A stretch of DNA of 64,000 nucleotides from a virus (taxonomy: Duplodnaviria > Caudoviricetes): positions 18,768-82,767 of IMG/VR virus record IMGVR_UViG_3300021387_000357; one strand, 5' to 3'. The notes beneath the pieces were generated by a model, which searched no databases, was not told where the DNA came from, and worked only from the letters and a program-made list of their open reading frames with translations. How positions within the stretch are numbered: position 1 is the stretch's first letter; every line of letters starts with the position of its first letter. Of the stretch, positions 1 to 64,000 are shown one piece after another. The position numbers and the translations under genes were made by a program.

Positions 1-328
1 AGTTGAAGTTATAAAAAATTGGTGATTAAAGATGAAATGTGATAATTGTGAATATTTAAAAGATGTATTTGGTAATTTTGTTCAATGTATAAAAACTGGA
101 AGATTTCTTAATTATGAATATTGGAATAATGAAGATCCTACAGACTGTCCTTTAAATTTAAAAGAACAAAATATAAAAAAGGAGAAAAAATAACTGGAGA
201 TGAATTAATTGGTTTTATTATTGCAAACCATTTAGAAGATTATGAATTTGTAAGATATGAGTATGGAGATATAAATGATATTTATCCAGAAATAGATGAT
301 GAAAATCATCGAGTATTAATTTAATTTA

Positions 329-357
329 TTGATTTTTTAAAAATTTTATTTTATAAT
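329..357 (+). promoter_or_regulatory. sigma70-like early promoter (representative of 20 copies)
   Basis: TTGATT-N17-TATAAT; further copies start at 4210, 5435, 6533, 7436, 7987, 9335, 11116, 11241, 12621, 16634, 17199, 17614, 18795, 19030, 21452, 41461, 57367, 60039, 63969, all with a 17-nt spacer. Confidence 0.85.
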
Positions 358-389
358 ATATATAGAAAATAAAAAGAGGTGATTTAACA

Positions 390-698
390 ATGTATAAGTC
401 TTATAGAAGAAATCGTAAACAGCATCGTATTAATGGAGATAAGAGAAATCGAATTGGACTTCCTACTGGTATTCTTGCTTCTGATGGAAGTGAGTTACTT
501 ACCGGAGATAAAATCTTTTTTAGTAAGAGCGTTTGTATTGTTCTTTATGGGGGCAGAGATCTTAATACGTTTGAGGCTTGTCCTGTTAAGTGGTGTTGGT
601 TTGGAGAGAAGAATCTTATGGATTATCGTTGTTACAGCACTTCTTTCACTCTTCCAAAAGATAATGGTGCTAAGATGACGATTTTTAAAATTGATTAA
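390..698 (+). CDS. hypothetical early protein
   Basis: ORF with GAGGTG RBS downstream of promoter 329-357; TAA stop. Confidence 0.7.
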   Translation: MYKSYRRNRKQHRINGDKRNRIGLPTGILASDGSELLTGDKIFFSKSVCIVLYGGRDLNTFEACPVKWCWFGEKNLMDYRCYSTSFTLPKDNGAKMTIFKID

Positions 699-709
699 AG
701 GAGCTTATT

Positions 710-1012
710 ATGAATACTTCTTATGCAGCTGTTGAGATGGCGGTTAATCTTGTTATTGAAAATCTTGAAGCAAATCATATTACCAGTGATACCAACAGTA
801 TTCGTAACAGAGTTCTTAGTTGGTATAATCATTCTGATATTGTAGATGCGGAAATGCTTGCGAGTTGTACTCTTATGGGAAAAGATTGGTTTCCTGGAGC
901 TACTTATCAATATATGGTAGATGCCAAAAAGTGGTGGTTCCCGCAAGATCCTTATGACAATATCTCTATTTGGGAAATTGAATCCGCGCAGTATGATGCA
1001 ATGTGGAGGTGA
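710..1012 (+). CDS. hypothetical protein
   Basis: AAGGAG RBS, co-oriented in early operon. Confidence 0.75.
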   Translation: MNTSYAAVEMAVNLVIENLEANHITSDTNSIRNRVLSWYNHSDIVDAEMLASCTLMGKDWFPGATYQYMVDAKKWWFPQDPYDNISIWEIESAQYDAMWR

Positions 1013-1016
1013 ATAA

Positions 1017-1427
1017 ATGGCATCTGAAAATACGATAATTAAAAAACCCCCATTGGGAGCGCCGCCAGCTTATATTATGATTGAAGCAAGAATTAAAGAG
1101 TTGGGTGAAGCTATTGGTCGATATGATAGCTTGACACAAACAACAGATCAGATCAGGTCTTGGGCAAAAGAAGTTTTAATTTATTGTGATACAAGTGATG
1201 CAATAAAAAATATTCAAAAAGAAACAAAAACCGAAGAACCACTTGAAGTTATAACAGAAGAAAAATCTAATTGGGGTTCATTTTCTTCTACTTTAATAAG
1301 AGAGTATTGTCCTAAGTGTCATACCCAAATATTAGAATATTTTTATTCTGATAATGAGCGAATGACTACAAAGTATTGTTGTAATTGCGGACAGAGGTTA
1401 AAATTTACTAAAAAAATATACAATTAA
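1017..1427 (+). CDS. hypothetical protein with C-terminal CxxC...CxxC Zn ribbon
   Basis: CPKC and CCNCGQ motifs. Confidence 0.7.
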   Translation: MASENTIIKKPPLGAPPAYIMIEARIKELGEAIGRYDSLTQTTDQIRSWAKEVLIYCDTSDAIKNIQKETKTEEPLEVITEEKSNWGSFSSTLIREYCPKCHTQILEYFYSDNERMTTKYCCNCGQRLKFTKKIYN

Positions 1428-1446
1428 AAAGGAAAAATTATATAAT

Positions 1447-1740
1447 ATGCAAAAAGAAAATGAATTAATTACAAAAATTGCAGCAATTAACGCTGCAATT
1501 GAAGCTGTTGATAGCTGGTGGGATGGAGTAACTAGCATTGGACGGCAGAAACGGATTGAGAAAGCTATAATGGCACTGCCGTCCGCACAGTATGGGGAAG
1601 ATATTAGAGCAATGTGCGGCGAGTGTGATGCATGGAATAAATATAAGAATTATTCACAATCAGAGCGATTTAATCCATGCACCGTATGTCAAGAGTTTGA
1701 TTGTACAGGATGTAAGTTTAAGAGGACTAAAGGACGGTAA
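1447..1740 (+). CDS. hypothetical Cys-containing protein
   Basis: ORF in operon; CGEC, CTVC, CTGC motifs. Confidence 0.65.
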   Translation: MQKENELITKIAAINAAIEAVDSWWDGVTSIGRQKRIEKAIMALPSAQYGEDIRAMCGECDAWNKYKNYSQSERFNPCTVCQEFDCTGCKFKRTKGR

Positions 1741-1745
1741 ATAGT

Positions 1746-2138
1746 ATGAGTGAAAAAGATTTAGACATTGCCATCGAAAAATGCAAGCGCATCATGGAGT
1801 TTGATACGCGAACGCTGAAAAATCCCGAGTCAGAAAATGGATATATATTTGAAAAAGTTTATGATTTGCTTCAGTTTCTTTCGCAATTCCAGCTTGAGAC
1901 AAATACAGAAGTCAGCGGCATGGATTCCTCCCAGACCGCTGATACTCGTCCAGTAGTGCATGGGAAGTGGATTGGTAGTGATACGCAATGTGGTATTGCG
2001 TGTTCAGTGTGCGGTACACCTGTGGACGATTTTTGTGGAAGTATTGACTATATTCTTTTGGAGTATAAACCAAATTTCTGTCCCCACTGTGGTGCTGACA
2101 TGAGAGAGAATGATGAATGCGATTGTAGTTCTTCATGA
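1746..2138 (+). CDS. phage Zn-ribbon protein (HGKW...CSVCG...FCPHCGADM type)
   Basis: Motif typical of small Firmicutes phage proteins. Confidence 0.7.
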   Translation: MSEKDLDIAIEKCKRIMEFDTRTLKNPESENGYIFEKVYDLLQFLSQFQLETNTEVSGMDSSQTADTRPVVHGKWIGSDTQCGIACSVCGTPVDDFCGSIDYILLEYKPNFCPHCGADMRENDECDCSSS

Positions 2139-2376
2139 TGCTGATTATAAACTTGATCACAATGAAATAACACTTGAAGAATATTTAAAGTTAATTAAAC
2201 CATTGGAAGATGTAGTTCCAGTAATTAGATGTGAGAACTGCACCTTTTGGGATAGAGATCATATTTCTCGTAAGGGTTTTGCTAAGTGTCGCACTGGAGA
2301 GGGTGGAATTAGATATCGAAATCGAAGTGATTTTTGCAGTAAGGGAGCGAGAATGGATGGCAACGGAAACGACTGA
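2110..2376 (+). CDS. small Cys-rich phage protein
   Basis: VIRCENC...DFCS motif; overlaps neighbours. Confidence 0.65.
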   Translation: MMNAIVVLHDADYKLDHNEITLEEYLKLIKPLEDVVPVIRCENCTFWDRDHISRKGFAKCRTGEGGIRYRNRSDFCSKGARMDGNGND

Positions 2377-2533
2377 TAAAAAATATTGCGAGAATTGTTG
2401 TTATACTGGGGCAGGATGGATACATTATCCTAATTATATAGTTTTTCCTTGTGAATGTAAAGATTCTCCATATTATGGATTTATAGTTTCACGTAAAGAC
2501 ACATGCGAAAGGTGGAAAAAAGAAGATGAATAA
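2357..2533 (+). CDS. small Cys-rich phage protein
   Basis: Start revised to ATG 2357 (MATETT); CENCCY...C...TCERW. Confidence 0.6.
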   Translation: MATETTDKKYCENCCYTGAGWIHYPNYIVFPCECKDSPYYGFIVSRKDTCERWKKEDE

Positions 2534-2876
2534 TGACACGATCAGTAGAGCGGCGGCGGTTAACCTTGCAATGTGTTACTGCCCAAATGATGATGGAACA
2601 TGTGATAAAGGCGGTAAAGATTTGCGAGATTTACTAGACGATCTTGAGAACTTGCCGCCCGCACAGCAGTGGATTCCGGTGACGGTAAAACTACCAGACG
2701 AAAGCGGAACATATCTGGTTACTATCAGTTATAAAGACGGAGGTAGTGATGATACTGACTTGATCTGGTACAGCTCTCATTGGAGAGAGTGGAATGAAGG
2801 AGAGCTGTCCGGTGGGAAGGTGATCGCATGGCAACCTAAACCTAAACCGTGGAAAGGAAGACAGGATGACACTTGA
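2526..2876 (+). CDS. DUF551-like protein
   Basis: QWIPVTVKLP...YLVT...VIAWQPKP pattern. Confidence 0.7.
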   Translation: MNNDTISRAAAVNLAMCYCPNDDGTCDKGGKDLRDLLDDLENLPPAQQWIPVTVKLPDESGTYLVTISYKDGGSDDTDLIWYSSHWREWNEGELSGGKVIAWQPKPKPWKGRQDDT

Positions 2877-3315
2877 TGAAGCAATTAAACACGCAGAAGA
2901 AGTGGCAAAGCAAAATGAAGAAGATGCCATTATCTACTCAAATTGTAAAAATCACAAAAAGAATCTTTGTGAAATAAAATTAGTCGAAAATGCAGAAAAG
3001 AGGTGCTGCAAATGTGCTGAAGAACACAGGCAGCTTGCAGAATGGCTGAAAGAATTGAAGCAACTAAGAGAGCAGACAAGGTGGACTCCGTGCAGTAAGA
3101 AACCGCCTGAACCATTTAAACCTGTCTTTATACAGGATTTTTGCGGAGGTTATGATCTCGCTAGGTATATACCGCCAAGAATAAAACCTCAAAAGTATCC
3201 AAACGGATATTGGGGAGAAATAGATAGTGTTGATTACGATTATTTCGATGTTGAAGCGTGGTATCCACTACCTGAGGAGTATCACCCGGAAGGAGATAAG
3301 GATGAAAAAAATTAA
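2866..3315 (+). CDS. DUF551-like protein
   Basis: RWTPCSKKPP...VEAWYPLPE pattern. Confidence 0.7.
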   Translation: MTLDEAIKHAEEVAKQNEEDAIIYSNCKNHKKNLCEIKLVENAEKRCCKCAEEHRQLAEWLKELKQLREQTRWTPCSKKPPEPFKPVFIQDFCGGYDLARYIPPRIKPQKYPNGYWGEIDSVDYDYFDVEAWYPLPEEYHPEGDKDEKN

Positions 3316-3538
3316 ACCCTGTCCATCCTGTGGAGGTAAGGCGATTCTTGTACACATCTCATATGATAATTTATATTGGGTAAGCTGTAATGATCCAAAC
3401 TGTCTTATGCATATAGGTACATATACTAGAACGGAACCAGAGGCAGCAATTGAAATTTGGAATCACCGCCCCGGAGAAGAGGAAGCATATCGCCGTGGAG
3501 TGCAGGGATTGCCGATGGAAGGAGATGACACAATATAA
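3302..3538 (+). CDS. Lar-family restriction alleviation-like Zn-finger protein
   Basis: MKKIKPCPSCGG...C..C...AIEIWNHR; start revised to ATG 3302 after GGAG RBS. Confidence 0.65.
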   Translation: MKKIKPCPSCGGKAILVHISYDNLYWVSCNDPNCLMHIGTYTRTEPEAAIEIWNHRPGEEEAYRRGVQGLPMEGDDTI

Positions 3539-3541
3539 TAA

Positions 3542-3748
3542 ATGACTAAATATATATTGATAGTTTCTGCGTCTATTGGCGTGATGTTTATTTATGTGCT
3601 TATAATCGGATTAATTAGTTTGTTTTTTACAGATCTTAAGACAGATGATACATCAAGTGATTATGATTATGCTATAACTGCAAACATTTTTCAAGCCATT
3701 ATTGTCTTTTGGATAATATGTGAAAAAATAACTGAATTAATGAAATGA
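3542..3748 (+). CDS. small membrane protein
   Basis: Two hydrophobic segments. Confidence 0.6.
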   Translation: MTKYILIVSASIGVMFIYVLIIGLISLFFTDLKTDDTSSDYDYAITANIFQAIIVFWIICEKITELMK

Positions 3749-3767
3749 ATGGAAGGAAATAATAAAT

Positions 3768-4124
3768 ATGGAAAAAATTAGATCATGTCCCTTTTGTGGG
3801 GCGCCTCCGAGAGTAACTACCTGGGATCATGGAGCTTATGTATCATGTTGGAATCCTGCTTGTCCATGTGTTCCTTCAACGCTTGTTTGCCGTACCGCAG
3901 AAGAAGCTATTAATTTTTGGAACCATGGACCCGAAAAAGTGGATGTTGTTAAAGTGATTAAATGTAAGAACTGCAAACACAGACCGACGGGAGAGAATAG
4001 GGATAATTTAGAATTCCCTGATGATAAATGCCCATGCAAATGTGAAGATTACTGGTATTCATGGAAACCAGCGGATGATTGGTTTTGTGGAAATGGCGAA
4101 CGAAAAAATGATGAATAGGAATAA
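3768..4124 (+). CDS. Lar-family-like Zn-finger protein with second Cys-rich domain
   Basis: CPFCG...AINFWN; TAG at 4116 is followed by GAA TAA, so end extended under the recoded code. Confidence 0.6.
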
Positions 4125-4277
4125 TAGTTATTATACAGATAAAAATTAAAACAACTTAATAATATACTATAACCTTATAATTTTTAAAATAAAGCTGTAA
4201 ATCCACAACTTTATTTTTTTTTAAATTTTTTATATAATATATATATAAGATAAAGAAAGAAAGATGGTAGTAAAAAT

Positions 4278-4460
4278 ATGCGGACAGTTCCAAAAAAAGA
4301 TATGATATGTTGTTATCCTTCTGATATGAGAATATCTAAAGAATATCCCGATGGAGTCTATTGTAAATGTGGTAATATTATTAAATTTAAAAATAGAAAA
4401 CCATATGAAACTGTTAAGGTTATATGCCCAATTTGTAATTTTACAATAATTTATGGATAA
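4278..4460 (+). CDS. small Zn-ribbon protein
   Basis: Downstream of promoter 4210-4238; CKCG, CPIC. Confidence 0.55.
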   Translation: MRTVPKKDMICCYPSDMRISKEYPDGVYCKCGNIIKFKNRKPYETVKVICPICNFTIIYG

Positions 4461-4477
4461 ATCAAATTGAGAAAGGA

Positions 4478-5404
4478 ATGGTGGTGAGTATGGGAAAAAT
4501 TTTTGTAGCTGATTCTTACAAGAATATGCAGATTGTTTCTGAGCCTTTTGAAAATGAAAAGGGTAAAAAGGTAGTAAAAGTAAAATGTAAATGTGATAGA
4601 TGTTCTGGTCTTGGTATCATTGTGGCAAGAATTGAAAACAATCAGTATATTCCCATTCCTGTTGATGGCGGTGTGTGCTATAAGTGTGGAGGGACTGGTA
4701 CAGTAGAAAAAATAGTCCGCACTTATACTGAAAAAGAATACAATGCGCTTCAGAAAGCTAAAGAGAGAAATACTCAGAAGAAGGCTGAAGAAAGAGCAAA
4801 AAGAGAAAAAGAACTTCTTGATAATGCCGAAAAGTATAAACATGAAGTCGCTTTAAAACTTGGTTTTGGTGAAGATGAAAAAGTTTATCTTGTTTATGGC
4901 GACGATACTTATGCCATTAAAGATGAGCTGAAGCGACTAGGAGCAAGATTTGACCCTACTCTTAAATGGTTCTTTTCTAAAGAGGTTGAACTTCCTGAGG
5001 GTTATAAACTTTATGGGATGAGTTTTGATGAACTTTATAACTACAATCCGCTCTCAAAATGGGCAGAGTTTAAAGAGGACGCTAAATCTATTGTTTCTCG
5101 AAAAATGATCGAGTTAAAGGGACCGTCTACTTCTAAATTCTATCCTGGTGTTGAGAAAGAACGTATTCGTAACATTACTGCAAAGGTAAAAAGCATCCGC
5201 GGTTTTGAGGGTACATATGGCTATACCGCCATTTACACTTTTACTTCTGAGGATTATGTATTTGTTTGGATGTCCTCTAAGTGCGATGTTGATTTTGCTG
5301 TTGGTGATACTGTTGACCTTGCTGGTACTATCAAGAAGTTTGATGAGTACGCTGGTGTCAAAAATACATATCTTACCAGATGCATTATTAAACCTATTCA
5401 ATAA
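4478..5404 (+). CDS. protein with DnaJ-type Zn finger, coiled coil and probable C-terminal OB fold
   Basis: CDRCSGLG and CYKCGGTG motifs; C-terminal beta-rich VDLAGTIKKFDEYAGVKNTYLTRC. Confidence 0.65.
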   Translation: MVVSMGKIFVADSYKNMQIVSEPFENEKGKKVVKVKCKCDRCSGLGIIVARIENNQYIPIPVDGGVCYKCGGTGTVEKIVRTYTEKEYNALQKAKERNTQKKAEERAKREKELLDNAEKYKHEVALKLGFGEDEKVYLVYGDDTYAIKDELKRLGARFDPTLKWFFSKEVELPEGYKLYGMSFDELYNYNPLSKWAEFKEDAKSIVSRKMIELKGPSTSKFYPGVEKERIRNITAKVKSIRGFEGTYGYTAIYTFTSEDYVFVWMSSKCDVDFAVGDTVDLAGTIKKFDEYAGVKNTYLTRCIIKPIQ

Positions 5405-5484
5405 TTTTTATCAACGGAAGATAAAGATCTTCCGTTGATTTTTTTATAAAATTGTTATATAATATATATAACAATAAAAAAATA

Positions 5485-6180
5485 ATGAATAGGATAACAT
5501 ATATGACTTTTAACAACGAAGCAGTAAATGATATTTTAGAAATTATTTTTCCATTGCCTGAAAGATTTGGATTATTTAAAGATGAACCTGTTAATTTTGA
5601 ATCAATACAACAGTTAATAAAAAGTGTTGATTTAAGAGCTAAAATTAATTTTGGTGTATCTAAAATTGTTATTACTTCTCCAAATTTTAATAATGTTGTA
5701 ATAAAAATTCCTTTTAATGGAGAATTTTGTTACGATGGTGACTGGGAACCATTTCATTGGGCGCCAGGATCTGATAGTTCAGATTATTGTTTAGCAGAAT
5801 ATGAAAAATATCTTCAACTTAAAGAACTTGGATTAAGTTGTTTTGTTGCAAAAACACTTTATTATAAAACAATAAATAATACTCGTGTTTTTATTCAAGA
5901 GAAAGTTATACCAGAAGATAATGTCTGTGTTTTTGATTTTCTACCTTCTTTTAAATCTAAAGAAATTGCGGATGAATGGCAAAAGGAAGGTCAATCTGTA
6001 TTTAATGCATATTGGACTGCCAATTGTTTAGATAAGTATGGAAAATCAAAAGTAGAAAAATTTTTAAATTATTGTAATGAAGTAGACCTTGATATTCTGG
6101 AAGATATGCACTCAGGTAACTACGGATATCGTAAAAATGGCACGCCCGCCATTTTAGATTATTCAAATTTCTTAGATTAA
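5485..6180 (+). CDS. protein kinase-like fold protein
   Basis: VVIKIP, catalytic-loop-like EDMHSGNYG and ILDYS motifs; start revised to 5485 because ATG 5452 lies in the promoter. Confidence 0.65.
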   Translation: MNRITYMTFNNEAVNDILEIIFPLPERFGLFKDEPVNFESIQQLIKSVDLRAKINFGVSKIVITSPNFNNVVIKIPFNGEFCYDGDWEPFHWAPGSDSSDYCLAEYEKYLQLKELGLSCFVAKTLYYKTINNTRVFIQEKVIPEDNVCVFDFLPSFKSKEIADEWQKEGQSVFNAYWTANCLDKYGKSKVEKFLNYCNEVDLDILEDMHSGNYGYRKNGTPAILDYSNFLD

Positions 6181-6310
6181 AGGAGTAAATTATGCAGTAC
6201 GTTTTAATGGGTTTTTTATGCGGAATTCTTACTGTTGGAGTTATTAAATTAAATGATATTGCTTTCGAACTGCATGAAATTGCAAAAAAGATTAAAGGAG
6301 AATAATAAAA

Positions 6311-6517
6311 ATGACTGAACGTGAGGTGGCTTGTATTTATTATATGTATGAAGGCGGTTGTTCTAAAGGAAAAAAGGGAACCTTTAGAGAAGCTTGTCAA
6401 ATTTGTAAAAAGTACAAACCCAGAACAGGAACTGCGCCTGCCCGCGCAAATCTAAAAAAGAAAAAAATGGAAAAAATTAGAGAACGTGATATTCGACAGA
6501 TGTTGCGTGATTATTAA
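6311..6517 (+). CDS. small basic Cys-containing protein
   Basis: AAGGAG RBS. Confidence 0.65.
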   Translation: MTEREVACIYYMYEGGCSKGKKGTFREACQICKKYKPRTGTAPARANLKKKKMEKIRERDIRQMLRDY

Positions 6518-6634
6518 TTTATTCATTCTCTTTTGATTTTTTTAAAAATATATTATATAATATCTTTAGAAAATGAAGAAAGGATTTTTATAAAATTTCT
6601 ATTATAATGAATTTTTTCTTTGAAAGGAGTAATA

Positions 6635-7153
6635 ATGAGTAGAAGTCCTTATTTTTACGTTGAGCGATTTGATAGAAATACAAATAAATATGAACTTCAG
6701 CATCCAATCGTTTGGAATTATAATCATACAAAACAGGAAATAGCAGATCTATTTCCCTACAATGGAAATCATGATCTTTTTTCTATTGTAGAACAAAATG
6801 GTGATTTTTCAGAGATGCATGGTATTCATAGCGGGCTTCCAATGAATGTATCAACAGAAATTGAACAGTCTTATAATGATTGTTGTGAAACAATCTCTGT
6901 AAAGGGAGAAAAAAGAACCTTTTCTCCTACAGTAAGATGGTTCACCTATTCAGATATGTATATTTATTGTCTTAAAAATCCAAAAGTGTTGGATTATGAA
7001 GCCATGGATATGCAGCCTGATGAAAAAGAAATTTTTAAAGATAATCCAATGATGGGTCTTAAAGAACGCATAGATGCTTTTCTTAGTGTAATGGACAGTT
7101 GGAGTTGGGAGGATGATTACAGTTTAATTCGTATCGTTTATTGGATTATGTAA
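6635..7153 (+). CDS. hypothetical protein
   Basis: AAGGAG RBS, own promoter 6533-6561. Confidence 0.7.
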   Translation: MSRSPYFYVERFDRNTNKYELQHPIVWNYNHTKQEIADLFPYNGNHDLFSIVEQNGDFSEMHGIHSGLPMNVSTEIEQSYNDCCETISVKGEKRTFSPTVRWFTYSDMYIYCLKNPKVLDYEAMDMQPDEKEIFKDNPMMGLKERIDAFLSVMDSWSWEDDYSLIRIVYWIM

Positions 7154-7251
7154 AGGAGCAATTAAATGATTGCGTTTATTTTGGGGATCTGGGTAGGATT
7201 TTGGCTCGGTGTAATATTTGGATGTATTAATTTTTAAAAAAGGAGATCATT

Positions 7252-7446
7252 ATGATATATTCTACTTCTTTTTGTATTCATATGAAAACTATGACTGGAT
7301 CATATTTTGAGCCACCAGAATCTTGGTGTGAATTAAATTCTGAATATGACTGCAACAGCTGTCCACATCGTTATTCAAAAGAAGATTATGAATGTGATAG
7401 GGCAGATTATGAATATGACAGATATAGAGACTCCCTTGAATTTTAA
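7252..7446 (+). CDS. small acidic protein
   Basis: AAGGAG RBS. Confidence 0.6.
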   Translation: MIYSTSFCIHMKTMTGSYFEPPESWCELNSEYDCNSCPHRYSKEDYECDRADYEYDRYRDSLEF

Positions 7447-7494
7447 TAAAAATTTTATTATAATATTTATATAAAAAAGGAAGGAAGTATTTAT

Positions 7495-7743
7495 ATGAAT
7501 GATATTTGGTATTATGAATATATTGTAAAAATTTGGGATGATGTTGAAGATAAAGAAGAAATTCGTTGCGGCGTTGTTCCGGCAGAGTCTATGATTGAAG
7601 CAACTAAAGAAATTTGTAATTATTATCCAGAAGAAATCATGGAGATTCAGATGCTTAAGGCAATTGTTGATGGAAAAGTATTTGAATTTAATTATGCAAC
7701 TGAGGATACTGATTTTGATTTTCGTTTCATTAAAAAGGAGTAA
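7495..7743 (+). CDS. small acidic protein
   Basis: Own promoter 7436-7464, AGGAAG RBS. Confidence 0.7.
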   Translation: MNDIWYYEYIVKIWDDVEDKEEIRCGVVPAESMIEATKEICNYYPEEIMEIQMLKAIVDGKVFEFNYATEDTDFDFRFIKKE

Positions 7744-7748
7744 ATGAA

Positions 7749-7961
7749 ATGATTTTTCCTGAATTACTTTTTTATGCGGAAGCCGAAGGATTACTACCAA
7801 CAAGAGCAGGAAAAATTAATGCTATTATTAATGAAATTAAAAATTATCCAGCACCAGTAATAGATCAGACGCATTTTGAAAGAATTTTAAATTGCTATGG
7901 ATTGAGTATTAATGATCTTTCAAATCGAGAAATTAATTATATCAATGCTAGTATTCGCTAA
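7749..7961 (+). CDS. hypothetical protein
   Basis: AAGGAG RBS. Confidence 0.65.
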   Translation: MIFPELLFYAEAEGLLPTRAGKINAIINEIKNYPAPVIDQTHFERILNCYGLSINDLSNREINYINASIR

Positions 7962-8069
7962 GAGGTGGCGATAAACAGACCGCCGCTTGAAATTTTAAAA
8001 AATTTTTAGTATAATATATATGTAAGATAAAGAAAGAACAAAACACAAATAAAAAGGAGATTATACGTT

Positions 8070-8474
8070 ATGGAAAATACTGTTAAGAAGACTAAGGCTA
8101 TGTATTTTGCGGAGCTTCGTGAGATGGTGCTTGCGGCTGTTGAGGATCAGGCGCAGCAGGATGAGCTGATTGATTTTATTGATAAGCAGGTTGAGACTCT
8201 AAATAAGCGTAAGATTGCCGCGGCTGATCGTGCAGCTAAGAAGAGAGCAGAGTCTGATGCTCTTACTGAGGAGATTCTGGGAGTAATCGGTGTCAATCCG
8301 ATGACTGTTGATGAAATTGTTCTTGCACTTGATAATGAAGAGGTTACGCGTAATAAGGTAACAGCTCGTCTTGGCAAGCTTGTAAAGAATGAGTCCATTG
8401 TCAAGGTCGATGTTAAAGTCGATGGTAAGAAGAGAATGGCTTATCAGTTGCCTAATGCGGATGTAGATGAGTAA
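8070..8474 (+). CDS. protein with probable C-terminal winged-helix domain
   Basis: Own promoter 7987-8015, strong RBS; MTVDEIVLAL...KVTARLGKLVK pattern; followed by terminator. Confidence 0.65.
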   Translation: MENTVKKTKAMYFAELREMVLAAVEDQAQQDELIDFIDKQVETLNKRKIAAADRAAKKRAESDALTEEILGVIGVNPMTVDEIVLALDNEEVTRNKVTARLGKLVKNESIVKVDVKVDGKKRMAYQLPNADVDE

Positions 8475-8543
8475 TTTTGAATAAAATTGAATTAAATAAA
8501 GGGGAGATATAATAGTCTCCCCTTTATTTGCATAGGAGAAAAT

Positions 8544-9338
8544 ATGTTTTGTTTAAATTATTATCCATCTTAGAAATACTTTTAGAATATAGATGAATTA
8601 AAAATTAAGTATCGCCGCGCTGACCGTACTTTACCAGATTTTTTAGAAAAATATAAAGATAAGTCTATCGTTATTGATGTTTCAGATTCATTTGAGGATA
8701 TTGATGCAACACTTTTAAAAGGACTAAGTGAAAAATATAATAATATAAAAATTATTTTTGATTTTTATAATGAAGATTTTTTAACAAGAGCAAAAAATTA
8801 TAATATTCCATTCTTTTTTTTAAATCCAGTTACAACGATAGATCAATTACATGGATTTTTAAATCATCATCCTACTGATATGTATATTTGTTAGGAGTTG
8901 GGTTTTTCATTAGATAAAATTAGTAAAATATTACACGATCATAATATAAAAGTGCGGGTATATCCTAATATTTGTCAATCTAGTTTTTCAAAAACACCTA
9001 GTATAAAAACTTTTTTTATTAGACCAGAAGATATTTCAGTTTATTCTGCTTTTGTTGATGTATTTGAATTAATTGCAGATGAAAAAAGACAACAAGTATT
9101 ATTTAAAATTTATCAACAAGGTAAATGGTTTGGTAAAATAAAAGATTTAATTCCAACTTATAAAGGAGAATTGGATAGCAAATATATTCTTAGTTCTTTT
9201 GGTAAAATTAGATGTAAATGCGGCAAGCGGTGTATGTATAAACCTGAAAGCTGTTCTATATGCGACAGATTTTTAGAACTTGCTGACACTCTAAAAGAGA
9301 ATAATATTATAGTACGAAAAGAAAAGATTAATAATTGA
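8544..9338 (+). CDS. TAG-recoded protein with C-terminal Cys cluster
   Basis: ATG after AGGAG RBS; open through three in-frame TAG into ORF 8898-9338 (YIC*ELGF); ends TGA. Confidence 0.7.
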
Positions 9339-9575
9339 TTTTTTAAAATTTTTTTGATATAATATATATATAAGATAAAGAAAGAATATCGGTAGACAAG
9401 CATTAAAAGTCGTGAAGAGAATAAAGCTGGTTATACGTAAGAACGCAGAGGGGAGACACCTCATAGAGCAGGGGAAGTTCCGTAAGATACTCTAAAAACG
9501 AATCGTGCAATCTTACTCAGATGCGTGTGATTGAAACTGCACACCCGATATTTAAATAAAGGAAGAGGTAAAAAT

Positions 9576-9887
9576 ATGAGTGCAAAAGGTTCAATTTTAA
9601 AACAGGAGATTGCAAGTAAAATTCTGGCGACGTTTCCTGGAAGTTTTTTGTATAATGATGGTAAAGAAATCCGTATTAACGGGACTGAGAATGGAGAAAA
9701 GTTGCAAATTAAGGTAACTCTTACGGCGGCTAAGGTTGCTGTTGAAGGTGGAAGCGACATTACTCTACCTGGAGAGGCGGCAACTGTAGATGTAAAACCC
9801 GCAGGAATGAATGAAAAAATTCCTCAGGAACCGACCGCAGAAGAGAAAGAAAGACTTACCACTTTATTAAATAAATTAGGATTATAA
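9576..9887 (+). CDS. hypothetical protein
   Basis: GAGG RBS before MSAKGS; about 190-nt non-coding leader. Confidence 0.7.
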   Translation: MSAKGSILKQEIASKILATFPGSFLYNDGKEIRINGTENGEKLQIKVTLTAAKVAVEGGSDITLPGEAATVDVKPAGMNEKIPQEPTAEEKERLTTLLNKLGL

Positions 9888-10078
9888 AATTATGTTCAAT
9901 AGTGGAATAAATAAAGATATTCATTATAGAGTTATTTTATATGATGACCACGGAGAGGTAATTGAAGATACTACAATTATAGGCCAAGATAATGCTTATA
10001 ATTATGGAGAAAAAAGAGCTTTGGAATTAGGAAAAAGAAAAACCGATTTTACTGTAAAAGTTTGTTAAGGAGATAATT

Positions 10079-10378
10079 ATGGGAGCAGGAGTTCATCTTT
10101 ATCAAATGACTTGTTGGGAATCAGTAGGACATTGGTATGTAAATGATGTTAAAAATCTTAGTGGACGCTCTGCTAAATGGTATACTCCTATGCGAATCTT
10201 AGAAGTTTCTGTTGAGGAATATGTTGATCTTTTATTAAATACATTTCATGCAAAAGGATTAAGTTATTATGCTTCCACAGATTATTTAGCTTTTTATTTC
10301 TCAAAAGAAAAAGACGCTAAGGCATTTTGCTCATATATAAACAAGCAGGCACGGATTAAAAATTATTGTTGTGCATAA
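10079..10378 (+). CDS. hypothetical protein
   Basis: AAGGAG RBS. Confidence 0.7.
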   Translation: MGAGVHLYQMTCWESVGHWYVNDVKNLSGRSAKWYTPMRILEVSVEEYVDLLLNTFHAKGLSYYASTDYLAFYFSKEKDAKAFCSYINKQARIKNYCCA

Positions 10379-10387
10379 GGTGATATT

Positions 10388-11068
10388 ATGTACTCTATTG
10401 TTAATGAAAAATATTATAAGCTTTATGATGCAAAAGTTCATGAATTTATTGATTATTTTTATTCAAAAGATGAATTAATAAATTTTATTGCTAAATGGTA
10501 TCGTATTAGTGAATGGGTAGACAATTTCTTTAGGTATCATAAAAGTGTAAATAATTCTTTTATTGAACAGTGTACTTGTGATGTAAATGAATTATTCAAA
10601 AGCAGTTGGGATCAGTATTACAGATGTTATATTCTTTATGATAATTTTGATAGAATTATCAATGTTCACGATTTTGAATCGGATGCTTTAAAGTTATATC
10701 AAAATTGGAAAGCAAAAGATAAGATTAATACATATAGTTGGTCATTTTTTACATGGAGATTATGGAGACGTCGTTTAAAATCTCATAAATATGAGTTCTT
10801 GAGAAGGATGAATTCTAATTATAGATATAGAAAAGATCCAGTTCCTCATACACGAAAACGGCGCGGCGGTCCGAGCCATTCTTCTCCGCACACTGTAAAA
10901 CTTATAAAAATATATAAAAATCCTGAATATAAAACATTTAATCGCGGTTCTATTCATAATATTCCAACTTGGTGGGATGATAGAACTAGATGTGTTCAAC
11001 GCTCTTGGAAAGAGCAATCAAAAGCTAGACATCAATGGCAAAGAAAAAAATTAGGACAAGTTTTGTAA
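10388..11068 (+). CDS. hypothetical protein with basic C-terminus
   Basis: AAGGTG RBS; R/K-rich C-terminal half. Confidence 0.7.
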   Translation: MYSIVNEKYYKLYDAKVHEFIDYFYSKDELINFIAKWYRISEWVDNFFRYHKSVNNSFIEQCTCDVNELFKSSWDQYYRCYILYDNFDRIINVHDFESDALKLYQNWKAKDKINTYSWSFFTWRLWRRRLKSHKYEFLRRMNSNYRYRKDPVPHTRKRRGGPSHSSPHTVKLIKIYKNPEYKTFNRGSIHNIPTWWDDRTRCVQRSWKEQSKARHQWQRKKLGQVL

Positions 11069-11091
11069 AATGAATTAATTAAATTTTAAAT
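11054..11091 (+). promoter_or_regulatory. putative late promoter GGWCRA-N24-TTTTW
   Basis: GGACAA-24 nt-TTTTAAAT at the head of the tRNA cluster. Confidence 0.5.
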
Positions 11092-11240
11092 AAGAGTAGT
11101 CTTCTGAAACATCTATTGATTTTTAATAAAAATTTTGATATAATATATACATAAGATAAAGAGAATATGATTGTTTCAGAGGTTAAAGTTGCTTTTGCGG
11201 GGGTTGAGTCAAGCGCCGATTCCCGCAAAAAACAAAAAAC

Positions 11241-11269
11241 TTGAAGATTTTAAAAATTTTTGATATAAT
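11241..11269 (+). promoter_or_regulatory. sigma70-like promoter driving the tRNA/ncRNA cluster
   Basis: TTGAAG-N17-TATAAT directly upstream of ncRNA copy 1. Confidence 0.8.
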
Positions 11270-11284
11270 ATATATACAAAGTTA

Positions 11285-11445
11285 AAGACAGTAAAAACAG
11301 CAAATATAAATTAATTCAGATGAATTCTTGTTTAATTAAACACTTTTTTGATGGAAGGTTAAGTAAAAGGATTAAAATTTTATTTGTTTTAATTTTATAT
11401 AATCGCCTAAATTATGGGAAAATAAAAAAGGAACTTACTGTCTTG
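11285..11445 (+). ncRNA. ACAGCAA-stem ncRNA copy 1 (Y RNA-like candidate)
   Basis: AAGACAGT/ACTGTCTT 8-bp closing stem followed by ACAGCAA; starts just after promoter 11241-11269, ends 4 nt before tRNA-Asn. Confidence 0.6.
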
Positions 11446-11449
11446 TTGA

Positions 11450-11523
11450 GGATTGGTAGCTCAGTTGGTTAGAGCGCGCGCCTGTTAAGCGTGATGTCGC
11501 GAGTTCAAGTCTCGCCCTTTCCG
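11450..11523 (+). tRNA. trnN: tRNA-Asn(GTT)
   Basis: Cloverleaf, loop CT-GTT-AA, T-loop TTCAAGT; two T-T mismatches in acceptor stem. Confidence 0.8.
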
Positions 11524-11714
11524 CTCATGGTTTGAAATTTATCCATTTGTCAAAAAAAATTTCTAAGTTTTGAGTATGAAACCGCTTTCATGATTGGATA
11601 AAGTCAAGAAATCATGTGCTTGTAAGTTAAAGGAACTTACCCGTCGATCAGCGGCAGAGTGATTGGGGCTGCGGGAGCCCAGAAAAGTACGAAGGGTGAC
11701 GCCATCCGCAATAA

Positions 11715-11788
11715 GCCGCTGTAGCCGAATTGGCATAGGCGCTAGTCCTAGGAACTAGAATTTGAGGGTTCGAATCCCCCCAGCGGTA
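11715..11788 (+). tRNA. trnL: tRNA-Leu(TAG), short variable arm, C33
   Basis: GCCGCTG/CAGCGGT acceptor; CTAGT/ACTAG stem, loop CC-TAG-GA. Confidence 0.75.
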
Positions 11789-12014
11789 TTTAGTGTTCGT
11801 TCAAGAACTTAACACTTAAAACTTCAGTTCTTGTGACTTTGGAGATTGCTTGCAAGATCCTCACCAGTTTAATAAGAACTTAAAGATGGCGAAAGCCTTT
11901 AGCTGAGAGTGTTTTTGGGAGGTTTTTGACCGTACCATTACTGAGGAAGAAAAACTGACATCTCATGAGAGCGCTTTACTAGTGCGTCCCTTAAGGGGGA
12001 AACTAGTAGATTTT

Positions 12015-12088
12015 ACTTCCGAAGAGGAACAAGCAGACTCATCCGCCTGTCACGCGGAAGATAGCGGGGGCAGCACCCGTCGGGAGTG
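12015..12088 (+). tRNA. trnD: tRNA-Asp(GTC) with atypical T-loop
   Basis: ACTTCCG/CGGGAGT acceptor; loop CT-GTC-AC; T-loop GGCAGCA. Confidence 0.7.
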
Positions 12089-12417
12089 CTTCAAGGAGCG
12101 TAAAGCTTGAATTAACAAGATATGACGTGCCACACGAATTAAATAAGGTGGCGCACGAACGGTAATCATTCCGTGTTTAATGTAGTGGTCTCGTGAGCGA
12201 CGAACGCGGCTCCTAGGGTTTTTTTCGTTTGTACCTAACAGTTCCAAAAACAAACATATATTAGAGGTCTTAACACGGATTTAGCACTTCAACTACCACC
12301 AATCTGCGGGGTATGTGGCATAGCGGAAAAGCCTCTCTAAAAAATAAAAAGCGAAGTAAAGTGCATTCCTCCAGTTTGGCGGAGTTCATCGAGGAGGTAA
12401 ACCTAAACCGCCATTTT

Positions 12418-12491
12418 GCTGAAGTGATGGAACAGGCATACATACCAAGCTCAAACCTTGGGTTTTACGAGTTCAAATCTCGTCTTCAGTA
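12418..12491 (+). tRNA. trnL: tRNA-Leu(CAA), short variable arm
   Basis: GCTGAAG/CTTCAGT acceptor; CCAAG/CTTGG stem, loop CT-CAA-AC. Confidence 0.8.
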
Positions 12492-12664
12492 TTTATCAAT
12501 AAAAGAATGAGGGGAAGCCTAGCGACAGGGGAGGAAGCGATCCAATAAGTCCTCGTAGGCACTAGCAAAACTATAAATTGGTATACATCGTAACCAACAT
12601 CGCGGAAAGTAGTTCTTTTATTGATATTTTTAAAAATTTATATTATAATATAAATATAAAAGAT

Positions 12665-12779
12665 AAGACACATACAGCAAAAATACATTGTAGGTTTAGC
12701 CAAAAGGAAAAGGCATATTTAATTTATTAATACTATTATTGGTTCGAATCCAATAACCCACTCACATGTAAGTGTCTTG
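12665..12779 (+). ncRNA. ACAGCAA-stem ncRNA copy 2 with internal tRNA-like D and T arms
   Basis: AAGACAC/GTGTCTT stem, ACAGCAA, D-like AGCCAAAAGGAAAAGGC, T-arm TATTGG-TTCGAAT-CCAATA. Confidence 0.7.
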
Positions 12780-12785
12780 ATTTTT

Positions 12786-12858
12786 GGCCCCGTCGACAAG
12801 CGGTCTAAGTCGTCGCCCTTTCACGGCGGAATCGTGGGTTCAAATCCCGCCGGGGTCA
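12786..12858 (+). tRNA. trnE: tRNA-Glu(TTC)
   Basis: GGCCCCG/CGGGGTC acceptor; loop CT-TTC-AC. Confidence 0.92.
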
Positions 12859-12990
12859 TTTAAATTATAATTCAATTTAATATATAATAAATAGTGGTGC
12901 CATGAGACGGGTATCTGGCTTAATTCTCCCCCGCAAGTACGCGCGAATGAAATTCTTGGAACATAGCCATTACTTATTATATAATATTTT

Positions 12991-13063
12991 GGTTTCTTCG
13001 ACTAATTGGTAAGTCAATAGCCTATCACAGCTAATTTTGTGAGTTCGAATCTCTCAGAAACCA
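12991..13063 (+). tRNA. atypical tRNA with 8-nt anticodon loop CTATCACA (ATC if read at 34-36)
   Basis: GGTTTCT/AGAAACC acceptor, normal D and T arms; TAGC/GCTA anticodon stem. Confidence 0.6.
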
Positions 13064-13065
13064 AT

Positions 13066-13139
13066 TGCGAGATAGAGCAGTCTGGTAGCTCATCAGTCTC
13101 ATAAACTGAAGGTCGAAGGTTCAAGTCCTTCTCTCGCCA
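13066..13139 (+). tRNA. trnM: tRNA-Met(CAT), 1:72 mismatch (initiator-like)
   Basis: TGCGAGA/TCTCGCC acceptor with T1-C72 mismatch; loop CT-CAT-AA. Confidence 0.8.
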
Positions 13140-13144
13140 TTTAT

Positions 13145-13234
13145 CTAACAATAGTTTAAGTATGGTGCCAAAAATAAATCCATAGGAAAAACACCTCGCG
13201 CAAGGAGATAATAGTTCAAATCTATTTTGTTAGG
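13145..13234 (+). tRNA. degenerate tRNA-like element (Cys-like GCA) with expanded D-loop
   Basis: CTAACAA/TTGTTAG acceptor; T-arm AATAG-TTCAAAT-CTATT; TATGG/CCATA hairpin inserted in D-loop. Confidence 0.45.
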
Positions 13235-13238
13235 TTAA

Positions 13239-13312
13239 GGCCCGGTAGTGGAGCGGTTTAACACAGCTGACTCTAAATCAGCGGAACCTGGGTTCGAACC
13301 CCAGTCGGGTCC
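13239..13312 (+). tRNA. amber suppressor tRNA, anticodon CTA
   Basis: GGCCCGG/TCGGGTC acceptor; GCTGA/TCAGC stem, loop CT-CTA-AA; T-arm CTGGG-TTCGAAC-CCCAG. Confidence 0.92.
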
Positions 13313-13545
13313 CCTCGATAAACATAATCTTTACGCAGATATGTATTATCAAAAAGTTTTTTACCTTTTGTTCTTTAAAAACGTAAAGGTGACTAAAGAA
13401 GTCAAAATGCACTTCTTCCCCTGCTTGGGGTGAAAAGTGGTTATTTAATGATTCCTGCCAGAAGACGAATCATTACCCTCCGATGCGTAAAAAGGATAGA
13501 GGGTGCGAATATCTATCTTGTATAGTGTATCGGAACTATACATTT

Positions 13546-13619
13546 GGAACCTTAGTTCAGTTGGTTAGAGCAATCCCCTCATAAGGGATCGGTCCTTGGT
13601 TCAAATCCAAGAGGTTCCA
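13546..13619 (+). tRNA. tRNA(CAT), elongator Met or Ile2
   Basis: GGAACCT/AGGTTCC acceptor; loop CT-CAT-AA. Confidence 0.85.
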
Positions 13620-13924
13620 TTTAATGATGGCTGAAAGTTTGGAGTATTAACGAAAACCATATAAGTAAACAATATAGAGCTTTTATGCCCCCAATCAGTG
13701 AAAAAAGGATAATAGATGTAGCAAGCTGTGATGCTCAGATACTATAATAGAGGGGTTTGGTATAACATAAAAATCTTCGCCCCAAAGATCTGATTAGAAA
13801 ATAATAAGAGATTGGACATAACAGTAATTGAGTGATACGAATATGAAGGACATGAAGTTAAAAGTAGCCAATAAGTGAACATGCTCTGAGAAATCTAATA
13901 TAGTTCTATCATTAATTTTTAGCT

Positions 13925-13999
13925 GCTCTTCTGGCGCAATTGGTAGCGCACGGCACTTGTAATGCTGAGGTTGATAGGGTTCGAGTCCCTCGGGGAGCT
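13925..13999 (+). tRNA. trnT: tRNA-Thr(TGT)
   Basis: GCTCTTC/GGGGAGC acceptor; loop CT-TGT-AA; bulged T-stem. Confidence 0.8.
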
Positions 14000-14001
14000 T
14001 T

Positions 14002-14088
14002 AAGATGCATACAGCAATTATTTCAAGGTTAAAACAAAAAATCTGAAAAATTTTTAGTGAGAAAGTTCAAATCTTTCATTGCATCTTG
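14002..14088 (+). ncRNA. ACAGCAA-stem ncRNA copy 3
   Basis: AAGATGCA/TGCATCTT stem, ACAGCAA, internal anticodon-like loop CT-GAA-AA and T-arm GAAAG-TTCAAAT-CTTTC. Confidence 0.7.
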
Positions 14089-14299
14089 TTATTATAAAAA
14101 TTCTAATTCTCAACCAAATAATCAGGAACTTTTCTAAACAGCCCGCCTGATGGCGTGAGAATTTTATGGACGCGTGATGGAATGGGTATACATACGGGAC
14201 TTTTACTTAGCAACATAAAAAGAGCCTTATGTAGGAAACTATATGAGTGGAGGTGGCTAATTCGGCGAATAGCTAAGAGAACGCCGAGCTAAAATTTTT

Positions 14300-14337
14300 G
14301 GACAAAACTTAAAAATTTAATTAAAATTATTTTAATA
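14300..14337 (+). promoter_or_regulatory. putative late promoter inside the group I intron
   Basis: GGACAA-24 nt-TTTTAATA upstream of the HNH gene. Confidence 0.65.
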
Positions 14338-14373
14338 TAATATAGAAAAAATAATTTTAAGGAGATTTTTAAT

Positions 14374-14808
14374 ATGGCTGAAAAATATACATTAAGTGAA
14401 GTTTTTGTAAAAAATAGTCCTGTCACACAAAAAGTTTTACGAGGATATATTACTAGACACAGTGTAATTCCTTATAAATGTAAAATTTGTGGGTGTGATG
14501 GAAATTGGCAAAATGGACAAATTTCATTATAGTTGCATCATGAAGATGGTGATAATTCTAATAATGAAATTTCAAATCTTTGTTATTTATGTCCTAATTG
14601 TCATGCTCTAACAGATAATTACAGAGGAAGAAATAAAGATATTGATAGTCAAAAATAGCCAACTGTAATTTCATAGGAATAGTTTGTTAATGCTTTAAAA
14701 ATAAAACCAAATATTCGACAAGCATTAATATTCTTAGGACTTGCTCCAAAAGGAGCTAATTATACAAGAGCAAATAACTTAATTGAAAAATATGGCATCC
14801 AAAAATAA
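14374..14808 (+). CDS. intron-encoded HNH homing endonuclease (4 in-frame TAG)
   Basis: AAGGAG RBS; CKIC, L*LHHEDGDNSNNEISNLCYLCPNCH; ends TAA. Confidence 0.82.
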
Positions 14809-15128
14809 ATGTGTAGAGACTATATACCACCTACCTAAGTCAATGATGATATGGTAAAGACATAGTCCAGACTACAACATATTAAAAAGTATATAACGAT
14901 ATTAGTTCAATTGGTAGAACGCACTATCGTTTGGCTTGAAAAAAGTTTAAGTAGTGTAACCTTGGTTCGAATCCATGTAAGTTATATACTTTTTTATATG
15001 GCTATGGTGACATAGAGTAGTAAGAAAATCCCGGGAACGCAAGTTCATGTGGGTTCGACTCCCATCGCGTCCACTATTGATACGATAGAAATATCGTATC
15101 AAATTTTTTTGCAAAAGGAGAGTTTAAA

Positions 15129-16601
15129 ATGAAAAATAAGTTTGTTTAGACAGGCCTCATTGCTTCTATGATTTCAACTATGATGCTTTCAACGGCGTTT
15201 GCCGCAAATCATTGGAGTGATGAGGACGGAACTTGGAAGTATTTTGACAAAAATAATACAGTAATTACTAATAGTTGGGCGAAGTCAGGTGAGAACTGGT
15301 ATTATGTAGACGATCAAGGTAATATGCTTATTGATACTCTATTTGAAGACGATGATAACTATTACTATTTTGATTCTACTGGTGCTATGGTTCGTAACAC
15401 ATGGATTAATTATGAAGATAATTGGTATTATTTTAAAGAAGATGGAAAGGCATATACGACTAAGAAAGATGAACTTACTTCATCAAATTTAAAGACTATT
15501 AATGGTCAAAAGTATGCTTTTGATTCTGAAGGAAAAATGCTTTATGGGTGGATTGATGCTTCTAGCTTGACATCTGTTGATGAAGATGATTCAGATGGAT
15601 GGAAATCCGCAATGTATTATGCTGGTGAAAAAGATGATGGAGCCATTAAAATTGGCTGGTATCAAATTGAAGTAGAAGATGATGATGAATTAAAGGATTA
15701 TTGGTTTTACTTTAAACCAACAGGGAAAAAGTCTTTAGATGAAAAAAAGACTATTAATGGTTCTACATATCGCTTTGATACAGAAGATGGTCATATGTTG
15801 AGTGAATGGGCGGCAACCGCATCTTCTTCAATTGCTTCATCTAGTAATATGACTTATATGAACCCAGATGGTATAATGATTAAGAAAAAGTGGTTTTGGG
15901 CTATTCCAGATGAAGATTATATCCAAGAAGATTATGATAATGATGAATATTCTTGGTGGTATGCTGATAATAGCGGTAAGATTGTAAAGAGTACAATTAA
16001 GAAAATTAATAATAAAAATTATGTTTTTGATGATATGGGACGTATGCTTTATGGTCTTGTAACTTTTGAAGACGATGAATATACCAATAAATCTGGTGAT
16101 ACAGAGTATATTGATATGTCTAGTGACCAAATTAAGGAATTAGATTTTGAAAAACTTTATTATTTTTCAACAGAAGAAGATGGTTCTCGTAAAAATGGTA
16201 CAGTAAAAATTGAACTTGCAGATGATACATACGAATTTTACTTTAAGAATAATGGCGAAGCTGAGAATGGCTATGTTTCTAAAATTAAGAAATTTGTAAA
16301 AAATGGTATTATTCTTGAAGCTAATGCAAGTGAAGGTAAGTTTGCAGGAATTGATGCTGACTACGATGGCGGCTATAAATTAAATAGTGGAACTATTTCC
16401 TATGGAAGCGATATTGCAGAGGGGCAGATCTTAGTTAGTACAAATGGATCAATCGCTAAAAATAAGAACAATGTTAATGATGGTAATGATATTTATATCT
16501 TTACTGATAAAAATGGGGTAGTCCTTTATGCTGGTGAAAAATTAAAGTCAAGAAAAGATGGTTCCATTGAAATTAAGGGAAAGACATACGAAATTGATTA
16601 A
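15129..16601 (+). CDS. secreted cell-wall-binding repeat protein (Lachnospiraceae-type aromatic repeats)
   Basis: AAGGAG RBS before ATG 15129; signal peptide with TAG at codon 7; WYYVDDQGNM, YYYFDSTGAM, WYYFKEDGKA repeats. Confidence 0.8.
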
Positions 16602-16684
16602 TTATTTTACAAAGGGAAGAAAAAATCTTCCCTTTGATTTTTTATAAAAAATTTTATATAATATTATTATAGTTAAGGAGGAAT

Positions 16685-17191
16685 ATGAGAAAATTAATTT
16701 TTATGAGTTTGCTAATGTGTTCTTTAATTGCTATTGACTCAAATGCAGCAAAAAGACGTCATGTATTTTTAAATAAAGAAAGTCGACCATATTATGTAGA
16801 GCCAATTCCAGAGGAAGAACCAATAGAGCAAGGACCTCCTGAAGCTATTGATGGTACTATTAATGAAGTTTATGTTGAAGCTTTAAAAGAACCAGAACCA
16901 ATTTTAGAATCTATTGGAAAATATAAATTAACTTTTTATTGTCCTTGTCGCCAATGCTCAGGTGGATGGGGATATCAAACATCTTCAGGAGCAACTTGTC
17001 AAGAGGGTGTAACTGTAGCGTGTGCAATTCTTCCTCCAGGAACCCAAATTTATATTGAAGGTTATGGAAATAGAGTTGTTCAAGATACTGGCGGCGGAGT
17101 TCGTGGAAAACATATTGATATTTTTATGGAAAGTCACTCTGAATGTTTAAGACATGGAGAAAAATATGCGGAAATTTATCTAGTGAAATAA
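16685..17191 (+). CDS. 3D-domain (double-psi beta barrel) cell wall hydrolase-like protein with signal peptide
   Basis: LTFYCPC...VACAILPPGTQIYIEGYG..VQDTGG..GKHIDIF. Confidence 0.82.
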   Translation: MRKLIFMSLLMCSLIAIDSNAAKRRHVFLNKESRPYYVEPIPEEEPIEQGPPEAIDGTINEVYVEALKEPEPILESIGKYKLTFYCPCRQCSGGWGYQTSSGATCQEGVTVACAILPPGTQIYIEGYGNRVVQDTGGGVRGKHIDIFMESHSECLRHGEKYAEIYLVK

Positions 17192-17280
17192 AAGTTTTTT
17201 GATTTTTAATAAAAATTATATTATAATATTTATATAAGATAAAAAACAAAACAAAATAAAAAGAAAAGGAAGTAAAAATT

Positions 17281-17604
17281 ATGGCAAAGTATAAGTTTAT
17301 TCACAATGGTAAGGAAACTATTTGTATTTCTTCATATGCTAAGAGAACTGTTAAGGGTGTGGCAAAAGCAAATCCCAATGATTCTTATGACAAAGAAAAG
17401 GGTGAACTTCTTGCCAAGGCAAGATGTGATTATAAGGTGGCTTGTAAAAGAGTAAAGAATGCTTCAAATAGACTTCATGAAGCAGAAACTTTTGTAGATG
17501 ATGTAACCACTTATTACAAGAGAATGATGGATTATTATGATGATGCAATGAGTGAGATGACAATGGCAAAAAATAATCTTGAAAGTTTGCTTGAAAGTCT
17601 ATAA
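17281..17604 (+). CDS. hypothetical protein
   Basis: Own promoter 17199-17227; KGVAKANPNDSYD motif. Confidence 0.7.
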   Translation: MAKYKFIHNGKETICISSYAKRTVKGVAKANPNDSYDKEKGELLAKARCDYKVACKRVKNASNRLHEAETFVDDVTTYYKRMMDYYDDAMSEMTMAKNNLESLLESL

Positions 17605-17829
17605 AATTATCTGTTGATTTTTAAAAAATTTTTTGTTATAATATCTTTAGAAAAAGTTAACAATCATATTTGAAAGAGAGGTAGCCATATGTTTACTGTT
17701 ATTTATCTTGATGACTTTAACCGCAAGCACTTGACTGTTGTAAAGAATATGATGGAACTTAAGTTTTTTAAGGATAGGTTTTTCGTTGTTGAATATCATG
17801 TAATTGAAAAGTAACACATAGTGTTACGT

Positions 17830-17902
17830 AGGGATTTAGTGTTAGCGGATAGCACACTGGTCTCCAAAACCAGAAGGATTGGTTCGAATCCAATAGTTCC
17901 TG
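17830..17902 (+). tRNA. trnW: tRNA-Trp(CCA)
   Basis: AGGGATT/AGTTCCT acceptor; loop CT-CCA-AA. Confidence 0.88.
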
Positions 17903-17907
17903 TTTAT

Positions 17908-17993
17908 GGCGCGGTATCGAAGTGGTCATAACGAGGCTGTCTTGAAAACAGCTTGCCTGAAAGGGCACGGGGGTTCAAATCCCTCCCGCGTCG
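17908..17993 (+). tRNA. trnS: tRNA-Ser(TGA)
   Basis: Long variable arm; loop CT-TGA-AA. Confidence 0.9.
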
Positions 17994-18082
17994 CTTCGAG
18001 GTTAATTAGCTACTAACTAAGAACGAGAATGAAACCCAGGAAAACCGCGAAGTATCTCGTTAATCACTACGGCGGTACGCGT

Positions 18083-18172
18083 GGCGTCGTAAACCTAATA
18101 GGTAAGGTAAAGGATTGCTAATCCTTGAGTAATCGAGTAATCGGTGTACTGGTTCAAACCCAGTCGACGTCG
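18083..18172 (+). tRNA. trnS: tRNA-Ser(GCT)
   Basis: Long variable arm; loop TT-GCT-AA. Confidence 0.88.
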
Positions 18173-18524
18173 TTTAAAATAGATAATATAAAGACGTTTA
18201 AGTTGCTTATTATACGGAGAACAAAACACATGGACCCTGGTATTCGCCGAGACCGAGGCGGTGTCATATTCAATATCGGTTAAAGGTATAATTATTATCT
18301 ATTTTAAAATAAAAAAGGAAATTGTTATGATAAAAAAAATTATTCTTTCTAAAAAAGATTCAATTAATTTTATTTCTTCTTTAATTAAGCCTTCAATTAA
18401 CGAAATTAAAATACATAATAATCAAATAAATAAAATTAATAATAATATTGTAATAAATTATAATGATAATGGATTTGAAGCTACTATTGTTGATTTAGAT
18501 TTATCTTTTTTAGATAATTTATCT

Positions 18525-18609
18525 CGGAGAGTAGACCGTTAAAGTAGACGGGTGAGTCTGTAAAACTCATGACCTTGGTCCCGAGTGGGTGCGATTCCCT
18601 CTTCTCCGA
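18525..18609 (+). tRNA. trnY: tRNA-Tyr(GTA) with C1:G72
   Basis: CGGAGAG/TTCTCCG acceptor, A73; loop CT-GTA-AA; long variable arm. Confidence 0.8.
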
Positions 18610-18705
18610 CTTGGGTATTGCTTCCCAAAGGAACACATGTGGAAAATTAAAGTAAAAACTTGTTTTAGTGACAAGAACGTTTCAGTAAAAAACATCTTGT
18701 TAACA

Positions 18706-18781
18706 GGGGCTTGGGACTGCAAGGGGTGGTCATCTGTTTTGCAAACAGAAAATCAGATGGGTTCAATTCCCATAAGCTCCA
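18706..18781 (+). tRNA. trnA: tRNA-Ala(TGC)
   Basis: G3:U70 pair; loop TT-TGC-AA. Confidence 0.85.
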
Positions 18782-19086
18782 TTTAAAATTTTATTTGATT
18801 TTTAATAAAAATTTTAATATAATATATATGTAAGTTAAAGAAAGGAAAATAAAGAAATGACTGTTAGAGAATTGATTCAGACATTACTTTTAGAAGCACC
18901 TGATCTTGATGCGAATATATATATTGAAAGTGAATTAGATGAGATTGAAATGTATAACCATAAAATTCTTAATATTTCATCTCAAGGTTCAAATGATAGT
19001 GTAATAATTGAGATTACAAGATAATAAAATTGTTTTTTTAAAAAATTTTTGATATAATATATAAGTAAGATAAAAAAGGAGAGAAA

Positions 19087-19413
19087 ATGAAGGTTTGGAT
19101 AGATGATATTCGTCCTATTCCAGAAGGATATGATATCTGGATTAAGAGAGTAGATGAAGCTATTGATTTCATTTCTACTCACAAAGATGAAATTTCTCTT
19201 CTTGATTTAGATCACGATGCTGGTGATTATTTTTGTTATGGCGGAGATTATATTAAAATTTTAGATTGGATGGAAGAGGAAGGTATCTCTATTCCTGTTT
19301 CTATTCATAGCGGAAATCCATATGGTATTCAAAAAATGTGGCAGATAATTCAGCATTGTGGATGGAAATATGTAGAGTCTCCTGATGAATATACGCTTGA
19401 TGTAATTTTATAA
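19087..19413 (+). CDS. cyclic-phosphate-processing receiver-like domain protein
   Basis: KVWIDDIRP...SLLDLDHDAG...IHSGNPYG pattern. Confidence 0.7.
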   Translation: MKVWIDDIRPIPEGYDIWIKRVDEAIDFISTHKDEISLLDLDHDAGDYFCYGGDYIKILDWMEEEGISIPVSIHSGNPYGIQKMWQIIQHCGWKYVESPDEYTLDVIL

Positions 19414-19425
19414 AAAGAGGGAAAA

Positions 19426-19692
19426 ATGAAGTTATTACATAATGTTAATGATGTAAACAATTTTTGGGAATACATTGATAAATGTAAAGGACCAGTTCTT
19501 TTAATAAAAAATGATGGATCTGAAACATTAAATTTAAAATCAACTCTTAGCCGTTATATTGCAGTTGGTGAATTGCTTAAAGAGCATGGCGATGAATATG
19601 AACTTTTTTGTGTAGAAAAAAATGATGAAATTTTAATGTTAAATTTTTTCGATTATTTACATTCAGAAAGAAGAAATAATAGTGCAAATTAA
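19426..19692 (+). CDS. host-like small Lachnospiraceae protein (often auto-annotated polyA polymerase; function unknown)
   Basis: NFWEYIDKCKGPVLL...LNLKSTLSRY pattern, recalled not searched. Confidence 0.55.
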   Translation: MKLLHNVNDVNNFWEYIDKCKGPVLLIKNDGSETLNLKSTLSRYIAVGELLKEHGDEYELFCVEKNDEILMLNFFDYLHSERRNNSAN

Positions 19693-19880
19693 TGATTGTG
19701 CGTTTTGAAATCAGTTTAACGATGTTAAACAATAAATTTGTCTCTTGTGGGCACAGACATTAAAAAAAACCTTCTGAACAACTAACGTTGAGGGCTGGAG
19801 CATACTGACAAGTCAAGTATGGGAAAGATTTTCTCCAGAAGAGCGGTGGTATCGTCTCAAATATTGCTATATTGCATTTA

Positions 19881-19952
19881 CGGGGCGTAGCGTAGCGGTG
19901 ACGCACTAGTTTTGGGAACTAGGTCAGGCAGGTTCGACCCCTGTCGCCCCGA
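19881..19952 (+). tRNA. trnP: tRNA-Pro(TGG)
   Basis: CGGGGCG/CGCCCCG acceptor; loop TT-TGG-GA. Confidence 0.9.
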
Positions 19953-19955
19953 CTA

Positions 19956-20071
19956 AAGACATATACAGCAAAAATAACAAAAAAATTTTGTATCGTGAGT
20001 TCGAATCTCATCTAATGTGCTTAACATTTGTAGCCAAGTTGGAAAGGCAAGAATTTTATTAATATGTCTTG
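19956..20071 (+). ncRNA. ACAGCAA-stem ncRNA copy 4, circularly permuted tRNA mimic (YrlA-like topology)
   Basis: AAGACATAT/ATATGTCTT stem; then T-arm, loop-closed acceptor-like hairpin, D-arm. Confidence 0.75.
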
Positions 20072-20091
20072 TTTTTAAAAGGAGAGAAAAA

Positions 20092-20361
20092 ATGTTTCAT
20101 AATATTGTAATAGGAAAACCATTAGTTGAACCTTGGGAGCTTATTTCTTCTTCAAGAGAAGAATTTGAAAAATTTGATAAAAGAGATACTCTTTTTACTA
20201 ATGAAAGATTTCTTCCTGCAATTTTAGTTGAAGCTGGAATCGTTCCTTCTCGCGGAGAAGTTAGAAGGAATAAACCTGAATTATGTAAAACGCTAAATGA
20301 ATTGGATTGCCTTTGGGTTAAATGGGGTAAGAAAAAAATTTACATTATTGTTGGAGAATAA
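20092..20361 (+). CDS. standalone S4-like domain resembling the TyrRS C-terminal RNA-binding domain
   Basis: AAGGAG RBS; ILVEAGIVPSRGEVRR...KWGKKKIYII. Confidence 0.6.
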   Translation: MFHNIVIGKPLVEPWELISSSREEFEKFDKRDTLFTNERFLPAILVEAGIVPSRGEVRRNKPELCKTLNELDCLWVKWGKKKIYIIVGE

Positions 20362-20425
20362 AATATCATAAATAATCCTGCGCGTGTCACCTAGGGGCTA
20401 GGGTAACGGACTTTTTGTACATTGT

Positions 20426-20498
20426 GAAGGTGTAACTCAGTTGGTAGAGTATCAAACTTTTAATTTGAGAGTCGCGAGTCCAAGTCTCGTCACCTTCA
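20426..20498 (+). tRNA. trnK: tRNA-Lys(TTT)
   Basis: GAAGGTG/CACCTTC acceptor; loop CT-TTT-AA. Confidence 0.9.
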
Positions 20499-20523
20499 CA
20501 ATGTACAAAAAGGAGTTTTATAT

Positions 20524-20946
20524 ATGAATAGTAAAGATAAAGGAAATATTGGAGAAGCAATTGTTCTTGCTTAGTTTGTAAAAAGAAATATAACTGTTTC
20601 AATTCCATTTGGAGATAATGCTAGATATGATTTAATAGCTTAGTTTAATGGAAAATTAAATAAAATTCAAGTTAAATATTGTCATCAAAAGATTAGTGGA
20701 ACAGGTTCTATTTCTTATCCTTGTTCAAGTAGCTTAAATCATACAACAAATAAAGTAAGAACAACTTACGAAAATGAAATTGATTATTTTGCCTTTTATT
20801 TAGTTGAATGGAATAAAGTAATTTTAGTTCCCATTGATGTTATTGGTTCTAAAAAAACTATTATGTTTAGATTAGATACACCAAAAAATAATCAAGGAAA
20901 TTATAACATTGTTTCTGATTATGAATTTGATAAAATATTGAATTAA
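20524..20946 (+). CDS. free-standing PD-(D/E)XK homing endonuclease-like protein (2 in-frame TAG)
   Basis: GNIGEAIVLA*F...YDLIA*FNGKLNKIQVK; ends TAA. Confidence 0.8.
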
Positions 20947-20951
20947 TTAAT

Positions 20952-21066
20952 TATACGGTGGCGGAATAGGTAGACGTACACATGATGAAGCCCATTACGC
21001 TGAGTGTGTGAACATAGATAAGAGATTGCGATTGTTTATGTAAGGTGCAAATCCTTACCTGTATAA
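20952..21066 (+). ncRNA. enlarged tRNA-like element (20-nt anticodon loop, long variable arm)
   Basis: TATACGG/CTGTATA acceptor; GCGGAATAGGTAGACG D-arm; T-arm GTAAGG-TGCAAAT-CCTTAC. Confidence 0.6.
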
Positions 21067-21128
21067 TTCGCAATATAAGAATAGATTATTGCGTAAAATA
21101 TTTTTTGTGAAAGGTAGGAATTTTACAA

Positions 21129-21433
21129 TGAAGATTCTAAGTGAAAAGACAAACAAGTATTATGCAACAGTAGAAGAGTGCCAGGCCGCGGAAAAGGCAT
21201 TTGACGAAGCCGAAGCAAAGAAAAAGGCAGATACTGAAAAGCTAACTGCCGCGCGAAAGGAAAGAGCAAATGAAGTAGAGAAGGCATATAAAGAAAGTCT
21301 TAATGCCTCTAAACATTATCATGATTTGCTTGATGCTTTCGTAAAGGATTATGGTAGTTTTCATATGACGGTTCATACAGGAAACCTTAATCCTTTTGAT
21401 TCATTTTCTCATTTTTTTGATGCTTTCTTTTAA
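21129..21433 (+). CDS. hypothetical coiled-coil protein
   Basis: AGGTAGGA RBS before MKILSEKT. Confidence 0.7.
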
Positions 21434-21583
21434 GGTTTTATAAAATCTTAATTGATTTTTTAAAAAATTTTTGATATAATATATATATGAGAAATGAAAA
21501 AGTATTGAAACTTCTGTTGTTAAGTTAAGGAGAATTAAAACTAACTACTTTAATTTTCTGATTTAAAGACAACAATAGTTATA

Positions 21584-21667
21584 AAGATACTTACAGCAAA
21601 AATAATTTTATAAAAAACATTATTAATCTCTTAACAAGATTTAGTCAAAAAAATAGGTAGTATCTTG
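21584..21667 (+). ncRNA. ACAGCAA-stem ncRNA copy 5
   Basis: AAGATACT/AGTATCTT stem, ACAGCAA, internal hairpin AATCT-CTTAACA-AGATT. Confidence 0.65.
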
Positions 21668-21673
21668 TTTTAA

Positions 21674-21747
21674 TGGGGTATCGCCAAGTGGCTAAAGGCG
21701 GCGGACTTTGACTCCGCAATACGTTGGTTCGAATCCAACTACCCCAG
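21674..21747 (+). tRNA. trnQ: tRNA-Gln(TTG)
   Basis: U1:A72, G73; loop CT-TTG-AC. Confidence 0.92.
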
Positions 21748-21895
21748 CTCAAGGTTATTAATGAAATTCTCAATAAAATCATAGATAAACCCAGTAGCAA
21801 TAGACTTTATGAGAAATCTCATTAACAATTGATCTTGATGTGAAAATCAAGTCACTAACATATGACCGTGACAGCCGGTAAAATGATTTTATCAA

Positions 21896-21968
21896 TGGGC
21901 TATCGCCAAATGGTAAGGCAATGGATTCTGATTCCGTTATTGTGAAGGTTCGAATCCTTCTAGCCCAG
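21896..21968 (+). tRNA. trnQ: tRNA-Gln(CTG)
   Basis: U1:A72, G73; loop TT-CTG-AT. Confidence 0.9.
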
Positions 21969-21971
21969 CTT

Positions 21972-22044
21972 GCGTCATTAATGTAATCGGCTAACATATT
22001 TGCCCTCCAAGCAAAAAACGTGAGTTCAAATCTCATATGACGCT
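21972..22044 (+). tRNA. trnG: tRNA-Gly(TCC) with C33
   Basis: GCGTCAT/ATGACGC acceptor, U73; loop CC-TCC-AA. Confidence 0.8.
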
Positions 22045-22054
22045 CTATGATTAA

Positions 22055-22119
22055 TAGACATAAACAGCAATAATAATTATGGGATCAACTTTTAATTGAT
22101 ACAGCCAATACGTGTCTAG
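22055..22119 (+). ncRNA. ACAGCAA-stem ncRNA copy 6
   Basis: TAGACAT/GTGTCTA stem, ACAGCAA, internal hairpin ATCAA-CTTTTAA-TTGAT. Confidence 0.65.
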
Positions 22120-22177
22120 TTTAAAATTAAAGAATATCATAGAAGTAACACACTTCAACTCCCTTTCTTTTGATTTT

Positions 22178-22222
22178 GGACTAGGTATTTATGCAATTTT
22201 AATACCTAGTCCTATCTTTTTT
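22178..22222 (+). terminator. intrinsic terminator-like hairpin upstream of the TROVE gene
   Basis: GGACTAGGTATT/AATACCTAGTCC followed by a T-rich run. Confidence 0.6.
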
Positions 22223-22290
22223 AGAAGAGATGTAACTATTTTATATAAGGCTTTTGATGAAAAATTTAGAGATAAAAGGAGATTAAAATT

Positions 22291-23778
22291 ATGAATACTT
22301 TTCTTAATCAAATGAAGAAAGATAATAATTTTGCTTATACTGAGAATGGTGCTTTAACTCATAGAACTACTAATTCAAAGGTACTTGATATGTTTGCACT
22401 TGGTGGAGCTTATAGAAATCGTTCTGATGCAGAGGTAATTCTACTTTTTAAAAACGCATTTGAAGAGGACGCTAACCTTGCAATAAAGTGTCTTTTTTAC
22501 CTTAGAGATGTGCGAGGTGGGCAGGGAGAGCGTCGATTCTTTAGAGTTGCATATCGTTGGTTGTGTGATGCTTATCCTGAAACTGCAAAGAAAAATCTTG
22601 AAAACATTAGTGAGTATGGTCGTTGGGATGATCTAATTTATATCACAGAAGGAACAAAGTGTCAGACTGCCGCATTTAAGATTATTAAGCATCAGCTTGC
22701 TCTTGATATTCAGTGCAAAACTCCCTCCCTTCTCGCGAAGTGGATGCCTTCTCAGAACGCATCTAATGCAGATACTAAGAGACTTGGAGTTGCTCTTGCT
22801 AACTTCCTTAACATGACTAGCCGTGAATATCGTAAGACTCTTTCTGTACTTCGTGAGCGTATCAATGTTCTTGAGCGTCTTATGAGTGCAGGTAGATGGG
22901 ATGAAATCGAGTTCGATAAAATTCCTTCTAAGGCTGGTCTTGTGTATCGCAATGCCTTTGCTCGCCGCGACATTCTTGCGAAAAAGTATGAAGAGTTTGC
23001 TAAAAGTGAAAACACTAAAGTAAATGCAAAAACTCTTTATCCTTATGAAATTGTTGAAAAAGCTATTTCAAAAAGGTACAATAATGATCTTAATGATACA
23101 GAAAGACTAATGATTAATAAATATTGGTCTTGTCTTCCTGATTATCTTAATGGTCAAGATTGCAGTATGATGTGTGTTGTTGATACTTCTGGTAGTATGC
23201 ACGGCATGCCCATTAACATTGCAATTAGTCTTGGAATGTATTGTGCTGAAAGAATTGGTAAACCTTTTAAGAACCATTATATCAGTTTCAGTTCAAGACC
23301 TCAGTTAATTTCTATTGAAGGTATTGATTTTGTAGATAAGGTAGAACGAATTTACAGAACCAATCTTTGTGATAATACTGATCTTGAAGCGGTATTTAAT
23401 CTTCTTCTTGCTACGGCAAAAAAGTCGGGAGTAAGAAAAGAAGATATTCCGAAGCATGTGGTTGTTATTTCGGACATGGAAATTGATGCAGGAACCGGTA
23501 ATTGGTATTCAGGTTCTAAAAGATGGACTAAAGAAGGAGCTTCCACTGAAATGGAGAAAATCCGTAAAAAGTGGGCGGCAGAAGGTTATAAACTTCCTCA
23601 TCTAACTTACTGGAATGTAGACGCTAGAAACAATAACATTCTTGACTCTGGTCCTAATGTTACTTTTGTTTCAGGTGCATCACCTGTAATTTTTAAATCA
23701 ATTCTAACTGGTAAAACAGCCTGGGATTTGATGATTGATGTTATTTGCGGCAAAAGATATGAGCCTGTTGTTGCGTAA
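22291..23778 (+). CDS. TROVE/vWA-domain (DUF2828-type, Ro60-related) RNA-binding protein
   Basis: TENGA..., LFYLRDVRGGQGERRFFR, YGRWDDL, LLAKWMPS, vWA MIDAS VVDTSGSM and VISDMEID. Confidence 0.85.
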   Translation: MNTFLNQMKKDNNFAYTENGALTHRTTNSKVLDMFALGGAYRNRSDAEVILLFKNAFEEDANLAIKCLFYLRDVRGGQGERRFFRVAYRWLCDAYPETAKKNLENISEYGRWDDLIYITEGTKCQTAAFKIIKHQLALDIQCKTPSLLAKWMPSQNASNADTKRLGVALANFLNMTSREYRKTLSVLRERINVLERLMSAGRWDEIEFDKIPSKAGLVYRNAFARRDILAKKYEEFAKSENTKVNAKTLYPYEIVEKAISKRYNNDLNDTERLMINKYWSCLPDYLNGQDCSMMCVVDTSGSMHGMPINIAISLGMYCAERIGKPFKNHYISFSSRPQLISIEGIDFVDKVERIYRTNLCDNTDLEAVFNLLLATAKKSGVRKEDIPKHVVVISDMEIDAGTGNWYSGSKRWTKEGASTEMEKIRKKWAAEGYKLPHLTYWNVDARNNNILDSGPNVTFVSGASPVIFKSILTGKTAWDLMIDVICGKRYEPVVA

Positions 23779-23786
23779 TATATATT

Positions 23787-23822
23787 GAAGGATATGCAAA
23801 TTTTGCATATCCTTCTTTTTTT
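23787..23822 (+). terminator. intrinsic terminator
   Basis: GAAGGATATGCAA/TTGCATATCCTTC plus T run. Confidence 0.8.
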
Positions 23823-23951
23823 ATATATGCAAAAATTTCTTAGAACCTAGTAAATAGATCTTTGAGGCGGCTCGGCGCGAAAGCACTCGTATTCTGAAAC
23901 TAAAAATGGGTTTAGAATTTTTTTCTTTAGATTTTATGAAAACTGATTTTT

Positions 23952-23989
23952 GGTCAAAAACAAATAATAAAATTAGAAGAATTTTAATA
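23952..23989 (+). promoter_or_regulatory. putative late promoter
   Basis: GGTCAA-24 nt-TTTTAATA upstream of the + strand tail operon. Confidence 0.7.
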
Positions 23990-24035
23990 TATAATTGTAA
24001 GAGTAATCTTAACAACAAGAGGGAGGGACTACTAA

Positions 24036-24509
24036 ATGATATTGCTCTAGCATTATTCCTTATCTGATATTCTTATGTTTACTATTTTTTTAGCATTGTC
24101 AATTAAAAGTTTAATTTCTTTTTTTGATTGGGCTTATGTATATATAAAAAAAGCATTTAATATAAAATATTCTAAGATTACATAGAAATAGGAATTAGAA
24201 CGTCGTTTACAAAAAGGAAGCGAAGTCATGACAGAATTAAAACAAAATCAATAGGCAACGGATAAAATTTTAAAAGATTTATCTACAAAAATTGATATGT
24301 TAATTAATTCAGATCGAGATGACATAAAATCTTATATAACAAGATAGCATCATTATTTCTGTTATAAATTAGGATATATTGATGATTTTAGTCTTGATTG
24401 TATTGAAAAAAGATTTAAACATTATTCTGATGAAGGCGGCAATTCTTTTATAGAAAATTTTATGAAAGATTTAAGAGCTTTACCAATTCAATCGCCAAAA
24501 GAAGAATAA
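24036..24509 (+). CDS. TAG-recoded protein with N-terminal transmembrane segment
   Basis: GGAGG RBS; open through five TAG to TAA; first gene after late promoter 23952. Confidence 0.7.
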
Positions 24510-24542
24510 TAAGTTTTATAGAGAAAAAAGGAGATTAAGGAT

Positions 24543-27500
24543 ATGGCAATTACTTCAAATTTATATCCGCCTTTAATTAATGATACGTTGCCAAGTTTTA
24601 TAAGAACAAAAACTTGTAGAATTTATTTTTCTCTTTCTAATTATAATTCCGCAACGGATATAAAAAATGTTCAAATTTCTTTAATAAATCAAAGAACAAA
24701 CCAATCTGCTTTTGATACAATAAAATATCCTTCTGGAATAAAAATAGCATCAATGATATATGATTCTAATATTCAAAATGACTTTAATTATTATGTAGAA
24801 ATACCAGTTAAAGATTTAGCTGAAGGCGTTTTTGGTTTAAATCAATTTTATAAAGTTCAATTGCGTTTTACATCAAAATCAGCATCAGATCCTCCAAGTT
24901 TAGGAAAAGGATTGGCGACTTGGTTATATAATAATATGCAATATTTTTCAGAATGGTCAAAAGTTTGTTTAATTAAAGGTATTGAACAACCAATTATCAC
25001 TATTAGAGGTTTTGATAATACAGAAGCTAACCAAGAAACAATTTTAACAAATGCTATTATAGACATAATTGGATAGATGCATTATAAAAATGGAGTAGCA
25101 GAAAAAGAATATTTAAAACATTATAACATTAAAATATATCAAGATAATGATTTAAATACGGTTCTTTTTAATAGCGGAGAAATTTATACTAATTAGTACA
25201 ATCCTAATGAAATAAATTATGAATTAGGATATGATTTATCTGATGGAGTTAATTATATTCTATCTTTTACATATACAACAAATAACTTATATACAGAAAC
25301 AATTAATTATAATTTTGCTATTATACAAAGAGGCATTGATAAATTAAATGCAACCATTACTGCAACACCAGATGAAGAAAATGGTAGAATAAAAATTAAT
25401 ATTGTTTCAACTGATAGTGAAAGATTTATTGGAAATATAACAATTAGAAGAACTTCTTCTAAATCAGATTTTCATAAATGGGAAGATATAAAAACTATTA
25501 CTTATGTAACAGGACAATAGTTAAATTATTCTTGGTATGATATTACCATTGAAAGTGGGGTTTGGTATAAATATTGCGCTCAACGCCGCAATGCACGGGG
25601 CGATAGGGGAGTAATTATTCAGATTGAGAATCCTGTTATGTGTATATTAAATGATATATTTTTAACAAGGAATGATAAACAATTAAAAATAAAATTTAAT
25701 CCCTCTTTAAATGAGATAAAATATAATGTTACTGAATCTCAACAAGTAACTATTGGTTCTCAATATCCATATATAAAAAGAAATGGAAATAATTATTTTA
25801 GAACATTTCCTATTGGTGGGTTAATTAGTTCTTTTATTGATACAACAAATTGGTATGACCCACATTTTTATGATGGAGAGTTTCATAATAATGAGAATGA
25901 AATAGGAGCTTTTACTTCTAAAAATGATATTTATGGAGAATCATAGAGTTTATATAATAATTATAATAATAAAAATAATATAACTTAGTATAATGATTAT
26001 ATTTATGAAAGAGAATTTAGAAAAAAAGTTTATGATTTTTTATATAAACATGATGTAAAACTTTTCCGCTCCACAACAGAAGGAAATATTTTAATTAAAC
26101 TAATGAATATAGATTTTCAACCTGTTGAATCTTTGGGACGAATGTTATATTCTTTTACTGCAACCGCAGTTGAAGTAGATGCAGCTACTATATAGAATTA
26201 TCAAAAATATGGAATTCAAAATGTTGGAACTTATGAAGATTATATTACATATGAACATGAAATATTAGGGCAAATTCAAGGCACTTATAATGAAAATAGT
26301 GGAAATATCTTAACCAGTATTATTAACTCAAAATATAGTAATCAAGCAAATAAAGGATTTTTAAATCAGGTAAATAACTTAAAATGGTTAAAATTAGAAA
26401 TTAGTTCAGATCCATATCTAATTATTGAAGAAAATGGATCACTTATTCAAGCAGATAAAAATTCTAATATAAACATTAATAATGCAACAGTTGGATATAT
26501 TGTAGAAATTAATGGTGTATAGATGATTATTCATCCGAAAATTATTAGAAGGACAGAAAATGCGGTTGATGGAACTGGACCTATTACAACTTCATATATA
26601 GGTTATTTTGAGTTAAAAGAGTCAAATACAAAAATTACATCTTTAAAATTTAAGTATCCGACAACGGTTTCTATTGATTATATTGCTAATCTTAAAGAAA
26701 TTGAAGATACTTCTCAATTAGCTAGTAGAATTTACTATTTACAAAAACCTGGTCAGATATATGGAAATTTTGAACCTAAAGACTCTATTTTCCGTAAAAT
26801 TTATAATAAATATCTATTAAATTATAAAAAATATTATCAGAGATTGATAAGTATAACTTAGATACAAGTAGAAGGCTAGCCGGGAACAGTCGTTTATGTA
26901 AAAGATTCTAAAGACACAGAAGCTTCACGTCATATCTTACAAAATGGATATTTACAATTAAAATAGGATGAAGTTTTTATTGAAGGAATTTATTTTTGCG
27001 GCAAGCATCTTACTCAATGTACTGATCCGCTATAGATTTCAACAGTAAATGGAATTCAAGATTTTATATTACAAGAAGGAATATATGATAATTTAAATGA
27101 CATTAGTAATCCTATTAATGGTGGAATATATCAAATAAAAACTTATGGCATATCTTCTTCTGTTTTAAAAATGCAAAATCAAAAAATATTATTAGTTCCA
27201 GAAAATTTAACAGAAAAAATTGAAATTACACCAGACAATTTTTATACATTATTACTTGAAACAATAGATGATGATAATATATTAAAATTTGTATATTATT
27301 ATGGTTGCTGGTATGTTTTAAATTAGGCTTTAAAGAAAAAAGTTGAATTATTAAAAAATGATATTCGACATATTAGAGATGATGAATATATTTAGACAAA
27401 TGAACGATATGATGATTTTTCTGAAATAAAAAATCCTATTAATAATGGAGTATATTGGATTTCTGATTATGCAGTAATGCACTCTATTTCTTTTGATAGA

Positions 27501-27713
27501 AATACGGGATTATTAACAATAGAAAAAGAAGACGCTATATTAAAAACAGACCAAAATTTTGCTTTAATTGTTCAAAAATTATATGAAGCATCAAAAAATA
27601 GATATATCTACTATCATAATAATTGGTATTTATTTACGCCAGACAATGATGTATTATGTCCAATAGATGGAATAGTTAATTATTGTTGTGAAATCGTGAA
27701 AGGAGTGTATTAA
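24543..27713 (+). CDS. large TAG-recoded putative tail/baseplate protein (about 1056 aa)
   Basis: Track ORFs 24543, 25638, 26523, 27477 share one frame and are separated only by TAG; ends TAA. Confidence 0.75.
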
Positions 27714-27715
27714 TT

Positions 27716-29749
27716 ATGACACATAACTTTCCATATTTAAAAGATATTAATTTTTTAAAATTATTTGATTAGACTAAATTAAAATAGCAATTTGTAAAAC
27801 TAATAGTTTTAAATTTTAAAGAAATGCCAATAACTGAAATTCAAGGAAAAGTAATAAGCGGGAATCTTAATTTAGACGGGTCTTCTGGAATGAGAAGGAC
27901 TGGTAATATTACTTTAGTAGCGGATGAATATTAGAATGATCTGACAGATACTAAACATTTATTATCAATTAATAAAAAAATTTAGTTATTAATTGGTTTT
28001 ACTAATACAACAAAATAGTATTCTGATTTTCCTATACTATGGTTTCCACAAGGAATTTTTGTTATTACTGCACCAAATATTTCACATGGAATGGGCGGGA
28101 TTAATATATCTTTAACATTACATGATAAAATGGCTTTGTTAAATGGAGAATGCGGCGGGACTCTTCCCGCCTCAGTCATTTTTCATTAGGTTGAAGATAT
28201 AGATGAAAAAGGATAGATTTATATACGACAGCCAACAATATATCAAATAATTCAAGAATTAGTTAATCATTTTGGCGGATAGCAGTTGGGGAAAATTATT
28301 ATTAGTGATATAGATAATAAAATTAAAAAAGTAATGAAATGGACTGGTTCTACTCCATTGTATTTATACCAGAGCCTAGATAAAAGTAATGGACAGCTTT
28401 TAAATCATTTTAGCACTAATTATAATGAAGCAAAAGAAGGTTCTGGTACTATACAAGAATTTTCATATGGAGAAGATGTTGGATATATTTTAACAGATTT
28501 TACATATCCTGGTGAATTAGTTAGTAATGCAGGAGACACTGTTGTTACAATATTAGATCAAATTAAAAATGTTCTTGGTAATTATGAATATTTTTATGAC
28601 ATAGATGGTAATTTTAGATTTCAAGAAATTAAAAATTATTTAAACACATCATATTCCACTTTTAAAATTAATGAAATAAATGAAAATAATTATTTAGTTG
28701 ATTATACAAGTGGAAAATCTGTATATACTTTTACTGATGCAAATATAATTACTGCATTTTCAAATTCTCCTCAATATCAGCAAATAAAAAATGATTTTAT
28801 TATTTGGGGAAAAAGGCAAACAACAGATGGCAAATAGGTTCCTATTAGGTATCATTTGGCCATTGATAAAAAACCGTAGATAGGAAATGAATATAAGGTA
28901 TTCTTTTTTACAGATCCGGATGATGGAATAGTAAAAGCAAAAAAACCTGTAGAATTTGATAATAGAGAAAGTTTCCCAACAAAAGGATAGGTTGGTAATT
29001 ATTATCTTGCGGCAGATACTGCAATTATTTATAAATGGGCGTCTGATGTTCATAAGTTTGAACAAACCTCCTACACTATTTAGACAATAAAAACAACCGA
29101 TTATAGAACTGAATTATATATGGCAGGAGTTGCTAGTTAGCCTTTTGGATTGAATAGTAATTATTATTATACTGAATTAAAAAATTAGTGGCCTAAATTA
29201 TATAATGTGAGGGGGTCAAATCCAGGTTTTTTTGAAGAAAATATCTTACAACCAAGTAATATTGATTTCTTTTTAGATTTTATTGATACTAATTCTGCTT
29301 TAGAAGAATTTAATATTAATAATATTGGAAGAAGAACTGTTGTTTTAAATGATGATAAAATTAATTGTATTTTTTAGCCAAATAATCCAGATATAGTGAT
29401 TATATAGGCTGGAACCTTAGATACAGATACAATTAGAGAAGAATGTGAAAATAGAAAACAAGAATATGTACAAGTTAGATCTTAGTTATATTCTCTTTTA
29501 ATGAATGGTGGTTTTTTAAGATCTGCTTATGAATAGATGAGAAAAGAATTATATCAATATACCAATTATAATTAGCAAGTTTCTTTAACTACCTTACCGA
29601 TATATTATCTTGAACCAAATGTAAGAATTACAATTCGAGATGTTGAATGTGGTATTTATGGAGATTATATGATAAAATCTTTTTCTATTCCATTAGATGT
29701 AAATGGAACAATGTCTATTTCTTGTACAAAAGCATTAGAAAGAATTTAA
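27716..29749 (+). CDS. TAG-recoded putative tail/baseplate hub protein (about 677 aa)
   Basis: One frame including ORF 28286; YEYFYDIDGNFRFQ motif typical of tail hub-like proteins; ends TAA. Confidence 0.7.
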
Positions 29750-29772
29750 GAGTTAAAAGGAGAGCAATAAAT

Positions 29773-30471
29773 ATGTATCAAATTGGACAATTTAGAAAAT
29801 CTCAAATGGATTCTTATTCGACTCCTTTACAAATGACAATGGGATAGCAAGAAACAACCATTTCTTCTGAAGGAGATGTTATTTTTTATAATATATGTGG
29901 GAATTTAATAGGCGATAATGTCGTTAATAGTCAAAATTCTTATTATTTACGTTTTGGAGTTAGACAAAGAACCGATTCTGAACAAAGATTTTATTTAAAA
30001 TTAAGAAATATTACTGAAATAGAAGATAATGAACAGTTGTTAGAAGAATTTGTTGTTCCTAGCGGAGTTTCTATAATATATTTTGAAATAGTATTTACGC
30101 CTAATTCTACTTACAATCAAATACTTTGGGAATTACAAAGAACTATTTTAGATTATCAAATGTTAAATACAAATAATAATCATTATGGTAGAGTAATGAA
30201 TGTTGAAATACAAAGCTTTACTAGATTAATAGATGTTATGACCACATTAAAAAATCTTTATCCTAATATGAATTATTTAAGTAAAATCGGGATTCAAGGC
30301 CCACCATCTATGTTAATGTGTATAAATGGAGAACAGATAAGAATAGGAAAAAGCGGTATTTACGAAATTAATAATGGAATAATTAAAATTATTTCTATTA
30401 GTTTTGTTCCTAAATAGTCAACTCTTTCTTCAAATCAAACAGATTATTTTATTATGGATTTTGAATATTAA
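29773..30471 (+). CDS. TAG-recoded putative tail protein
   Basis: RBS, same frame as ORF 30037; ends TAA. Confidence 0.72.
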
Positions 30472-30488
30472 TTAGAGGAGGATTAAGA

Positions 30489-32342
30489 ATGTATTCTTTT
30501 TATGGCGGACAACCAGGTAATTCTTTTATAATTATTACAACATATAGAAGTATTGCTGATATGGTTGCTAAATTTAAATTAGGATCAGAATATACCGCAG
30601 TTCATTTTGATTAGCATGTAATGATTAATACTGTTAATAAAAATGATCCAGATAATGGTAAAATATATAGACGCGGTTACGATTTTAATAATGATATGGG
30701 TGGAGCCGAATTTGTAGGTACTATAGTGGGTCCCGCAGGAAAAGCTCCAATGATAGAAATGACAACAATAGCAGATGTAAAAAGAAAACAATCATCTTAG
30801 GGTTATAGCTAGCGGCGTTCATCTGGAAGCTATTCTGTATCTGAAAACAATCTAGTTCCTGGTAAAAAAACTGATGGAACTTTTAATGACGCAATTACAT
30901 GGGAATGTTGCTCTATAAGAAATCAAAATAATGAAGATACTACTGCATATGTTGGTTTTACTTTTCCATATACTGTAATTGATGTAGAAGCAAAAACTGT
31001 ATAGCCATATTCCAGTGGTAGATATGCTGATATGAGCGGCGCCACCCGCATTGATGATTATAAACATCCCTTTTATGAGAAATGGCGATTAGATATTCCG
31101 AATGGAGTAAAAGGAGATAGTTTTAAAAATTTAAAAATTCAAGTTGCAGATTCTACTATTGAAGAATATTAGGGTCAAGCAGATGATATAAATAATAATC
31201 GTGAAGTTTTAGTATATGAATATTATAATTATGAAACTTTAAAGAGCGGAAATCCAAAAAAAATTTATTTAGGTGATTATAATAATATTGATAATATTTC
31301 TATGTCTTAGGATGGAACTATTACTATTGAATATAGTCATGATAATGATAAAATTTTTAATAAAACTATAAAATGGATTGATGATATCGCTGTTGCAAAT
31401 GATGGTACATTAACTATTTCTTGGAACAATGGAACAGCTGATACTGTTTTTAATAAAAAAATAAAATGGATAACATCAGTTGTAATGTCTTCTAGTGGAA
31501 ATGTTTCTGTAAATTATAATACCGATTAGAGTTTTATAATTGGACAAGTAAAATGGATTCATTCAATTGAATTAAACAGCGATGGTACTTTAGCAATTAA
31601 TTATAATACTGGAGAAAGACAACTTATTGAAGATCATAAAATTAAATGGATTGATAGTGCTCAATTAACAAATGGTCATGTGCTTATTTTTACATATAAT
31701 GATGCAACTTCAGATACTTTTAACTTAATTCTTCCAAATAATGTAACTATAAATACAGGAACATTGTAGGGAGAAGGAACTCAAAAAGTAAGAGTATCTT
31801 GGACTAATGGAGAATATGCAGAAATTGGTAATCCTATTAATTATATTATGTAGGCAGCTGTTAATGATAATGAGCATTTACTGGTTCGATATTCAGATCC
31901 TGTAAGAAGAGCTTTAAGTACAACAGTGAACTGGGATGGAAAATCAGGCTGGACAGATATTGGTAGTTTAAAAGTTCCATATATATATGGAGATCCTGCG
32001 GCAACTAATTTAAAATGGTCTGGTATGGGGATGATAACCGATTCTGAAACAGGACATTTAAGTGTTGTTTTTACAATGCCATTAACTCAATTATTAGATC
32101 AAAATATTACCGCGGTTAACATTACCAATGGTAGATTATATGTTGATTCTCAAAGTAGTATTCATGATTTAAATAATTTTGTAATGAATTCTACAAATAC
32201 CACAGTAACTAAAACATTAAGTGGTTTAGAATTTCAAGTTCAAACAGAATATGAAAACTCAGGTGGCGCTTCAATAGAAATTGCAACAATTTTTATAAAT
32301 CAATTAAGTTTATCATTCGTAAGACCTATAGGGGAGGGGTAA
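30489..32342 (+). CDS. TAG-recoded tail fibre-like protein with internal repeats (about 617 aa)
   Basis: MYSFYGG start, GGAGG RBS; read through all TAG into ORF 31926; repeated IKWI...DGTL units. Confidence 0.75.
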
Positions 32343-32345
32343 TAA

Positions 32346-32666
32346 ATGACTAATGGTTATTTTGGAGTGATACAGGGTCCATTTATTGCAAACGAAGAAA
32401 TTCTTACAAAAATTCAAGAACAGTGTTTATATTAGATAGATTATATTTCTAAAATAGGAATTATATATAATGGAGATTTAAATTTAGATGTGAATAACAC
32501 TGTTTCTCCAAAAATTATAGTTATTATAAATGACATATAGTTTCAAATTGGAAAAACAAAAATATTAGAATTAGAAGATACAGAAATTAATTCTATAAAA
32601 TTTAAAGAAAACACTGATGATAAAATTTATATTGATTATCAATATTAGAAAATTAGTAATGAATAA
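32346..32666 (+). CDS. TAG-recoded small tail-associated protein
   Basis: GGAGG RBS; SKIGI...FQIGKTKILEL resembles 56954-57235 and the C-terminus of 29773-30471. Confidence 0.7.
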
Positions 32667-32708
32667 AAAAGGGGATAGATATAAATTATCTATCCCCTTA
32701 ATTTTTTT
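32666..32708. terminator. bidirectional terminator between convergent late operons
   Basis: AAGGGGATAGATA/TATCTATCCCCTT flanked by A and T runs. Confidence 0.8.
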
Positions 32709-32846
32709 ATATATTTTATAAATTATATTCAACTTTTGTAATCATTAAATAATATTTAATACTGATTTAAAGTGTCCTTTAAAACAGTGTTAATTTGCTC
32801 TACCATCACTTACAGGAACATATTATTATGTTACTCAATAATCACT

Positions 32847-35255
32847 TTAATCATCAATATACTTTTTCATATGACTAAAAGCTTCTGGATATGAAACAAT
32901 TTCAATCCCATGATTAATAATATATTGAATTAAATTATTAAAACTTGGATACCCTACTTGATAACCATTTTCATCTAATGAAGTATCCCATTCTTCCGTG
33001 CCCCAGGCATTAAAATGCGTACACAGAACAAGCACTCCGTTTCCGCCTTCTTTTACATATATATCAATGAGACTCTTAACAGCATCCAATCTAGAATACT
33101 GATCACCTTCAGGATCATAAGCTTGACGCATAATTCTGTATTTATCAATATGCTCATAGTTGTTATAATACCTATCGGAGGTAGTTATAACACTATCAAA
33201 ATTAAAGAAACGACCTAACTTTTCTGTTCTTGCTTCTTTTCTACCGCCAGGAACCACCCAATGGTTTGAAGAAAGTAATCCATTTGTCTTCATAAAACGA
33301 ATGGCTTTTGTTAAGTCTTTTCTTTGTTCATCTATATTAGGACCAGTCGGTCTCCAATAACTATTATTCTGATTTGAACAATGTAACAACATGCCAAACC
33401 CATCGCCTTCATATTCTAATAACTTGTTAATGTCAACATTATTATCCTCTATATGTTGTGTCATTACGGCATAATTTCCCACAACTCCATTATGCTTACA
33501 AGCATTATAAAATCTATCAACATATTCGTTCCTGGAGGTATCGTCATCTATTATAGTGCATATATATCTGTCATATATTGGTGCTTTTGATTTTCTTTTA
33601 TCAACTCGATATAATTTTATATTAGAAATACTTCCGTTAACCGTTGACAAATGATTAATCTTAATCCTCATATAGAATCCAACGGTAGTTATTGGAACGT
33701 TAAAAACAAATGGCTTGTGATTGATAAACAATGTAGAAGACCCATTTTCAAAAAAGCAGCCAATTTCAAATAATATATTATCATCGCTAGAATCAAAAAT
33801 TATTTTATAAGCTTGACCCGGAATTAACCAGTCTGGAATCGTTGTCTGTTCATAATATAAGTTAGTAAGTGCATTGGAAGTGGTTGTTCCAGTCACAACA
33901 CATTCTGAATTATCTTCGTTCCACGTAAAGGTTATACCATTAACGGTTCTTGAAATATATGTAATATTATCCATATCAACATATGTTTCATTAGTTCTAA
34001 ATAACTGTATAGTGATAATATCGTCAAAAACGATTTCGTGAGCTATTATATACAATCGCATATTAATACCAGTAACAGATTCATCAACGCTGAAATCAAA
34101 GTCACTATATGAATTAATATATTCAATGGTATCTCCCCTATAAAGATACAATCTGCATACTATTTTGAAGTTGGCATTGTCAAAACGCACATGGTATTTT
34201 TTGTTTCGCTCAATCCAACTAGGCACCATTTCTGGGCTATAAATAATGTTTTTAAAAGACTGAGATGCCTATTGCGAAAGCGTACCATTTACTTTCCATA
34301 TACCATTTTTTCTATACGTGTATGTAATGCCTTGCAATTCTGAACTATCCGTAACTCCAAATGCATCTAACAAATCCGTCCCTAACAACGTAAAATTATT
34401 TGTAACGCTTTCATTAAGAGTATCAATTTCATTAGCTAATTCAACATTTGTTTTAGCATTCAAAACTGCGATATTATTAACAACCACATTGACAGTATTG
34501 TTCGGATTAACTATAAACCGTATAATCATCCCTGTACAATTATCGGGAATATTCAATTTGCCATCAGCTTTAAATATTACTTCTCTACCGCCAGTCGATG
34601 CACCGTCAAAATATAATAAAAATACCAATGAAACAATACGATTATCACTTATATAGCATTTTACTCTATAACTATTACCGGGTTCAATTCCTTCTGGTAA
34701 TTTATTATAATTTACGTAGAGATTGTAGTTTGCTCGACTGCTTCCAGTTGTACCGACGACGGAGCATTCTGTTTTATCTGAATTCCAAGTAAAACTTACT
34801 CCTCCCGTTGTTTTATCAGTATATGTTACATTCTTCCTAAATAAATCCATAGGATTAAATTGGGAAAGATTATTTAAATCTTTCTTTAAATCAGTAATAT
34901 TATCACCAACAACCTTACTATCCGCAGCAGAACCACTTATAGTCAGACTCTAATCAACTGTCACCGCACTTCCAACAGGATTAACATTATTACTTAACCA
35001 ATTAGTTACATCTATGCTAATCTGACTAGCTATATAACTATTCAAATCCGCAATATTTAATTTTCTATTATCTAATAAAGTAATTTGACTTTGAATAGAT
35101 CCATTAGTATCTAAATCAACCTACCCAATTATATCTACTATTGAATTAGAAGATGTCTCATCCCAAACAACATTTTCTGCTAATACTTGGACAGGTATAT
35201 CGTCAGAATAAGTACCATCATCTTGTTTAATTCTAATACTTGTTAATTTATTCAT
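32847..35255 (-). CDS. TAG-recoded tail fibre/spike with C-terminal polysaccharide deacetylase-like domain (about 802 aa)
   Basis: Frame joins ORFs 34269-34850 and 32847-34229; CTIIDDD...MLLHC...VLCTH resembles NodB-type motifs. Confidence 0.7.
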
Positions 35256-35428
35256 TTATGTTTTTTCCTTTCTGATAAGGGATATTTTAATAATTTGATG
35301 ATATTTTAAATATCCCTTATCTTTTTATATTTTCTAAGGAGGGAAATTTATTTAAAAATAATTTATAGAAAATAATAAACTATAAATATTTTTTATTTAT
35401 TTTTACATGTTTCATTTAAAATGTACAT

Positions 35429-35578
35429 TTATTTAGTTTTAATTTTTAAACCAGTGATAATGTACCTATCACCATTGGTATCGTAAAAAATACCGTCATC
35501 TTTTACTGCCATTACAAACACGATCCCCATTTCCTTCAGAATTTCTTCTAACTTTTTTAAATTCTCGTTTGTAATCAT
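35429..35578 (-). CDS. small hypothetical protein
   Basis: AAGG RBS before MITNEN; directly follows fibre gene. Confidence 0.55.
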   Translation of the reverse strand: MITNENLKKLEEILKEMGIVFVMAVKDDGIFYDTNGDRYIITGLKIKTK

Positions 35579-35591
35579 GATTATACCTTTT

Positions 35592-38117
35592 TTATACCAT
35601 CGGATTAAATACATCTCCATTGTATGTATAACACTCCGTAAATTTCAATGTAGTATTCCCAGATTGAGTTACTGTATCTTCTACCTCACTATACATAGAG
35701 CATCCGCTAAATGTAATAGTTTTTGAATTAGTAATGGTCATCGCTATAGCACGACCGAATTGGCAGTTTGCAAAACGGATTGCTGTACTTGCATCAATGA
35801 TGATACTACCAAAGTGTATCTGCATACCTGTAAATATTTCTCCATTCCCCGCGTTTAACAATTTAATGGCAATACCTGCGTTTGCCGTTCCATCTGCACC
35901 TGCGCTATGATTGATAGTGCAATTTGCAAACGATCCATGTGAATTATTGGGAGATTTATTTCCTGTATTATCAATCATCACACCGATACGATTAGCTGAA
36001 AAATCACAGTTAGCAAAATTATTATTACCGCCATTGTCGATACAACCATAGTAACATTCCTGAATAACACAATTTGAAATGCGATGGAATTCTGAGTAGT
36101 ACGCTATATTCAGTCCGGCACTGCATCCGGCTATCTCACAGTCTGAAATCAGCATATGAGTTGACATCGTAAGACCCGTTCCACTACATAACACACCACT
36201 TCCTGAGAAATTCTCAATAGTGCAGTTAATAATGCGCCCTCTATACTGCGTAGTGCCATCAGACTGCCCGGAAATTTTCGTTCCTTCCCAGATAATACCA
36301 TTCCTTGTACCTATCTCAGATTGATCTTTATAGTTTGTACTACCGCCCCTGATACGTAAATGCATTACCGTTGAGTATGACTTAAGTTTAACCGTATATC
36401 CATTAGTTACAGATTCGTTTAATGTCAGCGTGGTCTTGTTTCCGCACCCCGTCAGCAATCCATATGCCGGGATCTCTATACCTGTTACTACAAAATTGCC
36501 AGGACCAAGCTTGCAGACCCCTGTGGTATTAAGCATCGTCTGAATGTCCCCAGTGCGATCGGTATTATCATTTGTGGATGCCAGATAGTTGTTTGTGTCT
36601 GTGGTGATAGTAGGGGAACAGGTAATGTTATAGGTATTCTCGTAATGATTCGTTTCGTAGGTATTGTTGTATGTCGTGCCATTGACAGACATCCAGAACT
36701 GCGCACCATCTGAAATTCTGCGTATACCAACATAAAACTAACTGTATGATGGGCATACAAGGTATAAAATGCTGTAAATCCTGATTAACTGATAAGTTAC
36801 ATTATCATGCCATGTTATATCCTGTATATCAATAGCGTCCTTGAATTTTTTTGACAGTCCTGAATAAACGCAAAATTCTGTCATATCAATAAACGGATCA
36901 AATGTGACATCATCAGTAAAAAATGTAACTAACGGCTTTCCTGGTTCAATATCACTGTTCGGTCGTGCATTAAGCAGAGCCATGTCTGATACAACTGCCG
37001 GAGTAACGGTAAGATCAGTTCCAGATTTAGTGACAATAGATAGATTCAACCGTACAGCATTTGATGGTATTTTAATTGCTGTATCAACTTTCACCGAATT
37101 CTACTGAACTATATTAGACCCAGCATCATAGAACAGATAGCGCAAATATACATTGTCATTGGTTGTCTTACATCGTGCAAAGTAAATCTAACCAGGCACA
37201 AGATATGACGGTAGACTTTCATTATAAAGCAACCTGACGCTTGTGCTTGTTGCCAATCCGCTTGCAATGCAGATGTTACCACTCCAATTATATGTAATTC
37301 CATTATGACTTGTACTGCCTGTGACATGGTTAAACCAATCACGGCACATATCATATACGTTAAAACGTACCAGATCATCTCTAGTAATCGTATTAAGGTT
37401 GCTAACTATAGTAATGGTACAGTTATAATCTGAAACAGCCATATCAACAACATCGTCTTTTCTGCATATAATAGTCAAATATCCATCTTGTGGGACTGTA
37501 TAAATCGCATTAACTTTTCCTTTTGTCTTCCACCCTGATGTAACAAATCCTGTTGACCCGGAGTTTTCGGTTTTCGGTACTCCAAAGTATACGTCCAAAG
37601 TCGGATTGGTATAGTAAATCTGCATCCCTTGTTTTACAGGGATCATGTTCATTAGTCTGATACGCTTTGTATTTGCAGATTTAGTCGTATAACTCCATGA
37701 CCCAGACTCAAACATACTTACATCAAACTCAAAATTACCAGTGTTCACAAATGATTCAGTTACACTTAATTGGTTTTTTAAATTTATATTTTCATTATCT
37801 AATCTATTTTTTAAAATATTATATATTGTACCATTAGATCCGACTCGTGCATCAATTACTTCAGTATCCTAAGTAGCAGCAGCAATAATATTATTAAATC
37901 TGGTCTATAAACTATTAACACTAGCCTGTGTAGCTTTAGTATTTACTAAATTAATTATTTGATCTTGAATGGATGTTGAAATATCAACTTCCCCTAGCAC
38001 ATCAACAAGAGTATGAGAAGCATCCCAATCAACATTTTCTGCCAAAACATTAATTGGTATTTCATCACCATATGATCCATCATCTCTTTTTATTTTTATA
38101 GCATATAATCTATCCAT
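35592..38117 (-). CDS. TAG-recoded tail spike with C-terminal right-handed beta-helix (pectin lyase-like) domain (about 841 aa)
   Basis: Frame joins ORFs 37905, 37188, 36738, 35592 through TAG only; GVCKLGPGNF and repeated ISNC.I/FANC.I turns. Confidence 0.78.
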
Positions 38118-38211
38118 TAAAAAAGAAATCTCCTTTCTTTTTATTATTTTCAAATTTATATAAAAGAAAAAAGGCTATTAATTATTAATAATTAATAGCC
38201 TTTCTTATTAT

Positions 38212-38526
38212 TTAAATATTGCCTAATTTTGTAAAAATCTTATTTGTAATATAAACAATTTCTTCCCCATAAGTAGAAATTAAATCAGCAACTAATTCTT
38301 CTTGCTCAAGAGAAAGACTAACATTATAAGAAAACATTGCGGCATGTGTAATTTCATGACACAAAACTTTCTTCAACAAATTTCCTTGAAGATTTTCATT
38401 AATATAAATTGTTCTAGTTAAATTATCACACGCACCTATAGAGTACTAACCATTTAGCCTTTGTAACAAAGGAAAATCTGGTGCTACAAAGGCTAATTTC
38501 CAATACACATTGTTAATTAAAAACAT
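38212..38526 (-). CDS. HExxH zinc metallopeptidase-like protein (1 in-frame TAG)
   Basis: VLCHEITHA motif; ATG overlaps the stop of the upstream gene; missed by ORF track. Confidence 0.7.
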
Positions 38527-39134
38527 TAGGCTATTTTACTAGCAAGTGTAGTCATCTTCTGATGAAGAGTAGCTCTTTCCTCAGGAGATGCATCCTTAAT
38601 CATTTCAGTAATATCTGTTGACAATTCTTGTAAATATGCTTCTAATTCACGAAGTTGCGAATTAGGATCATTATGCATTTCTTTACCTTCCATATACATG
38701 CGGCGTCTCATTGGACTTCTACCTTCGCGGGGATCCCGCCACATGTCACTAGGCATCTCAGTATAATAATTTGTGCCACCGCGGTTTCCGCCAGAACTAG
38801 AATTTGAGCCAGAACCAGAGTTACTACCATTACCACCACCATAATACATATACCCATTATTTCTTTCCATTTCTCTATATGGATCAGTATACATCATTCT
38901 ATTATAATTCATTGGTGTGGTGTAATAATTAATATTGGTTTCACTCTTATTTTCTTCTTTACTTTTTTCCATTGACTCAGTAATGGTACCATAATAAATA
39001 GCTTCAGCCAAATCTTTAATCATATCAACGGCTTCACTAAGTTCATGTGAATCGGCTTTAGAGATATCCCCAAGTTGTCCCTGAACACAGCTTGTCAATT
39101 GATCTTTCATCATTTTTAAAGTTTCTGTTGCCAT
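38526..39134 (-). CDS. conserved hypothetical protein of Firmicutes phage cassette
   Basis: GGAT RBS; helical N- and C-termini around a Gly/Ser/Asn linker. Confidence 0.75.
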   Translation of the reverse strand: MATETLKMMKDQLTSCVQGQLGDISKADSHELSEAVDMIKDLAEAIYYGTITESMEKSKEENKSETNINYYTTPMNYNRMMYTDPYREMERNNGYMYYGGGNGSNSGSGSNSSSGGNRGGTNYYTEMPSDMWRDPREGRSPMRRRMYMEGKEMHNDPNSQLRELEAYLQELSTDITEMIKDASPEERATLHQKMTTLASKIA

Positions 39135-39149
39135 AATTCCTTATCCTCC

Positions 39150-39605
39150 TTAAGCTATTCTGTTTACTGATAATTCAGCATTACGTCTTATTTGAATAGA
39201 CGGAGTTGGTGTTGTAGCTGCATCATCTTCAGTTCCATCCACGTATGTGGCAGATATAGTTACGCAGCATCCGCAAGGAACAGTAACAAAAGCTGTGGTA
39301 TTAACATGCCAGTATTCTTCCGCCGCAGTAGGTGTTATTATTGCAACACTTTCTGGTATTACAGCACCATTAATAGTAATACCAACTGCAATTGGGGTCA
39401 CAGCTCCGCCAGCAGGGATTTGAATATTTCCCTGAAGAGTAACTTCATATCTTGCAAAACGATTAGAGGTATTGCCATTTAAGTTAAGAATTCCAGGAGC
39501 AAGGGGAATAACATTCCCCTTGTTGCACGGAATAGAAACACTATTAAATGGAATTGTACCATTTAATGCTACTAACGCATCTGTTGTTGTTACATAACTA
39601 GCCAT
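39150..39605 (-). CDS. beta-sandwich protein, possibly BclA-C/C1q-like
   Basis: GGAGG RBS; beta-rich with VTVPCGCC motif; fold call is inference. Confidence 0.6.
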   Translation of the reverse strand: MASYVTTTDALVALNGTIPFNSVSIPCNKGNVIPLAPGILNLNGNTSNRFARYEVTLQGNIQIPAGGAVTPIAVGITINGAVIPESVAIITPTAAEEYWHVNTTAFVTVPCGCCVTISATYVDGTEDDAATTPTPSIQIRRNAELSVNRIA

Positions 39606-39620
39606 AAGCGTGCCTCCTTA

Positions 39621-40523
39621 TCAGTTATAGAACGCGTTATTTCCGCATCCACAACCGCCATTATTGCAGGTAAAAATTGGAGTTCTACCATAAACAGGAG
39701 TAGAAGGAACTGGGCAATTGCTTAAACGATTGTAGAGTTGATCGACTTCATTAGAAAATCCTTGCTGAATGAAGGCATTTTGTGCAGTTTGAGATGCTGC
39801 AAGATCTTTCATAGCGATTTTCTGGCGAAGATTTGCAATAAGTTCATTCTTAGCATCAAGCTTATCCTGGCAAAGTTGGTCTTTAATAGACTGAATACCG
39901 CCATTAATAGTGTTAAGTAATGCCTGAGTATTAGCAACGCCCTGTGCGGTAACGTCTCTAAGAGCACCTTCTACAGCAGCTCTATCAGCACAGGCTTCAG
40001 TGGCAACAGTATACTTCAAATCAGCAACTGACGCACGATTTTCGCAGCAACAGTTCTGCTGATTCATTGCAAGAGTATTAAGTTGATTAGAAAGACCAGT
40101 TTGTAAACCAAATAATTGATTCATATTAGCAAACTGACGTCCATTTTCAGCGATTTCTGCCTGAGCAAAGCCGTTTGCAACTCCTGCAAAACCTGAACAA
40201 AGAGCGCTATTAACACCAGCAAAACCATTAGTAACTGCACCAGTAATAGCACCAAGGTCACTCATAATAGCTTGCTGGTCAAATCCATGCTGCACTTCGC
40301 TAGTAGTATTGAAAACATAAGGCACGAAACCGCCGCCTCCATTACCACCACCATTACCGCCATTGTTCCAGCCGTTATTATTACCCCAACCGCCTATTAA
40401 AATTATAATAAGAAGAAGGATAAGACCGCCATCGCCAAGGCCGCCCCAGTTACCATTATTACCGCCATTTCCAGTAGCTGCTGCAATATCTGCTAAAGAA
40501 TAACCATTATTATTATTAAACAT
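39621..40523 (-). CDS. Gly/Asn-rich protein with N-terminal hydrophobic segment and Cys-rich motifs
   Basis: GAGGAG RBS; GGLILLLIIILIGGW, QNCCCEN, GGCGCG. Confidence 0.75.
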   Translation of the reverse strand: MFNNNNGYSLADIAAATGNGGNNGNWGGLGDGGLILLLIIILIGGWGNNNGWNNGGNGGGNGGGGFVPYVFNTTSEVQHGFDQQAIMSDLGAITGAVTNGFAGVNSALCSGFAGVANGFAQAEIAENGRQFANMNQLFGLQTGLSNQLNTLAMNQQNCCCENRASVADLKYTVATEACADRAAVEGALRDVTAQGVANTQALLNTINGGIQSIKDQLCQDKLDAKNELIANLRQKIAMKDLAASQTAQNAFIQQGFSNEVDQLYNRLSNCPVPSTPVYGRTPIFTCNNGGCGCGNNAFYN

Positions 40524-40573
40524 TATAAAATCTCCTCTTACTTTCCAAAAAGATAGTGATATTTACAAGTTAC

Positions 40574-40813
40574 TTACATAAATTGGTTCCTAAGATTTGC
40601 TAATTCCTTATCAAAGTCCAAACCTCTTTGCGCCGCAAGATTACGTCCTAACATCTATAACCCAGATATATTACCCTTTTGAGCCATTTGTAAAGCATTA
40701 TTGATAATAGGATTATTTTGACCTCTTTGCTGTAAAATACTCATCAAAAGTTGTTGTGGATTGCTCCCGCCTTTTATCATTTGAACTAATTGCATTGGAT
40801 TTACATTATTCAT
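40574..40813 (-). CDS. small Gln/Met-rich protein (1 in-frame TAG)
   Basis: AAGGAG RBS; GNISGL*MLGRNL; ends TAA. Confidence 0.72.
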
Positions 40814-40829
40814 AATAAATCTCCTTTAA

Positions 40830-41309
40830 TTAAAAAGTCATCGGAGCTTTTGTTTCAGAATTATTCTGGGCTTGTTGCTCTTGCACGGGGTGTATCGCTG
40901 CCACCAGTGTTTGAATTGTTTTATTAAATTCCTCTTTTGTTACATATTCAGTAGAAGAATCATAAGGATTTTCATCTTTAACAAAAGCATAAGTCTTAAA
41001 AGCTGCGGTTCCATCATTATTAATCTGCTTAGTATAAATTTTGCCATTACCTAAATCAGTAAACACCCAAAGAGAACCGTCTAAATCAATCTGACAAGCT
41101 CTAGCTTCATCTTTTGATGAAACTGGTCTACATTTGATGTATTGACGAGATAACAAATCTTGAGAATTCATTCGTTGATTTCCCATATAATTGTCATATG
41201 GAATGTTGTTACTCAATAACATGTTATTGTTCCCATAGGGAGTTTGCATTTGCGGCTGTTGCCATTGAGGCTGCTGCAAACCTAGATTAGGATTATTGTA
41301 ATTTGCCAT
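40830..41309 (-). CDS. Gln/Asn-rich hypothetical protein
   Basis: AGGAGG RBS; first gene after late promoter 41446. Confidence 0.75.
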   Translation of the reverse strand: MANYNNPNLGLQQPQWQQPQMQTPYGNNNMLLSNNIPYDNYMGNQRMNSQDLLSRQYIKCRPVSSKDEARACQIDLDGSLWVFTDLGNGKIYTKQINNDGTAAFKTYAFVKDENPYDSSTEYVTKEEFNKTIQTLVAAIHPVQEQQAQNNSETKAPMTF

Positions 41310-41408
41310 TACGTTTCCTCCTGTTGGTATACCAAAAATTATTAAAAATTAAAATACGCGCATATTGTAAGGATAAAACAATTAACTCTTTTTATTCCTA
41401 CATCTATA

Positions 41409-41446
41409 TATAAAAATTATTAACAATAAATTGATTAAGTTTGACC
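41409..41446 (-). promoter_or_regulatory. putative late promoter
   Basis: GGTCAA-24 nt-TTTTTATA upstream of the 41309 operon. Confidence 0.65.
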
Positions 41447-41514
41447 AAAAAATTTTCACCTTGACAACTATAAAAATTTTTGTTACAATTGGCGTAGAAA
41501 AGGAGATTAGAATT

Positions 41515-42003
41515 ATGAAAGTTTTATCATTAGATTTATCAACAAAATCAACTGGCTATTGTATTGGTTAGAATTAGATTATCATATCACATGGATGTGT
41601 TACCGCCAGTTCAAAAGATGTAATGAAACGTATTATAAAAATGAGAAATGAATTATCTAAAATAATTAAAGAAAATAAAATATAGAAAATTATTATGTAG
41701 TAGGTGCGGCCAGATTTTAATTCACATACTGGTAAAATATTAATGTGGTTGCAAGGTATAGTAACAATGGCCGCATATGAAATTAATTCAACAATAGAAT
41801 GGGATTTTATTGGGGCTTCAACATGGCGGGCAGCCCTTAAAATTAAACAAGGCCGCGGTATAAAAAGAGATGATCTCAAACCGCAAGATATATAGTATGT
41901 AAAAAATAAATACAATATTATAGTAAATGATGATGAGGCTGATGCTATATGTATATTTGATGCTTATAATGAAAAATTTAATAATGAGATAAATTGGGAA
42001 TAA
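41515..42003 (+). CDS. RuvC-like Holliday junction resolvase (6 in-frame TAG)
   Basis: VLSLDLSTKSTGY, I*KIIM**VRP, NDDEADA RNase H-fold motifs; AAGGAG RBS; ends TAA. Confidence 0.85.
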
Positions 42004-42037
42004 AAAATAGGGATAGATTAATTCTATCCCTATTTTT
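42002..42037. terminator. bidirectional terminator
   Basis: AAAAATAGGGATAGA/TCTATCCCTATTTTT. Confidence 0.75.
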
Positions 42038-42212
42038 CTTCTTTATCCTATTTTCGTACTTGAGCATTTATATAATTAATATAGCTTTTTTCAACATCAG
42101 AATAAATATCTTTTATAATATAATATATAACAATTGGAGGCAATTCTTTAGAGTTTAATAATATAGTGATCTATTTTTTTAACTTCTCTGCTGTCAATGA
42201 AATCGTTTCCAT
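42018..42212 (-). CDS. small TAG-recoded protein at end of tail operon
   Basis: METISLTAEKLKK*I...DKEEK*G*N; overlaps end of radical SAM gene; ends TAA. Confidence 0.6.
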
Positions 42213-43563
42213 TTACAATCCTCTTTTCTTCTCTTTTCTTAAATAATTGATAAAAATCTCTTAATCCTTTTTCTATTTCAAATTTTCTAAAATCAATACT
42301 GTATTCATCGCACCAAATATCAATTTCACAATTTTTTAACGTATTACATAATGGTTTATAAAAACAACTTTTACACTCTTCTTTTAATGGTGTTTTCTCT
42401 GCCCATTTGTTTATTTCATCTAAATCATAAGGAGTTTTATTAATATTTAAAGTATAATATCCATCATATGGATGATGCTCACATGTACTAATATATCCAT
42501 TTGGTGCAACAACAATACTAACACCGTCATCCGCCATGCAATGAGTTCTTTTTATCCCTCTTTGTAAATGGATTTCTTTATTTAAATAATTAATCATTTC
42601 TTTATAATTTTCAAAAATTTTTTTACGATCTTCCTTTTTATTATTAGCTGAATTAAAATTAATTAAATCATAAATAGGAGAAGAATAAATTGAAAAATTA
42701 ATATTTTTACCAAATTTATTTATTAAAAAATCAGCTAACTCTTTTTGCTAATTTACATTATTATAATCCAAATTCATTCTTATAACAACTTTTATATGAT
42801 TTTTTAATAAGAAACTAATATTATTAACAATAGTTAAAAAAGGATTTTCTTCCTTTTTTATATTTTTATAGTTTTTAATTTTATTATATGCTTCTTCATA
42901 TCCATCTATTGTAATTTGAAAAGTTTTTACATTCCATTTTTTTAAATCCTATTTAGAAAGATTTTTTATTAAATATCCATTAGATAAGAAAATAGATTGA
43001 TATTTAATATTATTTTTATTTAACTGATCACACATATAATTAATAATTTTAGTATTTAAAAGAGGTTCTCCACCAAACCACCTTAGTTTTAAAGGAGACT
43101 ATATTCTACCGCCTTTTCCACTTATAAAAAATTTTATTAAATCATCTATGACTTCAGTTGTCATAAACTAAGTTTTTATACCTTTTTCATAACAATAGTA
43201 ACATTGAGCATTACATGCGGTTGTGGTTAATAAAGTACATGTTTTTATTCTATTAAATCTTTTTTTTGGGAAACGTCGTTTTAACTCCTGTATTGATAAA
43301 TAATATAAAGAATAATCATCTATCTAAATTGGAATTTTATACCAAGACTCTACTAATATTTTCTATATTTCTGAATTAAACTAATTATACTATATATTTG
43401 TTAATACTATAATTTCACCAGTCCAAAGATTATATATAATATATTCATCATCTTGTTCTATTGTATAAATATATTTTAACCATTTATATTTTTTAGTTGA
43501 ATCATATTGTTGTTTTAAAATCGTCCTATCCATTGTTGTATAACTATTTTTTATAACTTTCAT
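42148..43563 (-). CDS. radical SAM/SPASM-domain enzyme (TAG-recoded, about 471 aa)
   Basis: CNAQCYYC, WFGGEP, SNGYL, QITIDG and SPASM-like CKSCFYKPLC; GGAG RBS. Confidence 0.85.
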
Positions 43564-43579
43564 AATTTAATCTCCAAAA

Positions 43580-46500
43580 TTACCAACCAGGTCCATAACA
43601 TTCAGTATCACAACTGCATTCCCATTCATCACACTCTGATGGTGGAGTATAATCACATCCGCCACACTCCCATTGACCACACTATTCATCACAGTCCTAC
43701 TAACATTGGCCACCACATTCTGTATCTATATCAGAAATAGCTTCCCAAATATTTTTAAATTCTTGAGCAATAGAACCGCCATCATTGTCATAATTATTAA
43801 AACCACTTCTATTAATATTAATTAAATCCATAGAATAAAGTGCACGTCCAAACACCTGTCCGCTACCATTCACAACAAAATCATAATCAAACGGATCATC
43901 ACTTTCTCCCTATCCATCACTACTAAACCACATCCACCATTCATCTGAATCATTTAATTTTGCAGAAATTGCCATAGAAGGATCTTCACTTTCATTAGCT
44001 AAAATATTTCTATGATAATTATCACTAATAACAAAATCACCTAAATTAATTTCTTTACTAGTAACATTAAAAAAGTTTTGACTACCAATGTTAATAGAAA
44101 AATTATCGCCATCATATCTTAAATAATTTCTTGATGATGATGTAAAATCAAATTTACCATCTGCTCCTAAAAAAGCACCTGCATTACTACTTGCAAAAGC
44201 ATTTTTATTAACAGTATGTAAAGAATTTGCCTCAATAGTCCATCCGCCTATTGTACCTGCAGTAGATTTTATACTACCATCAGAATAGACTTTAAATAAA
44301 TTATTAATATTAAATCTTAAAGATTTTCCGTCCTATGTATGTTTTTCATTTGCATATAAAATACTTTTATTGTCATTGCTTGAGAATGAATCAGTATTAA
44401 TTTTCCATCCAGCTATTGTTGAAGTTCCACCAGGAATCAACTTAATTTGTCCCTAACCTGCTCTACCAAAGGTGGCATTGCCAGTATCTGCATCTAAATA
44501 AATACTAGTAGCACCTTTTGAAAAACCAAGTAAACCATTATATGTAGTTGCATTACCGCTATTTAATTTTACAGCACCCATTACAATCCCTGTAAATCTA
44601 TTGTTGCTGTCTTTAACTCCAGCCCCCATTTGAGGAGCTAAAATATATCCACCTTCTTCGTTAATTTGAACACTATTACCATCCCAAGCATTTAAACTGG
44701 CTAAACCATAACGGTTCAATAAAAAATGAATTGGAACACTTAATCTACCAATAATAACTCCTTTTTGTGTATATACACAAGTAACCGCATTATTAATACA
44801 CTATCCATCATATTTAGAATTAGGTTTATATTTCCATTGATTTTTATTTAATTCTTTTCTATATGCTTCACTTGATAACAAAATTAATAAATTAGAATTA
44901 ATTAAATCACCAGCCTTATTTCTTTTTACATTCCCGCATGATCCTGGCGTATAACTAATAGAATGACTTCCATTAACTAAAGAAACATCTTCCCAAACAT
45001 TATTAATTTTTTCTTTACAGATAAATTCAAAAGGATGGGAATTATCATACTGCGGTGACGTACCATCTGGCGTATATATAACATATCTAAAACCAGTATA
45101 ATCTGCTAAAAATACTCTAAAATTACTATTATATGTCCATGCTGTTGTAACAGGAATGGTTCCATAATATGTTTTATTTTCATATGTAATACTACATTTA
45201 ATAGTATTAGCTAAAGGCGTATTTAATGCACTAGCTAAATGATCACCTAGATATTGAATATTACCATTTGATGCATTGGTAACTCTAAAAGCAGATTGAT
45301 CGCTTACTGTATTATTATATTTATTAGCAAGAATTTCCCAATGAACAAGAGCAGGTTTAGTTACTCCATCTATTGCAGCGGTTGACGCATTAAAACCCTC
45401 CCAAACCAATTCTCCACTGTGCCATAACTGTGCTTTAAATAATTGATAACCGCTAGATAATCCAATTTTTGTTTCATCTGCTGTTGAATTTAATCCATAA
45501 TTTAAAATATAATCACTTCCAGCTTTTGTAATCATAGGAAAAGCAGGTGGATCACTCATTCTAGTATTAGGAATTAATTTAACCACATACTAAGTCCCAT
45601 TTGTACCAGGCTCGCCCTGTTTAGCAAATGTAAACTAAGTTTCCGCAGTTAAATTCATTCCTTTATAATCAACTGTTAATTTAATTTGATTAATTTGTTT
45701 TTTAATGTCATATCTTTGAGCAATATCATAAACTAAATTAATAATATTATCATAATATTTATAGGTTTGTGTTGGATCTGTACCAGCGCTTTCTCCATTA
45801 TCCGCAGAATCAACTAATAAAGTATTCTTTATAGGAATTTGCCAACGAATTTTACAGTCTTTAGAATTTTTAATAATATTATTATCAATTGCGTTACCTA
45901 AATTATCATATATAGTAAAACTTAAAGCTTGAATCTACTGTTGAATATCAAGACTTCTATTATTAGGAGCTACTCCATATTCATTATATTGAAAAACCGC
46001 AGATCCATTATTTATAACAAGAGAATAAAGATCTTCTCCATTCAATGAATTGGTTAATGTAATTGCGGCAGTTCCTAAATAAATATTTTGATTATTATAA
46101 ACGGAACATTTAAATATAGCTAAGTTAGTGATATTACTTATTTGAACATCATATATTTTATTACCATCAACTCTCTGAATAAAATAAAATGCTTTAACTG
46201 CTTCTTCATATTTAGTTAAATTACTTGCTTCAGCATTGGCAAATTTTCTACCTACCGCAATATCATTTTGTAAATTAGTTAAATTATTATAAGCTGTGCT
46301 ATATGCACTATTTTGTTCTGTTGTTTCTAATAAATTCTAAAAAATACCAGTATCAGATTCAACTCCCCAATAATAATGGTATCCAGTTGGTTCTCCGCTA
46401 TTTACTCTACAAGTTAAAGTGGGGTGTCCTATATCATAATAAAATTTAGTACCCTAACTAGAGTCAATTGTTATCTAAGGTATATTTGCTGCTAAATTTT

Positions 46501-47728
46501 TAATATTTATTATTTTACTAACAACTGTACCATCATATAAAATAGAAACTTTAAAACGATTATCTCTAGCTGTTGCTTCAGAAATTTTAACAGTATAAGT
46601 ATCTTTACCTGGTACCCAAGTATAAATCGGGTCATTTTCTGCATCTCCCTCGACCGCAAGATTACTATCATTTAAACATTTCCACCCTCTACCAAGATAT
46701 TTATTATAATATTGATTTCTTGGTGTAATTCCAACATTTTCACTTCCCCAATAGAAAGAGATGTTTTGGGCGGCAGATGCTAATTTACCCTTTATTCTAA
46801 CTTGCGCAGTTATTGTTTTATAACTATTCTCACTTGATTGGTCTGTAAAAAAAGTCCCTTGAGGTGTATAAAATGATATTGCTACACCATTTATCTCATC
46901 TTCTGCCATCCTAATCGCACCATTTAACTATAAGGCAGAAATTTCTATATCACCGCTTGATAATCTTGTTCCAGTGGTTATTTGAGTTGCTCCTGGAAAA
47001 TCTTGATTGAAAATCTAAATTGATTCAACTCTAATAAAATTAGCTCCATCAATATCAAAAATCTAATACTGTCTGGTATCATATATTAATCTATATGGAT
47101 TATCAATCATGTTATCTTCATCTATAGTATATGATCTAATTACTTCTTTATTAGATGTATTATCTAAAAAACGAAGATTAAATGTAATTCCATAATGCCC
47201 TCTATATTGCTTTTCTGGAGCAATATTTGTTTTAAATATTCCTCCTACAATTAAAGAAGAAGATTGTTTAATATATTCATTTAATGCAGTATTATCTAAT
47301 TTAATATCACTAGTTTTATTATATTGATATATTACATATTTATAGTCTTTATTTTTAGTATCTAAATAAAAAATATTATTAAAAGTTATACAATTGTTAC
47401 CAATAGTATCATATGCTTCATCTCCTTCAGCCTGTGAAATATAATTAATTCCTAATTTTTTTGTAGTTCCAAGAATTGTTTTTTCTTTTCCCATATCCCC
47501 GCCAGGTACCAAAATATAAACAAATGCTCCTTTAGTATATGTTATATCCGCAGTACCAGCATATGCATATATTGTTGCATCTTGATAACGACATCTATAC
47601 TTACCTATTGTCGCATCCTAACATGATAAAATTTGAGCTTGAATTGTTCTATCATATCCAGCTTTTTCAACTGTGCTTTTAGATAACAATTCAATAGCAT
47701 CTAAAACTTTCTAACTCACATTACTCAT
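43580..47728 (-). CDS. large TAG-recoded tail protein with Cys-rich C-terminal peptide (about 1382 aa)
   Basis: Frame joins ORFs 47063, 46475, 44801, 44453; GGWTI/AGWKI fibre-type repeats; ends TAA. Confidence 0.72.
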
Positions 47729-47766
47729 AAATTTTTTATTTCCTCCTTGTAAAACTCCTTTATTAC

Positions 47767-47804
47767 AATAAAAACAATAAGTAATGAATTATTTTATTTT
47801 GACC
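47767..47804 (-). promoter_or_regulatory. putative late promoter
   Basis: GGTCAA-24 nt-TTTTTATT upstream of the 47728 tail gene. Confidence 0.65.
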
Positions 47805-47854
47805 TATTAACTTATTATACCTATATTTTAGCATAATTTTTCTATAAAATCAAA

Positions 47855-48013
47855 TCAAAGATTTAATGAATCCTTTACACCATCATAATTATATCTAGTA
47901 ATTTCAAAAAAATCATCTTTAGTAAGAATACCTTTTTTTACTAAATATCCTAAATATTGTAATGTATATACTCCAGCTTCCCATTTTCTTTTAATTAATA
48001 AAATACTTTCCAT
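47855..48013 (-). CDS. XkdX-family small phage protein
   Basis: IKRKWEAGVYT...LVKKGILTKDDFFEIT pattern; start revised to ATG 48013. Confidence 0.6.
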   Translation of the reverse strand: MESILLIKRKWEAGVYTLQYLGYLVKKGILTKDDFFEITRYNYDGVKDSLNL

Positions 48014-48040
48014 AATTATCCCTTCTTTTTTAAAAAATAT

Positions 48041-48073
48041 AAAGGGGATGCTTTTAATTAACATCCCCTTTTT
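48041..48073 (-). terminator. terminator after tape measure gene
   Basis: AAAGGGGATG/CATCCCCTTT. Confidence 0.7.
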
Positions 48074-48077
48074 AATA

Positions 48078-51000
48078 TTATCTACGCATTGCTCTTTGCG
48101 CTGCTAAATTAACTAAATCATTAAATGCCTATTCAATTTCTCGTTTGCTATTAACACTCGGGAAAGAAGCATCAATACGAACATTTTGTTCCAAATTCTG
48201 TCCACCGCCAAATGCATTATACAATCCTGATTTTATATCACTTACTTTTGTAAAGATATTCCCGCCAACAGAATCCATTACAGAACGTAAAATACTTACT
48301 GTACTTAAAAGATTTGATGTATCTGTAGCATTTAAAACTAATTCTTTTTTATGAAGAATTGCGGGTATTCCTTCATTTCCGCTCCAGTTTCCAGTATACC
48401 CGCCAGTGTCATAATGTCCATACTTCTTTTTATAATCTTCTTTTAAAGCCTATCTAACACTTTCTGCAGAGTCAGCACTTAAGCCTGTAGTCATCTTTTC
48501 AAAACTATCTGCGTCAACTCTAACAACAGAATAGCTACCATCAGACTATTGAAGAGTATTCCATGAACCTGTAGAATATGTTTTACTTAAAGTTGGCATC
48601 CTATCTTGTAACGGAGTATCTTTTGTATACCATCCTTTTGGGGCAGTTTCTGGCATTACACCAGGTCCGATATCGTTCTAAATCTATCCATCATCAAGAT
48701 AGTCATCTTCAAAATCATCAATTTCACCTCTAGTATCTTGAAGAGTTTCATGAATTGCGGATGCTGCTCGCTTAGCTGCTTCATAAACGTCATTATACTA
48801 TTCTTTTAAATTCTTAGCTGCTGTTTGTAAACTCTCAATAGCGGTTAACTCTTTATCCATTCTTTCTATTAAATCATCGTTTTTTTCAACTAAATCGGCG
48901 AATGAATCAGCTAAATCATCGACGCCCTGCTTAACATCATCAAGATCAATACCAGCAACTTGTGCCATCTCATCAAGTTCATCTTTATAATCTTCAGTAG
49001 CTTCTGTAATATTTTCAAAAGCTTCTTGACAAGTTGGAATAAAGCCACCCTATCCGGCAACTTTATCTGACATTTTCTGAATACCACTCTACCACGCGGG
49101 AACTAGATCTCCCATTAAGATATTCTTTTCATCATCTGCCATCTGTTGATAATTTTCAACATCTGTTCCATATATAGCCGCAATATCCATAAAAGCAGAA
49201 TTCATTAAGTTAGTTCTAATAACCATATTTTCTGCTATTTTATCATTAATATATTGACCATACTGCTCCCTTAATAAAGCAAGATTAGCTACTCTTTCTT
49301 CTTCTGATAAAGAAACATCTGTAACAATTTCTTTATATTGTTCTTGGAAATCCTTCCAAGCACTTAACATATCACCTAGATTAGATTGATATCTATCTTT
49401 ATCGAAATTATAAAGATCATTTTGTGCACTTGCAAGGTTTTGTTCAGCTTCGGCTATATTACCCTCATCCGCAACATATTCATATGAATAGTTACCTTGA
49501 GAATCTCTTCTTAACCTCATTGATGTTTTACTAGCTTGAGCATCTTCTAAAGCTATTCTTGCTTGTTCAATTTGTAATAATTTTTCAGCTCTTTCGACAT
49601 CATATTGAGTTAATTTATCTTTAGCTCTTAAATTTTGAAGTTGCTAATCCATGACTTTTTTCAAAGCACGCTGACTCTTTAAACTTTGAGTATCATTAAT
49701 AGCATTTTTAAATTTATTTTCTAACTATTGAACCGCAAAAGCTGAATTAATAGTATCTAAATACTCTTCAGCATTTTTATTCATTAAATCCCATTCAGTT
49801 GATAAATAATCAGTTCCTAATCCACCGCTAACTTTCTTATCTAATTCATCAAAAATCTTTTCAATAGCATTAAGATATTTATCTTTAAGAGTTTCAGCAG
49901 ATTTTTCAATGGTAGAATTTAAATTATTAAGAGTTTCTTTATAATTTTCTTCAAATTTCTTTGCAGATTCAGTATCTCCGCGAGCAACCGCCTCATCCCA
50001 TTCTTGTTTCCAGAAATCTCTTTGTTGTCTTAATGAATCAAGCTGTCTTAAATTATTATTTTGCAATGTCGTATAATATTTATTCATTGCATCATAATTT
50101 CTATCTCCATAGAGTAAAGACAAAAGATCTATATCATGTTCAATCAATTCACCAATTAATCCATAGTCTTCAATTTGCTTATCAAACTGATCCATAATAT
50201 CATCAATAGTGCTAAAGTAAGCTTCATCAATACTATCAATTAAATCTTCAACATCTTCCATTTGTTGCATTAATTCATCAAGATCACTCTGAAGATCCTA
50301 CATAGCTTGTTTTTTGTTGTTGCCATATATAGATGATTCTCCGCCACTATTAATTTCATCTAACTCATCTTGAGTTGCAAGTAATTGATTGGTTAAGGCT
50401 TCTAAGGTTCCCATTTGACCATTAATGTCAAAATAAGAAAGAACATCTTGATAATTTTGCGCGGCGTCCTTTAATAATTTATCAAATTCAGACTCTTTTA
50501 AAAGGTTAGAATGATTGAGGACATTTCTGCGGAAGTTATTCCAATCTTTTTCTGCTTTGCCCATATCAAGACGAATTTCAATATCAGTTCTAAATTTTTT
50601 AATATTATTTTCAAATTGCTATTGTCTTTTTGCTTCTCTCTAATCTTCATTATCCTACATTTCATCCATGAGTTTATCATAATTATCCATGCTCTTATGA
50701 AGATTTTTCATTTTTTCCTATTCATGTTTAATTTTTTTATCTAACTCAGAAAGTTGTTGATTTAGCTCTTTCTTACGAGTTTCATCTGTAGTCTAATTAT
50801 ATTCTTTAATTAATTCATTATATTGTTTAATTAATTCATTAATTTCAGTCTACTTTATTTTAAGTAAATCCATATAATTAGCAATTTTACCATATTCATC
50901 AAAAACAACACCTAAATTTTTTAACTATTCTTGTTGTTGTGTTTGGTCTTGTTTTTGTAGCTAATATTTTTCTTCTAATTTTCCAATTTGTTTATCAAGA

Positions 51001-54000
51001 ATTCCATTTTGCTAATTAAGATTATTAATTAAATCTTTACCATATAGTTTATCTTGTTTCTTTTTAGTATTTTCTAATTGTCTATTTAAATCACCAAGTT
51101 CAATATTAATATCATGATAAAGGTCTATCTATTCTTTTAATTCTTCTTTAGTCTATTTTTGAGAGGTATCTGGTTTAGATTCTTTTCCACCTCCACCTCC
51201 TCCGCCACTTTTCCCACCGCCAGGAGAAATAATCCCTCCATTATCATTGGTAGAATTTATTGGTTTATATGAAATTTTTTTAGGAATTCTTATTGTTCCA
51301 CCTTGAAAATTTAAGGCGCTATTTCCAGCTTCTGCTAAAGCATTTATCCTTCCAGTTCCAGACATTGCATTAATGCCTGCGGGTGCTTTTGTTGCTTGAA
51401 GACCTGTAATAGAAACTTCTTGCCATTCAATCTAAGACTCAACACCAATTGCACCTAAAATTTTATTACATTGTTTTTGTGTTAATCCAGCATCTCTTAT
51501 TAATTTATTTAACTGAGCAACAAATTTAGCATCTTGTAAATAAGCGTGCGTTTGTATATCTTCTGGAGATAATTGTTGAATTAAATTATTTAATTTATTT
51601 AAAACATCAACATTAATACTTTGTTCATTTAATTCTGCTTCAACTTGCACTTTTTCAATTTCTTGTTCAGCAAGTTTTTTTCTTAACCGCTAAACCGCTC
51701 CCTAAGTTCCCTAAGCGATTTCTTTAACATTTTCTAAATAATCAGTTGCATTTTCATCAGTTAAATCTATATGAATACCTGGAATATTGTTTATAATACC
51801 AATAAGTTCAGACATTGCATTCATAAATTTAAGAGATCCAGGATCAGCATTTAAATCATCTTTTAAATTTTTATAACTTTTTTGTAATTTCTATAAAGAA
51901 TCTATTAATTTTAAATCATTTAAAGCCATCTGTTGAAGAGCTTCATCAGATAAATTGAATTCCTATCCTAATTCATTTACTCCATCTACTGCACTATTAG
52001 TTTTTTCGCGAATTTTTTCTAATTGTTTTACATAATTTTGATATGTTGCACCAGAAACCTTTAAGGTTTTTAATTCTTCTCTAATAGCTTTATCTAATAA
52101 AGCATGATAGTGAACTTGATCTTGTATAGCTCCAGTTTTATAAAGTTCATTAACTCGTTCAACTGTTGTAGCATATTTTTCAATATCAGCAATCTATTCT
52201 TCAGTAAAAGCTCTATTTTCTTTTTTAGCTTGTTCAGTCTTTAATTCAATAGTTTTCTACAGAACCTTATCTAATGCTTGTTGATATTCTTCAGAGCCAG
52301 CTAGCCAAGTATCTTGTAATAGTTTTGCGGATTCTATTAATTCTTTATCATTATTTTGTGTAGCAGATTCAATTACCGCATTTAAATTTTCTTGATAAGC
52401 CTAATTTTCTTTTTTAGATAAATTTTTACCAGATTGAAGTTTTTCACCACTTTGAGAAATAACAGATAAAGAAGCAATATTATTTTGTTGCTATTGAATT
52501 ACTTGTTGGTCGGCAATTACTTTTTGAAGCACTTTCTACCAATTATCTGTAGTTAAAGTAACTCCTTCAAGACCTTTTTGAATATTCTACCAACTTACTC
52601 CCTGAGTATCAATAGCAAGAAGATCATCTAACAAACCTTCTTGTGGTTTACCTATTTTTAATTCAATATCTTTTCTAACCTCATCAATTGAATCTATAAA
52701 AGGATCACTAATACTTCTTACTAATCCATCTGTATTAAAATTCTGTCCGTCTAAATTTAAACCAAAATAATAATTAAATAATTGTGATAAAGTATCTTGA
52801 CTAACATTTTGTAAATTACTGTTTTTAATTATTGCATTTAAAGATTCTGCTAAATAATTAGCTCTCTATTGTCCAGTTTCAAAAGCAATATCTTTGAATT
52901 TTTCATTTTCTGTTTTTAATTGAGAAAATAATTCTGGAGAAGTTTTATAAATTGTTAATAACTATGCTTCAAAATCTTTTCCTTGAGATAGATAGGTAGA
53001 ATATTGTTCTGCCATCCCCTATTTATGTCCCTATGCCCAAGCCGCAATTAATCCTTCTGCGTCTGTTATTCCAGCTTGTTTTAACTTTTCATAATTAGAA
53101 CTATCTCCACTTCCATACATTAATTGTTGAAGCAACATCGTGGGATCTGCATTTGAAGCCTAACTAGCAGTCTACTGCGCAGCAACTAATCTTCCTTTTG
53201 CTATCTACCACGTACTTATATAAGTATCAATTGATTCTAATAAATTTTCTTTATAATTATTAGCTAATGTGTTTAAAGTTGTATCTCGACTACGAGCAAA
53301 AATATTTAAAATTTCTTCATATCTTTGTCTTTCATCTTCAGATAAATCTTTAATAGTTTTGCTACTTAGTTCTCTAAATTCATTAGCATAGTATGTCATT
53401 GCAGTATTATTTCTTTGAATGGCAGCTTGAATAATAGAATTAGTTATATCTGGATTTAAATCAGCAATTGAAGAATTAAAATTAGTATTAATATTTTCTT
53501 GTTGTATATCAACTAATTCTCTTGCATTTACAGATTGTACTCTTCTACCTTCAACAGCATTAGTAAAATCATTACTATTAACAAAACCTTTTAATTCTAA
53601 TTCATTCTTTTTCTATAATTTTGCTATTGTTTCATCAAGAGCATTATTATTTGCTAAAATTGCTTCGCCTTGAGCATTATATGCAGCAACAATTTCTGGA
53701 TTAACACCAGCTATTTTATCTTTAATCTAATTCCATCTGTCTTTTTCTTTATCTGAAAGATTATTTATGTTTTGATCATATTGTCCTGCAGCATTAGATA
53801 AAGAATTATACTCATCTCTTAAAGATTCTAAATCTTGAATAGTATTTTTTGTAGATGAAACATTATTTGCTAATTCAGCTTGTTTATCATTAAAAGTAGA
53901 TAAAGCTTGCTCAGCCTATTTAGCTGACATAGTAAGCTTATCGTATGCTGCAACCAATCCAATTACAGCGGCAGCTACTAATATGTATGGATTAAGTAAT

Positions 54001-56732
54001 AAAGTTTTATTTAATAATTGAATTTTTATTGCTGCTTCTCCAGAAGCCACTTTTACTAATGAAATAGCTCCAGCGTGTGCAATTTCAGTTGTTGTTGCTG
54101 CCATAGCTGCAACATATTCTTCTGTTGTTACAACTTTCATTAAACCTAATGATGTAGTGGCTTTTACAAACCCATTTGCAAGCATTGGAAGAACAAAAGC
54201 CGCTCCAGTAATTATTTTAATAAATTTCTATCCAGCAGATAAATCAGAGTTTTTCCAAATACTACCAAGATTTTGCACCTGTTGAATGGCAGAACCCATT
54301 TGAGCAATACCGCCAGCCGCTTTAGCCCAATTTTCAATTTGAGCAGCTCTTTCTATTCTTTCTTGTCCAGTAATAAAAGAAACAGTAAGCTGTTCTAATT
54401 TTTGTTGCTTCTATTGTAAGTTATTTATAAAAGCTGGATCACTCATTACCTACAACAAATCTTTATATCTTTTATTAATTTTATCTCCAGCAGCTTTTGT
54501 GGCATCAACTAATTTTTGAAGGAAAGATTTAAATATTTGTTCAGCAACTTCTGGTTTTTCAGAATTAATTTTTTGTATTACTTTTGTCCATTCTGTGCCT
54601 AAAGATTTAACTTTATTTTGAATTTCTGGCATTCCATCAAAATAACCACCGCTTTCAAATTCTGTAAGTTTATCTATAAAAACTTGAACTTCATCAGTGG
54701 CTTGATTAAATGCTTCTTCAAAATTTTGAGTAGCATCTTTTCCATTTTTCATTACTGAAAAGGCTTTATTTAAATTGGCTTCAAGCTATTTACCAACATT
54801 TTTAGATTGTTCTGCTATTTCTTTTAATCCAGTAATTTCTTCATCTATAATTTCTTGAACTTGATCTGCCTAATTTGAACCTAAAAATTCATTTAATGGT
54901 GTTGTTACAGCAAAATCAGTATTAAGTAAATCTTCTAATGGTTTCTTTTTTTCTTCTAAACTAGCAATTTCATTACCTAATTGAGTAATATCATTAAGTA
55001 ATTTTTGCATACCAGAAAATTGTTCTGGTGTCATTAATCTTGCTAATTCAAGTAATTGTTCTCTATTTTCTAATAATTTTTTACTGGTATCATCTAACTT
55101 AGGAATTCCTTGCCAGTCTTTTGTTGCTTCAAGAGCTTGCCTGAATTGTTCAGCATTATCTCGACCAATTTCAAAATTAGTAATAGTAGTATTAATTCCT
55201 CTAGCAATTTGCTCACTAAATACAGTCAAGCCAACAGCACCAAGCATTTTTAGTACTCCAACTCCGCCACCAAGACTATCAACCAAATTAGCAGTTAAAT
55301 TTGCGGCAACTGTTAATCCATCAGCTATACTATTAATACTATCAGTGTCAGATAGACTGTCATATATATTTTCAACAGCTGCTTTTAAAGTTTGTAAGTG
55401 TGCGGCGGTTGACTCCATATAAATATCTTGTTGCTCTTGTAAAGTACCTGCCGCATTTTGAGCAGTATTTAATGCTTCATTATATTTCTCAAAATTATCA
55501 AATAAAGCAATCAAATTAGAATACTGTCTTTGACCAGCCATTGTTTGTGCAAGAGAAATCTGTTGCTCTCTAGTCAAATCTTGCCAACGACCGCCAATTT
55601 CTTCCATAACTTCACCCATATCACGAAGATTACCAGCAGCATCAAGAACATTAAATCCTAATTCTGCCATTTTACCAGAATAATTACCAAGAGTAACACC
55701 ATCTTCATCAATACCAGCTTTAATATCAGAAATACGAGCATATACGGTTCTTAATGCAGTACCAACTGATTCAGGAGCTTGACGAGTAACAGATATAATA
55801 GTTGATAATTGTGCAGCTAATTGATCTTCACCAACTCCCATCGCGGCAGCCGCACTTGCAACCTTACTCATACCAGTACTTAGTTCCTCAAGGTCTGATG
55901 CTGTAGTAGCAGCAACCGCAGCAAGCCTATCAATATAAAGCTATGCTTCTTCCGCACTAACTTTATAACCATTCCAAACAGCTGTTAATTCCTCTGAAAC
56001 ATCTGAAGTAGATTGCCCAGTAACGTTGGCTGTCATTAGAGTAATTTTAGCTCTTTCCTATATTTCTTTATCAGATAAACCCTGTTGTGCATAAATTAAT
56101 GCCGCATTTGTATAGTCTGTTGTAGTTTTACCTAAACTTTGGGCAGCTTCATTTGCTTTAATCGCAAAATTACCCATTTCTTCAGCAGACTTACCTGTAA
56201 CTATTCTAATGTTATTTAATGATGTATCTAATGATTTTGTATAACCCCATGCTTGTTCAACCGCCCTAGACATATTATTAACTGCACCAGAAGCTAAATT
56301 CCATTTAATAGTATTGGTAAGAGTGGTTGCCATCTTATCTAATAAGCCATGAGTCTCTTTTAATTGAATATTTGTGCTTAATACTTGAGAAGATAAACTT
56401 CTAAATGCATTTTCTCCACTAGTCCCCGCAGATTTAAAAGCTGTATAAATTTTCTATATAGATGTTTGAGAATTAATTAAAGATTTATTAAAAGTCTATA
56501 TATTTACAGTATTTAATTTAGCATTAAAAGCAGTCTTTAAAGCTTCTTCTACATTCTGAGCTTCTCTTTTTATACTATTAAGCATCGTTGTAGCAGATGC
56601 TGCATCAGTATGATTAATCTTCATTACATCACTAATTTTCATTTTCTGAATTTCTTGTAATGAAGCTTTTAATTTATTTAAATCGCCAGATTTTACATCA
56701 AAACCAACCTGGTATCTTATTTCATTTGCCAT
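48078..56732 (-). CDS. tail tape measure protein (TAG-recoded, about 2884 aa)
   Basis: Eleven track ORFs from 56496 to 49089 share one frame; TMP-like core (ALIYAQQG, APESVGTALRTVYARI, AGQRQYSNLIALFDN); ends TAA at 48078; not every codon was checked. Confidence 0.85.
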
Positions 56733-56760
56733 ATCCTTTTATCTCCCTTAATAATAATTA

Positions 56761-56934
56761 TTAATTATTATTATCATCATCAGAAACAATAATAAACCAT
56801 AAATCACCAGTTTTTTGTACTGTTGGTTCTGTTTTAGAGATAATAATATGATTTTTTAATTCTTCAGTCGTATTTTCTATTTTTTTATCAACCTATGCGG
56901 AGGATACCCCTCCATTACCATAAAATGAACTCAT
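56761..56934 (-). CDS. small TAG-recoded tail-associated protein
   Basis: MSSFYGNGG start, GGAGG RBS, one TAG, ends TAA. Confidence 0.65.
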
Positions 56935-56953
56935 ATTAATCCTCCTTATATTA

Positions 56954-57235
56954 TCAATAAACAAAATCAATAATAGTATCCGCACTCGCTCCATCGGGAA
57001 AAATTAAATGATGTACTTCAACAATATTATCTAACTCATAAATTCCTGTTTTTCCAATTTTCACTTGCGCGTTGTTTATTAAAACTCTTGTTCCAACCTC
57101 TGATTGAATACCTAATTTATATAAAATAGGTCTTGTTGTTTCAGGAGTAAAAGCACCAATAGGTGCATTATCATCTAGTAAATCAATATTTGCAGTAAAA
57201 GGTCCAGAAACCTGTCCAATTCTTCCATTTAACAT
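56954..57235 (-). CDS. small tail-associated protein
   Basis: GGAGG RBS; KLGIQ...VKIGKTGIYELD. Confidence 0.72.
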   Translation of the reverse strand: MLNGRIGQVSGPFTANIDLLDDNAPIGAFTPETTRPILYKLGIQSEVGTRVLINNAQVKIGKTGIYELDNIVEVHHLIFPDGASADTIIDFVY

Positions 57236-57315
57236 AATAAAACATCCTCCATTATATAAAAATATATGAAACTTTTAATAGTTTCATCTAAAAATTTTTT
57301 CTTTTATACATTTAT

Positions 57316-57353
57316 AATAAAAACTATTTTATTTAAATCATCTTAACTCGACC
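57316..57353 (-). promoter_or_regulatory. putative late promoter
   Basis: GGTCGA-24 nt-TTTTTATT upstream of the tape measure operon. Confidence 0.65.
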
Positions 57354-57452
57354 ATTTAAAAATTTCTTGATTATTTATTAAAATTTTGTTATAATATCTT
57401 TAGAAAAAGATAGAAGAAACATTTAAACTCTTTTAAACAATAGGAAAGAAAT

Positions 57453-57635
57453 ATGAAATATAATATAAATTTAAATTTAGATTTTTTTGGTTTTCTTTTA
57501 ATTGTTAATATCATTTTAAAATTAACTAAAGTAATTAATTGGAGCTGGTGGATTGTATTATGGCCTCTTTGGATTTCAACTATTTTAACTATTATTACTA
57601 TTTTTATTATTTTAATAACGATTGGAAGGAATTAA
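57453..57635 (+). CDS. small membrane protein
   Basis: Hydrophobic, INWSWWIVLWPLWI motif. Confidence 0.65.
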   Translation: MKYNINLNLDFFGFLLIVNIILKLTKVINWSWWIVLWPLWISTILTIITIFIILITIGRN

Positions 57636-57639
57636 TTAG

Positions 57640-58065
57640 ATGAGACTTTGGCATAAAGGTTTAATTCCCGTTTTACCAAGAGAACAGCTTGTTGCTCAAT
57701 GGAGAGAATTATCTGCAATAGCAGGAGCCATTAAAAAAAATGGAACACCAAATCATATTTTAGTTAATTTTGTTTTAAATTATGATTATAACCATTTTAT
57801 TAATTATGCGGGAATGGTACGAGCTGAAATGAATCGTCGCGGCTATCGCACAATGAATTCAGTATGGGAGAAAATTACTAGTCTTAAACCAGATTGGAAC
57901 TTTTTATCATATGATGAAATTTATAAAGAAAAAATGAATGATATTTATTTAAAAATTTGTTATTATAATCTTTATGAAAAATATATATGCGGTGGAATTG
58001 ATGGATTTGAGTTTGGTAAAATACTACAAAGAAAAGATGAAATTATAAATAAGGAGATGCTATGA
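57640..58065 (+). CDS. pyrimidine dimer DNA glycosylase/endonuclease V-like protein
   Basis: MRLWH..L..LPREQLVAQWRE...H.LVN...AEMNRRGY resembles the T4 DenV family. Confidence 0.72.
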   Translation: MRLWHKGLIPVLPREQLVAQWRELSAIAGAIKKNGTPNHILVNFVLNYDYNHFINYAGMVRAEMNRRGYRTMNSVWEKITSLKPDWNFLSYDEIYKEKMNDIYLKICYYNLYEKYICGGIDGFEFGKILQRKDEIINKEML

Positions 58066-58274
58066 GAGATATTAATCGACTTGATAATTTTTATAATGAA
58101 CTCAAAAGAATTCATAAATATGTTCCTGATTGGCGGTTTGGGCAACTTATAATGAATTTTATGAATTGGTATTATATTAAATATAAAAGAGATTGTTTTT
58201 ATATTGAAGAAGATGAAATGATAAAATATATTGAAGAATTTATTGATAAAGTCGAAGATAGTCATTGTTATTAA
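58062..58274 (+). CDS. hypothetical protein
   Basis: MRDINR...PDWRFGQL motif; AAGGAG RBS. Confidence 0.7.
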   Translation: MRDINRLDNFYNELKRIHKYVPDWRFGQLIMNFMNWYYIKYKRDCFYIEEDEMIKYIEEFIDKVEDSHCY

Positions 58275-58304
58275 ATATAAAACATTCAACAAAAGAAAGG
58301 AAGA

Positions 58305-58649
58305 GTGGTAATAATGAAAATGTTTTATAAAAAAGATAATTATTTGGTTGAAGTTTATCATTTTTTTGAAGATAAAACTGCATTGATTTTTTCTCCATCT
58401 ACCGCAGGACGACAAAATGGTAACGGCTGGGAAAAAGTTAAAATAGGACAGTTAATTCCTGAAGATTATTATGATACTCATAGTAATACTCTTATAAATG
58501 AAAGCATCAAAACAAAAATTAAAAAACGACTTGTTTTAACTCAAGCTGAATGGATTTGCACAGATGGAACTATTTTTAATGATTGTAACAAGGCTATTGC
58601 TCATGAACGTGAGCTAATGGAAAAGGAGAATAATAACAATGCTCAATAA
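58305..58649 (+). CDS. hypothetical protein
   Basis: ORF in operon. Confidence 0.65.
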   Translation: MVIMKMFYKKDNYLVEVYHFFEDKTALIFSPSTAGRQNGNGWEKVKIGQLIPEDYYDTHSNTLINESIKTKIKKRLVLTQAEWICTDGTIFNDCNKAIAHERELMEKENNNNAQ

Positions 58650-59868
58650 GAATAACGAAAGAGAACTCGCATATGTAGTTACTATTGATGCGGTGACTCC
58701 TATTGAAGGATATGATCGAGTTGAACTTGCTCATGTTGGCGGTTGGACTATTGTTGTTGGAAAAGGTGAATTCCATGCGGGAGATCCTGCTATCTATTTT
58801 GAAATTGACTCTAAGCTACCTGAAGTAGAACCTTTTACTAATATGGAATTTCTTGCCAAAAAGAAATATAAAATAAAGACTCAGCGAATGTGCCGGTCAT
58901 TAAGCCAGGGACTTTTAATGTCTGCCGCAAATTTTGGATGGGAAATTCAAGCAGATGGAACTCTTTGGAACCCAAAAGATGGAGATCATGGATGTTATAG
59001 TCCCTACGATGATTCTCGTTTCCTTACTAAGAAACTTAATGTAACTTATTATGTTGCAGAAGATAATGTTCGTAAAGCAAATTCTGATGATAAGTATAAG
59101 AGAATGGCACAACGTCATGGCAAACTATTTTCTCATCAGCCCTTTAGATGGCTTATGAAACGAGATTGGGGTAGAAAATTTCTTTTTGTATTTTTTGGAC
59201 GTAAGAAAGATAAAAAATCTGGTTGGCCTACGTGGGTAACTCGTACTGATGAAGAAAGGATCCAGAATATGCCTTGGATTCTAAATGATAAAGAACCCTG
59301 GATTGCAACTGAAAAAATTGACGGCACTTCTACTACTTTTACTATGAAACGTGGAAAGTGGCCTCACAAAGATGAGTTTTATGTTTGTTCTCGTAATGTA
59401 GTATTTGATAAGCCCGAAAAAACTTGCTTCTATGATACTAATGTTTATACTGAAATGGCAGAAAAATATGATATTTATAATAAGATGAAAGATCTTTTAT
59501 ATAATCATTTTACAGATTGTGAATGGATTACTATTCAGGGTGAAACATATGGACCTGGTATCCAAAAGAGAGATTATCATACTCCAGAGCATGCTTTTAT
59601 GGCTTTTAACTTCATTACTTCTAAAGATGGACGCTGGGGAACTGAAAAGATGGTTGATCTTCTCCAAAAGCATATGGGTATTCCTTGTGTTCCTGTTCTT
59701 AATACTAATTTTATTCTGCCAAATACTGTTGAAGAACTACTTAGTTATGCAACTGGAGAATCTGTTTGTGACCATGATCTTCGCGAAGGAGTTGTATGTC
59801 GTTCAAAAGATGGAAAGAAATCATTCAAAGCTGTTTCTAATGAATTTTTGCTTAAATATCATCAGTAA
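58639..59868 (+). CDS. ATP-dependent RNA ligase (DRB0094/Rnl-type) with N-terminal tRNA-binding OB-like domain
   Basis: TEKIDGTS (motif I), IQGETYG, FMAFN, EGVVCR, FKAVS. Confidence 0.88.
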   Translation: MLNKNNERELAYVVTIDAVTPIEGYDRVELAHVGGWTIVVGKGEFHAGDPAIYFEIDSKLPEVEPFTNMEFLAKKKYKIKTQRMCRSLSQGLLMSAANFGWEIQADGTLWNPKDGDHGCYSPYDDSRFLTKKLNVTYYVAEDNVRKANSDDKYKRMAQRHGKLFSHQPFRWLMKRDWGRKFLFVFFGRKKDKKSGWPTWVTRTDEERIQNMPWILNDKEPWIATEKIDGTSTTFTMKRGKWPHKDEFYVCSRNVVFDKPEKTCFYDTNVYTEMAEKYDIYNKMKDLLYNHFTDCEWITIQGETYGPGIQKRDYHTPEHAFMAFNFITSKDGRWGTEKMVDLLQKHMGIPCVPVLNTNFILPNTVEELLSYATGESVCDHDLREGVVCRSKDGKKSFKAVSNEFLLKYHQ

Positions 59869-60106
59869 TTTATGAAAAATGAATTTATTAAATGGTACTA
59901 CTGGATGCAAATTCACAGACCCATAAGATACTTATGGAGCGTCATGAATGAAGATGTTTAAATGTTGAATAAAAACTCGAACGCATCTCAACAGCCATTA
60001 ATAAAATATTTCTACAAGGTAGTTATAAAACAACTGCCTTGTTTTTTTATTTATTTTTTATTATAATATATATAGAAAAACAAAAAAGAAAGGATGTGTT
60101 TTTACA

Positions 60107-60406
60107 ATGAGAAGAAAAAATGATGATTTTTCAATTTCAAAAATGTTTTGTTGCAATTGCGGACATGAGGGAGTTCCAATTAGTCGCAGATCAGGACAGT
60201 CCCGCGAAGCTGGACATTTAAAAAAATTATATTGTATTTATTGCGGTAAAACTTGGAATCATGTAGAAATTCGTCCTATATATACTGATTATAATTATGA
60301 AGATTTTAATTTAGAGATGAAATATCATAATTTTAATGAAAATGGAGAAAGAAAAGAACCATATAGAATTTTTAGAGGTAATTTAAAAAAGAAAGGAGTT
60401 ATATAA
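60107..60406 (+). CDS. Zn-ribbon protein
   Basis: CCNCG and CIYCG motifs; own promoter 60039-60067. Confidence 0.7.
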   Translation: MRRKNDDFSISKMFCCNCGHEGVPISRRSGQSREAGHLKKLYCIYCGKTWNHVEIRPIYTDYNYEDFNLEMKYHNFNENGERKEPYRIFRGNLKKKGVI

Positions 60407-60408
60407 TA

Positions 60409-61050
60409 ATGAGAATCATTGATAAAAATTCAGATTTTTATGACTATATTCAAAACATATATTATGATAATTCTTTAACTTTTGACAGAACAAATTCATT
60501 TTTATTAACAAAAGATTTTATTTGTAGTAACATTTGGTTTACAAATGATGATAGTGAATATCTTTTACTTCAAATTTGTAATACTTTTTGGTTATTTTTA
60601 TTAAAAATTACAGAAAAAAATATTTATAATAGACCTACAAATTATAATATAACACTATTAACAACTTGGAAGAATTATAATAAAAAAAGAGAATTAATTA
60701 AATTTGATATAATTTCTTTTTCTTTTCCATTATTTTATAAGAATAAAAAAAATGCTAGCAATGAAAAAATATTAAATACTCTTATTCAAAAAATTAATAC
60801 TAATGATTATAAAATTAAAAGAAATCTAACTACATGTGAAAAAAAGATCCCTCTTTTAAAGGCTTGCGGAATTACAAATATCGTTAATCCAATTGATATT
60901 TATTTATCTTTTGAAGAGTACTTTTCATTAGAAAAAACTGCTTCAGAAAGAACAGAATCAATAGGTATCACAGATATTGATAAATTAGAAAATCATGGTT
61001 TTGATAAGAAGACATCATTTCGGAATATAAAAAATAATAAAAGAGGTTAA
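60409..61050 (+). CDS. hypothetical protein
   Basis: ORF in operon; HGFDKKTSFR C-terminal motif. Confidence 0.7.
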   Translation: MRIIDKNSDFYDYIQNIYYDNSLTFDRTNSFLLTKDFICSNIWFTNDDSEYLLLQICNTFWLFLLKITEKNIYNRPTNYNITLLTTWKNYNKKRELIKFDIISFSFPLFYKNKKNASNEKILNTLIQKINTNDYKIKRNLTTCEKKIPLLKACGITNIVNPIDIYLSFEEYFSLEKTASERTESIGITDIDKLENHGFDKKTSFRNIKNNKRG

Positions 61051-61051
61051 A

Positions 61052-61546
61052 ATGGCTAATTTATATTTAATGTGCGGGGTCCCTGGAAGTGGAAAATCTA
61101 CTTTTCTTAAAAATAAAATTAAAAATAATAATTCAGTAATTATTTCTCGTGATGCTATTAGATTTTCAATAGTAAAACCTGAAGAAGATTATTTTTCTCA
61201 TGAAGACGAAGTTCTTGAAATTTTTTGGAATCAAATCAATGAAGCGCTTGCCGCAAATAAGACTGTTTATGTTGATCAGACTTCTCTCACTCCAAGAGCG
61301 AGAAAGTGGCTGCTTCAGCATATTACTGGATACGAACATGCTAATTTAATTTGGATTGATGAAGATTTAGAAACTTGCCTTGAAAGAAATGAAGAACGAA
61401 AAGGAACTAGGGCTTATGTACCTAGAGAAATCATCTGCCGCATGTTTTCCCAGTTTATTGAGCCTTCTCTCGGCGAAGGATTTTATAGAATTTATCGTTA
61501 CAACAGTAAAGAAAATAAAATAACATATAAAGGAGAACCATTTTAA
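61052..61546 (+). CDS. P-loop polynucleotide kinase-like (AAA_33) protein
   Basis: GVPGSGKST, ISRDAIR, CLERNEER. Confidence 0.85.
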   Translation: MANLYLMCGVPGSGKSTFLKNKIKNNNSVIISRDAIRFSIVKPEEDYFSHEDEVLEIFWNQINEALAANKTVYVDQTSLTPRARKWLLQHITGYEHANLIWIDEDLETCLERNEERKGTRAYVPREIICRMFSQFIEPSLGEGFYRIYRYNSKENKITYKGEPF

Positions 61547-62091
61547 TGATTTATTTCTCATCAGATCTCCATCTAAACCATAATAAACCTTTTATTTATG
61601 AACCCCGCGGTTTTAAAAATATTTATGAAATGAATAATACTATTATTAAAAATTTTAATTCAATAATCACATGGGAAGATGATCTTTATCTTCTTGGTGA
61701 TAATTTCCTTGGAGAACTTGAATCAGGAATTAGTCTTTTTAATCAACTTCCTGGTAAAATTCACTTGATTTGGGGGAATCATGATACAGACAATAGAAAA
61801 GAGATTGTATCCAAATGCTATAATGTAGTAGAAACTGTTGGATATGCAGGAATAATTAAATATAATAAATATCACTTTTATATAAGTCATTTTCCAACTT
61901 GCACAACTAATTTTGATGATTATAAAAAGCCCTTAAAACAACGAACTCTTTGTCTCAGTGGTCATACTCATTCTAAAGAACTTTTTGAACCTTGTGGATC
62001 TTATAATGTAGCCGTTGATGCTCATAACTGTTTTCCAGTTTCTATTGATGAAATTATCAATGATTTTAATAATTGGGACAAAATTAAATAA
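61546..62091 (+). CDS. calcineurin-like metallophosphoesterase
   Basis: SDLHLNH, LLGD, GNHD, HFP, GHTH. Confidence 0.88.
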   Translation: MIYFSSDLHLNHNKPFIYEPRGFKNIYEMNNTIIKNFNSIITWEDDLYLLGDNFLGELESGISLFNQLPGKIHLIWGNHDTDNRKEIVSKCYNVVETVGYAGIIKYNKYHFYISHFPTCTTNFDDYKKPLKQRTLCLSGHTHSKELFEPCGSYNVAVDAHNCFPVSIDEIINDFNNWDKIK

Positions 62092-62113
62092 TTATTAAAT
62101 TATATTTTTAATA
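62076..62113 (+). promoter_or_regulatory. putative late promoter
   Basis: GGACAA-24 nt-TTTTAATA upstream of the holin-endolysin. Confidence 0.7.
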
Positions 62114-62198
62114 ATATATACAGAACAAAAATCTTATGTTTTTCAAGGAACTAGTATTTAACTAGTTCCTTATTTTTATATTTTAAGGAGGTAGTTAA

Positions 62199-62471
62199 AT
62201 GAATTTTAAAGTAAGATTTAAAAATCCTGTTTTTATTGTTCAAATAATTCTTGCAGTTTTTACTCCTATTTTAGCATATGCTGGATTAACATTTCAGGAT
62301 TTAACTTCTTGGGCAATATTAGGAAAAGTTCTTATAGAGGCTTTACAAAATCCTTATGTTTTAGGATTAATTGTTGTTTCTGTTTGGAATGCGATTAATG
62401 ACCCAACCACAGAAGGTGTAACAGATAGTAAGCAAGCAATGACATATGATAAACCAAAGCCAAAAGAATAA
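62199..62471 (+). CDS. holin (phi LC3-like)
   Basis: MNFKVRFKNPVF, two TM segments, DPTTEGVTDS. Confidence 0.85.
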   Translation: MNFKVRFKNPVFIVQIILAVFTPILAYAGLTFQDLTSWAILGKVLIEALQNPYVLGLIVVSVWNAINDPTTEGVTDSKQAMTYDKPKPKE

Positions 62472-62483
62472 TGGAGGTTTATT

Positions 62484-63908
62484 ATGTTAAAAGGAATTGA
62501 TATTTCTTATCATCAAGGGACAGTAGATTTTAAAAAAATAAAAGCCAGTAATGAAATGGATTTTATTGTTCTTAGATAGGGCTATAGAAAAGCTATTGAT
62601 AATAACTTTATTGAATATACAAAAGAATGCCAAAATAATAATATTCCTATTATGGTATATCATTTTATTTATACCAATAATGCTACAATTAAAGAAAATG
62701 CAGAATCAACTTTTAATAATATAAAAAAAGCTGGTTTAAACCCTGAAGAAATTTGGATTGCGGCGGATCTTGAATATGACACTTGGAAGAAAAATAAAGA
62801 AATTTGTACCAAAGAAAAATGTACTGCATATACAAAAGAATATTTAGATGAATTAAAAGCACTTGGATGTAAAAAATTATTTATTTATACCAATACTGAC
62901 TATTATAAAAATTATTATGATTGGAATCAATTATCTGATTATCCAATTTGGCTTGCTGACTATGCTGGAGCTCCTGATTATCCATGCGCCATGCAACAAT
63001 ACACTTCAACAGGTAGGATTAGCGGCATTAATGGCTATGTAGATATGAATTATTTATTTGATGAAACAATGTTAGATAATAACTTAAAAGAATAGACAAA
63101 TAGCCATGACAATAATAATGTGATTACCGCAGATGATGCATTAAATCTTTTTAGAACATGGATAGGACTATCTCGTTCTAAAGGAACTCATAAAATAATT
63201 ATTGATACTTATAATAATTATACTCCAAGAGCAAGAGGATATAAGGTTACATATTCTGACGCCTATTGTGATACAACAATTAGTGCAATTTTTATTAAAT
63301 TAAATGCAGTTGATTTAATAGGTGGGACAGAGTGCGGCGTAGAAAATCATGTTGCATTATTTAAAAAAGCTGGTATTTGGGAAGAAGATGGAACAATAAC
63401 ACCAGAAAAAGGTGATTTAATTATATATAACTGGGATGATAATACTCAACCAAATAATGGTTATTCAGACCATATAGGAATGGTTGAATCAGTTTCTGAT
63501 AATAATATTATTGTTCTTGAAGGTAATATGAATGGTGGAGTTGTTGGTCGTAGAACTATTCCTATTGGTTGGGGTTATATTCGTGGATATGCTAAACCCA
63601 AATATGGAATTAAAAAAGAGAAAAAAGAAACATCTACAATTGGGAATATTTCAACAACAGTCAAAGAACCTAAAACCAATACCACAATAAAAATTGATTA
63701 TGCCGAATCTTTTAATAAAAAAATTGCAAAAACTTATACAACGACAGCAAATTTAAGATTGCGGTCAGGCGCCAATTTATCAAAACCAATTATTACAGTT
63801 ATGCCATATGGTAGTAAAGTTACTTGTTATGGATATTATACTGAAAATTGGTATTATGTTACATATGGAAAATACACTGGATTTTGTTCTAAACAATATT
63901 TAAAATAA
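62484..63908 (+). CDS. modular endolysin GH25 muramidase + CHAP + SH3b (2 in-frame TAG)
   Basis: GIDISYHQG, DLEY, WLADY; AYCDTTIS and DHIGMV (CHAP Cys/His); NLRLRSG SH3; TAG at 62577 and 63093. Confidence 0.85.
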
Positions 63909-63917
63909 ATTATTTAT

Positions 63918-63960
63918 ATAGGTAATTTAATGGCTAAAGCCATTAAATTACCTATTTTTT
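63918..63960 (+). terminator. intrinsic terminator after lysis genes
   Basis: ATAGGTAATTTAATGGC/GCCATTAAATTACCTAT plus T run. Confidence 0.85.
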
Positions 63961-64000
63961 TATTTTACTTGAAAAATAAAGATATTTATGATATAATTTA

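What the first reader, a model, noticed from the sequence alone, without database searches (positions are those of the whole stretch)
8544..63908. TAG appears to be recoded to glutamate, not glutamine
Seen: late, lysis and nuclease genes are interrupted only by TAG and end in TAA/TGA. The TAG positions fall where Glu is expected: RuvC-like I*KIIM**VRP (41683-41703, where the RNase H fold needs its second catalytic Glu and no other acidic residue is offered); PD-(D/E)XK YDLIA*FNGKLNKIQVK (20641); YIC*ELGF (8544 gene); HFGG*QLGK (27716 gene); QILSC*DATIGKY (47728 gene); REIE*AFNDLVN at the tape measure C-terminus; acidic C**DCDE*C. Established: amber-recoded phages described so far (crAss-like, Lak) use TAG=Gln (code 15); UAR=Glu is known from some eukaryote nuclear codes. 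Inference: this would be a different phage genetic code. My homolog consensus is from memory, and some sites fit Q or E equally.
Basis: partly seen in the sequence, partly recalled or inferred. Interest (0 to 1): 0.95.

Follow-up and report, generated by a model that had tools for sequence, protein, structure and literature searches.

The report
Phage reads TAG codon as glutamate
This large, probably rumen-dwelling phage uses the stop codon TAG about 160 times inside its genes, and comparison with relatives shows that it stands for glutamate, not the glutamine assumed for such phages in the papers I could search; the phage's own glutamate-type suppressor tRNA probably reads it.

Summary
Confirmed. 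Reading TAG as sense raises coding coverage from 63% to 86%; 19 window genes hold 158 in-frame TAGs and end in TAA/TGA. Codon-level alignment to standard-code relatives puts Glu opposite TAG (E 39%, Q 5%; GAA gives E 50%, Q 6%; CAA gives Q 47%). At columns at least 70% conserved, TAG faces E 20 times and Q once. The same test calls Gln for two sister phages. The RuvC catalytic Glu is GAA, GAG or TAG in relatives, never CAA/CAG. The Gln seen there in protein databases came from automatic TAG=Q translation in all three entries checked. A tRNA-CUA (13239-13314) has a tRNA-Glu acceptor stem and D arm and lacks the Gln acceptor determinants. No synthetase or release factor was found in 28 related records, so host GluRS probably charges it (inferred). 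This phage family holds four codes: standard, TGA=Trp, TAG=Gln, TAG=Glu. I found no paper reporting phage TAG=Glu. This scan has noted it before on other DNA (21 notes, at least 11 genomes). Peptide proof is missing.

The parts
13239..13314 (+). Amber suppressor tRNA, anticodon CUA; acceptor stem and D arm of tRNA-Glu type (G1-C72, G2.U71, C3-G70, U11-A24, C73), anticodon arm most like tRNA-Lys(CUU); no encoded CCA
   Evidence: (Rfam tRNA 57.7 bits); the same tRNA in G001 and G002
12785..12859 (+). Phage tRNA-Glu(UUC), comparator: same first five acceptor pairs as the suppressor
21674..21969 (+). Two phage tRNA-Gln genes (UUG, CUG), comparators: U1-A72, G2-C71, G3-C70, G73
8544..9338 (+). Conserved gene of unknown function, 3 TAG; aa 117 is Glu in 11 of 13 relatives
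14374..14808 (+). HNH endonuclease, 4 TAG; aa 53 is GAA in 4 homologs
15129..16601 (+). Choline-binding-repeat protein, 1 TAG, shared with the homolog in L184
20524..20946 (+). PD-(D/E)XK endonuclease (PF11645), 2 TAG
24036..32666 (+). Six putative late/virion genes (24036, 24543, 27716, 29773, 30489, 32346), 51 TAG in all, all ending in TAA; 27716 matches a PHROG tail family and, weakly, DUF5048
32847..40813 (-). Reverse-strand late block; the genes starting at 35255, 38153, 38526 and 40813 carry 3, 5, 1 and 1 TAG
41515..42003 (+). RuvC-like Holliday junction resolvase, 6 TAG
   Evidence: (phrog_827, phrog_159)
41698..41703 (+). TAG TAG at RuvC aa 62-63; aa 62 is the putative second catalytic carboxylate
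   Evidence: relatives have GAA/GAG or TAG at aa 62, never CAA/CAG; Gln-reading relatives keep GAA
42148..43563 (-). Radical SAM protein, 8 TAG; no homolog among the fetched relatives
43580..47728 (-). 1382-aa putative tail protein, 18 TAG, Cys-rich acidic C-terminus
48078..56732 (-). Tape measure protein, 2884 aa, 53 TAG
62484..63908 (+). Endolysin (GH25, CHAP, SH3), 2 TAG

Best explanation
The window is part of a tailed phage whose complete relatives are 130-145 kb and whose host is probably a rumen Bacillota species. It uses a code in which TAG means Glu while TAA and TGA remain stops. Shown by comparison: TAG sits at Glu positions. Inferred mechanism: the phage expresses its own tRNA-CUA, whose acceptor stem and D arm are those of bacterial tRNA-Glu. 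The host glutamyl-tRNA synthetase, probably a non-discriminating one that already tolerates different bases at anticodon position 36, charges it with Glu. Because the tRNA has G1-C72 rather than U1-A72, and lacks G73 and G3-C70, neither the GatCAB amidotransferase nor GlnRS turns it into Gln-tRNA. It competes with host RF1 at UAG. TAG-free genes (most of the early and RNA-repair genes) can be made before the tRNA accumulates, while virion, resolvase and lysis genes need it, as proposed for code-15 phages. TAG can arise from GAG in one step, whereas GAA would give the stop TAA. Confidence is about 0.93 for the codon meaning and about 0.75-0.8 for this charging route.
For: (1) Residues in five standard-code relatives opposite window TAG: E 0.39, D 0.12, K 0.10, Q 0.05 (n=275), like GAA (E 0.50, D 0.12, Q 0.06) and unlike CAA (Q 0.47, E 0.09). 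E has the best likelihood in all 12 informative single-genome comparisons, ahead of Q by 22-73 log units. (2) Method control: the same test gives Q for G020 and G021 (Q 0.45, 0.43) and E for five sister genomes. (3) Columns invariant in at least 4 standard-code genomes: window TAG at 15 E columns and 1 Q column. Under the strict criterion 8 E and 0 Q; six E-type genomes together 102 E, 2 Q, 1 D; two Q-type genomes 56 Q, 3 E. (4) Window sites at least 70% conserved: 20 E, 1 Q, 1 D, 1 T; differs from CAA/CAG sites (Fisher p 3e-20) and not from GAA/GAG sites (p 0.16). (5) Budget on 21,224 aligned pairs: E 5.49% + TAG 1.62% = 7.11% against 6.94% in relatives; Q alone 4.13% against 4.19%. (6) RuvC aa 62. 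(7) tRNA: six of seven acceptor pairs and 24 of the first 27 bases equal a Bacillota tRNA-Glu, against 12-13 of 27 for tRNA-Gln; identity elements as listed in PMC9976931. (8) A CUA tRNA was found in 12 E-type records and in none of the four standard-code genomes with tRNA sets scanned whole. (9) No GluRS/GlnRS or release factor in 28 records, no PylRS in 5.
Against: All evidence is comparative; no peptide or charging assay exists. A CUA anticodon lacks two strong Glu determinants, modified U34 and C36 (PMC9976931), and the tRNA keeps a 5-nt variable loop, so how well GluRS charges it is unknown. By whole-sequence identity the tRNA is as close to Asp (0.74) as to Glu (0.73); Gln 0.61. For several sister tRNAs the nearest class is not Glu, and the classifier recovers only 10 of 19 true tRNA-Glu. 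The closest relative has Gln opposite 17% of non-shared TAG sites against 2% for GAA, and RuvC aa 127 alternates TAG with CAA/AAA in the E clade. In E. coli extract 28 of 29 phage CUA tRNAs inserted Gln (10.1101/2025.10.30.685624). The host is not identified.
Confidence: 0.9

Rival explanations
1. TAG is decoded as a mixture, mostly Glu with a real minority of Gln (or Lys), because the suppressor tRNA is charged by more than one synthetase or is partly amidated.
For: Gln excess against the closest relative (12 of 70 sites; best two-state mixture 78% E); mixture fits give 90-92% E against other groups; RuvC aa 127 and tape measure aa 1961 look like Gln sites; K is 0.10 opposite TAG against 0.04 opposite GAA; the anticodon arm is most like tRNA-Lys(CUU).
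Against: At invariant Gln columns TAG is no more frequent relative to GAA/GAG (1:7) than at invariant Glu columns (15:69). Most sites where G001 has Gln are variable columns in other relatives. CAG and AAG are one mutation from TAG, which can explain the excess without mixed decoding (inference). Catalytic RuvC Glu is TAG-encoded in several genomes.
Confidence: 0.15
2. Ordinary code 15: TAG means Gln, and the Glu signal reflects tolerated E-to-Q substitution.
For: All phage TAG reassignments described in the papers read are to Gln (10.1101/2021.08.26.457843, PMC9523058, PMC10607447); sister phages in this family read Gln; public protein records show Gln at these sites.
Against: TAG avoids invariant Gln columns and fills invariant Glu columns; it would put Gln at the RuvC catalytic carboxylate, where no relative has CAA/CAG; Gln content would overshoot (5.75% against 4.19%) and Glu fall short; database Gln came from automatic translation in 4 of 4 entries checked; the tRNA lacks U1-A72, G2-C71, G3-C70 and G73.
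Confidence: 0.04
3. TAG encodes another residue (Asp, Lys or pyrrolysine), or the TAGs are true stops in a decayed or mis-assembled genome.
For: ARAGORN labels the tRNA 'Pyl' (by anticodon only); D and K are the second and third residues opposite TAG; the 20641 site and RuvC aa 57 are Asp columns.
Against: D and K trail E by 158 and 177 log units pooled; no PylRS found; TAG positions are shared by independent assemblies and by relatives at about 82% identity, with frames otherwise intact.
Confidence: 0.02

Closest known systems
TAG-recoded 'code 15' gut phages (crAss-like, Lak, Agate, Garnet, phAss-1; Borges et al. 10.1101/2021.08.26.457843; Peters et al. PMC9523058; Babkin et al. PMC10607447)
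   Same: In-frame TAG concentrated in virion and lysis genes, TAA/TGA stops, a phage tRNA-CUA, no phage synthetase, low GC; code varies among close relatives. phAss-1 holds a 32% identical homolog of the 27716 gene.
   Different: The residue is Glu, not Gln. [quoted passage not shown] The tRNA has a Glu-type, not Gln-type, acceptor stem.
Ciliate Oligohymenophorea sp. PL0344 nuclear code (UAG=Glu, UAA=Lys; PMC10553269)
   Same: UAG read as Glu, uncoupled from UAA, with tRNA-CUA genes most similar to tRNA-Glu.
   Different: Eukaryotic nuclear genome; UAA is also reassigned there. Here TAA is the main stop, and the code runs inside a bacterial host that presumably uses the standard code.
Peritrich nuclear code (NCBI table 30, UAA and UAG = Glu; table content from my own knowledge, Peritrich reassignment in PMC10553269)
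   Same: UAG = Glu.
   Different: UAA also Glu there; here TAA ends most genes.
Phage suppressor tRNA library of 10.1101/2025.10.30.685624 (tRNACUA-21 and -33, from cattle phages)
   Same: By eye these two are near-copies of the CUA tRNAs of the Glu-reading relatives G014/G009 and G012.
   Different: They were tested only in E. coli extract, where they were weak (11,442 and 16,999 units against 60,000-70,000 for strong ones). The text read does not give the residue they insert and reports no Glu insertion.

Membership tests
Code-15 (TAG=Gln) recoded phages | In-frame TAG restores long genes and coding density | tested here: met
   63% to 86% coverage; 158 TAG in 19 genes
Code-15 (TAG=Gln) recoded phages | TAG enriched in late structural and lysis genes | tested here: met
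   148 TAG in 10,677 codons of the 24-57 kb block against 23 in 8,079 elsewhere
Code-15 (TAG=Gln) recoded phages | Phage-encoded tRNA with CUA anticodon | tested here: met
   13239-13314
Code-15 (TAG=Gln) recoded phages | TAG aligns with or is translated as Gln | tested here: not met
   E 20 against Q 1 at conserved columns; 15 against 1 at invariant columns
NCBI table 30 (UAR=Glu) | TAA is also read as Glu | tested here: not met
   TAA is the commonest stop, 52 of 67 counted genes
Pyrrolysine decoding | PylRS gene | tested here: not met
   No TIGR02367 match in this record and four near-complete relatives; host genome not testable
Bacterial tRNA-Glu identity set (PMC9976931) | G1-C72 and U11-A24 | tested here: met
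   pair 2-71 is G.U as in the Bacillota tRNA-Glu genes fetched, not the E. coli U2-A71
Bacterial tRNA-Glu identity set (PMC9976931) | Anticodon U34 (modified), U35, C36, A37 | tested here: not met
   C34-U35-A36-A37: only U35 and A37 present
Bacterial tRNA-Glu identity set (PMC9976931) | Absence of nucleotide 47 | tested here: inconclusive
   5-nt variable loop, but the Bacillota tRNA-Glu in L205/L208 also has 5 nt
Bacterial tRNA-Glu identity set (PMC9976931) | Charged with Glu by GluRS | not testable with these tools
   needs an aminoacylation assay
Bacterial tRNA-Gln identity set (PMC9976931) | U1-A72, G2-C71, G3-C70, G73 | tested here: not met
   G1-C72, G2.U71, C3-G70, C73; both phage tRNA-Gln genes have the full set

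The most novel reading that the evidence does not exclude
A clade of rumen phages uses a genetic code that, to my knowledge, has no NCBI table (TAG=Glu; TAA and TGA stop). [quoted passage not shown] The tRNA would be a natural Glu-inserting amber suppressor charged despite lacking U34 and C36.
Probability: 0.8. Interest if true: 0.87.

Novelty: new variant of a known kind. Interest (0 to 1): 0.8.

Why it matters
It overturns the working assumption that amber recoding in phages always means Gln. Annotation pipelines already write Gln into these proteins, including at a nuclease's catalytic Glu, so databases, metaproteomic search spaces and synthesised genes are wrong for this clade; Glu and Gln differ by about 1 Da and could be mistaken for deamidation. 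A family with four codes among relatives gives a natural experiment on how codon meanings are captured, and makes a testable prediction about how GluRS and GatCAB read tRNA identity. The tRNA may also be a useful suppressor, since its near-copies work only weakly in E. coli extract.

Tried and rejected
Tallying public protein homologs gave a misleading E/Q mix (E 1416, Q 546) because many records are auto-translated with TAG=Q; replaced by codon-level alignment. The first genome-wide tally included off-frame ORFs and was redone on filtered genes. Nearest-neighbour classing of CUA tRNAs by overall identity was weak. PDB sequence search for the RuvC-like protein found no true relative; the catalytic assignment rests on PHROG hits, invariant D7/E62/D140/D143 and my knowledge of RuvC. 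No GluRS/GlnRS, release factor or PylRS found; no recognisable translation factor among genes confined to Glu-reading genomes (read by eye). A second origin of TAG=Glu (L032/L036) is suggested by the tree, but one origin is not rejected (AU p 0.29). Literature searches for phage TAG=Glu found nothing; subscription papers, among them Ivanova et al. 2014, were not searchable.
Full report
Setting. The window is bases 18768-82767 of an 82.8-kb virus record, about 62% complete, with 31% GC and 21 tRNA genes. It encodes a tape measure protein, a RuvC-like resolvase, HNH and PD-(D/E)XK nucleases and a GH25-CHAP-SH3 lysin. Complete relatives are 130-145 kb. The record name of a 99% identical assembly (L063) points, from my own knowledge, to a sheep rumen study, and near-copies of sister tRNAs come from cattle samples. 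Choline-binding repeats suggest a Bacillota host; this is inference.

Observation. Reading TAG through raises coverage by long frames from 63% to 86% and fills the 24-56 kb block almost completely; reading TGA through gives only 70%. Nineteen genes hold 158 in-frame TAGs. TAG is concentrated in the late block (148 in 10,677 codons against 23 in 8,079), and genes end in TAA or TGA; only one or two short genes could end at TAG. The TAGs are real: L063 shares all 48 aligned sites and G001 shares 52.

A trap. Protein homologs from the large database show both E and Q at TAG columns, but the database translated recoded relatives with TAG=Q. The same holds for three RuvC records with Gln at the catalytic position. 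I therefore compared codons in DNA.

Meaning of TAG. In 62 related viral loci, Glu was the commonest non-TAG residue opposite window TAG in nearly all. Genome-wide against five standard-code relatives the profile opposite TAG (E 0.39, D 0.12, K 0.10, Q 0.05) matches GAA and GAG and not CAA or CAG, and E has the highest likelihood in all 12 informative single-genome comparisons. The same procedure gives E for five sister genomes and Q for G020 and G021, so it tells the two codes apart. At columns invariant among standard-code genomes, window TAG falls on 15 Glu and 1 Gln column; under the strict criterion six E-type genomes give 102 E, 2 Q, 1 D, and the two Q-type genomes 56 Q, 3 E. Site by site, 20 of 23 well-conserved TAG columns are Glu. 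Adding TAG to Glu balances the Glu content against relatives (7.11% against 6.94%), while Gln already balances without it (4.13% against 4.19%). At RuvC residue 62, which lies in the D7/E62/D140/D143 pattern expected of the active site (assignment from my knowledge of RuvC), relatives have GAA, GAG or TAG and never CAA/CAG; Gln-reading relatives keep GAA.

Is it mixed? The closest relative has Gln opposite 17% of non-shared TAG sites, and RuvC residue 127 alternates TAG with CAA and AAA. But TAG is not enriched at invariant Gln columns (TAG:GAR 1:7, against 15:69 at Glu columns), and CAG and AAG are single mutations from TAG. Minor mis-insertion cannot be excluded by comparison; a major Gln share can.

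Decoder. A tRNA with anticodon CUA lies at 13239-13314. Its acceptor pairs are G1-C72, G2.U71, C3-G70, with C73 and U11-A24. Six of seven acceptor pairs and 24 of the first 27 bases equal a Bacillota tRNA-Glu, against 12-13 of 27 for tRNA-Gln; both phage tRNA-Gln genes have U1-A72, G2-C71, G3-C70 and G73. Its anticodon arm best matches bacterial tRNA-Lys(CUU), so it is not simply a tRNA-Glu with one changed base. By the review PMC9976931, G1-C72 and U11-A24 are Glu determinants, and amidotransferases need U1-A72. The same review lists U34 and C36 as strong Glu determinants, and a CUA anticodon lacks them; non-discriminating GluRS, present in most Firmicutes surveyed in PMC3927822, accepts both C36 and G36, but acceptance of A36 is untested. 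CUA tRNAs occur in 12 E-type records and in none of the four standard-code genomes with tRNA sets scanned whole; the Q-type G020 and G021 carry differently built, long-variable-arm CUA tRNAs. No GluRS/GlnRS or release factor was found in 28 records, nor PylRS in five, so charging by a host enzyme and competition with host RF1 are inferred. In a published screen in E. coli extract, near-copies of two sister tRNAs suppressed weakly, and 28 of 29 tested phage CUA tRNAs inserted Gln (10.1101/2025.10.30.685624). E. coli has GlnRS, so this may not carry over to the natural host, but it is a caution.

Evolution. On a tree of the 27716 protein the window sits in a well-supported clade of Glu-readers (20 rows, SH-aLRT 99). 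A second Glu pair lies apart, though one origin is not rejected (AU p 0.29). Gln-readers fall in at least three places, eight loci read TGA as Trp, and standard-code phages are interspersed. Glu- and Gln-readers share almost no TAG positions, which argues for separate accumulation rather than a recent Gln-to-Glu switch. This is a one-gene tree without a root.

Comparison with what is known. It works like code-15 phage recoding (late-gene bias, phage tRNA-CUA, no synthetase) but fails that group's defining feature, TAG=Gln. Borges et al. report only TAG to Gln and TGA to Trp in phages whose code differs from the host's; Peters et al. confirmed Gln by proteomics in two crAss-like phages; phAss-1, a distant relative, was assigned Gln. 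UAG=Glu is known from ciliate nuclear codes, where UAA is also reassigned. Seven searches of the open literature found no phage with TAG=Glu; closed journals were not covered. This scan has already recorded TAG=Glu on other DNA (21 notes, at least 11 genomes). Those notes are unchecked and are not used as evidence; the result above rests on tests run here.

Verdict. Observation confirmed, interpretation supported. New variant of a known kind: a phage code with TAG=Glu and TAA/TGA as stops. Interest 0.8; direct peptide evidence and a charging assay are the missing steps.

Noticed in passing
window 12990-13064: tRNA-like gene with an 8-nt anticodon loop (read by ARAGORN as ATCA), also present in relative L070; function unknown.
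   Followed up: partly
window 58639-62091: RNA ligase (PF09414), AAA_33 kinase and metallophosphoesterase genes, all free of TAG: looks like a tRNA repair set.
   Followed up: partly
window 19965-20078 and 22291-23778: Weak YrlA (Y-RNA-like) match below the Rfam gathering score, upstream of a DUF2828/DUF7788 gene that looks Ro60-like.
   Followed up: partly
window 42148-43720: Radical SAM gene (8 TAG, no homolog among fetched relatives) directly after a tail-like protein that ends in a Cys-rich acidic peptide.
   Followed up: partly
L145 (G021 29464-29562) and L152 (G020 36480-36570): Gln-reading relatives carry CUA tRNAs with a long variable arm and without a typical tRNA-Gln acceptor stem; how they come to carry Gln is unexplained.
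   Followed up: no
L030, L033, L034, L035, L038, L041, L042, L054: Relatives in the same family read TGA as Trp.
   Followed up: partly
L057, L058, L061, L062: Distant TAG-recoded relatives whose TAG meaning was not resolved (neither E nor Q dominant; S, K, N, I seen).
   Followed up: no
L003, L005, L009, L016: Members nested inside the Glu-reading clade with very few TAG codons (1-5 in 1,400-3,000 aligned codons), though G008 (L009) keeps a CUA tRNA: early or reverting recoding.
   Followed up: no
window 20092-20361: Small ORF in the tRNA cluster that by eye resembles the S4-like C-terminus of tyrosyl-tRNA synthetase; no Pfam hit.
   Followed up: partly
L184: A TAG-recoded phage-like contig of this group sits inside a GTDB Bacillales MAG; probably mis-binned.
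   Followed up: partly
supplement of 10.1101/2025.10.30.685624, tRNACUA-18: The CUA tRNA from the Agate clade representative of Borges et al. has a tRNA-Glu-like D arm by eye; that genome may also read TAG as Glu.
   Followed up: no

Follow-up and report, generated by a model that had tools for sequence, protein, structure and literature searches.

A probable UAG = glutamate code in large bacterial viruses and the amber suppressor tRNA that accompanies it

Amber recoding in phages and the genome under study

According to Borges et al. (preprint 10.1101/2021.08.26.457843), the only changes of the genetic code observed in phages were the reading of TAG as glutamine and of TGA as tryptophan, and the former, code 15, is the sole amber reassignment of phages reported in the literature that we searched. 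The phages using this code, i.e. the crAss-like, Lak, Agate and phAss-1 groups (Borges et al., preprint cited above; Peters et al., PMC9523058; Babkin et al., PMC10607447), carry a tRNA with a CUA anticodon in an array of tRNA genes and no dedicated synthetase, and their TAG codons are concentrated in late structural and lysis genes, the early genes being largely TAG-free. Table 15 is also assumed in the phAss-1, jumbo-phage and Pharokka-gv studies, and in a survey of 180 phage suppressor tRNAs the predicted isotypes were Gln, Trp, Ile and Tyr but not Glu (PMC10879173). Neither for phages nor for bacteria did full-text literature searches bring up a case of TAG = Glu. UAG is read as glutamate in the nuclear code of peritrich ciliates (NCBI table 30), which is, however, a eukaryotic code in which UAA has been reassigned, too. 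That one anticodon change can create a UAG reader is exemplified by the E. coli su7 tRNA-Trp(CUA), whose amino acid is set by the synthetase tolerating the CUA anticodon, in this case GlnRS, by which it is captured to insert Gln (cited in PMC9976931).

The phage described here shares with the code 15 phages the CUA tRNA in a tRNA array, the missing synthetase and the distribution of TAG, and it resembles the Agate and phAss-1 groups in genome size and sample type, but its TAG codons align with glutamate and its CUA tRNA has G1:C72, G2.U71 and U11:A24 instead of their Gln- or Trp-type chassis. The IMG/VR record is linear, 82,767 bp long and estimated to be 62% complete, and the window, i.e. the whole stretch of 64,000 nucleotides that was analysed and to which coordinates refer unless stated otherwise, comprises its bases 18768-82767; the G + C content is 31%. 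The record appears to represent a large phage with Firmicutes-type bacteria as candidate hosts, and a host prediction based on the endolysin led to four MAG contigs of mixed taxonomy, some of them probably mis-binned phage, and to no firm host.

Reading TAG as sense extends the longest stop-free frame from 500 aa (table 11) to 2886 aa and places about 150 in-frame TAG codons within ORFs of at least 150 aa of the record, mainly in late genes. On the plus strand these include a late gene with five TAG codons (24036..24509), the genes for a 1056-aa virion-type protein with 13 (24543..27713), a 677-aa tail protein with 19 (27716..29749), a 617-aa protein with nine (30489..32342), a RuvC-like nuclease with six (41431..42003) and an endolysin with choline-binding-type repeats and two TAG codons (62484..63908), and on the minus strand those for a radical SAM protein with eight (42148..43563), a 1382-aa protein with 18 (43580..47728) and a 2884-aa protein with 53 (48078..56732). 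TAG is thus concentrated in the large virion-type, radical SAM, RuvC-like nuclease and endolysin genes, and many early-type genes are free of it. Unlike in table 30, TAA is kept as a stop codon: with TAG read as sense, 51 of the 66 ORFs of at least 100 aa end on TAA and 15 on TGA, although a TAG still ending some early genes would not show in gene calls made in this way. In two small early-type ORFs (3768-4124, and 12630-12926 in genome coordinates) a TAG lies one or two codons ahead of the terminal TAA or TGA; there it may still serve as a stop, with a back-up stop behind it, before the suppressor is made.

The meaning of UAG in the late genes

The tail protein encoded at 27716-29749 has 62 relatives in IMG/VR (L001-L062), and within this one phage family, with genomes of about 130-150 kb, four codes are found, i.e. 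the standard code, TAG = Glu, TAG = Gln and TGA = Trp. In a tail-protein tree obtained by a quick search only, each code forms its own clade or clades, and the window falls into an 18-member clade (100% SH-aLRT) consisting entirely of TAG = Glu members and separate from a standard-code clade with 11 members; in the same quick tree, L032 and L036 form another TAG = Glu lineage.

In a MAFFT alignment of 41 tail protein sequences, the 19 TAG columns of the window were compared with 12 standard-code homologs. These columns contain E 101 times, followed by K (27), N (19), T (19) and Q (11), several of them being Glu in nearly all sequences; Glu is the majority residue at 14 of the 19 sites, and the BLOSUM sum amounts to 496 for E vs 228 for Q. 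As controls within the same alignment, L028, L029 and L037 return Q (462 vs 206 for L028) and the TGA lineages return W, and since both Gln and Trp are recovered in this way, the method is able to discriminate between these cases. The tail gene itself contains 35 GAA, 19 TAG and no GAG codons, compared with 8-14 GAG codons in the standard-code homologs, and TAG appears to be a codon-for-codon substitute for GAG here. Genome-wide, the demand for glutamate codons also adds up, with 69 GAA, GAG and TAG codons per 1000 in TAG-rich genes vs 67 GAA and GAG codons per 1000 in TAG-free genes, and Gln codons occur in normal numbers where TAG = Glu but are depleted in genomes with TAG = Gln.

Amongst the other TAG-rich genes, the majority residue in standard-code homologs of the late gene at 24036..24509 is E at four sites and K at one, E is the commonest aligned residue at six of the 13 sites of the 1056-aa protein, and the nine sites of the 617-aa protein are divided between E (4), S (2), D (2) and T (1). 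Homologs cover 21 sites of the 2884-aa protein, with E at seven, D at four and any other residue at two or fewer, and the sites of the 1382-aa protein are poorly conserved and have a mixed profile. On the genome scale, comparing all genes of the window with the ORFs of standard-code loci yielded 101 TAG sites in 15 genes, with homologs from one phage family only and sites that are not fully independent. Their profile (E.30, D.10, K.08, S.075, Q.067) is like that of the GAA/GAG sites of the window (E.41, D.12) and unlike that of its CAA/CAG sites (Q.35, E.10). Based on empirical substitution rows, E reaches a log-likelihood of −253.6 over the 101 sites, compared with −285.9 (Q), −298.8 (K) and −301.7 (D), and where at least five homologs agree to at least 80%, the residue is E at eight sites, D at one and Q at none.

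The RuvC-like nuclease has the motif KIIM-TAG-TAG-VRP where its standard-code homologs have KIILEEVRP, the first TAG corresponding to Glu in seven of seven of them. Direct PDB searches with this protein or with the radical SAM protein gave nothing useful, and a profile of homologs was needed to obtain a full-length match to E. coli RuvC (1HJR), which is weak (E 0.05) and places the first TAG on the catalytic E66, with D7, D138 and D141 of E. coli RuvC likewise in register. Judged from these sequence comparisons, TAG is a sense codon in this phage, and the meaning under selection is glutamate. The suggestion of the earlier note that the CUA tRNA delivers Glu and not Gln is therefore supported by the residues aligned with TAG, by the Gln and Trp controls and by the TAG at a catalytic Glu of the RuvC-like protein.

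It might be argued that the tRNA pool is charged with a mixture of Glu and Gln, or of Glu and Lys, which the late proteins tolerate. In a mixture fit, the share of Gln could be as high as about 0.34, or that of Lys as high as about 0.30, with the maximum likelihood of the Glu/Gln mixture at 0.14 Gln (range 0-0.34); moreover, the anticodon arm of the suppressor is similar to that of tRNA-Lys(CUU), and amber suppressors are often mischarged (PMC9976931). However, pure Glu is not rejected (−253.6 vs −252.3 at the optimum), and TAG occupies Glu positions that are invariant or catalytic, at which mixed insertion would come at a cost, and such ambiguous decoding is improbable.

The amber suppressor tRNA and its relatives

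According to ARAGORN, the window contains 21 tRNA genes, all on the plus strand between 11450 and 22045, including a tRNA with a CTA anticodon called at 13239-13314, whose label 'Pyl' derives from the anticodon alone. The amber suppressor gene (13239..13312, plus strand) also matches the Rfam tRNA model RF00005 with 57.7 bits (gathering score 29) and can be parsed into a cloverleaf that is backed by covariation (see below), confirming a well-formed tRNA with this anticodon, and it is the only amber-reading tRNA in the whole record. The acceptor stem GGCCCGG/TCGGGTC gives G1:C72 and G2.U71, and U8, A9 and A26 are present. In the D arm, GTGG-AGCGGTTTA-ACAC, the pairs G10:C25, U11:A24 and G12:C23 are followed by a G13.A22 mismatch. 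The anticodon arm GCTGA-CTCTAAA-TCAGC has the 7-nt loop CUCUAAA with U33 and the anticodon CUA at positions 34-36, the variable region GGAAC comprises 5 nt, and the T arm reads CTGGG-TTCGAAC-CCCAG. The discriminator C73 is followed by CCT, and the 3′ CCA is not fully encoded.

A near neighbour in the array, tRNA-Glu(UUC) (12786..12858, plus strand; ARAGORN and Rfam), was used for comparison. It has the acceptor GGCCCCG/CGGGGTC, the D loop AGCGGTCTA, a 4-nt variable region, A73 and A11:U24; parsing thus confirms the near-match of the two acceptors, as well as the differences in the variable region (5 vs 4 nt) and the discriminator (C73 vs A73), that the earlier note had pointed out, along with every other feature listed there. 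Its further statement that U11:A24 is as in bacterial tRNA-Glu applies to other phage tRNA-Glu genes and to the Clostridia tRNA-Glu L178 but not to this local one. As contrast cases, tRNA-Gln(UUG) (21674..21747) and tRNA-Gln(CUG) (21896..21968; both plus strand, ARAGORN and Rfam) have U1:A72, G73 and a GCCA/AGGC D stem.

Two further observations concern the array as such. A tRNA-like gene at 12990-13064 (Rfam 46.8 bits) has an 8-nt anticodon loop, CTATCACA, in which ARAGORN reads the four bases ATCA, and could be an Asp(AUC)-type, an opal-type (UCA) or a quadruplet reader; a tRNA-Asp(GUC) is present in relatives and absent from the window. The array ends with a TAG-free gene for a Ro60/TROVE-like 'RNA-binding protein' (22291-23778; phrog_850, E 8e-121), whose 180 relatives in IMG/VR usually adjoin tRNA arrays and suppressor tRNAs.

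Via this conserved gene, and from four genomes that are 99-100% complete, the tRNA arrays of relatives were obtained, and nine distinct CUA tRNAs come from relatives whose own TAG sites point to Glu. Over the nine, 98.3% of the cells are paired and changes on both sides have occurred in 14 of 20 pairs, which was reached in none of 500 shuffles. All nine have the loop CUCUAAA and a variable region of 4 nt, as in L079, L077, L081 and L091, or 5 nt; U11:A24 is found in 9/9 and G2.U71 in 7/9, and the 1:72 pair is G:C in three, C:G in five, G.U in one and U:A in none. Among about 520 non-redundant tRNAs of the loci, the combination of G2.U71 and U11:A24 occurs in 11 of 27 tRNA-Glu, 4 of 11 tRNA-Asp and 1 of 64 tRNA-Lys genes but in none of 50 tRNA-Gln genes and in no other isotype. 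By itself, G2.U71 is present in 14 of the 27 tRNA-Glu genes of the family, and its tRNA-Gln genes begin and end the acceptor stem with U1:A72 or A1:U72 in 44 of 50 cases.

A different architecture is seen in the TAG = Gln sister clade, where in three of three genomes examined the CUA tRNAs have U1:A72, A73 and a long extra arm, and from clade to clade of the family the chassis of the suppressor goes along with the meaning inferred for TAG. The long extra arm is found in the TAG = Gln suppressors L143:8965-9063, L146:2666-2764, L097:3072, L098:6279, L103:785, L113:2832, L126:1115 and L141:3153, with L144:11481-11571 as an exception, and is missing from TAG = Glu suppressors; ARAGORN miscalls two of these long-armed tRNAs as having a 4-base 'taaa' anticodon. 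The loop of the extra arm, YTCTGAR, is a copy of the tRNA-Gln(CUG) anticodon loop and may act as a second, Gln-type 'anticodon' that gives the identity while the CUA arm decodes.

These comparisons also bear on the assumption that the phage uses ordinary code 15, its tRNA being charged with Gln either through mischarging by GlnRS or by an ND-GluRS together with GatCAB, as for TAG in crAss-like and Lak phages. Besides the precedent of code 15 as such, a GlnRS-type domain in many Clostridia and the acceptance of amber suppressors by GlnRS (PMC9976931) would fit this assumption. However, the likelihood of the TAG sites is much lower for Q than for E, Gln is not the residue at any strongly conserved TAG site, there is no depletion of Gln codons, and for the sister clade the same pipeline does arrive at Gln. 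In addition, the suppressor has G1:C72, C73, G2.U71, C3:G70 and A38 where the Gln-type features would be U1:A72, G73, G2:C71, G3:C70 and U38. An ordinary code 15 is therefore very unlikely, and the earlier characterisation of the tRNA as not Gln-like is upheld, since it lacks U1:A72, G73 and C11:G24 and differs from both the tRNA-Gln genes of the family and the suppressors of the TAG = Gln clade.

How far glutamate identity extends over the rest of the molecule is a separate question. In common with Firmicute-type tRNA-Glu, the suppressor has G1:C72, G2.U71, the C3-C5/G68-G70 run, U11:A24, the 13.22 mismatch, the D loop AGYGGTTTA and A37, but it deviates by the CUA anticodon, A38, the 5-nt variable region, C73 and G12:C23 in place of C12:G23, and neither its anticodon stem nor its T arm is Glu-like. 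The tRNA-Glu identity set of E. coli consists of G1:C72, U2:A71, U11:A24, the U13:G22..A46 triple, the lack of nucleotide 47, and U34, U35, C36 and A37 (PMC9976931). Of these, G1:C72 and U11:A24 are present in the suppressor, and U2:A71 is replaced by G2.U71, a replacement common to the local tRNA-Glu and the Clostridia tRNA-Glu L178. The triple is not found (G13.A22), nor is nucleotide 47 lacking in the 5-nt region GGAAC, and the anticodon loop has C34, as in CUC isoacceptors, U35, A36 and A37, with A36 being required to read UAG.

A naive-Bayes isotype classifier based on canonical positions (leave-one-out accuracy 86.5%) assigns the suppressors of L019, L022, L074, L077, L079, L081 and L091 to Glu. 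The L079 suppressor combines a textbook Firmicute tRNA-Glu D arm, GTCA-AGCGGTTTA-AGAC, and a 4-nt variable region with the anticodon arm of the tRNA in the window, which is itself 98% similar to the suppressor of L093, 85% to that of L022 and 78% to that of L079. The less diverged members of the suppressor family are plain tRNA-Glu bodies with a CUA anticodon. For the window copy, assigning the whole body to tRNA-Glu was tried and rejected: the classifier ranks Asp before Lys and Thr, and neither MAFFT identities nor identities at canonical positions group it with tRNA-Glu. Its overall similarity is 0.65 to Glu and 0.67-0.68 to Lys, Trp and Asp. A BLAST search against 301 Clostridia genomes gave 27 local matches of the anticodon and T arms to tRNA-Lys(CUU), while the only full-length match was to a tRNA-Glu(CUC) (74%). 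The 'Glu-like body' of the earlier note can accordingly be retained for the acceptor and the D arm, with the signature in 11/27 tRNA-Glu vs 0/50 tRNA-Gln genes, but not for the whole molecule. The window copy is justifiably regarded as a diverged member that is Glu-like in its acceptor and D arm and by descent, its other parts not being diagnostic.

That this tRNA takes aspartate or lysine, which both the classifier ranking of the window copy and the 27 tRNA-Lys(CUU) matches might suggest, is contradicted by the protein data (−301.7 for D and −298.8 for K vs −253.6 for E) and by the absence of G73 and a GUC anticodon as required by AspRS and of A73 and U36 as required by LysRS (identity table, PMC9976931), G73 being present in all tRNA-Asp genes of the family that were compared; a code with TAG = Asp or Lys is extremely improbable. 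Suppressor tRNAs are missing from some recoded phages (Borges et al., preprint 10.1101/2021.08.26.457843), but that the gene should be a relic or decoy, with TAG decoded otherwise, e.g. by a host suppressor, is just as hard to maintain given the conserved cloverleaf, in which 14 of 20 pairs show compensation over nine variants, the agreement between chassis and TAG meaning, and the exactly one CUA tRNA, beside tRNA-Glu/tRNA-Met and in conserved gene order, in each of the four 99-100% complete relatives.

A strict pattern for suppressors of this type recovered only 10 IMG/VR contigs, all apparently from one phage group. When the tRNA region was compared by megablast with 50,697 phage records, tRNA-Met fragments were the only matches, and a more distant blastn search with the suppressor gave short, uninformative matches to mycobacteriophage tRNAs annotated as Gln or Glu. 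One complete TAG = Glu relative encodes, in addition, a tRNA with a TTA anticodon (L151:4723-4797, identical to L022:2395 and L089:6561), which would read UAA, the main stop codon of the family.

Charging of the suppressor and the evolution of the code

The absence of a synthetase or release factor gene from the window, on which the earlier note had remarked, extends to the full record and to the four 99-100% complete relatives, in which neither the class Ic core of GluRS/GlnRS (PF00749) nor the RF-1 domain (PF00472) was found. As no phage GluRS or GlnRS was found, the suppressor would have to be charged by a host enzyme, and the delivery of Glu would be explained most simply by GluRS. In E. 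coli, U11:A24 is a major and G1:C72 a weak determinant for GluRS (PMC9976931). The host GluRS might thus recognise the suppressor by U11:A24, G2.U71 and G1:C72 together with U35 and A37; it would tolerate C34, as in tRNA-Glu(CUC), and A36, so that only base 36 would have to be newly tolerated. The A36-A37-A38 loop would suit the decoding of a codon starting with U, and the 3′ end would be completed by the CCA enzyme of the host. Against charging with Glu it has to be noted that the suppressor lacks three determinants of the E. coli type, i.e. C36, the deletion of nucleotide 47 and U2:A71, and that C73 is unusual.

In turn, it is proposed that a strong pair at 1:72, together with a discriminator other than G, keeps the suppressor off the routes leading to Gln. 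Amidotransferases depend on U1:A72, and G1:C72 is an antideterminant (PMC9976931), so that the suppressor would be no substrate for them. While the chemistry of the argument previously built on GatCAB is thus sound, it may not name the relevant filter: 132 of 200 sampled Clostridia genomes (G008-G312) contain ORFs of about 560 aa with an anticodon-binding domain of the GlnRS type (PF03950), and the indirect GatCAB route can therefore not be assumed for the host, which may use GlnRS instead. E. coli GlnRS does mischarge amber suppressors (work cited in PMC9976931). The same acceptor features would, however, also count as missing determinants against GlnRS.

Taken together, the gene at 13239-13312 is very probably the phage's own amber suppressor tRNA, turning UAG from a stop into a glutamate codon in the TAG-rich late genes for virion, lysis and nuclease proteins. 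Like su7 it would read UAG through a change of the anticodon, but whereas su7 was captured by GlnRS, the outcome selected here seems to be that Glu is retained. It is also probable, if slightly less so, that this represents a natural UAG = glutamate code of bacterial viruses which is based on an amber suppressor derived from tRNA-Glu, and which arose inside one family of phages of about 130-150 kb that also holds standard, UAG = Gln and UGA = Trp lineages, the meaning of UAG following the chassis of the suppressor (a strong 1:72 pair with U11:A24 for Glu, U1:A72 with an extra arm for Gln).

The pipelines and papers that we searched treat TAG-recoded phages as table 15 (Gln). Applied to this clade, table 15 would introduce the wrong residue at about 1.5% of late-protein positions, catalytic and invariant glutamates included, and this would affect structure prediction, proteomic searches and functional assignments. 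A suppressor that is charged by GluRS and escapes the Gln pathways would also be of practical interest for the engineering of suppressor tRNAs. Finally, code changes in phages would not be confined to the synthetases thought to be 'hijackable', i.e. GlnRS and TrpRS, and the closely related genomes in which UAG stands for Glu, for Gln or for stop would form a natural series that permits direct tests of how a captured codon acquires its meaning and by which rules.

What the first reader, a model, noticed from the sequence alone, without database searches (positions are those of the whole stretch)
19956..20071. Circularly permuted tRNA mimic with YrlA topology
Seen: after ACAGCAA comes an 8-bp stem (AAAATTTT/AGAATTTT), variable-like GTATC, T-arm GTGAG-TTCGAAT-CTCAT, a loop-closed acceptor-like hairpin (CTAATGT-GCTTA-ACATTTG), TA, then a D-arm GCC-AAGTTGGAA-AGGC. 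T-arm before D-arm, closed acceptor and an anticodon stem continuing into the terminal stem match the described YrlA architecture. This is the best structural link between the ncRNA family and Y RNAs.
Basis: partly seen in the sequence, partly recalled or inferred. Interest (0 to 1): 0.85.

Follow-up and report, generated by a model that had tools for sequence, protein, structure and literature searches.

The report
Phage permuted tRNA mimic, Ro60-like partner
A bacterial virus encodes a 115-base RNA predicted to fold like a tRNA with sealed ends and no anticodon; it is built like the known bacterial Y RNA YrlA but carries a different conserved end motif that travels with a different, Ro60-shaped protein, which points to an undescribed sister class of Y RNAs that can be tested in laboratory phages.

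Summary
Observation confirmed. 19956-20071 has a 9-bp terminal stem plus unpaired ACAGCAA around a permuted tRNA domain: T arm, loop-closed acceptor, U8-A9, D arm. In 36 distinct relatives the tertiary 15:48 (Levitt) pair, never used for selection, is complementary in 36/36 (18 expected). A pattern demanding no pairing returned 16 more with perfect T stems. The anticodon-like stem is the weakest part: it covaries, but is not favoured in this copy and does not stack on the terminal stem. The topology matches Rfam YrlA, but the YrlA 5' motif GNCGAAN0-1G is absent (0/36) and the contig has no Pfam TROVE hit. Instead a DUF2828 protein 2.2 kb downstream folds like Ro60 (Z 23). 25 of 27 phage records found by the RNA alone carry it; T5 and Bxz1 have neither. 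The pair recurs in Bacillus, mycobacterial and Felix O1-like phages, including Bas63, whose homolog is a reported counter-defence protein. Best reading: a YrlA-like partner RNA of this second Ro60 lineage, not a YrlA member. Binding and expression are untested. I found no paper describing the RNA. This scan already noted the family in at least 66 genomes.

The parts
19956..20071 (+). Whole RNA element (115 nt plus the invariant trailing G): terminal stem and ACAGCAA ('handle') around a circularly permuted tRNA-like domain
19956..19964 (+). 5' strand of the 9-bp terminal stem
   Evidence: pair probability 0.8-1.0; outer 5 pairs 98.5% paired with compensatory changes
19965..19971 (+). Unpaired ACAGCAA motif; presumed protein-binding site
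   Evidence: CAGC and the last A invariant in 26 aligned relatives; 281 matches on the gene strand against 99 on the other in 80 loci; binding inferred
19982..19989 (+). 3' strand of the anticodon-like stem (tRNA positions about 36-43); can also form a competing 5' hairpin
19990..19994 (+). Variable region, positions 44-48; C48 at 19994 is the Levitt partner of G15
   Evidence: (36/36 complementary)
19995..20011 (+). T arm, 5 bp, canonical T loop
20012..20030 (+). Acceptor stem closed by a 5-nt loop; no CCA
20031..20049 (+). U8-A9, D arm (G15 at 20038, GG at 20041-42) and A26
20050..20057 (+). 5' strand of the anticodon-like stem (positions 27 onward)
20062..20071 (+). 3' strand of the terminal stem and invariant G
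22291..23778 (+). DUF2828/DUF7788 protein, 495 aa, predicted helical-repeat plus vWA fold like Ro60, with invariant MIDAS-type D298, S300, S302, T363, D395; proposed partner
11285..11445 (+). Sibling handle RNA 1, long A/U-rich insert, just before tRNA-Asn
12665..12779 (+). Sibling handle RNA 2, D arm then T arm in normal order (miscalled tRNA-Lys by ARAGORN)
14002..14088 (+). Sibling handle RNA 3, T arm (miscalled tRNA-Phe by ARAGORN)
21584..21667 (+). Sibling handle RNA 5, just before tRNA-Gln
22055..22119 (+). Sibling handle RNA 6, minimal, 170 nt upstream of the DUF2828 gene
19881..19952 (+). tRNA-Pro(UGG), ending 3 nt before the element; likely the same precursor transcript (inferred)
   Evidence: the closest relatives' copies also follow a tRNA directly

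Best explanation
The element is a phage non-coding RNA that works like YrlA but belongs to a sister class. Shown by comparison: it has a conserved terminal stem with an unpaired ACAGCAA and a tRNA-like domain opened at the anticodon loop and sealed at the acceptor end, with a conserved D/T elbow. Shown by prediction and co-occurrence: the phage encodes a Ro60-fold DUF2828 protein and the two travel together. Inferred: the RNA is cut out of the polycistronic tRNA transcript; the DUF2828 ring binds the stem plus ACAGCAA, as Ro60 binds the 5' strand motif of Y RNAs. Inferred, least certain (about 0.5): having neither anticodon loop nor CCA end, this copy cannot decode or be charged, so it presents a nuclease-resistant elbow. 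That elbow gates the ring or tethers it to a host ribonuclease or tRNA-binding defence protein, which would protect or turn over phage RNA during infection.
For: Levitt pair complementary in 36/36, with 22 A:U, 13 G:C and 1 U:A, shuffle mean 18. Held-out set chosen without any pairing rule: 16/16 perfect T stems, 15/16 with 5-7 acceptor pairs and a full D stem, 14/16 Watson-Crick Levitt. RNAalifold recovers terminal, T, acceptor and D helices; 21 of 23 pairs have compensatory changes. YrlA model aligns arm to arm. Protein model pLDDT 81; top matches are all Ro60/Rsr, 1yvp Z 23.2, rmsd 3.7, 387 aligned. RNA-first search: 25/27 records, 6/6 near-complete, carry DUF2828, against 710 of 50,697 phage records. 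T5 and Bxz1 lack both. Same pair in Bacillus phage Thrax1, Mycobacterium phage Lumos, Felixounaviruses and next to the gene in bacterial and archaeal assemblies. Phage Ro60 plus phage Y-like RNAs bind host PNPase in Thermus phage phiLo (PMC12135203). Bas63 gp130, 31% identical, counters the ppl defence (bioRxiv 10.1101/2024.10.10.617714).
Against: Bas63 gp130 helped T7 against ppl when expressed alone, with no mention of its RNAs being moved, so the RNA is not needed for that activity. No sequence-level match of DUF2828 to TROVE or Ro60: kinship rests on a predicted fold at 11-16% identity. Co-occurrence is among partly related phages, 7 of the 27 records overlap the protein-first set, and only two negative controls were run. 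The anticodon-like stem is unfavoured in this copy, absent from the RNAalifold consensus and has 4 or more of 5 pairs in only 7 of 16 held-out copies.
Confidence: 0.75

Rival explanations
1. A free tRNA-shaped decoy. The fold is real, but the stem plus ACAGCAA is a processing or stability signal, and the RNA soaks up host tRNA-targeting enzymes without binding the DUF2828 protein; the two are merely co-inherited in tRNA islands.
For: gp130 acts in T7 without the RNAs being moved; elements sit inside tRNA arrays beside tRNA ends; no binding data.
Against: The motif stands directly beside the DUF2828 gene where few or no tRNAs are near (Lumos; bacterial and archaeal loci) and is missing from the tRNA islands of T5 and Bxz1, which lack the gene.
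Confidence: 0.1
2. A permuted tRNA gene that is cut, ligated at the anticodon and opened at the acceptor to give a working tRNA, as in red algal and archaeal permuted tRNAs (from my own knowledge).
For: All tRNA core positions are kept; this copy has U32, U33, A37, A38; the phage has an Rnl2-type RNA ligase at 58639-59868; 10 of 12 long acceptor loops in relatives start with NCCA.
Against: Y32-U33 with R37 in only 5 of 23 relatives of this subtype; acceptor loop only 2-6 nt in 15 of 23; no CCA in this copy; most handle RNAs carry no complete tRNA parts; the opening point differs between copies.
Confidence: 0.05
3. An ordinary, diverged YrlA bound by a canonical TROVE Ro60 of the phage or host.
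For: Same topology; YrlA is the best Rfam match; a true mycobacteriophage YrlA core also scores only 32.5 bits, so the missed cut-off means little; the contig is 62% complete.
Against: GNCGAAN0-1G absent in 36/36; an invariant different motif stands in its place; no TROVE match in the contig; the RNA tracks DUF2828, not TROVE.
Confidence: 0.06
4. A functionless remnant of two tandem tRNA genes (3' half of one, 5' half of the next) trapped inside a repeat.
For: Tandem tRNAs give the same order, and my pattern did catch such cases; NCCA in long acceptor loops and a duplicated pairing partner for the anticodon strand fit that origin.
Against: The two halves covary with each other (acceptor stem, Levitt pair, anticodon stem) across phages of Bacillota, Actinomycetota and Pseudomonadota, which needs selection on the joint fold; neither half matches a tRNA of this phage closely (best 21/29 and 16/26). 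It may explain the origin, not the persistence.
Confidence: 0.03

Closest known systems
YrlA Y RNA (Rfam RF02553; Chen et al. 2014, PMC4201824)
   Same: Terminal stem, conserved unpaired 5' motif, then V, T arm, closed acceptor, D arm; covarying Levitt pair; encoded within 4 kb of a Ro-fold gene on the same strand; several sibling RNAs per genome.
   Different: ACAGCAA and a trailing G replace GNCGAAN0-1G; partner is DUF2828/DUF7788, not Pfam TROVE; 28 bits against a cut-off of 69; the family opens the tRNA at several different points (anticodon loop 23, variable region 9, other 4 of 36).
Thermus phage phiLo Ro60 with Yrl1 and Yrl2 (PMC12135203; PDB 9KOP, 9L5Y)
   Same: Phage-encoded Ro60-fold ring with neighbouring Y-like RNAs; structural match to the DUF2828 model (Z 12.8, rmsd 5.7, 397 aligned).
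   Different: Those RNAs carry a CGAA motif and the paper does not use the term tRNA-like; no sequence match to DUF2828.
Felixounavirus Bas63 gp130 (bioRxiv 10.1101/2024.10.10.617714)
   Same: Homolog of the window's protein (31% over 494 columns; same Pfam families); reported Ro60-like and a counter to ppl; the authors guessed that Y RNAs lie in the downstream tRNA cluster.
   Different: They named no RNA and suggested annotated tRNAs. I find four handle RNAs between the annotated tRNAs (motifs at about 82081, 82248, 82703, 82790 of MZ501086), the last one permuted.
Deinococcus Yrn1/Yrn2 with Rsr and PNPase (RYPER; PMC4201824)
   Same: Y RNAs co-transcribed with a tRNA; tRNA-like part in normal D-then-T order resembles sibling 12665.
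   Different: Yrn1 keeps the animal-type Ro helix; the element here has the permuted order.
Permuted tRNA genes of red algae and archaea (own knowledge)
   Same: 3' half encoded before 5' half, acceptor ends joined by a loop.
   Different: Those are processed to working tRNAs with a conserved anticodon loop; here the loop consensus is not kept.

Membership tests
YrlA (RF02553) | T arm, then closed acceptor stem-loop, then D arm | tested here: met
YrlA (RF02553) | tRNA tertiary contacts possible, with compensatory Levitt 15:48 pair | tested here: met
   36/36 complementary; 14/16 Watson-Crick in held-out set. U8, GG and the T-loop letters were part of my search patterns and are not independent evidence.
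YrlA (RF02553) | 5' Rsr-binding motif GNCGAAN0-1G | tested here: not met
   0 of 36, this copy included; ACAGCAA instead. The Bxz1 control has the variant GCCGAGAG.
YrlA (RF02553) | Score at or above the Rfam gathering cut-off (69 bits) | tested here: not met
   28.1 bits; relatives 31-39 bits. Weak negative: the Bxz1 YrlA core scores 32.5.
YrlA (RF02553) | Within 4 kb of a TROVE-domain Ro60 ortholog on the same strand | tested here: not met
   No PF05731 match in the contig, controls rang (contig 62% complete). A Ro60-fold non-TROVE gene lies 2.2 kb downstream on the same strand.
YrlA (RF02553) | Pseudouridine 55 and dihydrouridine modifications | not testable with these tools
   Target positions are present in sequence; needs RNA.
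Y RNAs (broad) | 80-130 nt, long terminal stem and large internal loop | tested here: met
   115 nt, 9-bp stem, 17 x 4 nt loop; definition from PMC4201824
Y RNAs (broad) | Bound by a Ro60-family protein | not testable with these tools
   Only co-occurrence and predicted fold
Y RNAs (broad) | Expressed as a stable small RNA | not tested
Ro60/Rsr proteins (for 22291-23778) | Helical-repeat ring closed by a vWA domain with MIDAS | tested here: met
   Predicted model; 1yvp Z 23.2, rmsd 3.7, 387 aligned over residues 11-476; invariant D298, S300, S302, T363, D395
Ro60/Rsr proteins (for 22291-23778) | Pfam TROVE (PF05731) or vWA_Ro60 (PF25045) match | tested here: not met
   Only DUF2828 and DUF7788; Bxz1 gp220 control hits TROVE and vWA_Ro60; hhalign probability 4%
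Functional permuted tRNA | Conserved anticodon loop consensus (Y32, U33, R37) across the junction | tested here: inconclusive
   Present in this copy, but in only 5 of 23 relatives of the subtype
Functional permuted tRNA | Processing to a mature, charged tRNA | not testable with these tools
   Needs RNA

The most novel reading that the evidence does not exclude
DUF2828 proteins and ACAGCAA-handle RNAs form a second Ro ribonucleoprotein lineage with its own recognition code. It reached the YrlA topology independently and repeatedly, by capturing tandem tRNA halves opened at different points. Phages use it as a modular counter-defence particle, and the permuted RNA switches between a tRNA-like state and a 5' hairpin state (alternative perfect 5-bp hairpin in 13 of 23 copies against 2.6 expected) to gate the ring.
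Probability: 0.25. Interest if true: 0.85.

Novelty: new variant of a known kind. Interest (0 to 1): 0.68.

Why it matters
Ro60 and Y RNAs were known from one protein lineage (TROVE). At least 710 cultured phage records, among them Felix O1-like, Listeria, Campylobacter, Vibrio, Bacillus and cluster L-like mycobacterial phages, carry a second Ro60-fold protein with no described RNA partner in the papers I could search. This finding supplies candidate partners with a defined motif and a covariation-supported tRNA fold. One homolog (Bas63 gp130) already has a counter-defence phenotype in laboratory E. coli, so what a tRNA-mimic Y RNA does, which Chen et al. left open, can be asked by deleting one short RNA. 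It also shows that some annotated phage tRNAs are these RNAs.

Tried and rejected
Single-sequence folding was not significant (z -1.4). Rfam at gathering thresholds found only tRNAs. Sequence searches of the protein and its profile against PDB found no Ro60, and hhalign to Bxz1 Ro gave 4%; only fold comparison showed the link. No RtcB in the contig (controls rang); the Rnl1 search rang nowhere and is uninformative. blastn of the element against cultured phages gave only 21-nt T-arm hits. Paper searches for DUF2828, ACAGCAA, Ro-like plus noncoding RNA, and permuted tRNA-like phage RNA found no description of this RNA; one search was wasted on the word 'trove'. Reviews by Sim, Wolin, Boccitto and Burroughs and the supplement of Chen 2014 were not held, so prior mention there is not excluded. 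overstates support: its rows were selected on T, acceptor, D and terminal pairing and I kept only anticodon-opened copies, so I lean. T5's annotated stable RNAs lack the motif.

Full report
Context. The window is part of an 82.8-kb, 62% complete virus record, 31% G+C, in which TAG is read as sense (ORF cover 0.82 under code 15 against 0.45 under code 11). It holds a tRNA island of about 20 genes at 11.4-22.0 kb. The element starts 3 nt after tRNA-Pro and ends about 20 nt before an 89-aa ORF.

The observation. C48 and G15 can form the Levitt pair. Alone the sequence is unremarkable (z -1.4). The 8-bp stem is not predicted by energy (probability about 0; a competing 5' hairpin wins by 4 kcal/mol) and is separated from the terminal stem by a 17 x 4 nt loop. 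Rfam's best match is YrlA, 28.1 bits against a cut-off of 69, E 0.014 in 14 kb, aligned arm to arm.

The family. Six stem-plus-ACAGCAA elements lie on the + strand between 11285 and 22119, ending 170 nt before a 495-aa DUF2828/DUF7788 gene. In 80 phage loci fetched around homologs of that gene, 174 such elements lie on the gene strand and 8 on the other. Forty had the permuted order, 36 of them distinct. These were selected on T, acceptor, D and terminal pairing, so those helices are not an independent test. Two features were not used. The Levitt pair is complementary in 36 of 36 (22 A:U, 13 G:C, 1 U:A; shuffle mean 18.2, none of 100,000 shuffles as high). The anticodon-like stem pairs in 136 of 180 cells against 88.6 with swapped partners. 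Relatedness inflates both figures, but three pair types over highly diverged sequences are hard to get by descent alone. A second test used a pattern with only the handle, a T-loop core and the 3' strand, no pairing rule, on all viral contigs. In 20 contigs not seen before, 16 distinct elements all had 5/5 T stems; 15 had 5-7 acceptor pairs and a full D stem; 14 had a Watson-Crick Levitt pair; one was misparsed. The anticodon-like stem had 4 or more of 5 pairs in only 7 of those 16, and RNAalifold omits it while recovering the other four helices. So the elbow and sealed acceptor are firm and the anticodon-like stem is likely but variable.

Variation. Of the 36, 23 are opened in the anticodon loop like this copy, 9 are opened in the variable region and keep a whole anticodon arm after the D arm, and 4 differ. 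Other siblings keep the normal order or no tRNA part. In Lachnospiraceae loci the handle is grafted into the anticodon arm of an intact tRNA body. Ten of 12 long acceptor loops begin with NCCA, and in 13 of 23 the 3' anticodon strand has a second perfect partner upstream (2.6 expected). Both fit an origin from tandem tRNA genes; the second could also be a switch. This is inference.

The protein. An AlphaFold2 model from 40 homologs (pLDDT 81) matches Ro60 and Rsr structures ahead of everything else: Foldseek ranks 1-12; VIA-align 1yvp Z 23.2, rmsd 3.7, 387 aligned, phage phiLo Ro60 12.8, Deinococcus Rsr 12.4. MIDAS-type residues and many basic residues are invariant. It has no sequence match to TROVE, whereas Bxz1 gp220 does. 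It is a second lineage with the same predicted fold.

Coupling. Starting from the RNA, 25 of 27 records carry the gene, including 6 of 6 near-complete ones; the two misses are 28% and 4% complete fragments. Seven of the 27 overlap the protein-first set, leaving 18 of 20. Among cultured phages 710 of 50,697 records have a homolog. All four that I opened from that list carry handle RNAs within about 4 kb of the gene: Bacillus phage Thrax1 (two permuted), Mycobacterium phage Lumos (one permuted, 100 nt downstream), Salmonella phage BPS15Q2 (one permuted) and Listeria phage LMTA-57 (handles without the tRNA domain). A model built from 26 copies finds matches directly beside the gene in Lachnospiraceae, Mycolicibacterium, a gammaproteobacterial bin and a Promethearchaeota bin; many of the closer 'bacterial' hits are probably binned phage contigs. 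Two controls with large tRNA islands, T5 and Bxz1, have neither gene nor handle. Bxz1 has TROVE Ro60 with a YrlA core and a GCCGAGAG motif instead. Two controls are few, and phylogeny was not corrected for.

Comparison with what is known. Chen et al. 2014 (PMC4201824) define YrlA by GNCGAAN0-1G, T-acceptor-D order, a compensated Levitt pair and a TROVE gene within 4 kb. This element meets the fold criteria and fails the motif (0/36) and TROVE criteria. It works like YrlA on present evidence but is not filed as YrlA. A phage Ro60 with Y-like RNAs binds host PNPase in Thermus phage phiLo (PMC12135203). Bas63 gp130 is 31% identical to the window's protein; its authors report that it counters the ppl defence and guess that Y RNAs hide among the downstream tRNAs (bioRxiv 10.1101/2024.10.10.617714). 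I find four handle RNAs there, one permuted. The same paper shows gp130 helping T7 when expressed alone, so the RNA is more likely a regulator or tether than an essential half of that activity. No paper in the searchable library describes the RNA, but key reviews and the 2014 supplement were not held.

Mechanism. Shown: conserved permuted tRNA fold; conserved handle; Ro60-like predicted fold; co-occurrence. Inferred: release from the tRNA precursor, binding of the handle by the ring (about 0.8), and use of the elbow to gate the ring or tether it to a host nuclease or defence protein (about 0.5).

Earlier notes. My reading was recorded before the first look-up. This scan had already reached the same reading in 74 findings on at least 66 genomes; these are AI notes, not independent support. 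I took the word 'handle' from them.

Verdict. Real, selected structure; a new variant of the Ro60/Y RNA kind; interest 0.68.

Noticed in passing
window 12690-12763 and 14012-14085: ARAGORN's tRNA-Lys and tRNA-Phe calls are handle RNAs, not tRNAs; such miscalls may be common in phage annotation.
   Followed up: partly
window 20092-20361: 89-aa ORF whose ribosome-binding site follows the element directly; no Pfam or PHROG hit; Atlas lead at 0.90 to S4/TyrRS C-terminal-like phage proteins.
   Followed up: partly
window 13239-13314 and whole window: TAG is read as sense and a tRNA with CUA anticodon is present. I did not test which residue; a scan note argues for glutamate.
   Followed up: partly
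window 22291-23778 and 39 homologous loci: The DUF2828 gene has no in-frame TAG inside the conserved frame in this phage or the full-length homologs checked; two end at TAG. It could be translated before recoding starts.
   Followed up: no
window 58639-59868: Rnl2-type RNA ligase with PHA02142 OB domain; possible RNA-repair partner.
   Followed up: no
window 19087-19413: cREC_REC cyclic-phosphate processing receiver domain protein inside the tRNA island, 540 nt upstream of the element.
   Followed up: no
window 20524-20946: PD-(D/E)XK endonuclease with two in-frame TAG, directly after tRNA-Lys.
   Followed up: no
L085:20070-20910 (MZ501086, about 82070-82910): Four handle RNAs in phage Bas63 downstream of gene 130, partly overlapped by small reverse-strand hypothetical ORFs that may be spurious.
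   Followed up: partly
L174:5500-6010 and L189:5460-6010: Lachnospiraceae loci with arrays in which the handle sits inside the anticodon arm of intact tRNA bodies, directly upstream of DUF2828.
   Followed up: partly
L155:5793-5918: Permuted handle RNA directly upstream of DUF2828 in a Promethearchaeota (Asgard) bin, among what look like archaeal housekeeping genes.
   Followed up: partly
L193:6285-9950 (phage T5): T5 has annotated stable RNAs of unknown function, some tRNA-like, that lack the handle and have no DUF2828 gene in the genome.
   Followed up: partly

Follow-up and report, generated by a model that had tools for sequence, protein, structure and literature searches.

Since a radical SAM/SPASM gene and a cysteine-rich tail protein end are jointly present or absent across related phages, the enzyme very probably modifies the phage's own tail protein. 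We describe this pair in the 82.8-kb genome of a gut phage, within the window (the whole stretch of 64,000 nucleotides that was analysed), where the enzyme P0001 would act on the last residues of the large protein P0002. The explanation that we favour combines this pair with docking of the enzyme next to its target, formation of thioether bridges and retention of the product on the tail, and as a whole we hold it to be fairly probable.

A recoded tail gene and the adjoining enzyme gene

Both genes lie on the minus strand and, as a preliminary description had stated, are open only if TAG is read through: the tail protein gene P0002 (43580..47728) encodes 1382 aa with 18 TAG codons and the enzyme gene P0001 (42148..43563) 471 aa with eight, all read here as Gln. 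Readthrough in both requires a suppressor tRNA with anticodon CTA, located by ARAGORN at 13239..13314 on the plus strand, which shows no resemblance in alignment to the phage's own tRNA-Gln genes. That TAG means Gln in this phage is assumed, the one support being Phass-1 (GenBank), filed under 'Caudoviricetes code 15 clade'. Phass-1 is also the sole match to P0002 among GenBank phages, a short one of ~100 residues at 37% identity, and its annotation is uninformative. The enzyme gene had been placed 17 nt downstream of the tail gene; the adjacency stands, with a corrected spacing of 16 nt (43564..43579, minus strand). This spacer carries GGAG 8 nt before the enzyme ATG and is consistent with co-expression of the two genes.

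Upstream lies the tape measure gene (48078..56732, minus strand; 2884 aa), which matches phrog_4211 at 1.1e-65 together with 11 other tape-measure PHROGs; PF10145 is recorded for the tape measure in relatives. The order of tape measure, small XkdX-like ORF and large protein is kept in these relatives, and within the tail operon P0002 has the position of a tail-tip protein, immediately behind the tape measure. On its other side, P0001 is bordered by a RuvC-like resolvase and by a 64-aa ORF overlapping its 3' end. We weighed the latter as a possible partner or substrate and dismissed it, since it has no Cys cluster and is retained in enzyme-less relatives.

P0002 consists of a conserved N-terminal part of ~1100 residues and a variable C-terminal module. 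Its homologues number more than 428, and among their variable C-termini some carry a Peptidase_S74 chaperone or a CBM_5_12 domain. Residues 1-700 model as a string of Ig/FN3-like beta-sandwich domains (pLDDT 84.7), for which the fold search returned generic multi-domain Ig/FN3 matches only (complement C5, S-layer proteins and, at low TM-score, J/pb4-type fibres); at the level of the model, the search neither shows nor excludes a hub-like fold. Scans of P0002 against Pfam (E up to 0.1), NCBIfam and PHROGs gave no match, nor did residues 701-1382 against Pfam at E up to 1, PF06605 included. Residues 1069-1297 share homology with the C-terminal part of the tail protein of locus L010 (E 6e-12), for which PF06605 is recorded in the contig database, a hit that our own Pfam scan did not recover. 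A reading of P0002 as a fusion of a distal-tail (DUF6558) and a tail-tip protein was rejected, no similarity to the L010 DUF6558 protein being found.

PF06605 Prophage_tail proteins, known from siphophages of Gram-positive bacteria, provide a close comparison for P0002. They occupy the same position after the tape measure, and bona fide members in other phages end in a Cys tail of this kind, with the enzyme encoded next. P0002 differs from them in giving no PF06605 hit, in its Ig/FN3-like N-terminal 700 residues and in the lack of a preceding distal-tail (DUF6558) gene. Because P0002 has no Pfam or PHROG match and a generic fold, its virion location rests on gene order and relatives; that it is a virion tail protein is well supported by this context, not proven.

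The last 46 residues of P0002 (43583..43720, minus strand), the proposed substrate and hereafter the core, contain 10 Cys, 12 Asp/Glu and 7 Gly, as against 12 Cys in the 1336 residues outside it (P ~1e-11 on the protein's own background). No other window in the six reading frames of the genome reaches its 10 Cys per 45 aa, the next-best having 7 per 45 aa, mostly in non-coding frames, and no short Cys-rich ORF occurs elsewhere in the 82.8 kb. The translation and this genome-wide scan thus bear out the acidic, ten-cysteine end of the preliminary description, which had also placed TAG codons within it: 3 of the 18 fall there, their residue identity being assumed as Gln. The core contains the conserved motifs ECGGCDY and terminal CYGPGW. 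Its Cys positions and the terminal GPG motif are kept in L001, L002-L004 and L006, and the core holds three Trp and two Tyr, some of which lie in the conserved Y-G-P-G-W at its terminus. No match was found between the Cys tails and curated precursor families. The three C-x3-D/E motifs (PapB type) of the tail were set aside as evidence, because such a count is expected by chance at its Asp/Glu density.

Just before the core lies a leader-like segment (43721..43780, minus strand) with the signature (I/L)W-x-A-(I/V)-x-x-I-(D/E). Its W and A are invariant across the six relatives of alignment A3, the Cys-less one included, and distant lineages have comparable amphipathic segments ahead of the core. 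We propose that the segment is the recognition sequence for the enzyme.

P0001 had been described as a CxxxCxxC enzyme with a SPASM-like Cys cluster, and profiles and invariant cysteines agree. Its matches to PF04055 (37.6 bits, cut-off 29.5) and to the SPASM profile TIGR04085 (29.6 bits, cut-off 27, residues 342-407) both exceed the curated cut-offs, and PF13353 scores 40 bits. The CxxxCxxC motif for the radical SAM [4Fe-4S] cluster, CNAQCYYC (43192..43215, minus strand; C117, C121 and C124), is invariant in the 24-sequence alignment A1. So are C342, C361, C397, C400, C406, C412 and C418 of the SPASM region (42310..42540, minus strand), seven cysteines that would suffice for two auxiliary [4Fe-4S] clusters, predicted to be bound.

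All the best full-length profile matches of P0001 are maturases of Cys-rich peptides. Among curated families TIGR04463 comes first (1.7e-35; 122.7 bits vs a cut-off of 525), and the scores for Clo7bot (110.9 vs 600), CefB (104.9 vs 600), FlmE/OhkG (103.9 vs 500) and PapB (79.5 vs 340; 2.6e-22) likewise fall below the equivalog cut-offs. By sequence, P0001 is thus related to these five families and a member of none. Its match to TIGR03906, the QhpD family, is weak (2.2e-08), and phrog_1802 is matched at 1e-27. A PDB sequence search returned MoaA only (5.5e-4), and GenBank phages gave only three weak matches. In IMG/VR, a single-sequence search found no match, and homologues needed a profile search.

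The model of P0001 (pLDDT 82.9) has CteB as best Foldseek match (8.8e-15). In VIA, CteB is aligned over model residues 29-441 and chain residues 1-450 (Z 20.6), and anSME, the top match for the catalytic core, over residues 105-440 only (Z 21.1). As judged from sequence and fold together, P0001 is a SPASM-type peptide maturase. Its N-terminal domain (residues 1-105; 43249..43563, minus strand) is modelled at pLDDT >90 and falls inside the range aligned with the N-terminal domain of CteB and also with TigE (VIA). NCBIfam full-length maturase profiles start aligning at residue ~27-36, and residues 1-100 scanned alone gave no Pfam match, RRE/PqqD included. The domain is, on the model, a probable peptide-recognition (RRE-like) domain.

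Joint presence and absence of tail end and enzyme

The preliminary description had held that the pairing would fall if the two genes did not co-occur in relatives, and on this point it came out strongly supported. The enzyme gene is found in 5/5 Cys-ended lineages (the window, L001, L002-L004, L006 and L141) and is absent from all ~25 syntenic relatives in which the tail protein has no Cys end (L139/L140, the P0151 contig, L143 and 22 complete IMG/VR loci). In L139/L140, the P0151 contig and L143, for which gene tables were read, the flanking genes are kept. Tail and enzyme are thus jointly present or absent, with no exceptions, in ~30 related loci.

Two cases are particularly informative. The tail protein of L139/L140 is 81% identical to that of the window over the N-terminal 700 aa and retains the leader-like motif and an acidic tail with no Cys. 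Since such Cys-less, enzyme-less close relatives manage, the modification would be an optional extra, not needed for assembly. The tail protein of L141 is 90% identical over 700 aa, yet it has a different Cys tail and its enzyme belongs to another tail-associated clade. Tail and enzyme have therefore been swapped together.

These data also bear on a reading in which enzyme and tail have nothing to do with each other, the tail binding a metal or iron-sulfur cluster or forming disulfides and the enzyme acting on some other target in phage or host. Motifs dense in Cys and Asp are typical metal sites, and metals are known at some phage fibre tips. Against this stand the exceptionless joint presence and absence, the joint swap, the recurrence of the pairing at 25-35% enzyme identity and the lack of a second Cys-rich candidate in the genome. 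We regard this reading as very improbable.

The pairing of enzyme and tail extends well beyond the close relatives. In at least 20 further phage and prophage loci, enzymes 25-35% identical to P0001 directly follow Cys-tailed tail proteins of 650-1070 aa, with 5-12 Cys in their last 45-60 residues; those of L018, L019 and L026 are PF06605 Prophage_tail proteins (E 4e-15 to 4e-22). As a control, 262 of the 296 other ORFs of at least 300 aa in the same loci have at most two Cys in their last 45 residues. In more than 25 loci, spread over two separate enzyme clades, the module is invariably fused to a tail-tip protein. On the enzyme tree (FastTree, with SH-like support only), the 'tail' label requires 6 changes vs 23.9 when shuffled, and 0/500 shuffles were as low. 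Bacterial enzyme homologues (~30% identical) adjoin short precursors of ~45-90 aa with Cys/Asp-rich cores, one of which ends in GPG, as phage tails do.

Chemistry and fate of the modified end

In the mechanism that we propose, an anaerobic host would produce enzyme and tail protein jointly by expressing the late tail operon. The enzyme would dock on the leader-like segment through its N-terminal domain, after which its radical SAM core and the two SPASM clusters would turn several of the ten Cys into intramolecular thioether bridges, most likely of the ranthionine type, to Asp/Glu or other side-chain carbons, as with CteB, PapB, QhpD and CrpC. The product would not be cut off and would form a small knot, non-reducible and resistant to proteases, at the distal tip of the central tail fibre. 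This is the variable end of the protein family, an end that probably determines host range. Thioether cross-linking is the probable chemistry, the bond type being extrapolated from relatives that share only 15-20% identity in structural comparison.

Another SPASM chemistry on the same tail seems unlikely. It could be the conversion of Cys to formylglycine (anSME-like), C-C or C-O links to Trp/Tyr, or sactionine (alpha-carbon) bridges. Such a view may draw on the first rank of anSME for the catalytic core, on the three Trp and two Tyr of the tail with their conserved motif, and on the scores of P0001 below the equivalog cut-offs of all thioether maturase families. However, anSME recognises C/S-x-P-x-R in a sulfatase, a motif missing from the tail, which is devoid of Arg, and the annotated neighbours include no recognisable sulfatase gene. 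Moreover, anSME lacks the N-terminal domain common to P0001, CteB and TigE, the strongest profile matches are all maturases of Cys-rich peptides, and enzyme-less relatives lose the Cys, not the surroundings of the aromatic residues.

As to the fate of the product, the preliminary description had left two options, cross-linking of a tail tip or a released peptide. In the latter case the same pair would be at work, but the tail protein would act as an oversized leader or carrier, and the modified peptide, once cleaved from it, would leave the cell at lysis as a free RiPP (such as a bacteriocin or signal). The bacterial homologous enzymes act beside short precursors, presumably processed and exported, and a leader-like motif stands directly ahead of the core. 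In addition, sister proteins end in the self-cleaving Peptidase_S74 chaperone domain, and C-terminal cleavage would therefore be common at this position. On the other hand, no protease or exporter was recognised among the immediate neighbours of the module in the window, nor by recorded Pfam hits in the relatives' loci with gene tables read. In the window's lineage we saw no double glycine or other conserved cleavage motif between leader-like segment and core, and the constant fusion to tail-tip proteins would be hard to explain if the carrier were arbitrary. We consider the release of a free peptide rather improbable. Tail-tip cross-linking fits better, because the module is always on tail proteins and no protease or exporter is recognised nearby, and the modified product would likely stay on the virion.

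A full-text literature search, directed at phage tail and virion proteins modified by radical SAM or thioether chemistry, yielded no case on a virus particle. HK97-type isopeptide bonds are a known covalent virion chemistry; if the explanation holds, thioether bridges would stand beside them as a new covalent chemistry in virion assembly, a post-translational modification without prior description for any virion in the literature searched. It would also account for the 'orphan' radical SAM gene that recurs in the tail operons of phages and prophages from gut and rumen. Annotation with the standard code shreds both genes, and such modules are therefore invisible in recoded phages. More tentatively, and with somewhat less than even confidence, we propose that phages of strictly anaerobic bacteria from gut and rumen staple the end of their central tail fibre by self-encoded radical SAM thioether bridges. 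These would be non-reducible stand-ins for disulfides, which fail in a reducing habitat, and tail and enzyme would form a swappable cassette shaping tip stability or receptor binding. Natural relatives with and without the cassette, otherwise syntenic, offer a ready comparison for stability and adsorption. A compact enzyme-plus-tag pair stapling the C-terminus of a large protein could also serve protein engineering.

Comparison with known systems

Thioether maturation by radical SAM/SPASM enzymes is known from small secreted peptides. Ranthipeptide and sactipeptide clusters are recognised by a short leader-bearing precursor with a Cys-rich core beside the maturase and by a leader protease and/or exporter in the cluster; the phage core instead ends a 1382-aa protein, in a cluster where neither is recognised. 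The closest structural relative is CteB with its Cys-rich substrate SCIFF (CteA), the ranthipeptide system of Clostridium thermocellum (PDB 5WGG, 5WHY). P0001 is modelled with the same three parts, a probable recognition domain at the N-terminus, the radical SAM core, and a SPASM domain predicted to bind two auxiliary clusters, at an identity of only 18-20%. CteA is a free peptide of ~45 residues with an N-terminal leader, whereas the phage core is the end of a tail protein. PapB/freyrasin and other ranthipeptide clusters with short precursors share with the phage tail cores rich in Cys and Asp/Glu; their peptides are free and presumably exported, and the phage version has no separate precursor.

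Whole-protein substrates have been named in two cases, QhpC and CrpA, the latter reported in 2026 (PMC13692751). In the first, the thioether bridges from Cys to Asp/Glu made by the radical SAM/SPASM enzyme QhpD stay in the functional protein and are not released (PMC13692751), as we propose for the phage tail. However, QhpC loses its leader by cleavage and is a small subunit of an enzyme, and the system is unrelated to phages, with a much weaker homology to P0001. In the second, CrpC of Methanococcus voltae (TIGR04463, a family to which P0001 does not belong by score) combines RRE, radical SAM core and SPASM, and has been shown experimentally to install ranthionine links on the Cys-rich CrpA (PMC13692751). 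CrpA is a repeat protein of the cell, without an assigned role, that bears a leader-like domain at its N-terminus; P0002 is probably a viral structural protein, and its putative recognition segment directly precedes the core. With this difference, CrpC offers the same arrangement as the one we propose, an enzyme that modifies a full-size protein, the product of an adjoining gene, in its Cys-rich C-terminal region (PMC13692751).

Gene layout and code usage of the tail region

The source genome is a single 82.8-kb contig, of which the window spans bases 18768-82767. With the standard code the region displays only scattered short ORFs, and long genes appear on the minus strand once TAG is read as a residue. 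The preliminary description held that the large tail protein and the neighbouring enzyme both need TAG readthrough; this is indeed the case, short ORFs being replaced by genes of 1382 aa (P0002, the tail protein, 43580-47728, minus strand, 18 TAG) and 471 aa (P0001, the enzyme, 42148-43563, minus strand, 8 TAG). A suppressor tRNA with anticodon CTA is predicted by ARAGORN at 13239-13314 (plus strand). We assume that TAG is read as Gln by analogy with a ‘code 15 clade’, under which is filed a GenBank phage with one match to P0002 (about 100 residues, 37% identity). In alignments, the suppressor bears no resemblance to the phage's own tRNA-Gln genes. It belongs to a region of 21 tRNA genes including one with a four-base anticodon (atca, ARAGORN; 12990-13064, plus strand), which abuts a tRNA-Met and may represent a tRNA of the frameshift type or a spurious call.

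Upstream of P0002 lie the tape measure gene (48078-56732, minus strand; 2884 aa; phrog_4211, 1.1e-65), with 53 TAG and a product that would imply an exceptionally long tail, and a 52-aa XkdX-like ORF (47855-48013, minus strand; PF09693, 7.7e-4, below cut-off) kept in every relative. Downstream, a 64-aa helical ORF without family match (42018-42212, minus strand, 4 TAG) runs, in another frame, over the final 65 nt of the P0001 gene. Relatives carry a separate 65-83-aa ORF, with or without the enzyme gene, and a similar 68-aa ORF is found in the distant prophage L010; this ORF is not peculiar to the module. On the plus strand, amid the genes of the tail operon, lies a RuvC-like Holliday junction resolvase gene (41431-42003, 6 TAG; phrog_827, 1.7e-20), at a place where relatives have a 162-aa gene.

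The tail protein, its Cys-rich end and their co-variation with the enzyme

P0002 matches no Pfam, NCBIfam or PHROG family. We nevertheless accept it, with good support from context, as a tail protein, probably the central fibre, because its gene comes next after that of the tape measure (as in relatives), and because of its fibre-like architecture and the homology of its residues 1069-1297 to the C-terminal part of the L010 prophage tail protein (E 6e-12). For the latter, a PF06605 hit is on record in the contig database, but our Pfam scan (E up to 0.01) did not recover it. Residues 1-700 are modelled as a string of Ig/FN3-like beta-sandwiches (pLDDT 84.7), and fold searches with them return only generic multi-domain matches, phage J/pb4-type fibre proteins included. 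These 700 residues are common to more than 428 database proteins of about 1240 to 2240 aa (50-90% identity), whose C-termini are mutually unrelated: some have Peptidase_S74, the self-cleaving chaperone that typifies fibres and spikes, and CBM_5_12 is present in one. The family thus looks like tail fibres whose anchor is conserved while the distal module is exchanged. In four IMG/VR loci (L165, L169, L171, L173) the homologue breaks after about 320-435 residues even with TAG readthrough, which may reflect recoding of a further stop codon, a frameshift or an intron.

The last 46 residues of P0002 comprise 10 Cys, 12 Asp/Glu and 7 Gly, against 12 Cys in the remaining 1336 (P about 1e-11 on that background), and no other reading frame of the whole genome approaches this Cys density. 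The module had been described as this 10-Cys tail followed by a radical SAM/SPASM gene, and so it stands; the strand (minus) and the spacer (16 nt, containing GGAG, previously given with a one-base error) had to be corrected.

Co-occurrence of the two elements in related phages had been named as a check, and it holds without exception. A Cys-rich end occurs in five lineages of the window's own phage family (the window, L001, L002-L004, L006, L141), with an enzyme gene directly downstream in 5/5. The nearest Cys-less relative, L139/L140, shares 81% identity with P0002 over the N-terminal 700 residues and keeps the leader-like motif and acidic tail, all Cys and the terminal CYGPGW being gone; the enzyme gene is missing, and the next genes (an ORF of about 69-83 aa and the opposite-strand 162-aa gene) are still in place. 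The P0151 contig and L143 follow the same pattern. Similarly, none of the 22 complete IMG/VR family members has a Cys tail, nor an enzyme within 8-10 kb. Since some of these loci are near-duplicates, the negatives amount to about 20 independent ones; set against the five positive lineages, they make the association perfect. The possibility that the enzyme has an unrelated function and that the tail simply binds metal is thereby nearly excluded, and we regard it as very improbable. Moreover, in L141 (5001-10409, Logan contig SRR23387588) the tail protein is 90% identical to that of the window over the first 700 residues, yet ends in a different Cys tail and precedes a 423-aa enzyme of another clade; thus tail and enzyme were swapped jointly. 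In the enzyme-less L148, L172 (both IMG/VR) and L139/L140, the helix preceding the tail is still there and the protein terminates in a short Cys-free poly-Asp/Glu/Asn stretch; these ends look like precursors or remnants of the module.

The enzyme and the predicted modification

P0001 contains CNAQCYYC (C117/C121/C124) and exceeds the Pfam radical SAM and SPASM thresholds, its seven SPASM Cys being invariant in 24 homologues. Its best full-length profiles, TIGR04463 (1.7e-35), Clo7bot, CefB, FlmE/OhkG, PapB and the geopeptide maturase, are all Cys-rich-peptide maturases, each scoring far below the equivalog cut-off. The closest Foldseek match of the AlphaFold model (24 homologues, pLDDT 82.9) is CteB (8.8e-15), the SCIFF thioether maturase. 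On VIA re-alignment, model residues 29-441 pair with CteB chain residues 1-450 (Z 20.6), so that the match takes in the N-terminal recognition domain. The anSME structure aligns only to the core, residues 105-440 (Z 21.1); the CteB-type N-terminal domain and the lack of a C-x-P-x-R motif speak against an anSME-like role. A different chemistry, be it formylglycine, aromatic cross-links or sactionine, seems unlikely. TIGR04463 is the family of CrpC, which has three [4Fe-4S] clusters and modifies a full-size protein encoded next to it by ranthionine bridges in the Cys-rich C-terminal part; the authors of that work (PMC13692751, September 2026) remark that such evidence is rare where the substrates are large proteins.

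The two genes belong to the late tail operon, and their co-translation is probable. The stretch ahead of the core, conserved as (I/L)W-x-A-(I/V)-x-x-I-(D/E), is a candidate for recognition by the enzyme N-terminal domain. In addition to this role or in its place, it may serve the structure of the fibre, since its W and A survive in L139, the one enzyme-less relative aligned, and other enzyme-less relatives have similar helix-plus-acidic ends. By analogy with CteB, PapB, QhpD and CrpC, several Cys-to-side-chain thioether bridges would be formed inside the 46-residue tail. The modified tail would then remain part of the virion, forming a compact knot that cannot be reduced. We favour this retention because neither a protease nor an exporter was recognised next to the module, the partner of the Cys core is a tail-tip protein in every case and the 64-aa ORF is not module-specific; release as a free RiPP appears improbable.

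Distant relatives and known systems

Enzymes only 25-35% identical to P0001 directly follow 650-1070-aa tail proteins in standard-code phages and in prophages that have an integrase close by. These proteins all have 5-12 Cys at their ends, among Asp, Gly and Ser, several with a final GPG motif, and three are clear PF06605 members. In a FastTree phylogeny of 119 enzymes (SH-like support only), tail-associated enzymes fall mainly in two clades (13/13 rows, support 87, including the window; 10/11 rows, support 100), the ‘tail’ label changing 6 times versus 23.9 after shuffling. Other homologues are mostly bacterial. Where a precursor is recognisable, it is a neighbouring short peptide of the ordinary kind with a core rich in Cys and Asp; one such precursor (89 aa) ends in GPG as do phage tails. 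From these sequences, the phage tails look like RiPP cores grafted on the end of a structural protein. The cellular relatives retrieved are all from anaerobes of the gut or rumen. Radical SAM enzymes of this kind are oxygen-sensitive, which fits this distribution, as does our own idea that thioethers would substitute for disulfides in a reducing habitat. Five Prevotellaceae/Bacteroidales MAG contigs (L061, L062, L068, L069, L132) carry enzyme homologues beside precursors of about 47 aa with a common leader, K-K-K-F-E-K-P-x-M-E-V-V, and short Cys/Asp cores; they resemble a so far uncharacterised RiPP family from Bacteroidota of the rumen.

In the full-text literature searched, no system of this kind, acting on a protein of the phage tail or particle, is described. 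The enzyme class and likely chemistry are already known, the nearest printed precedents being QhpD/QhpC and CrpC/CrpA. Both are cellular, whereas here the substrate would be, by analogy for the chemistry and by context for its place on the virion, the end of a phage tail protein; this substrate and the cassette-like evolution of the module are what is new.
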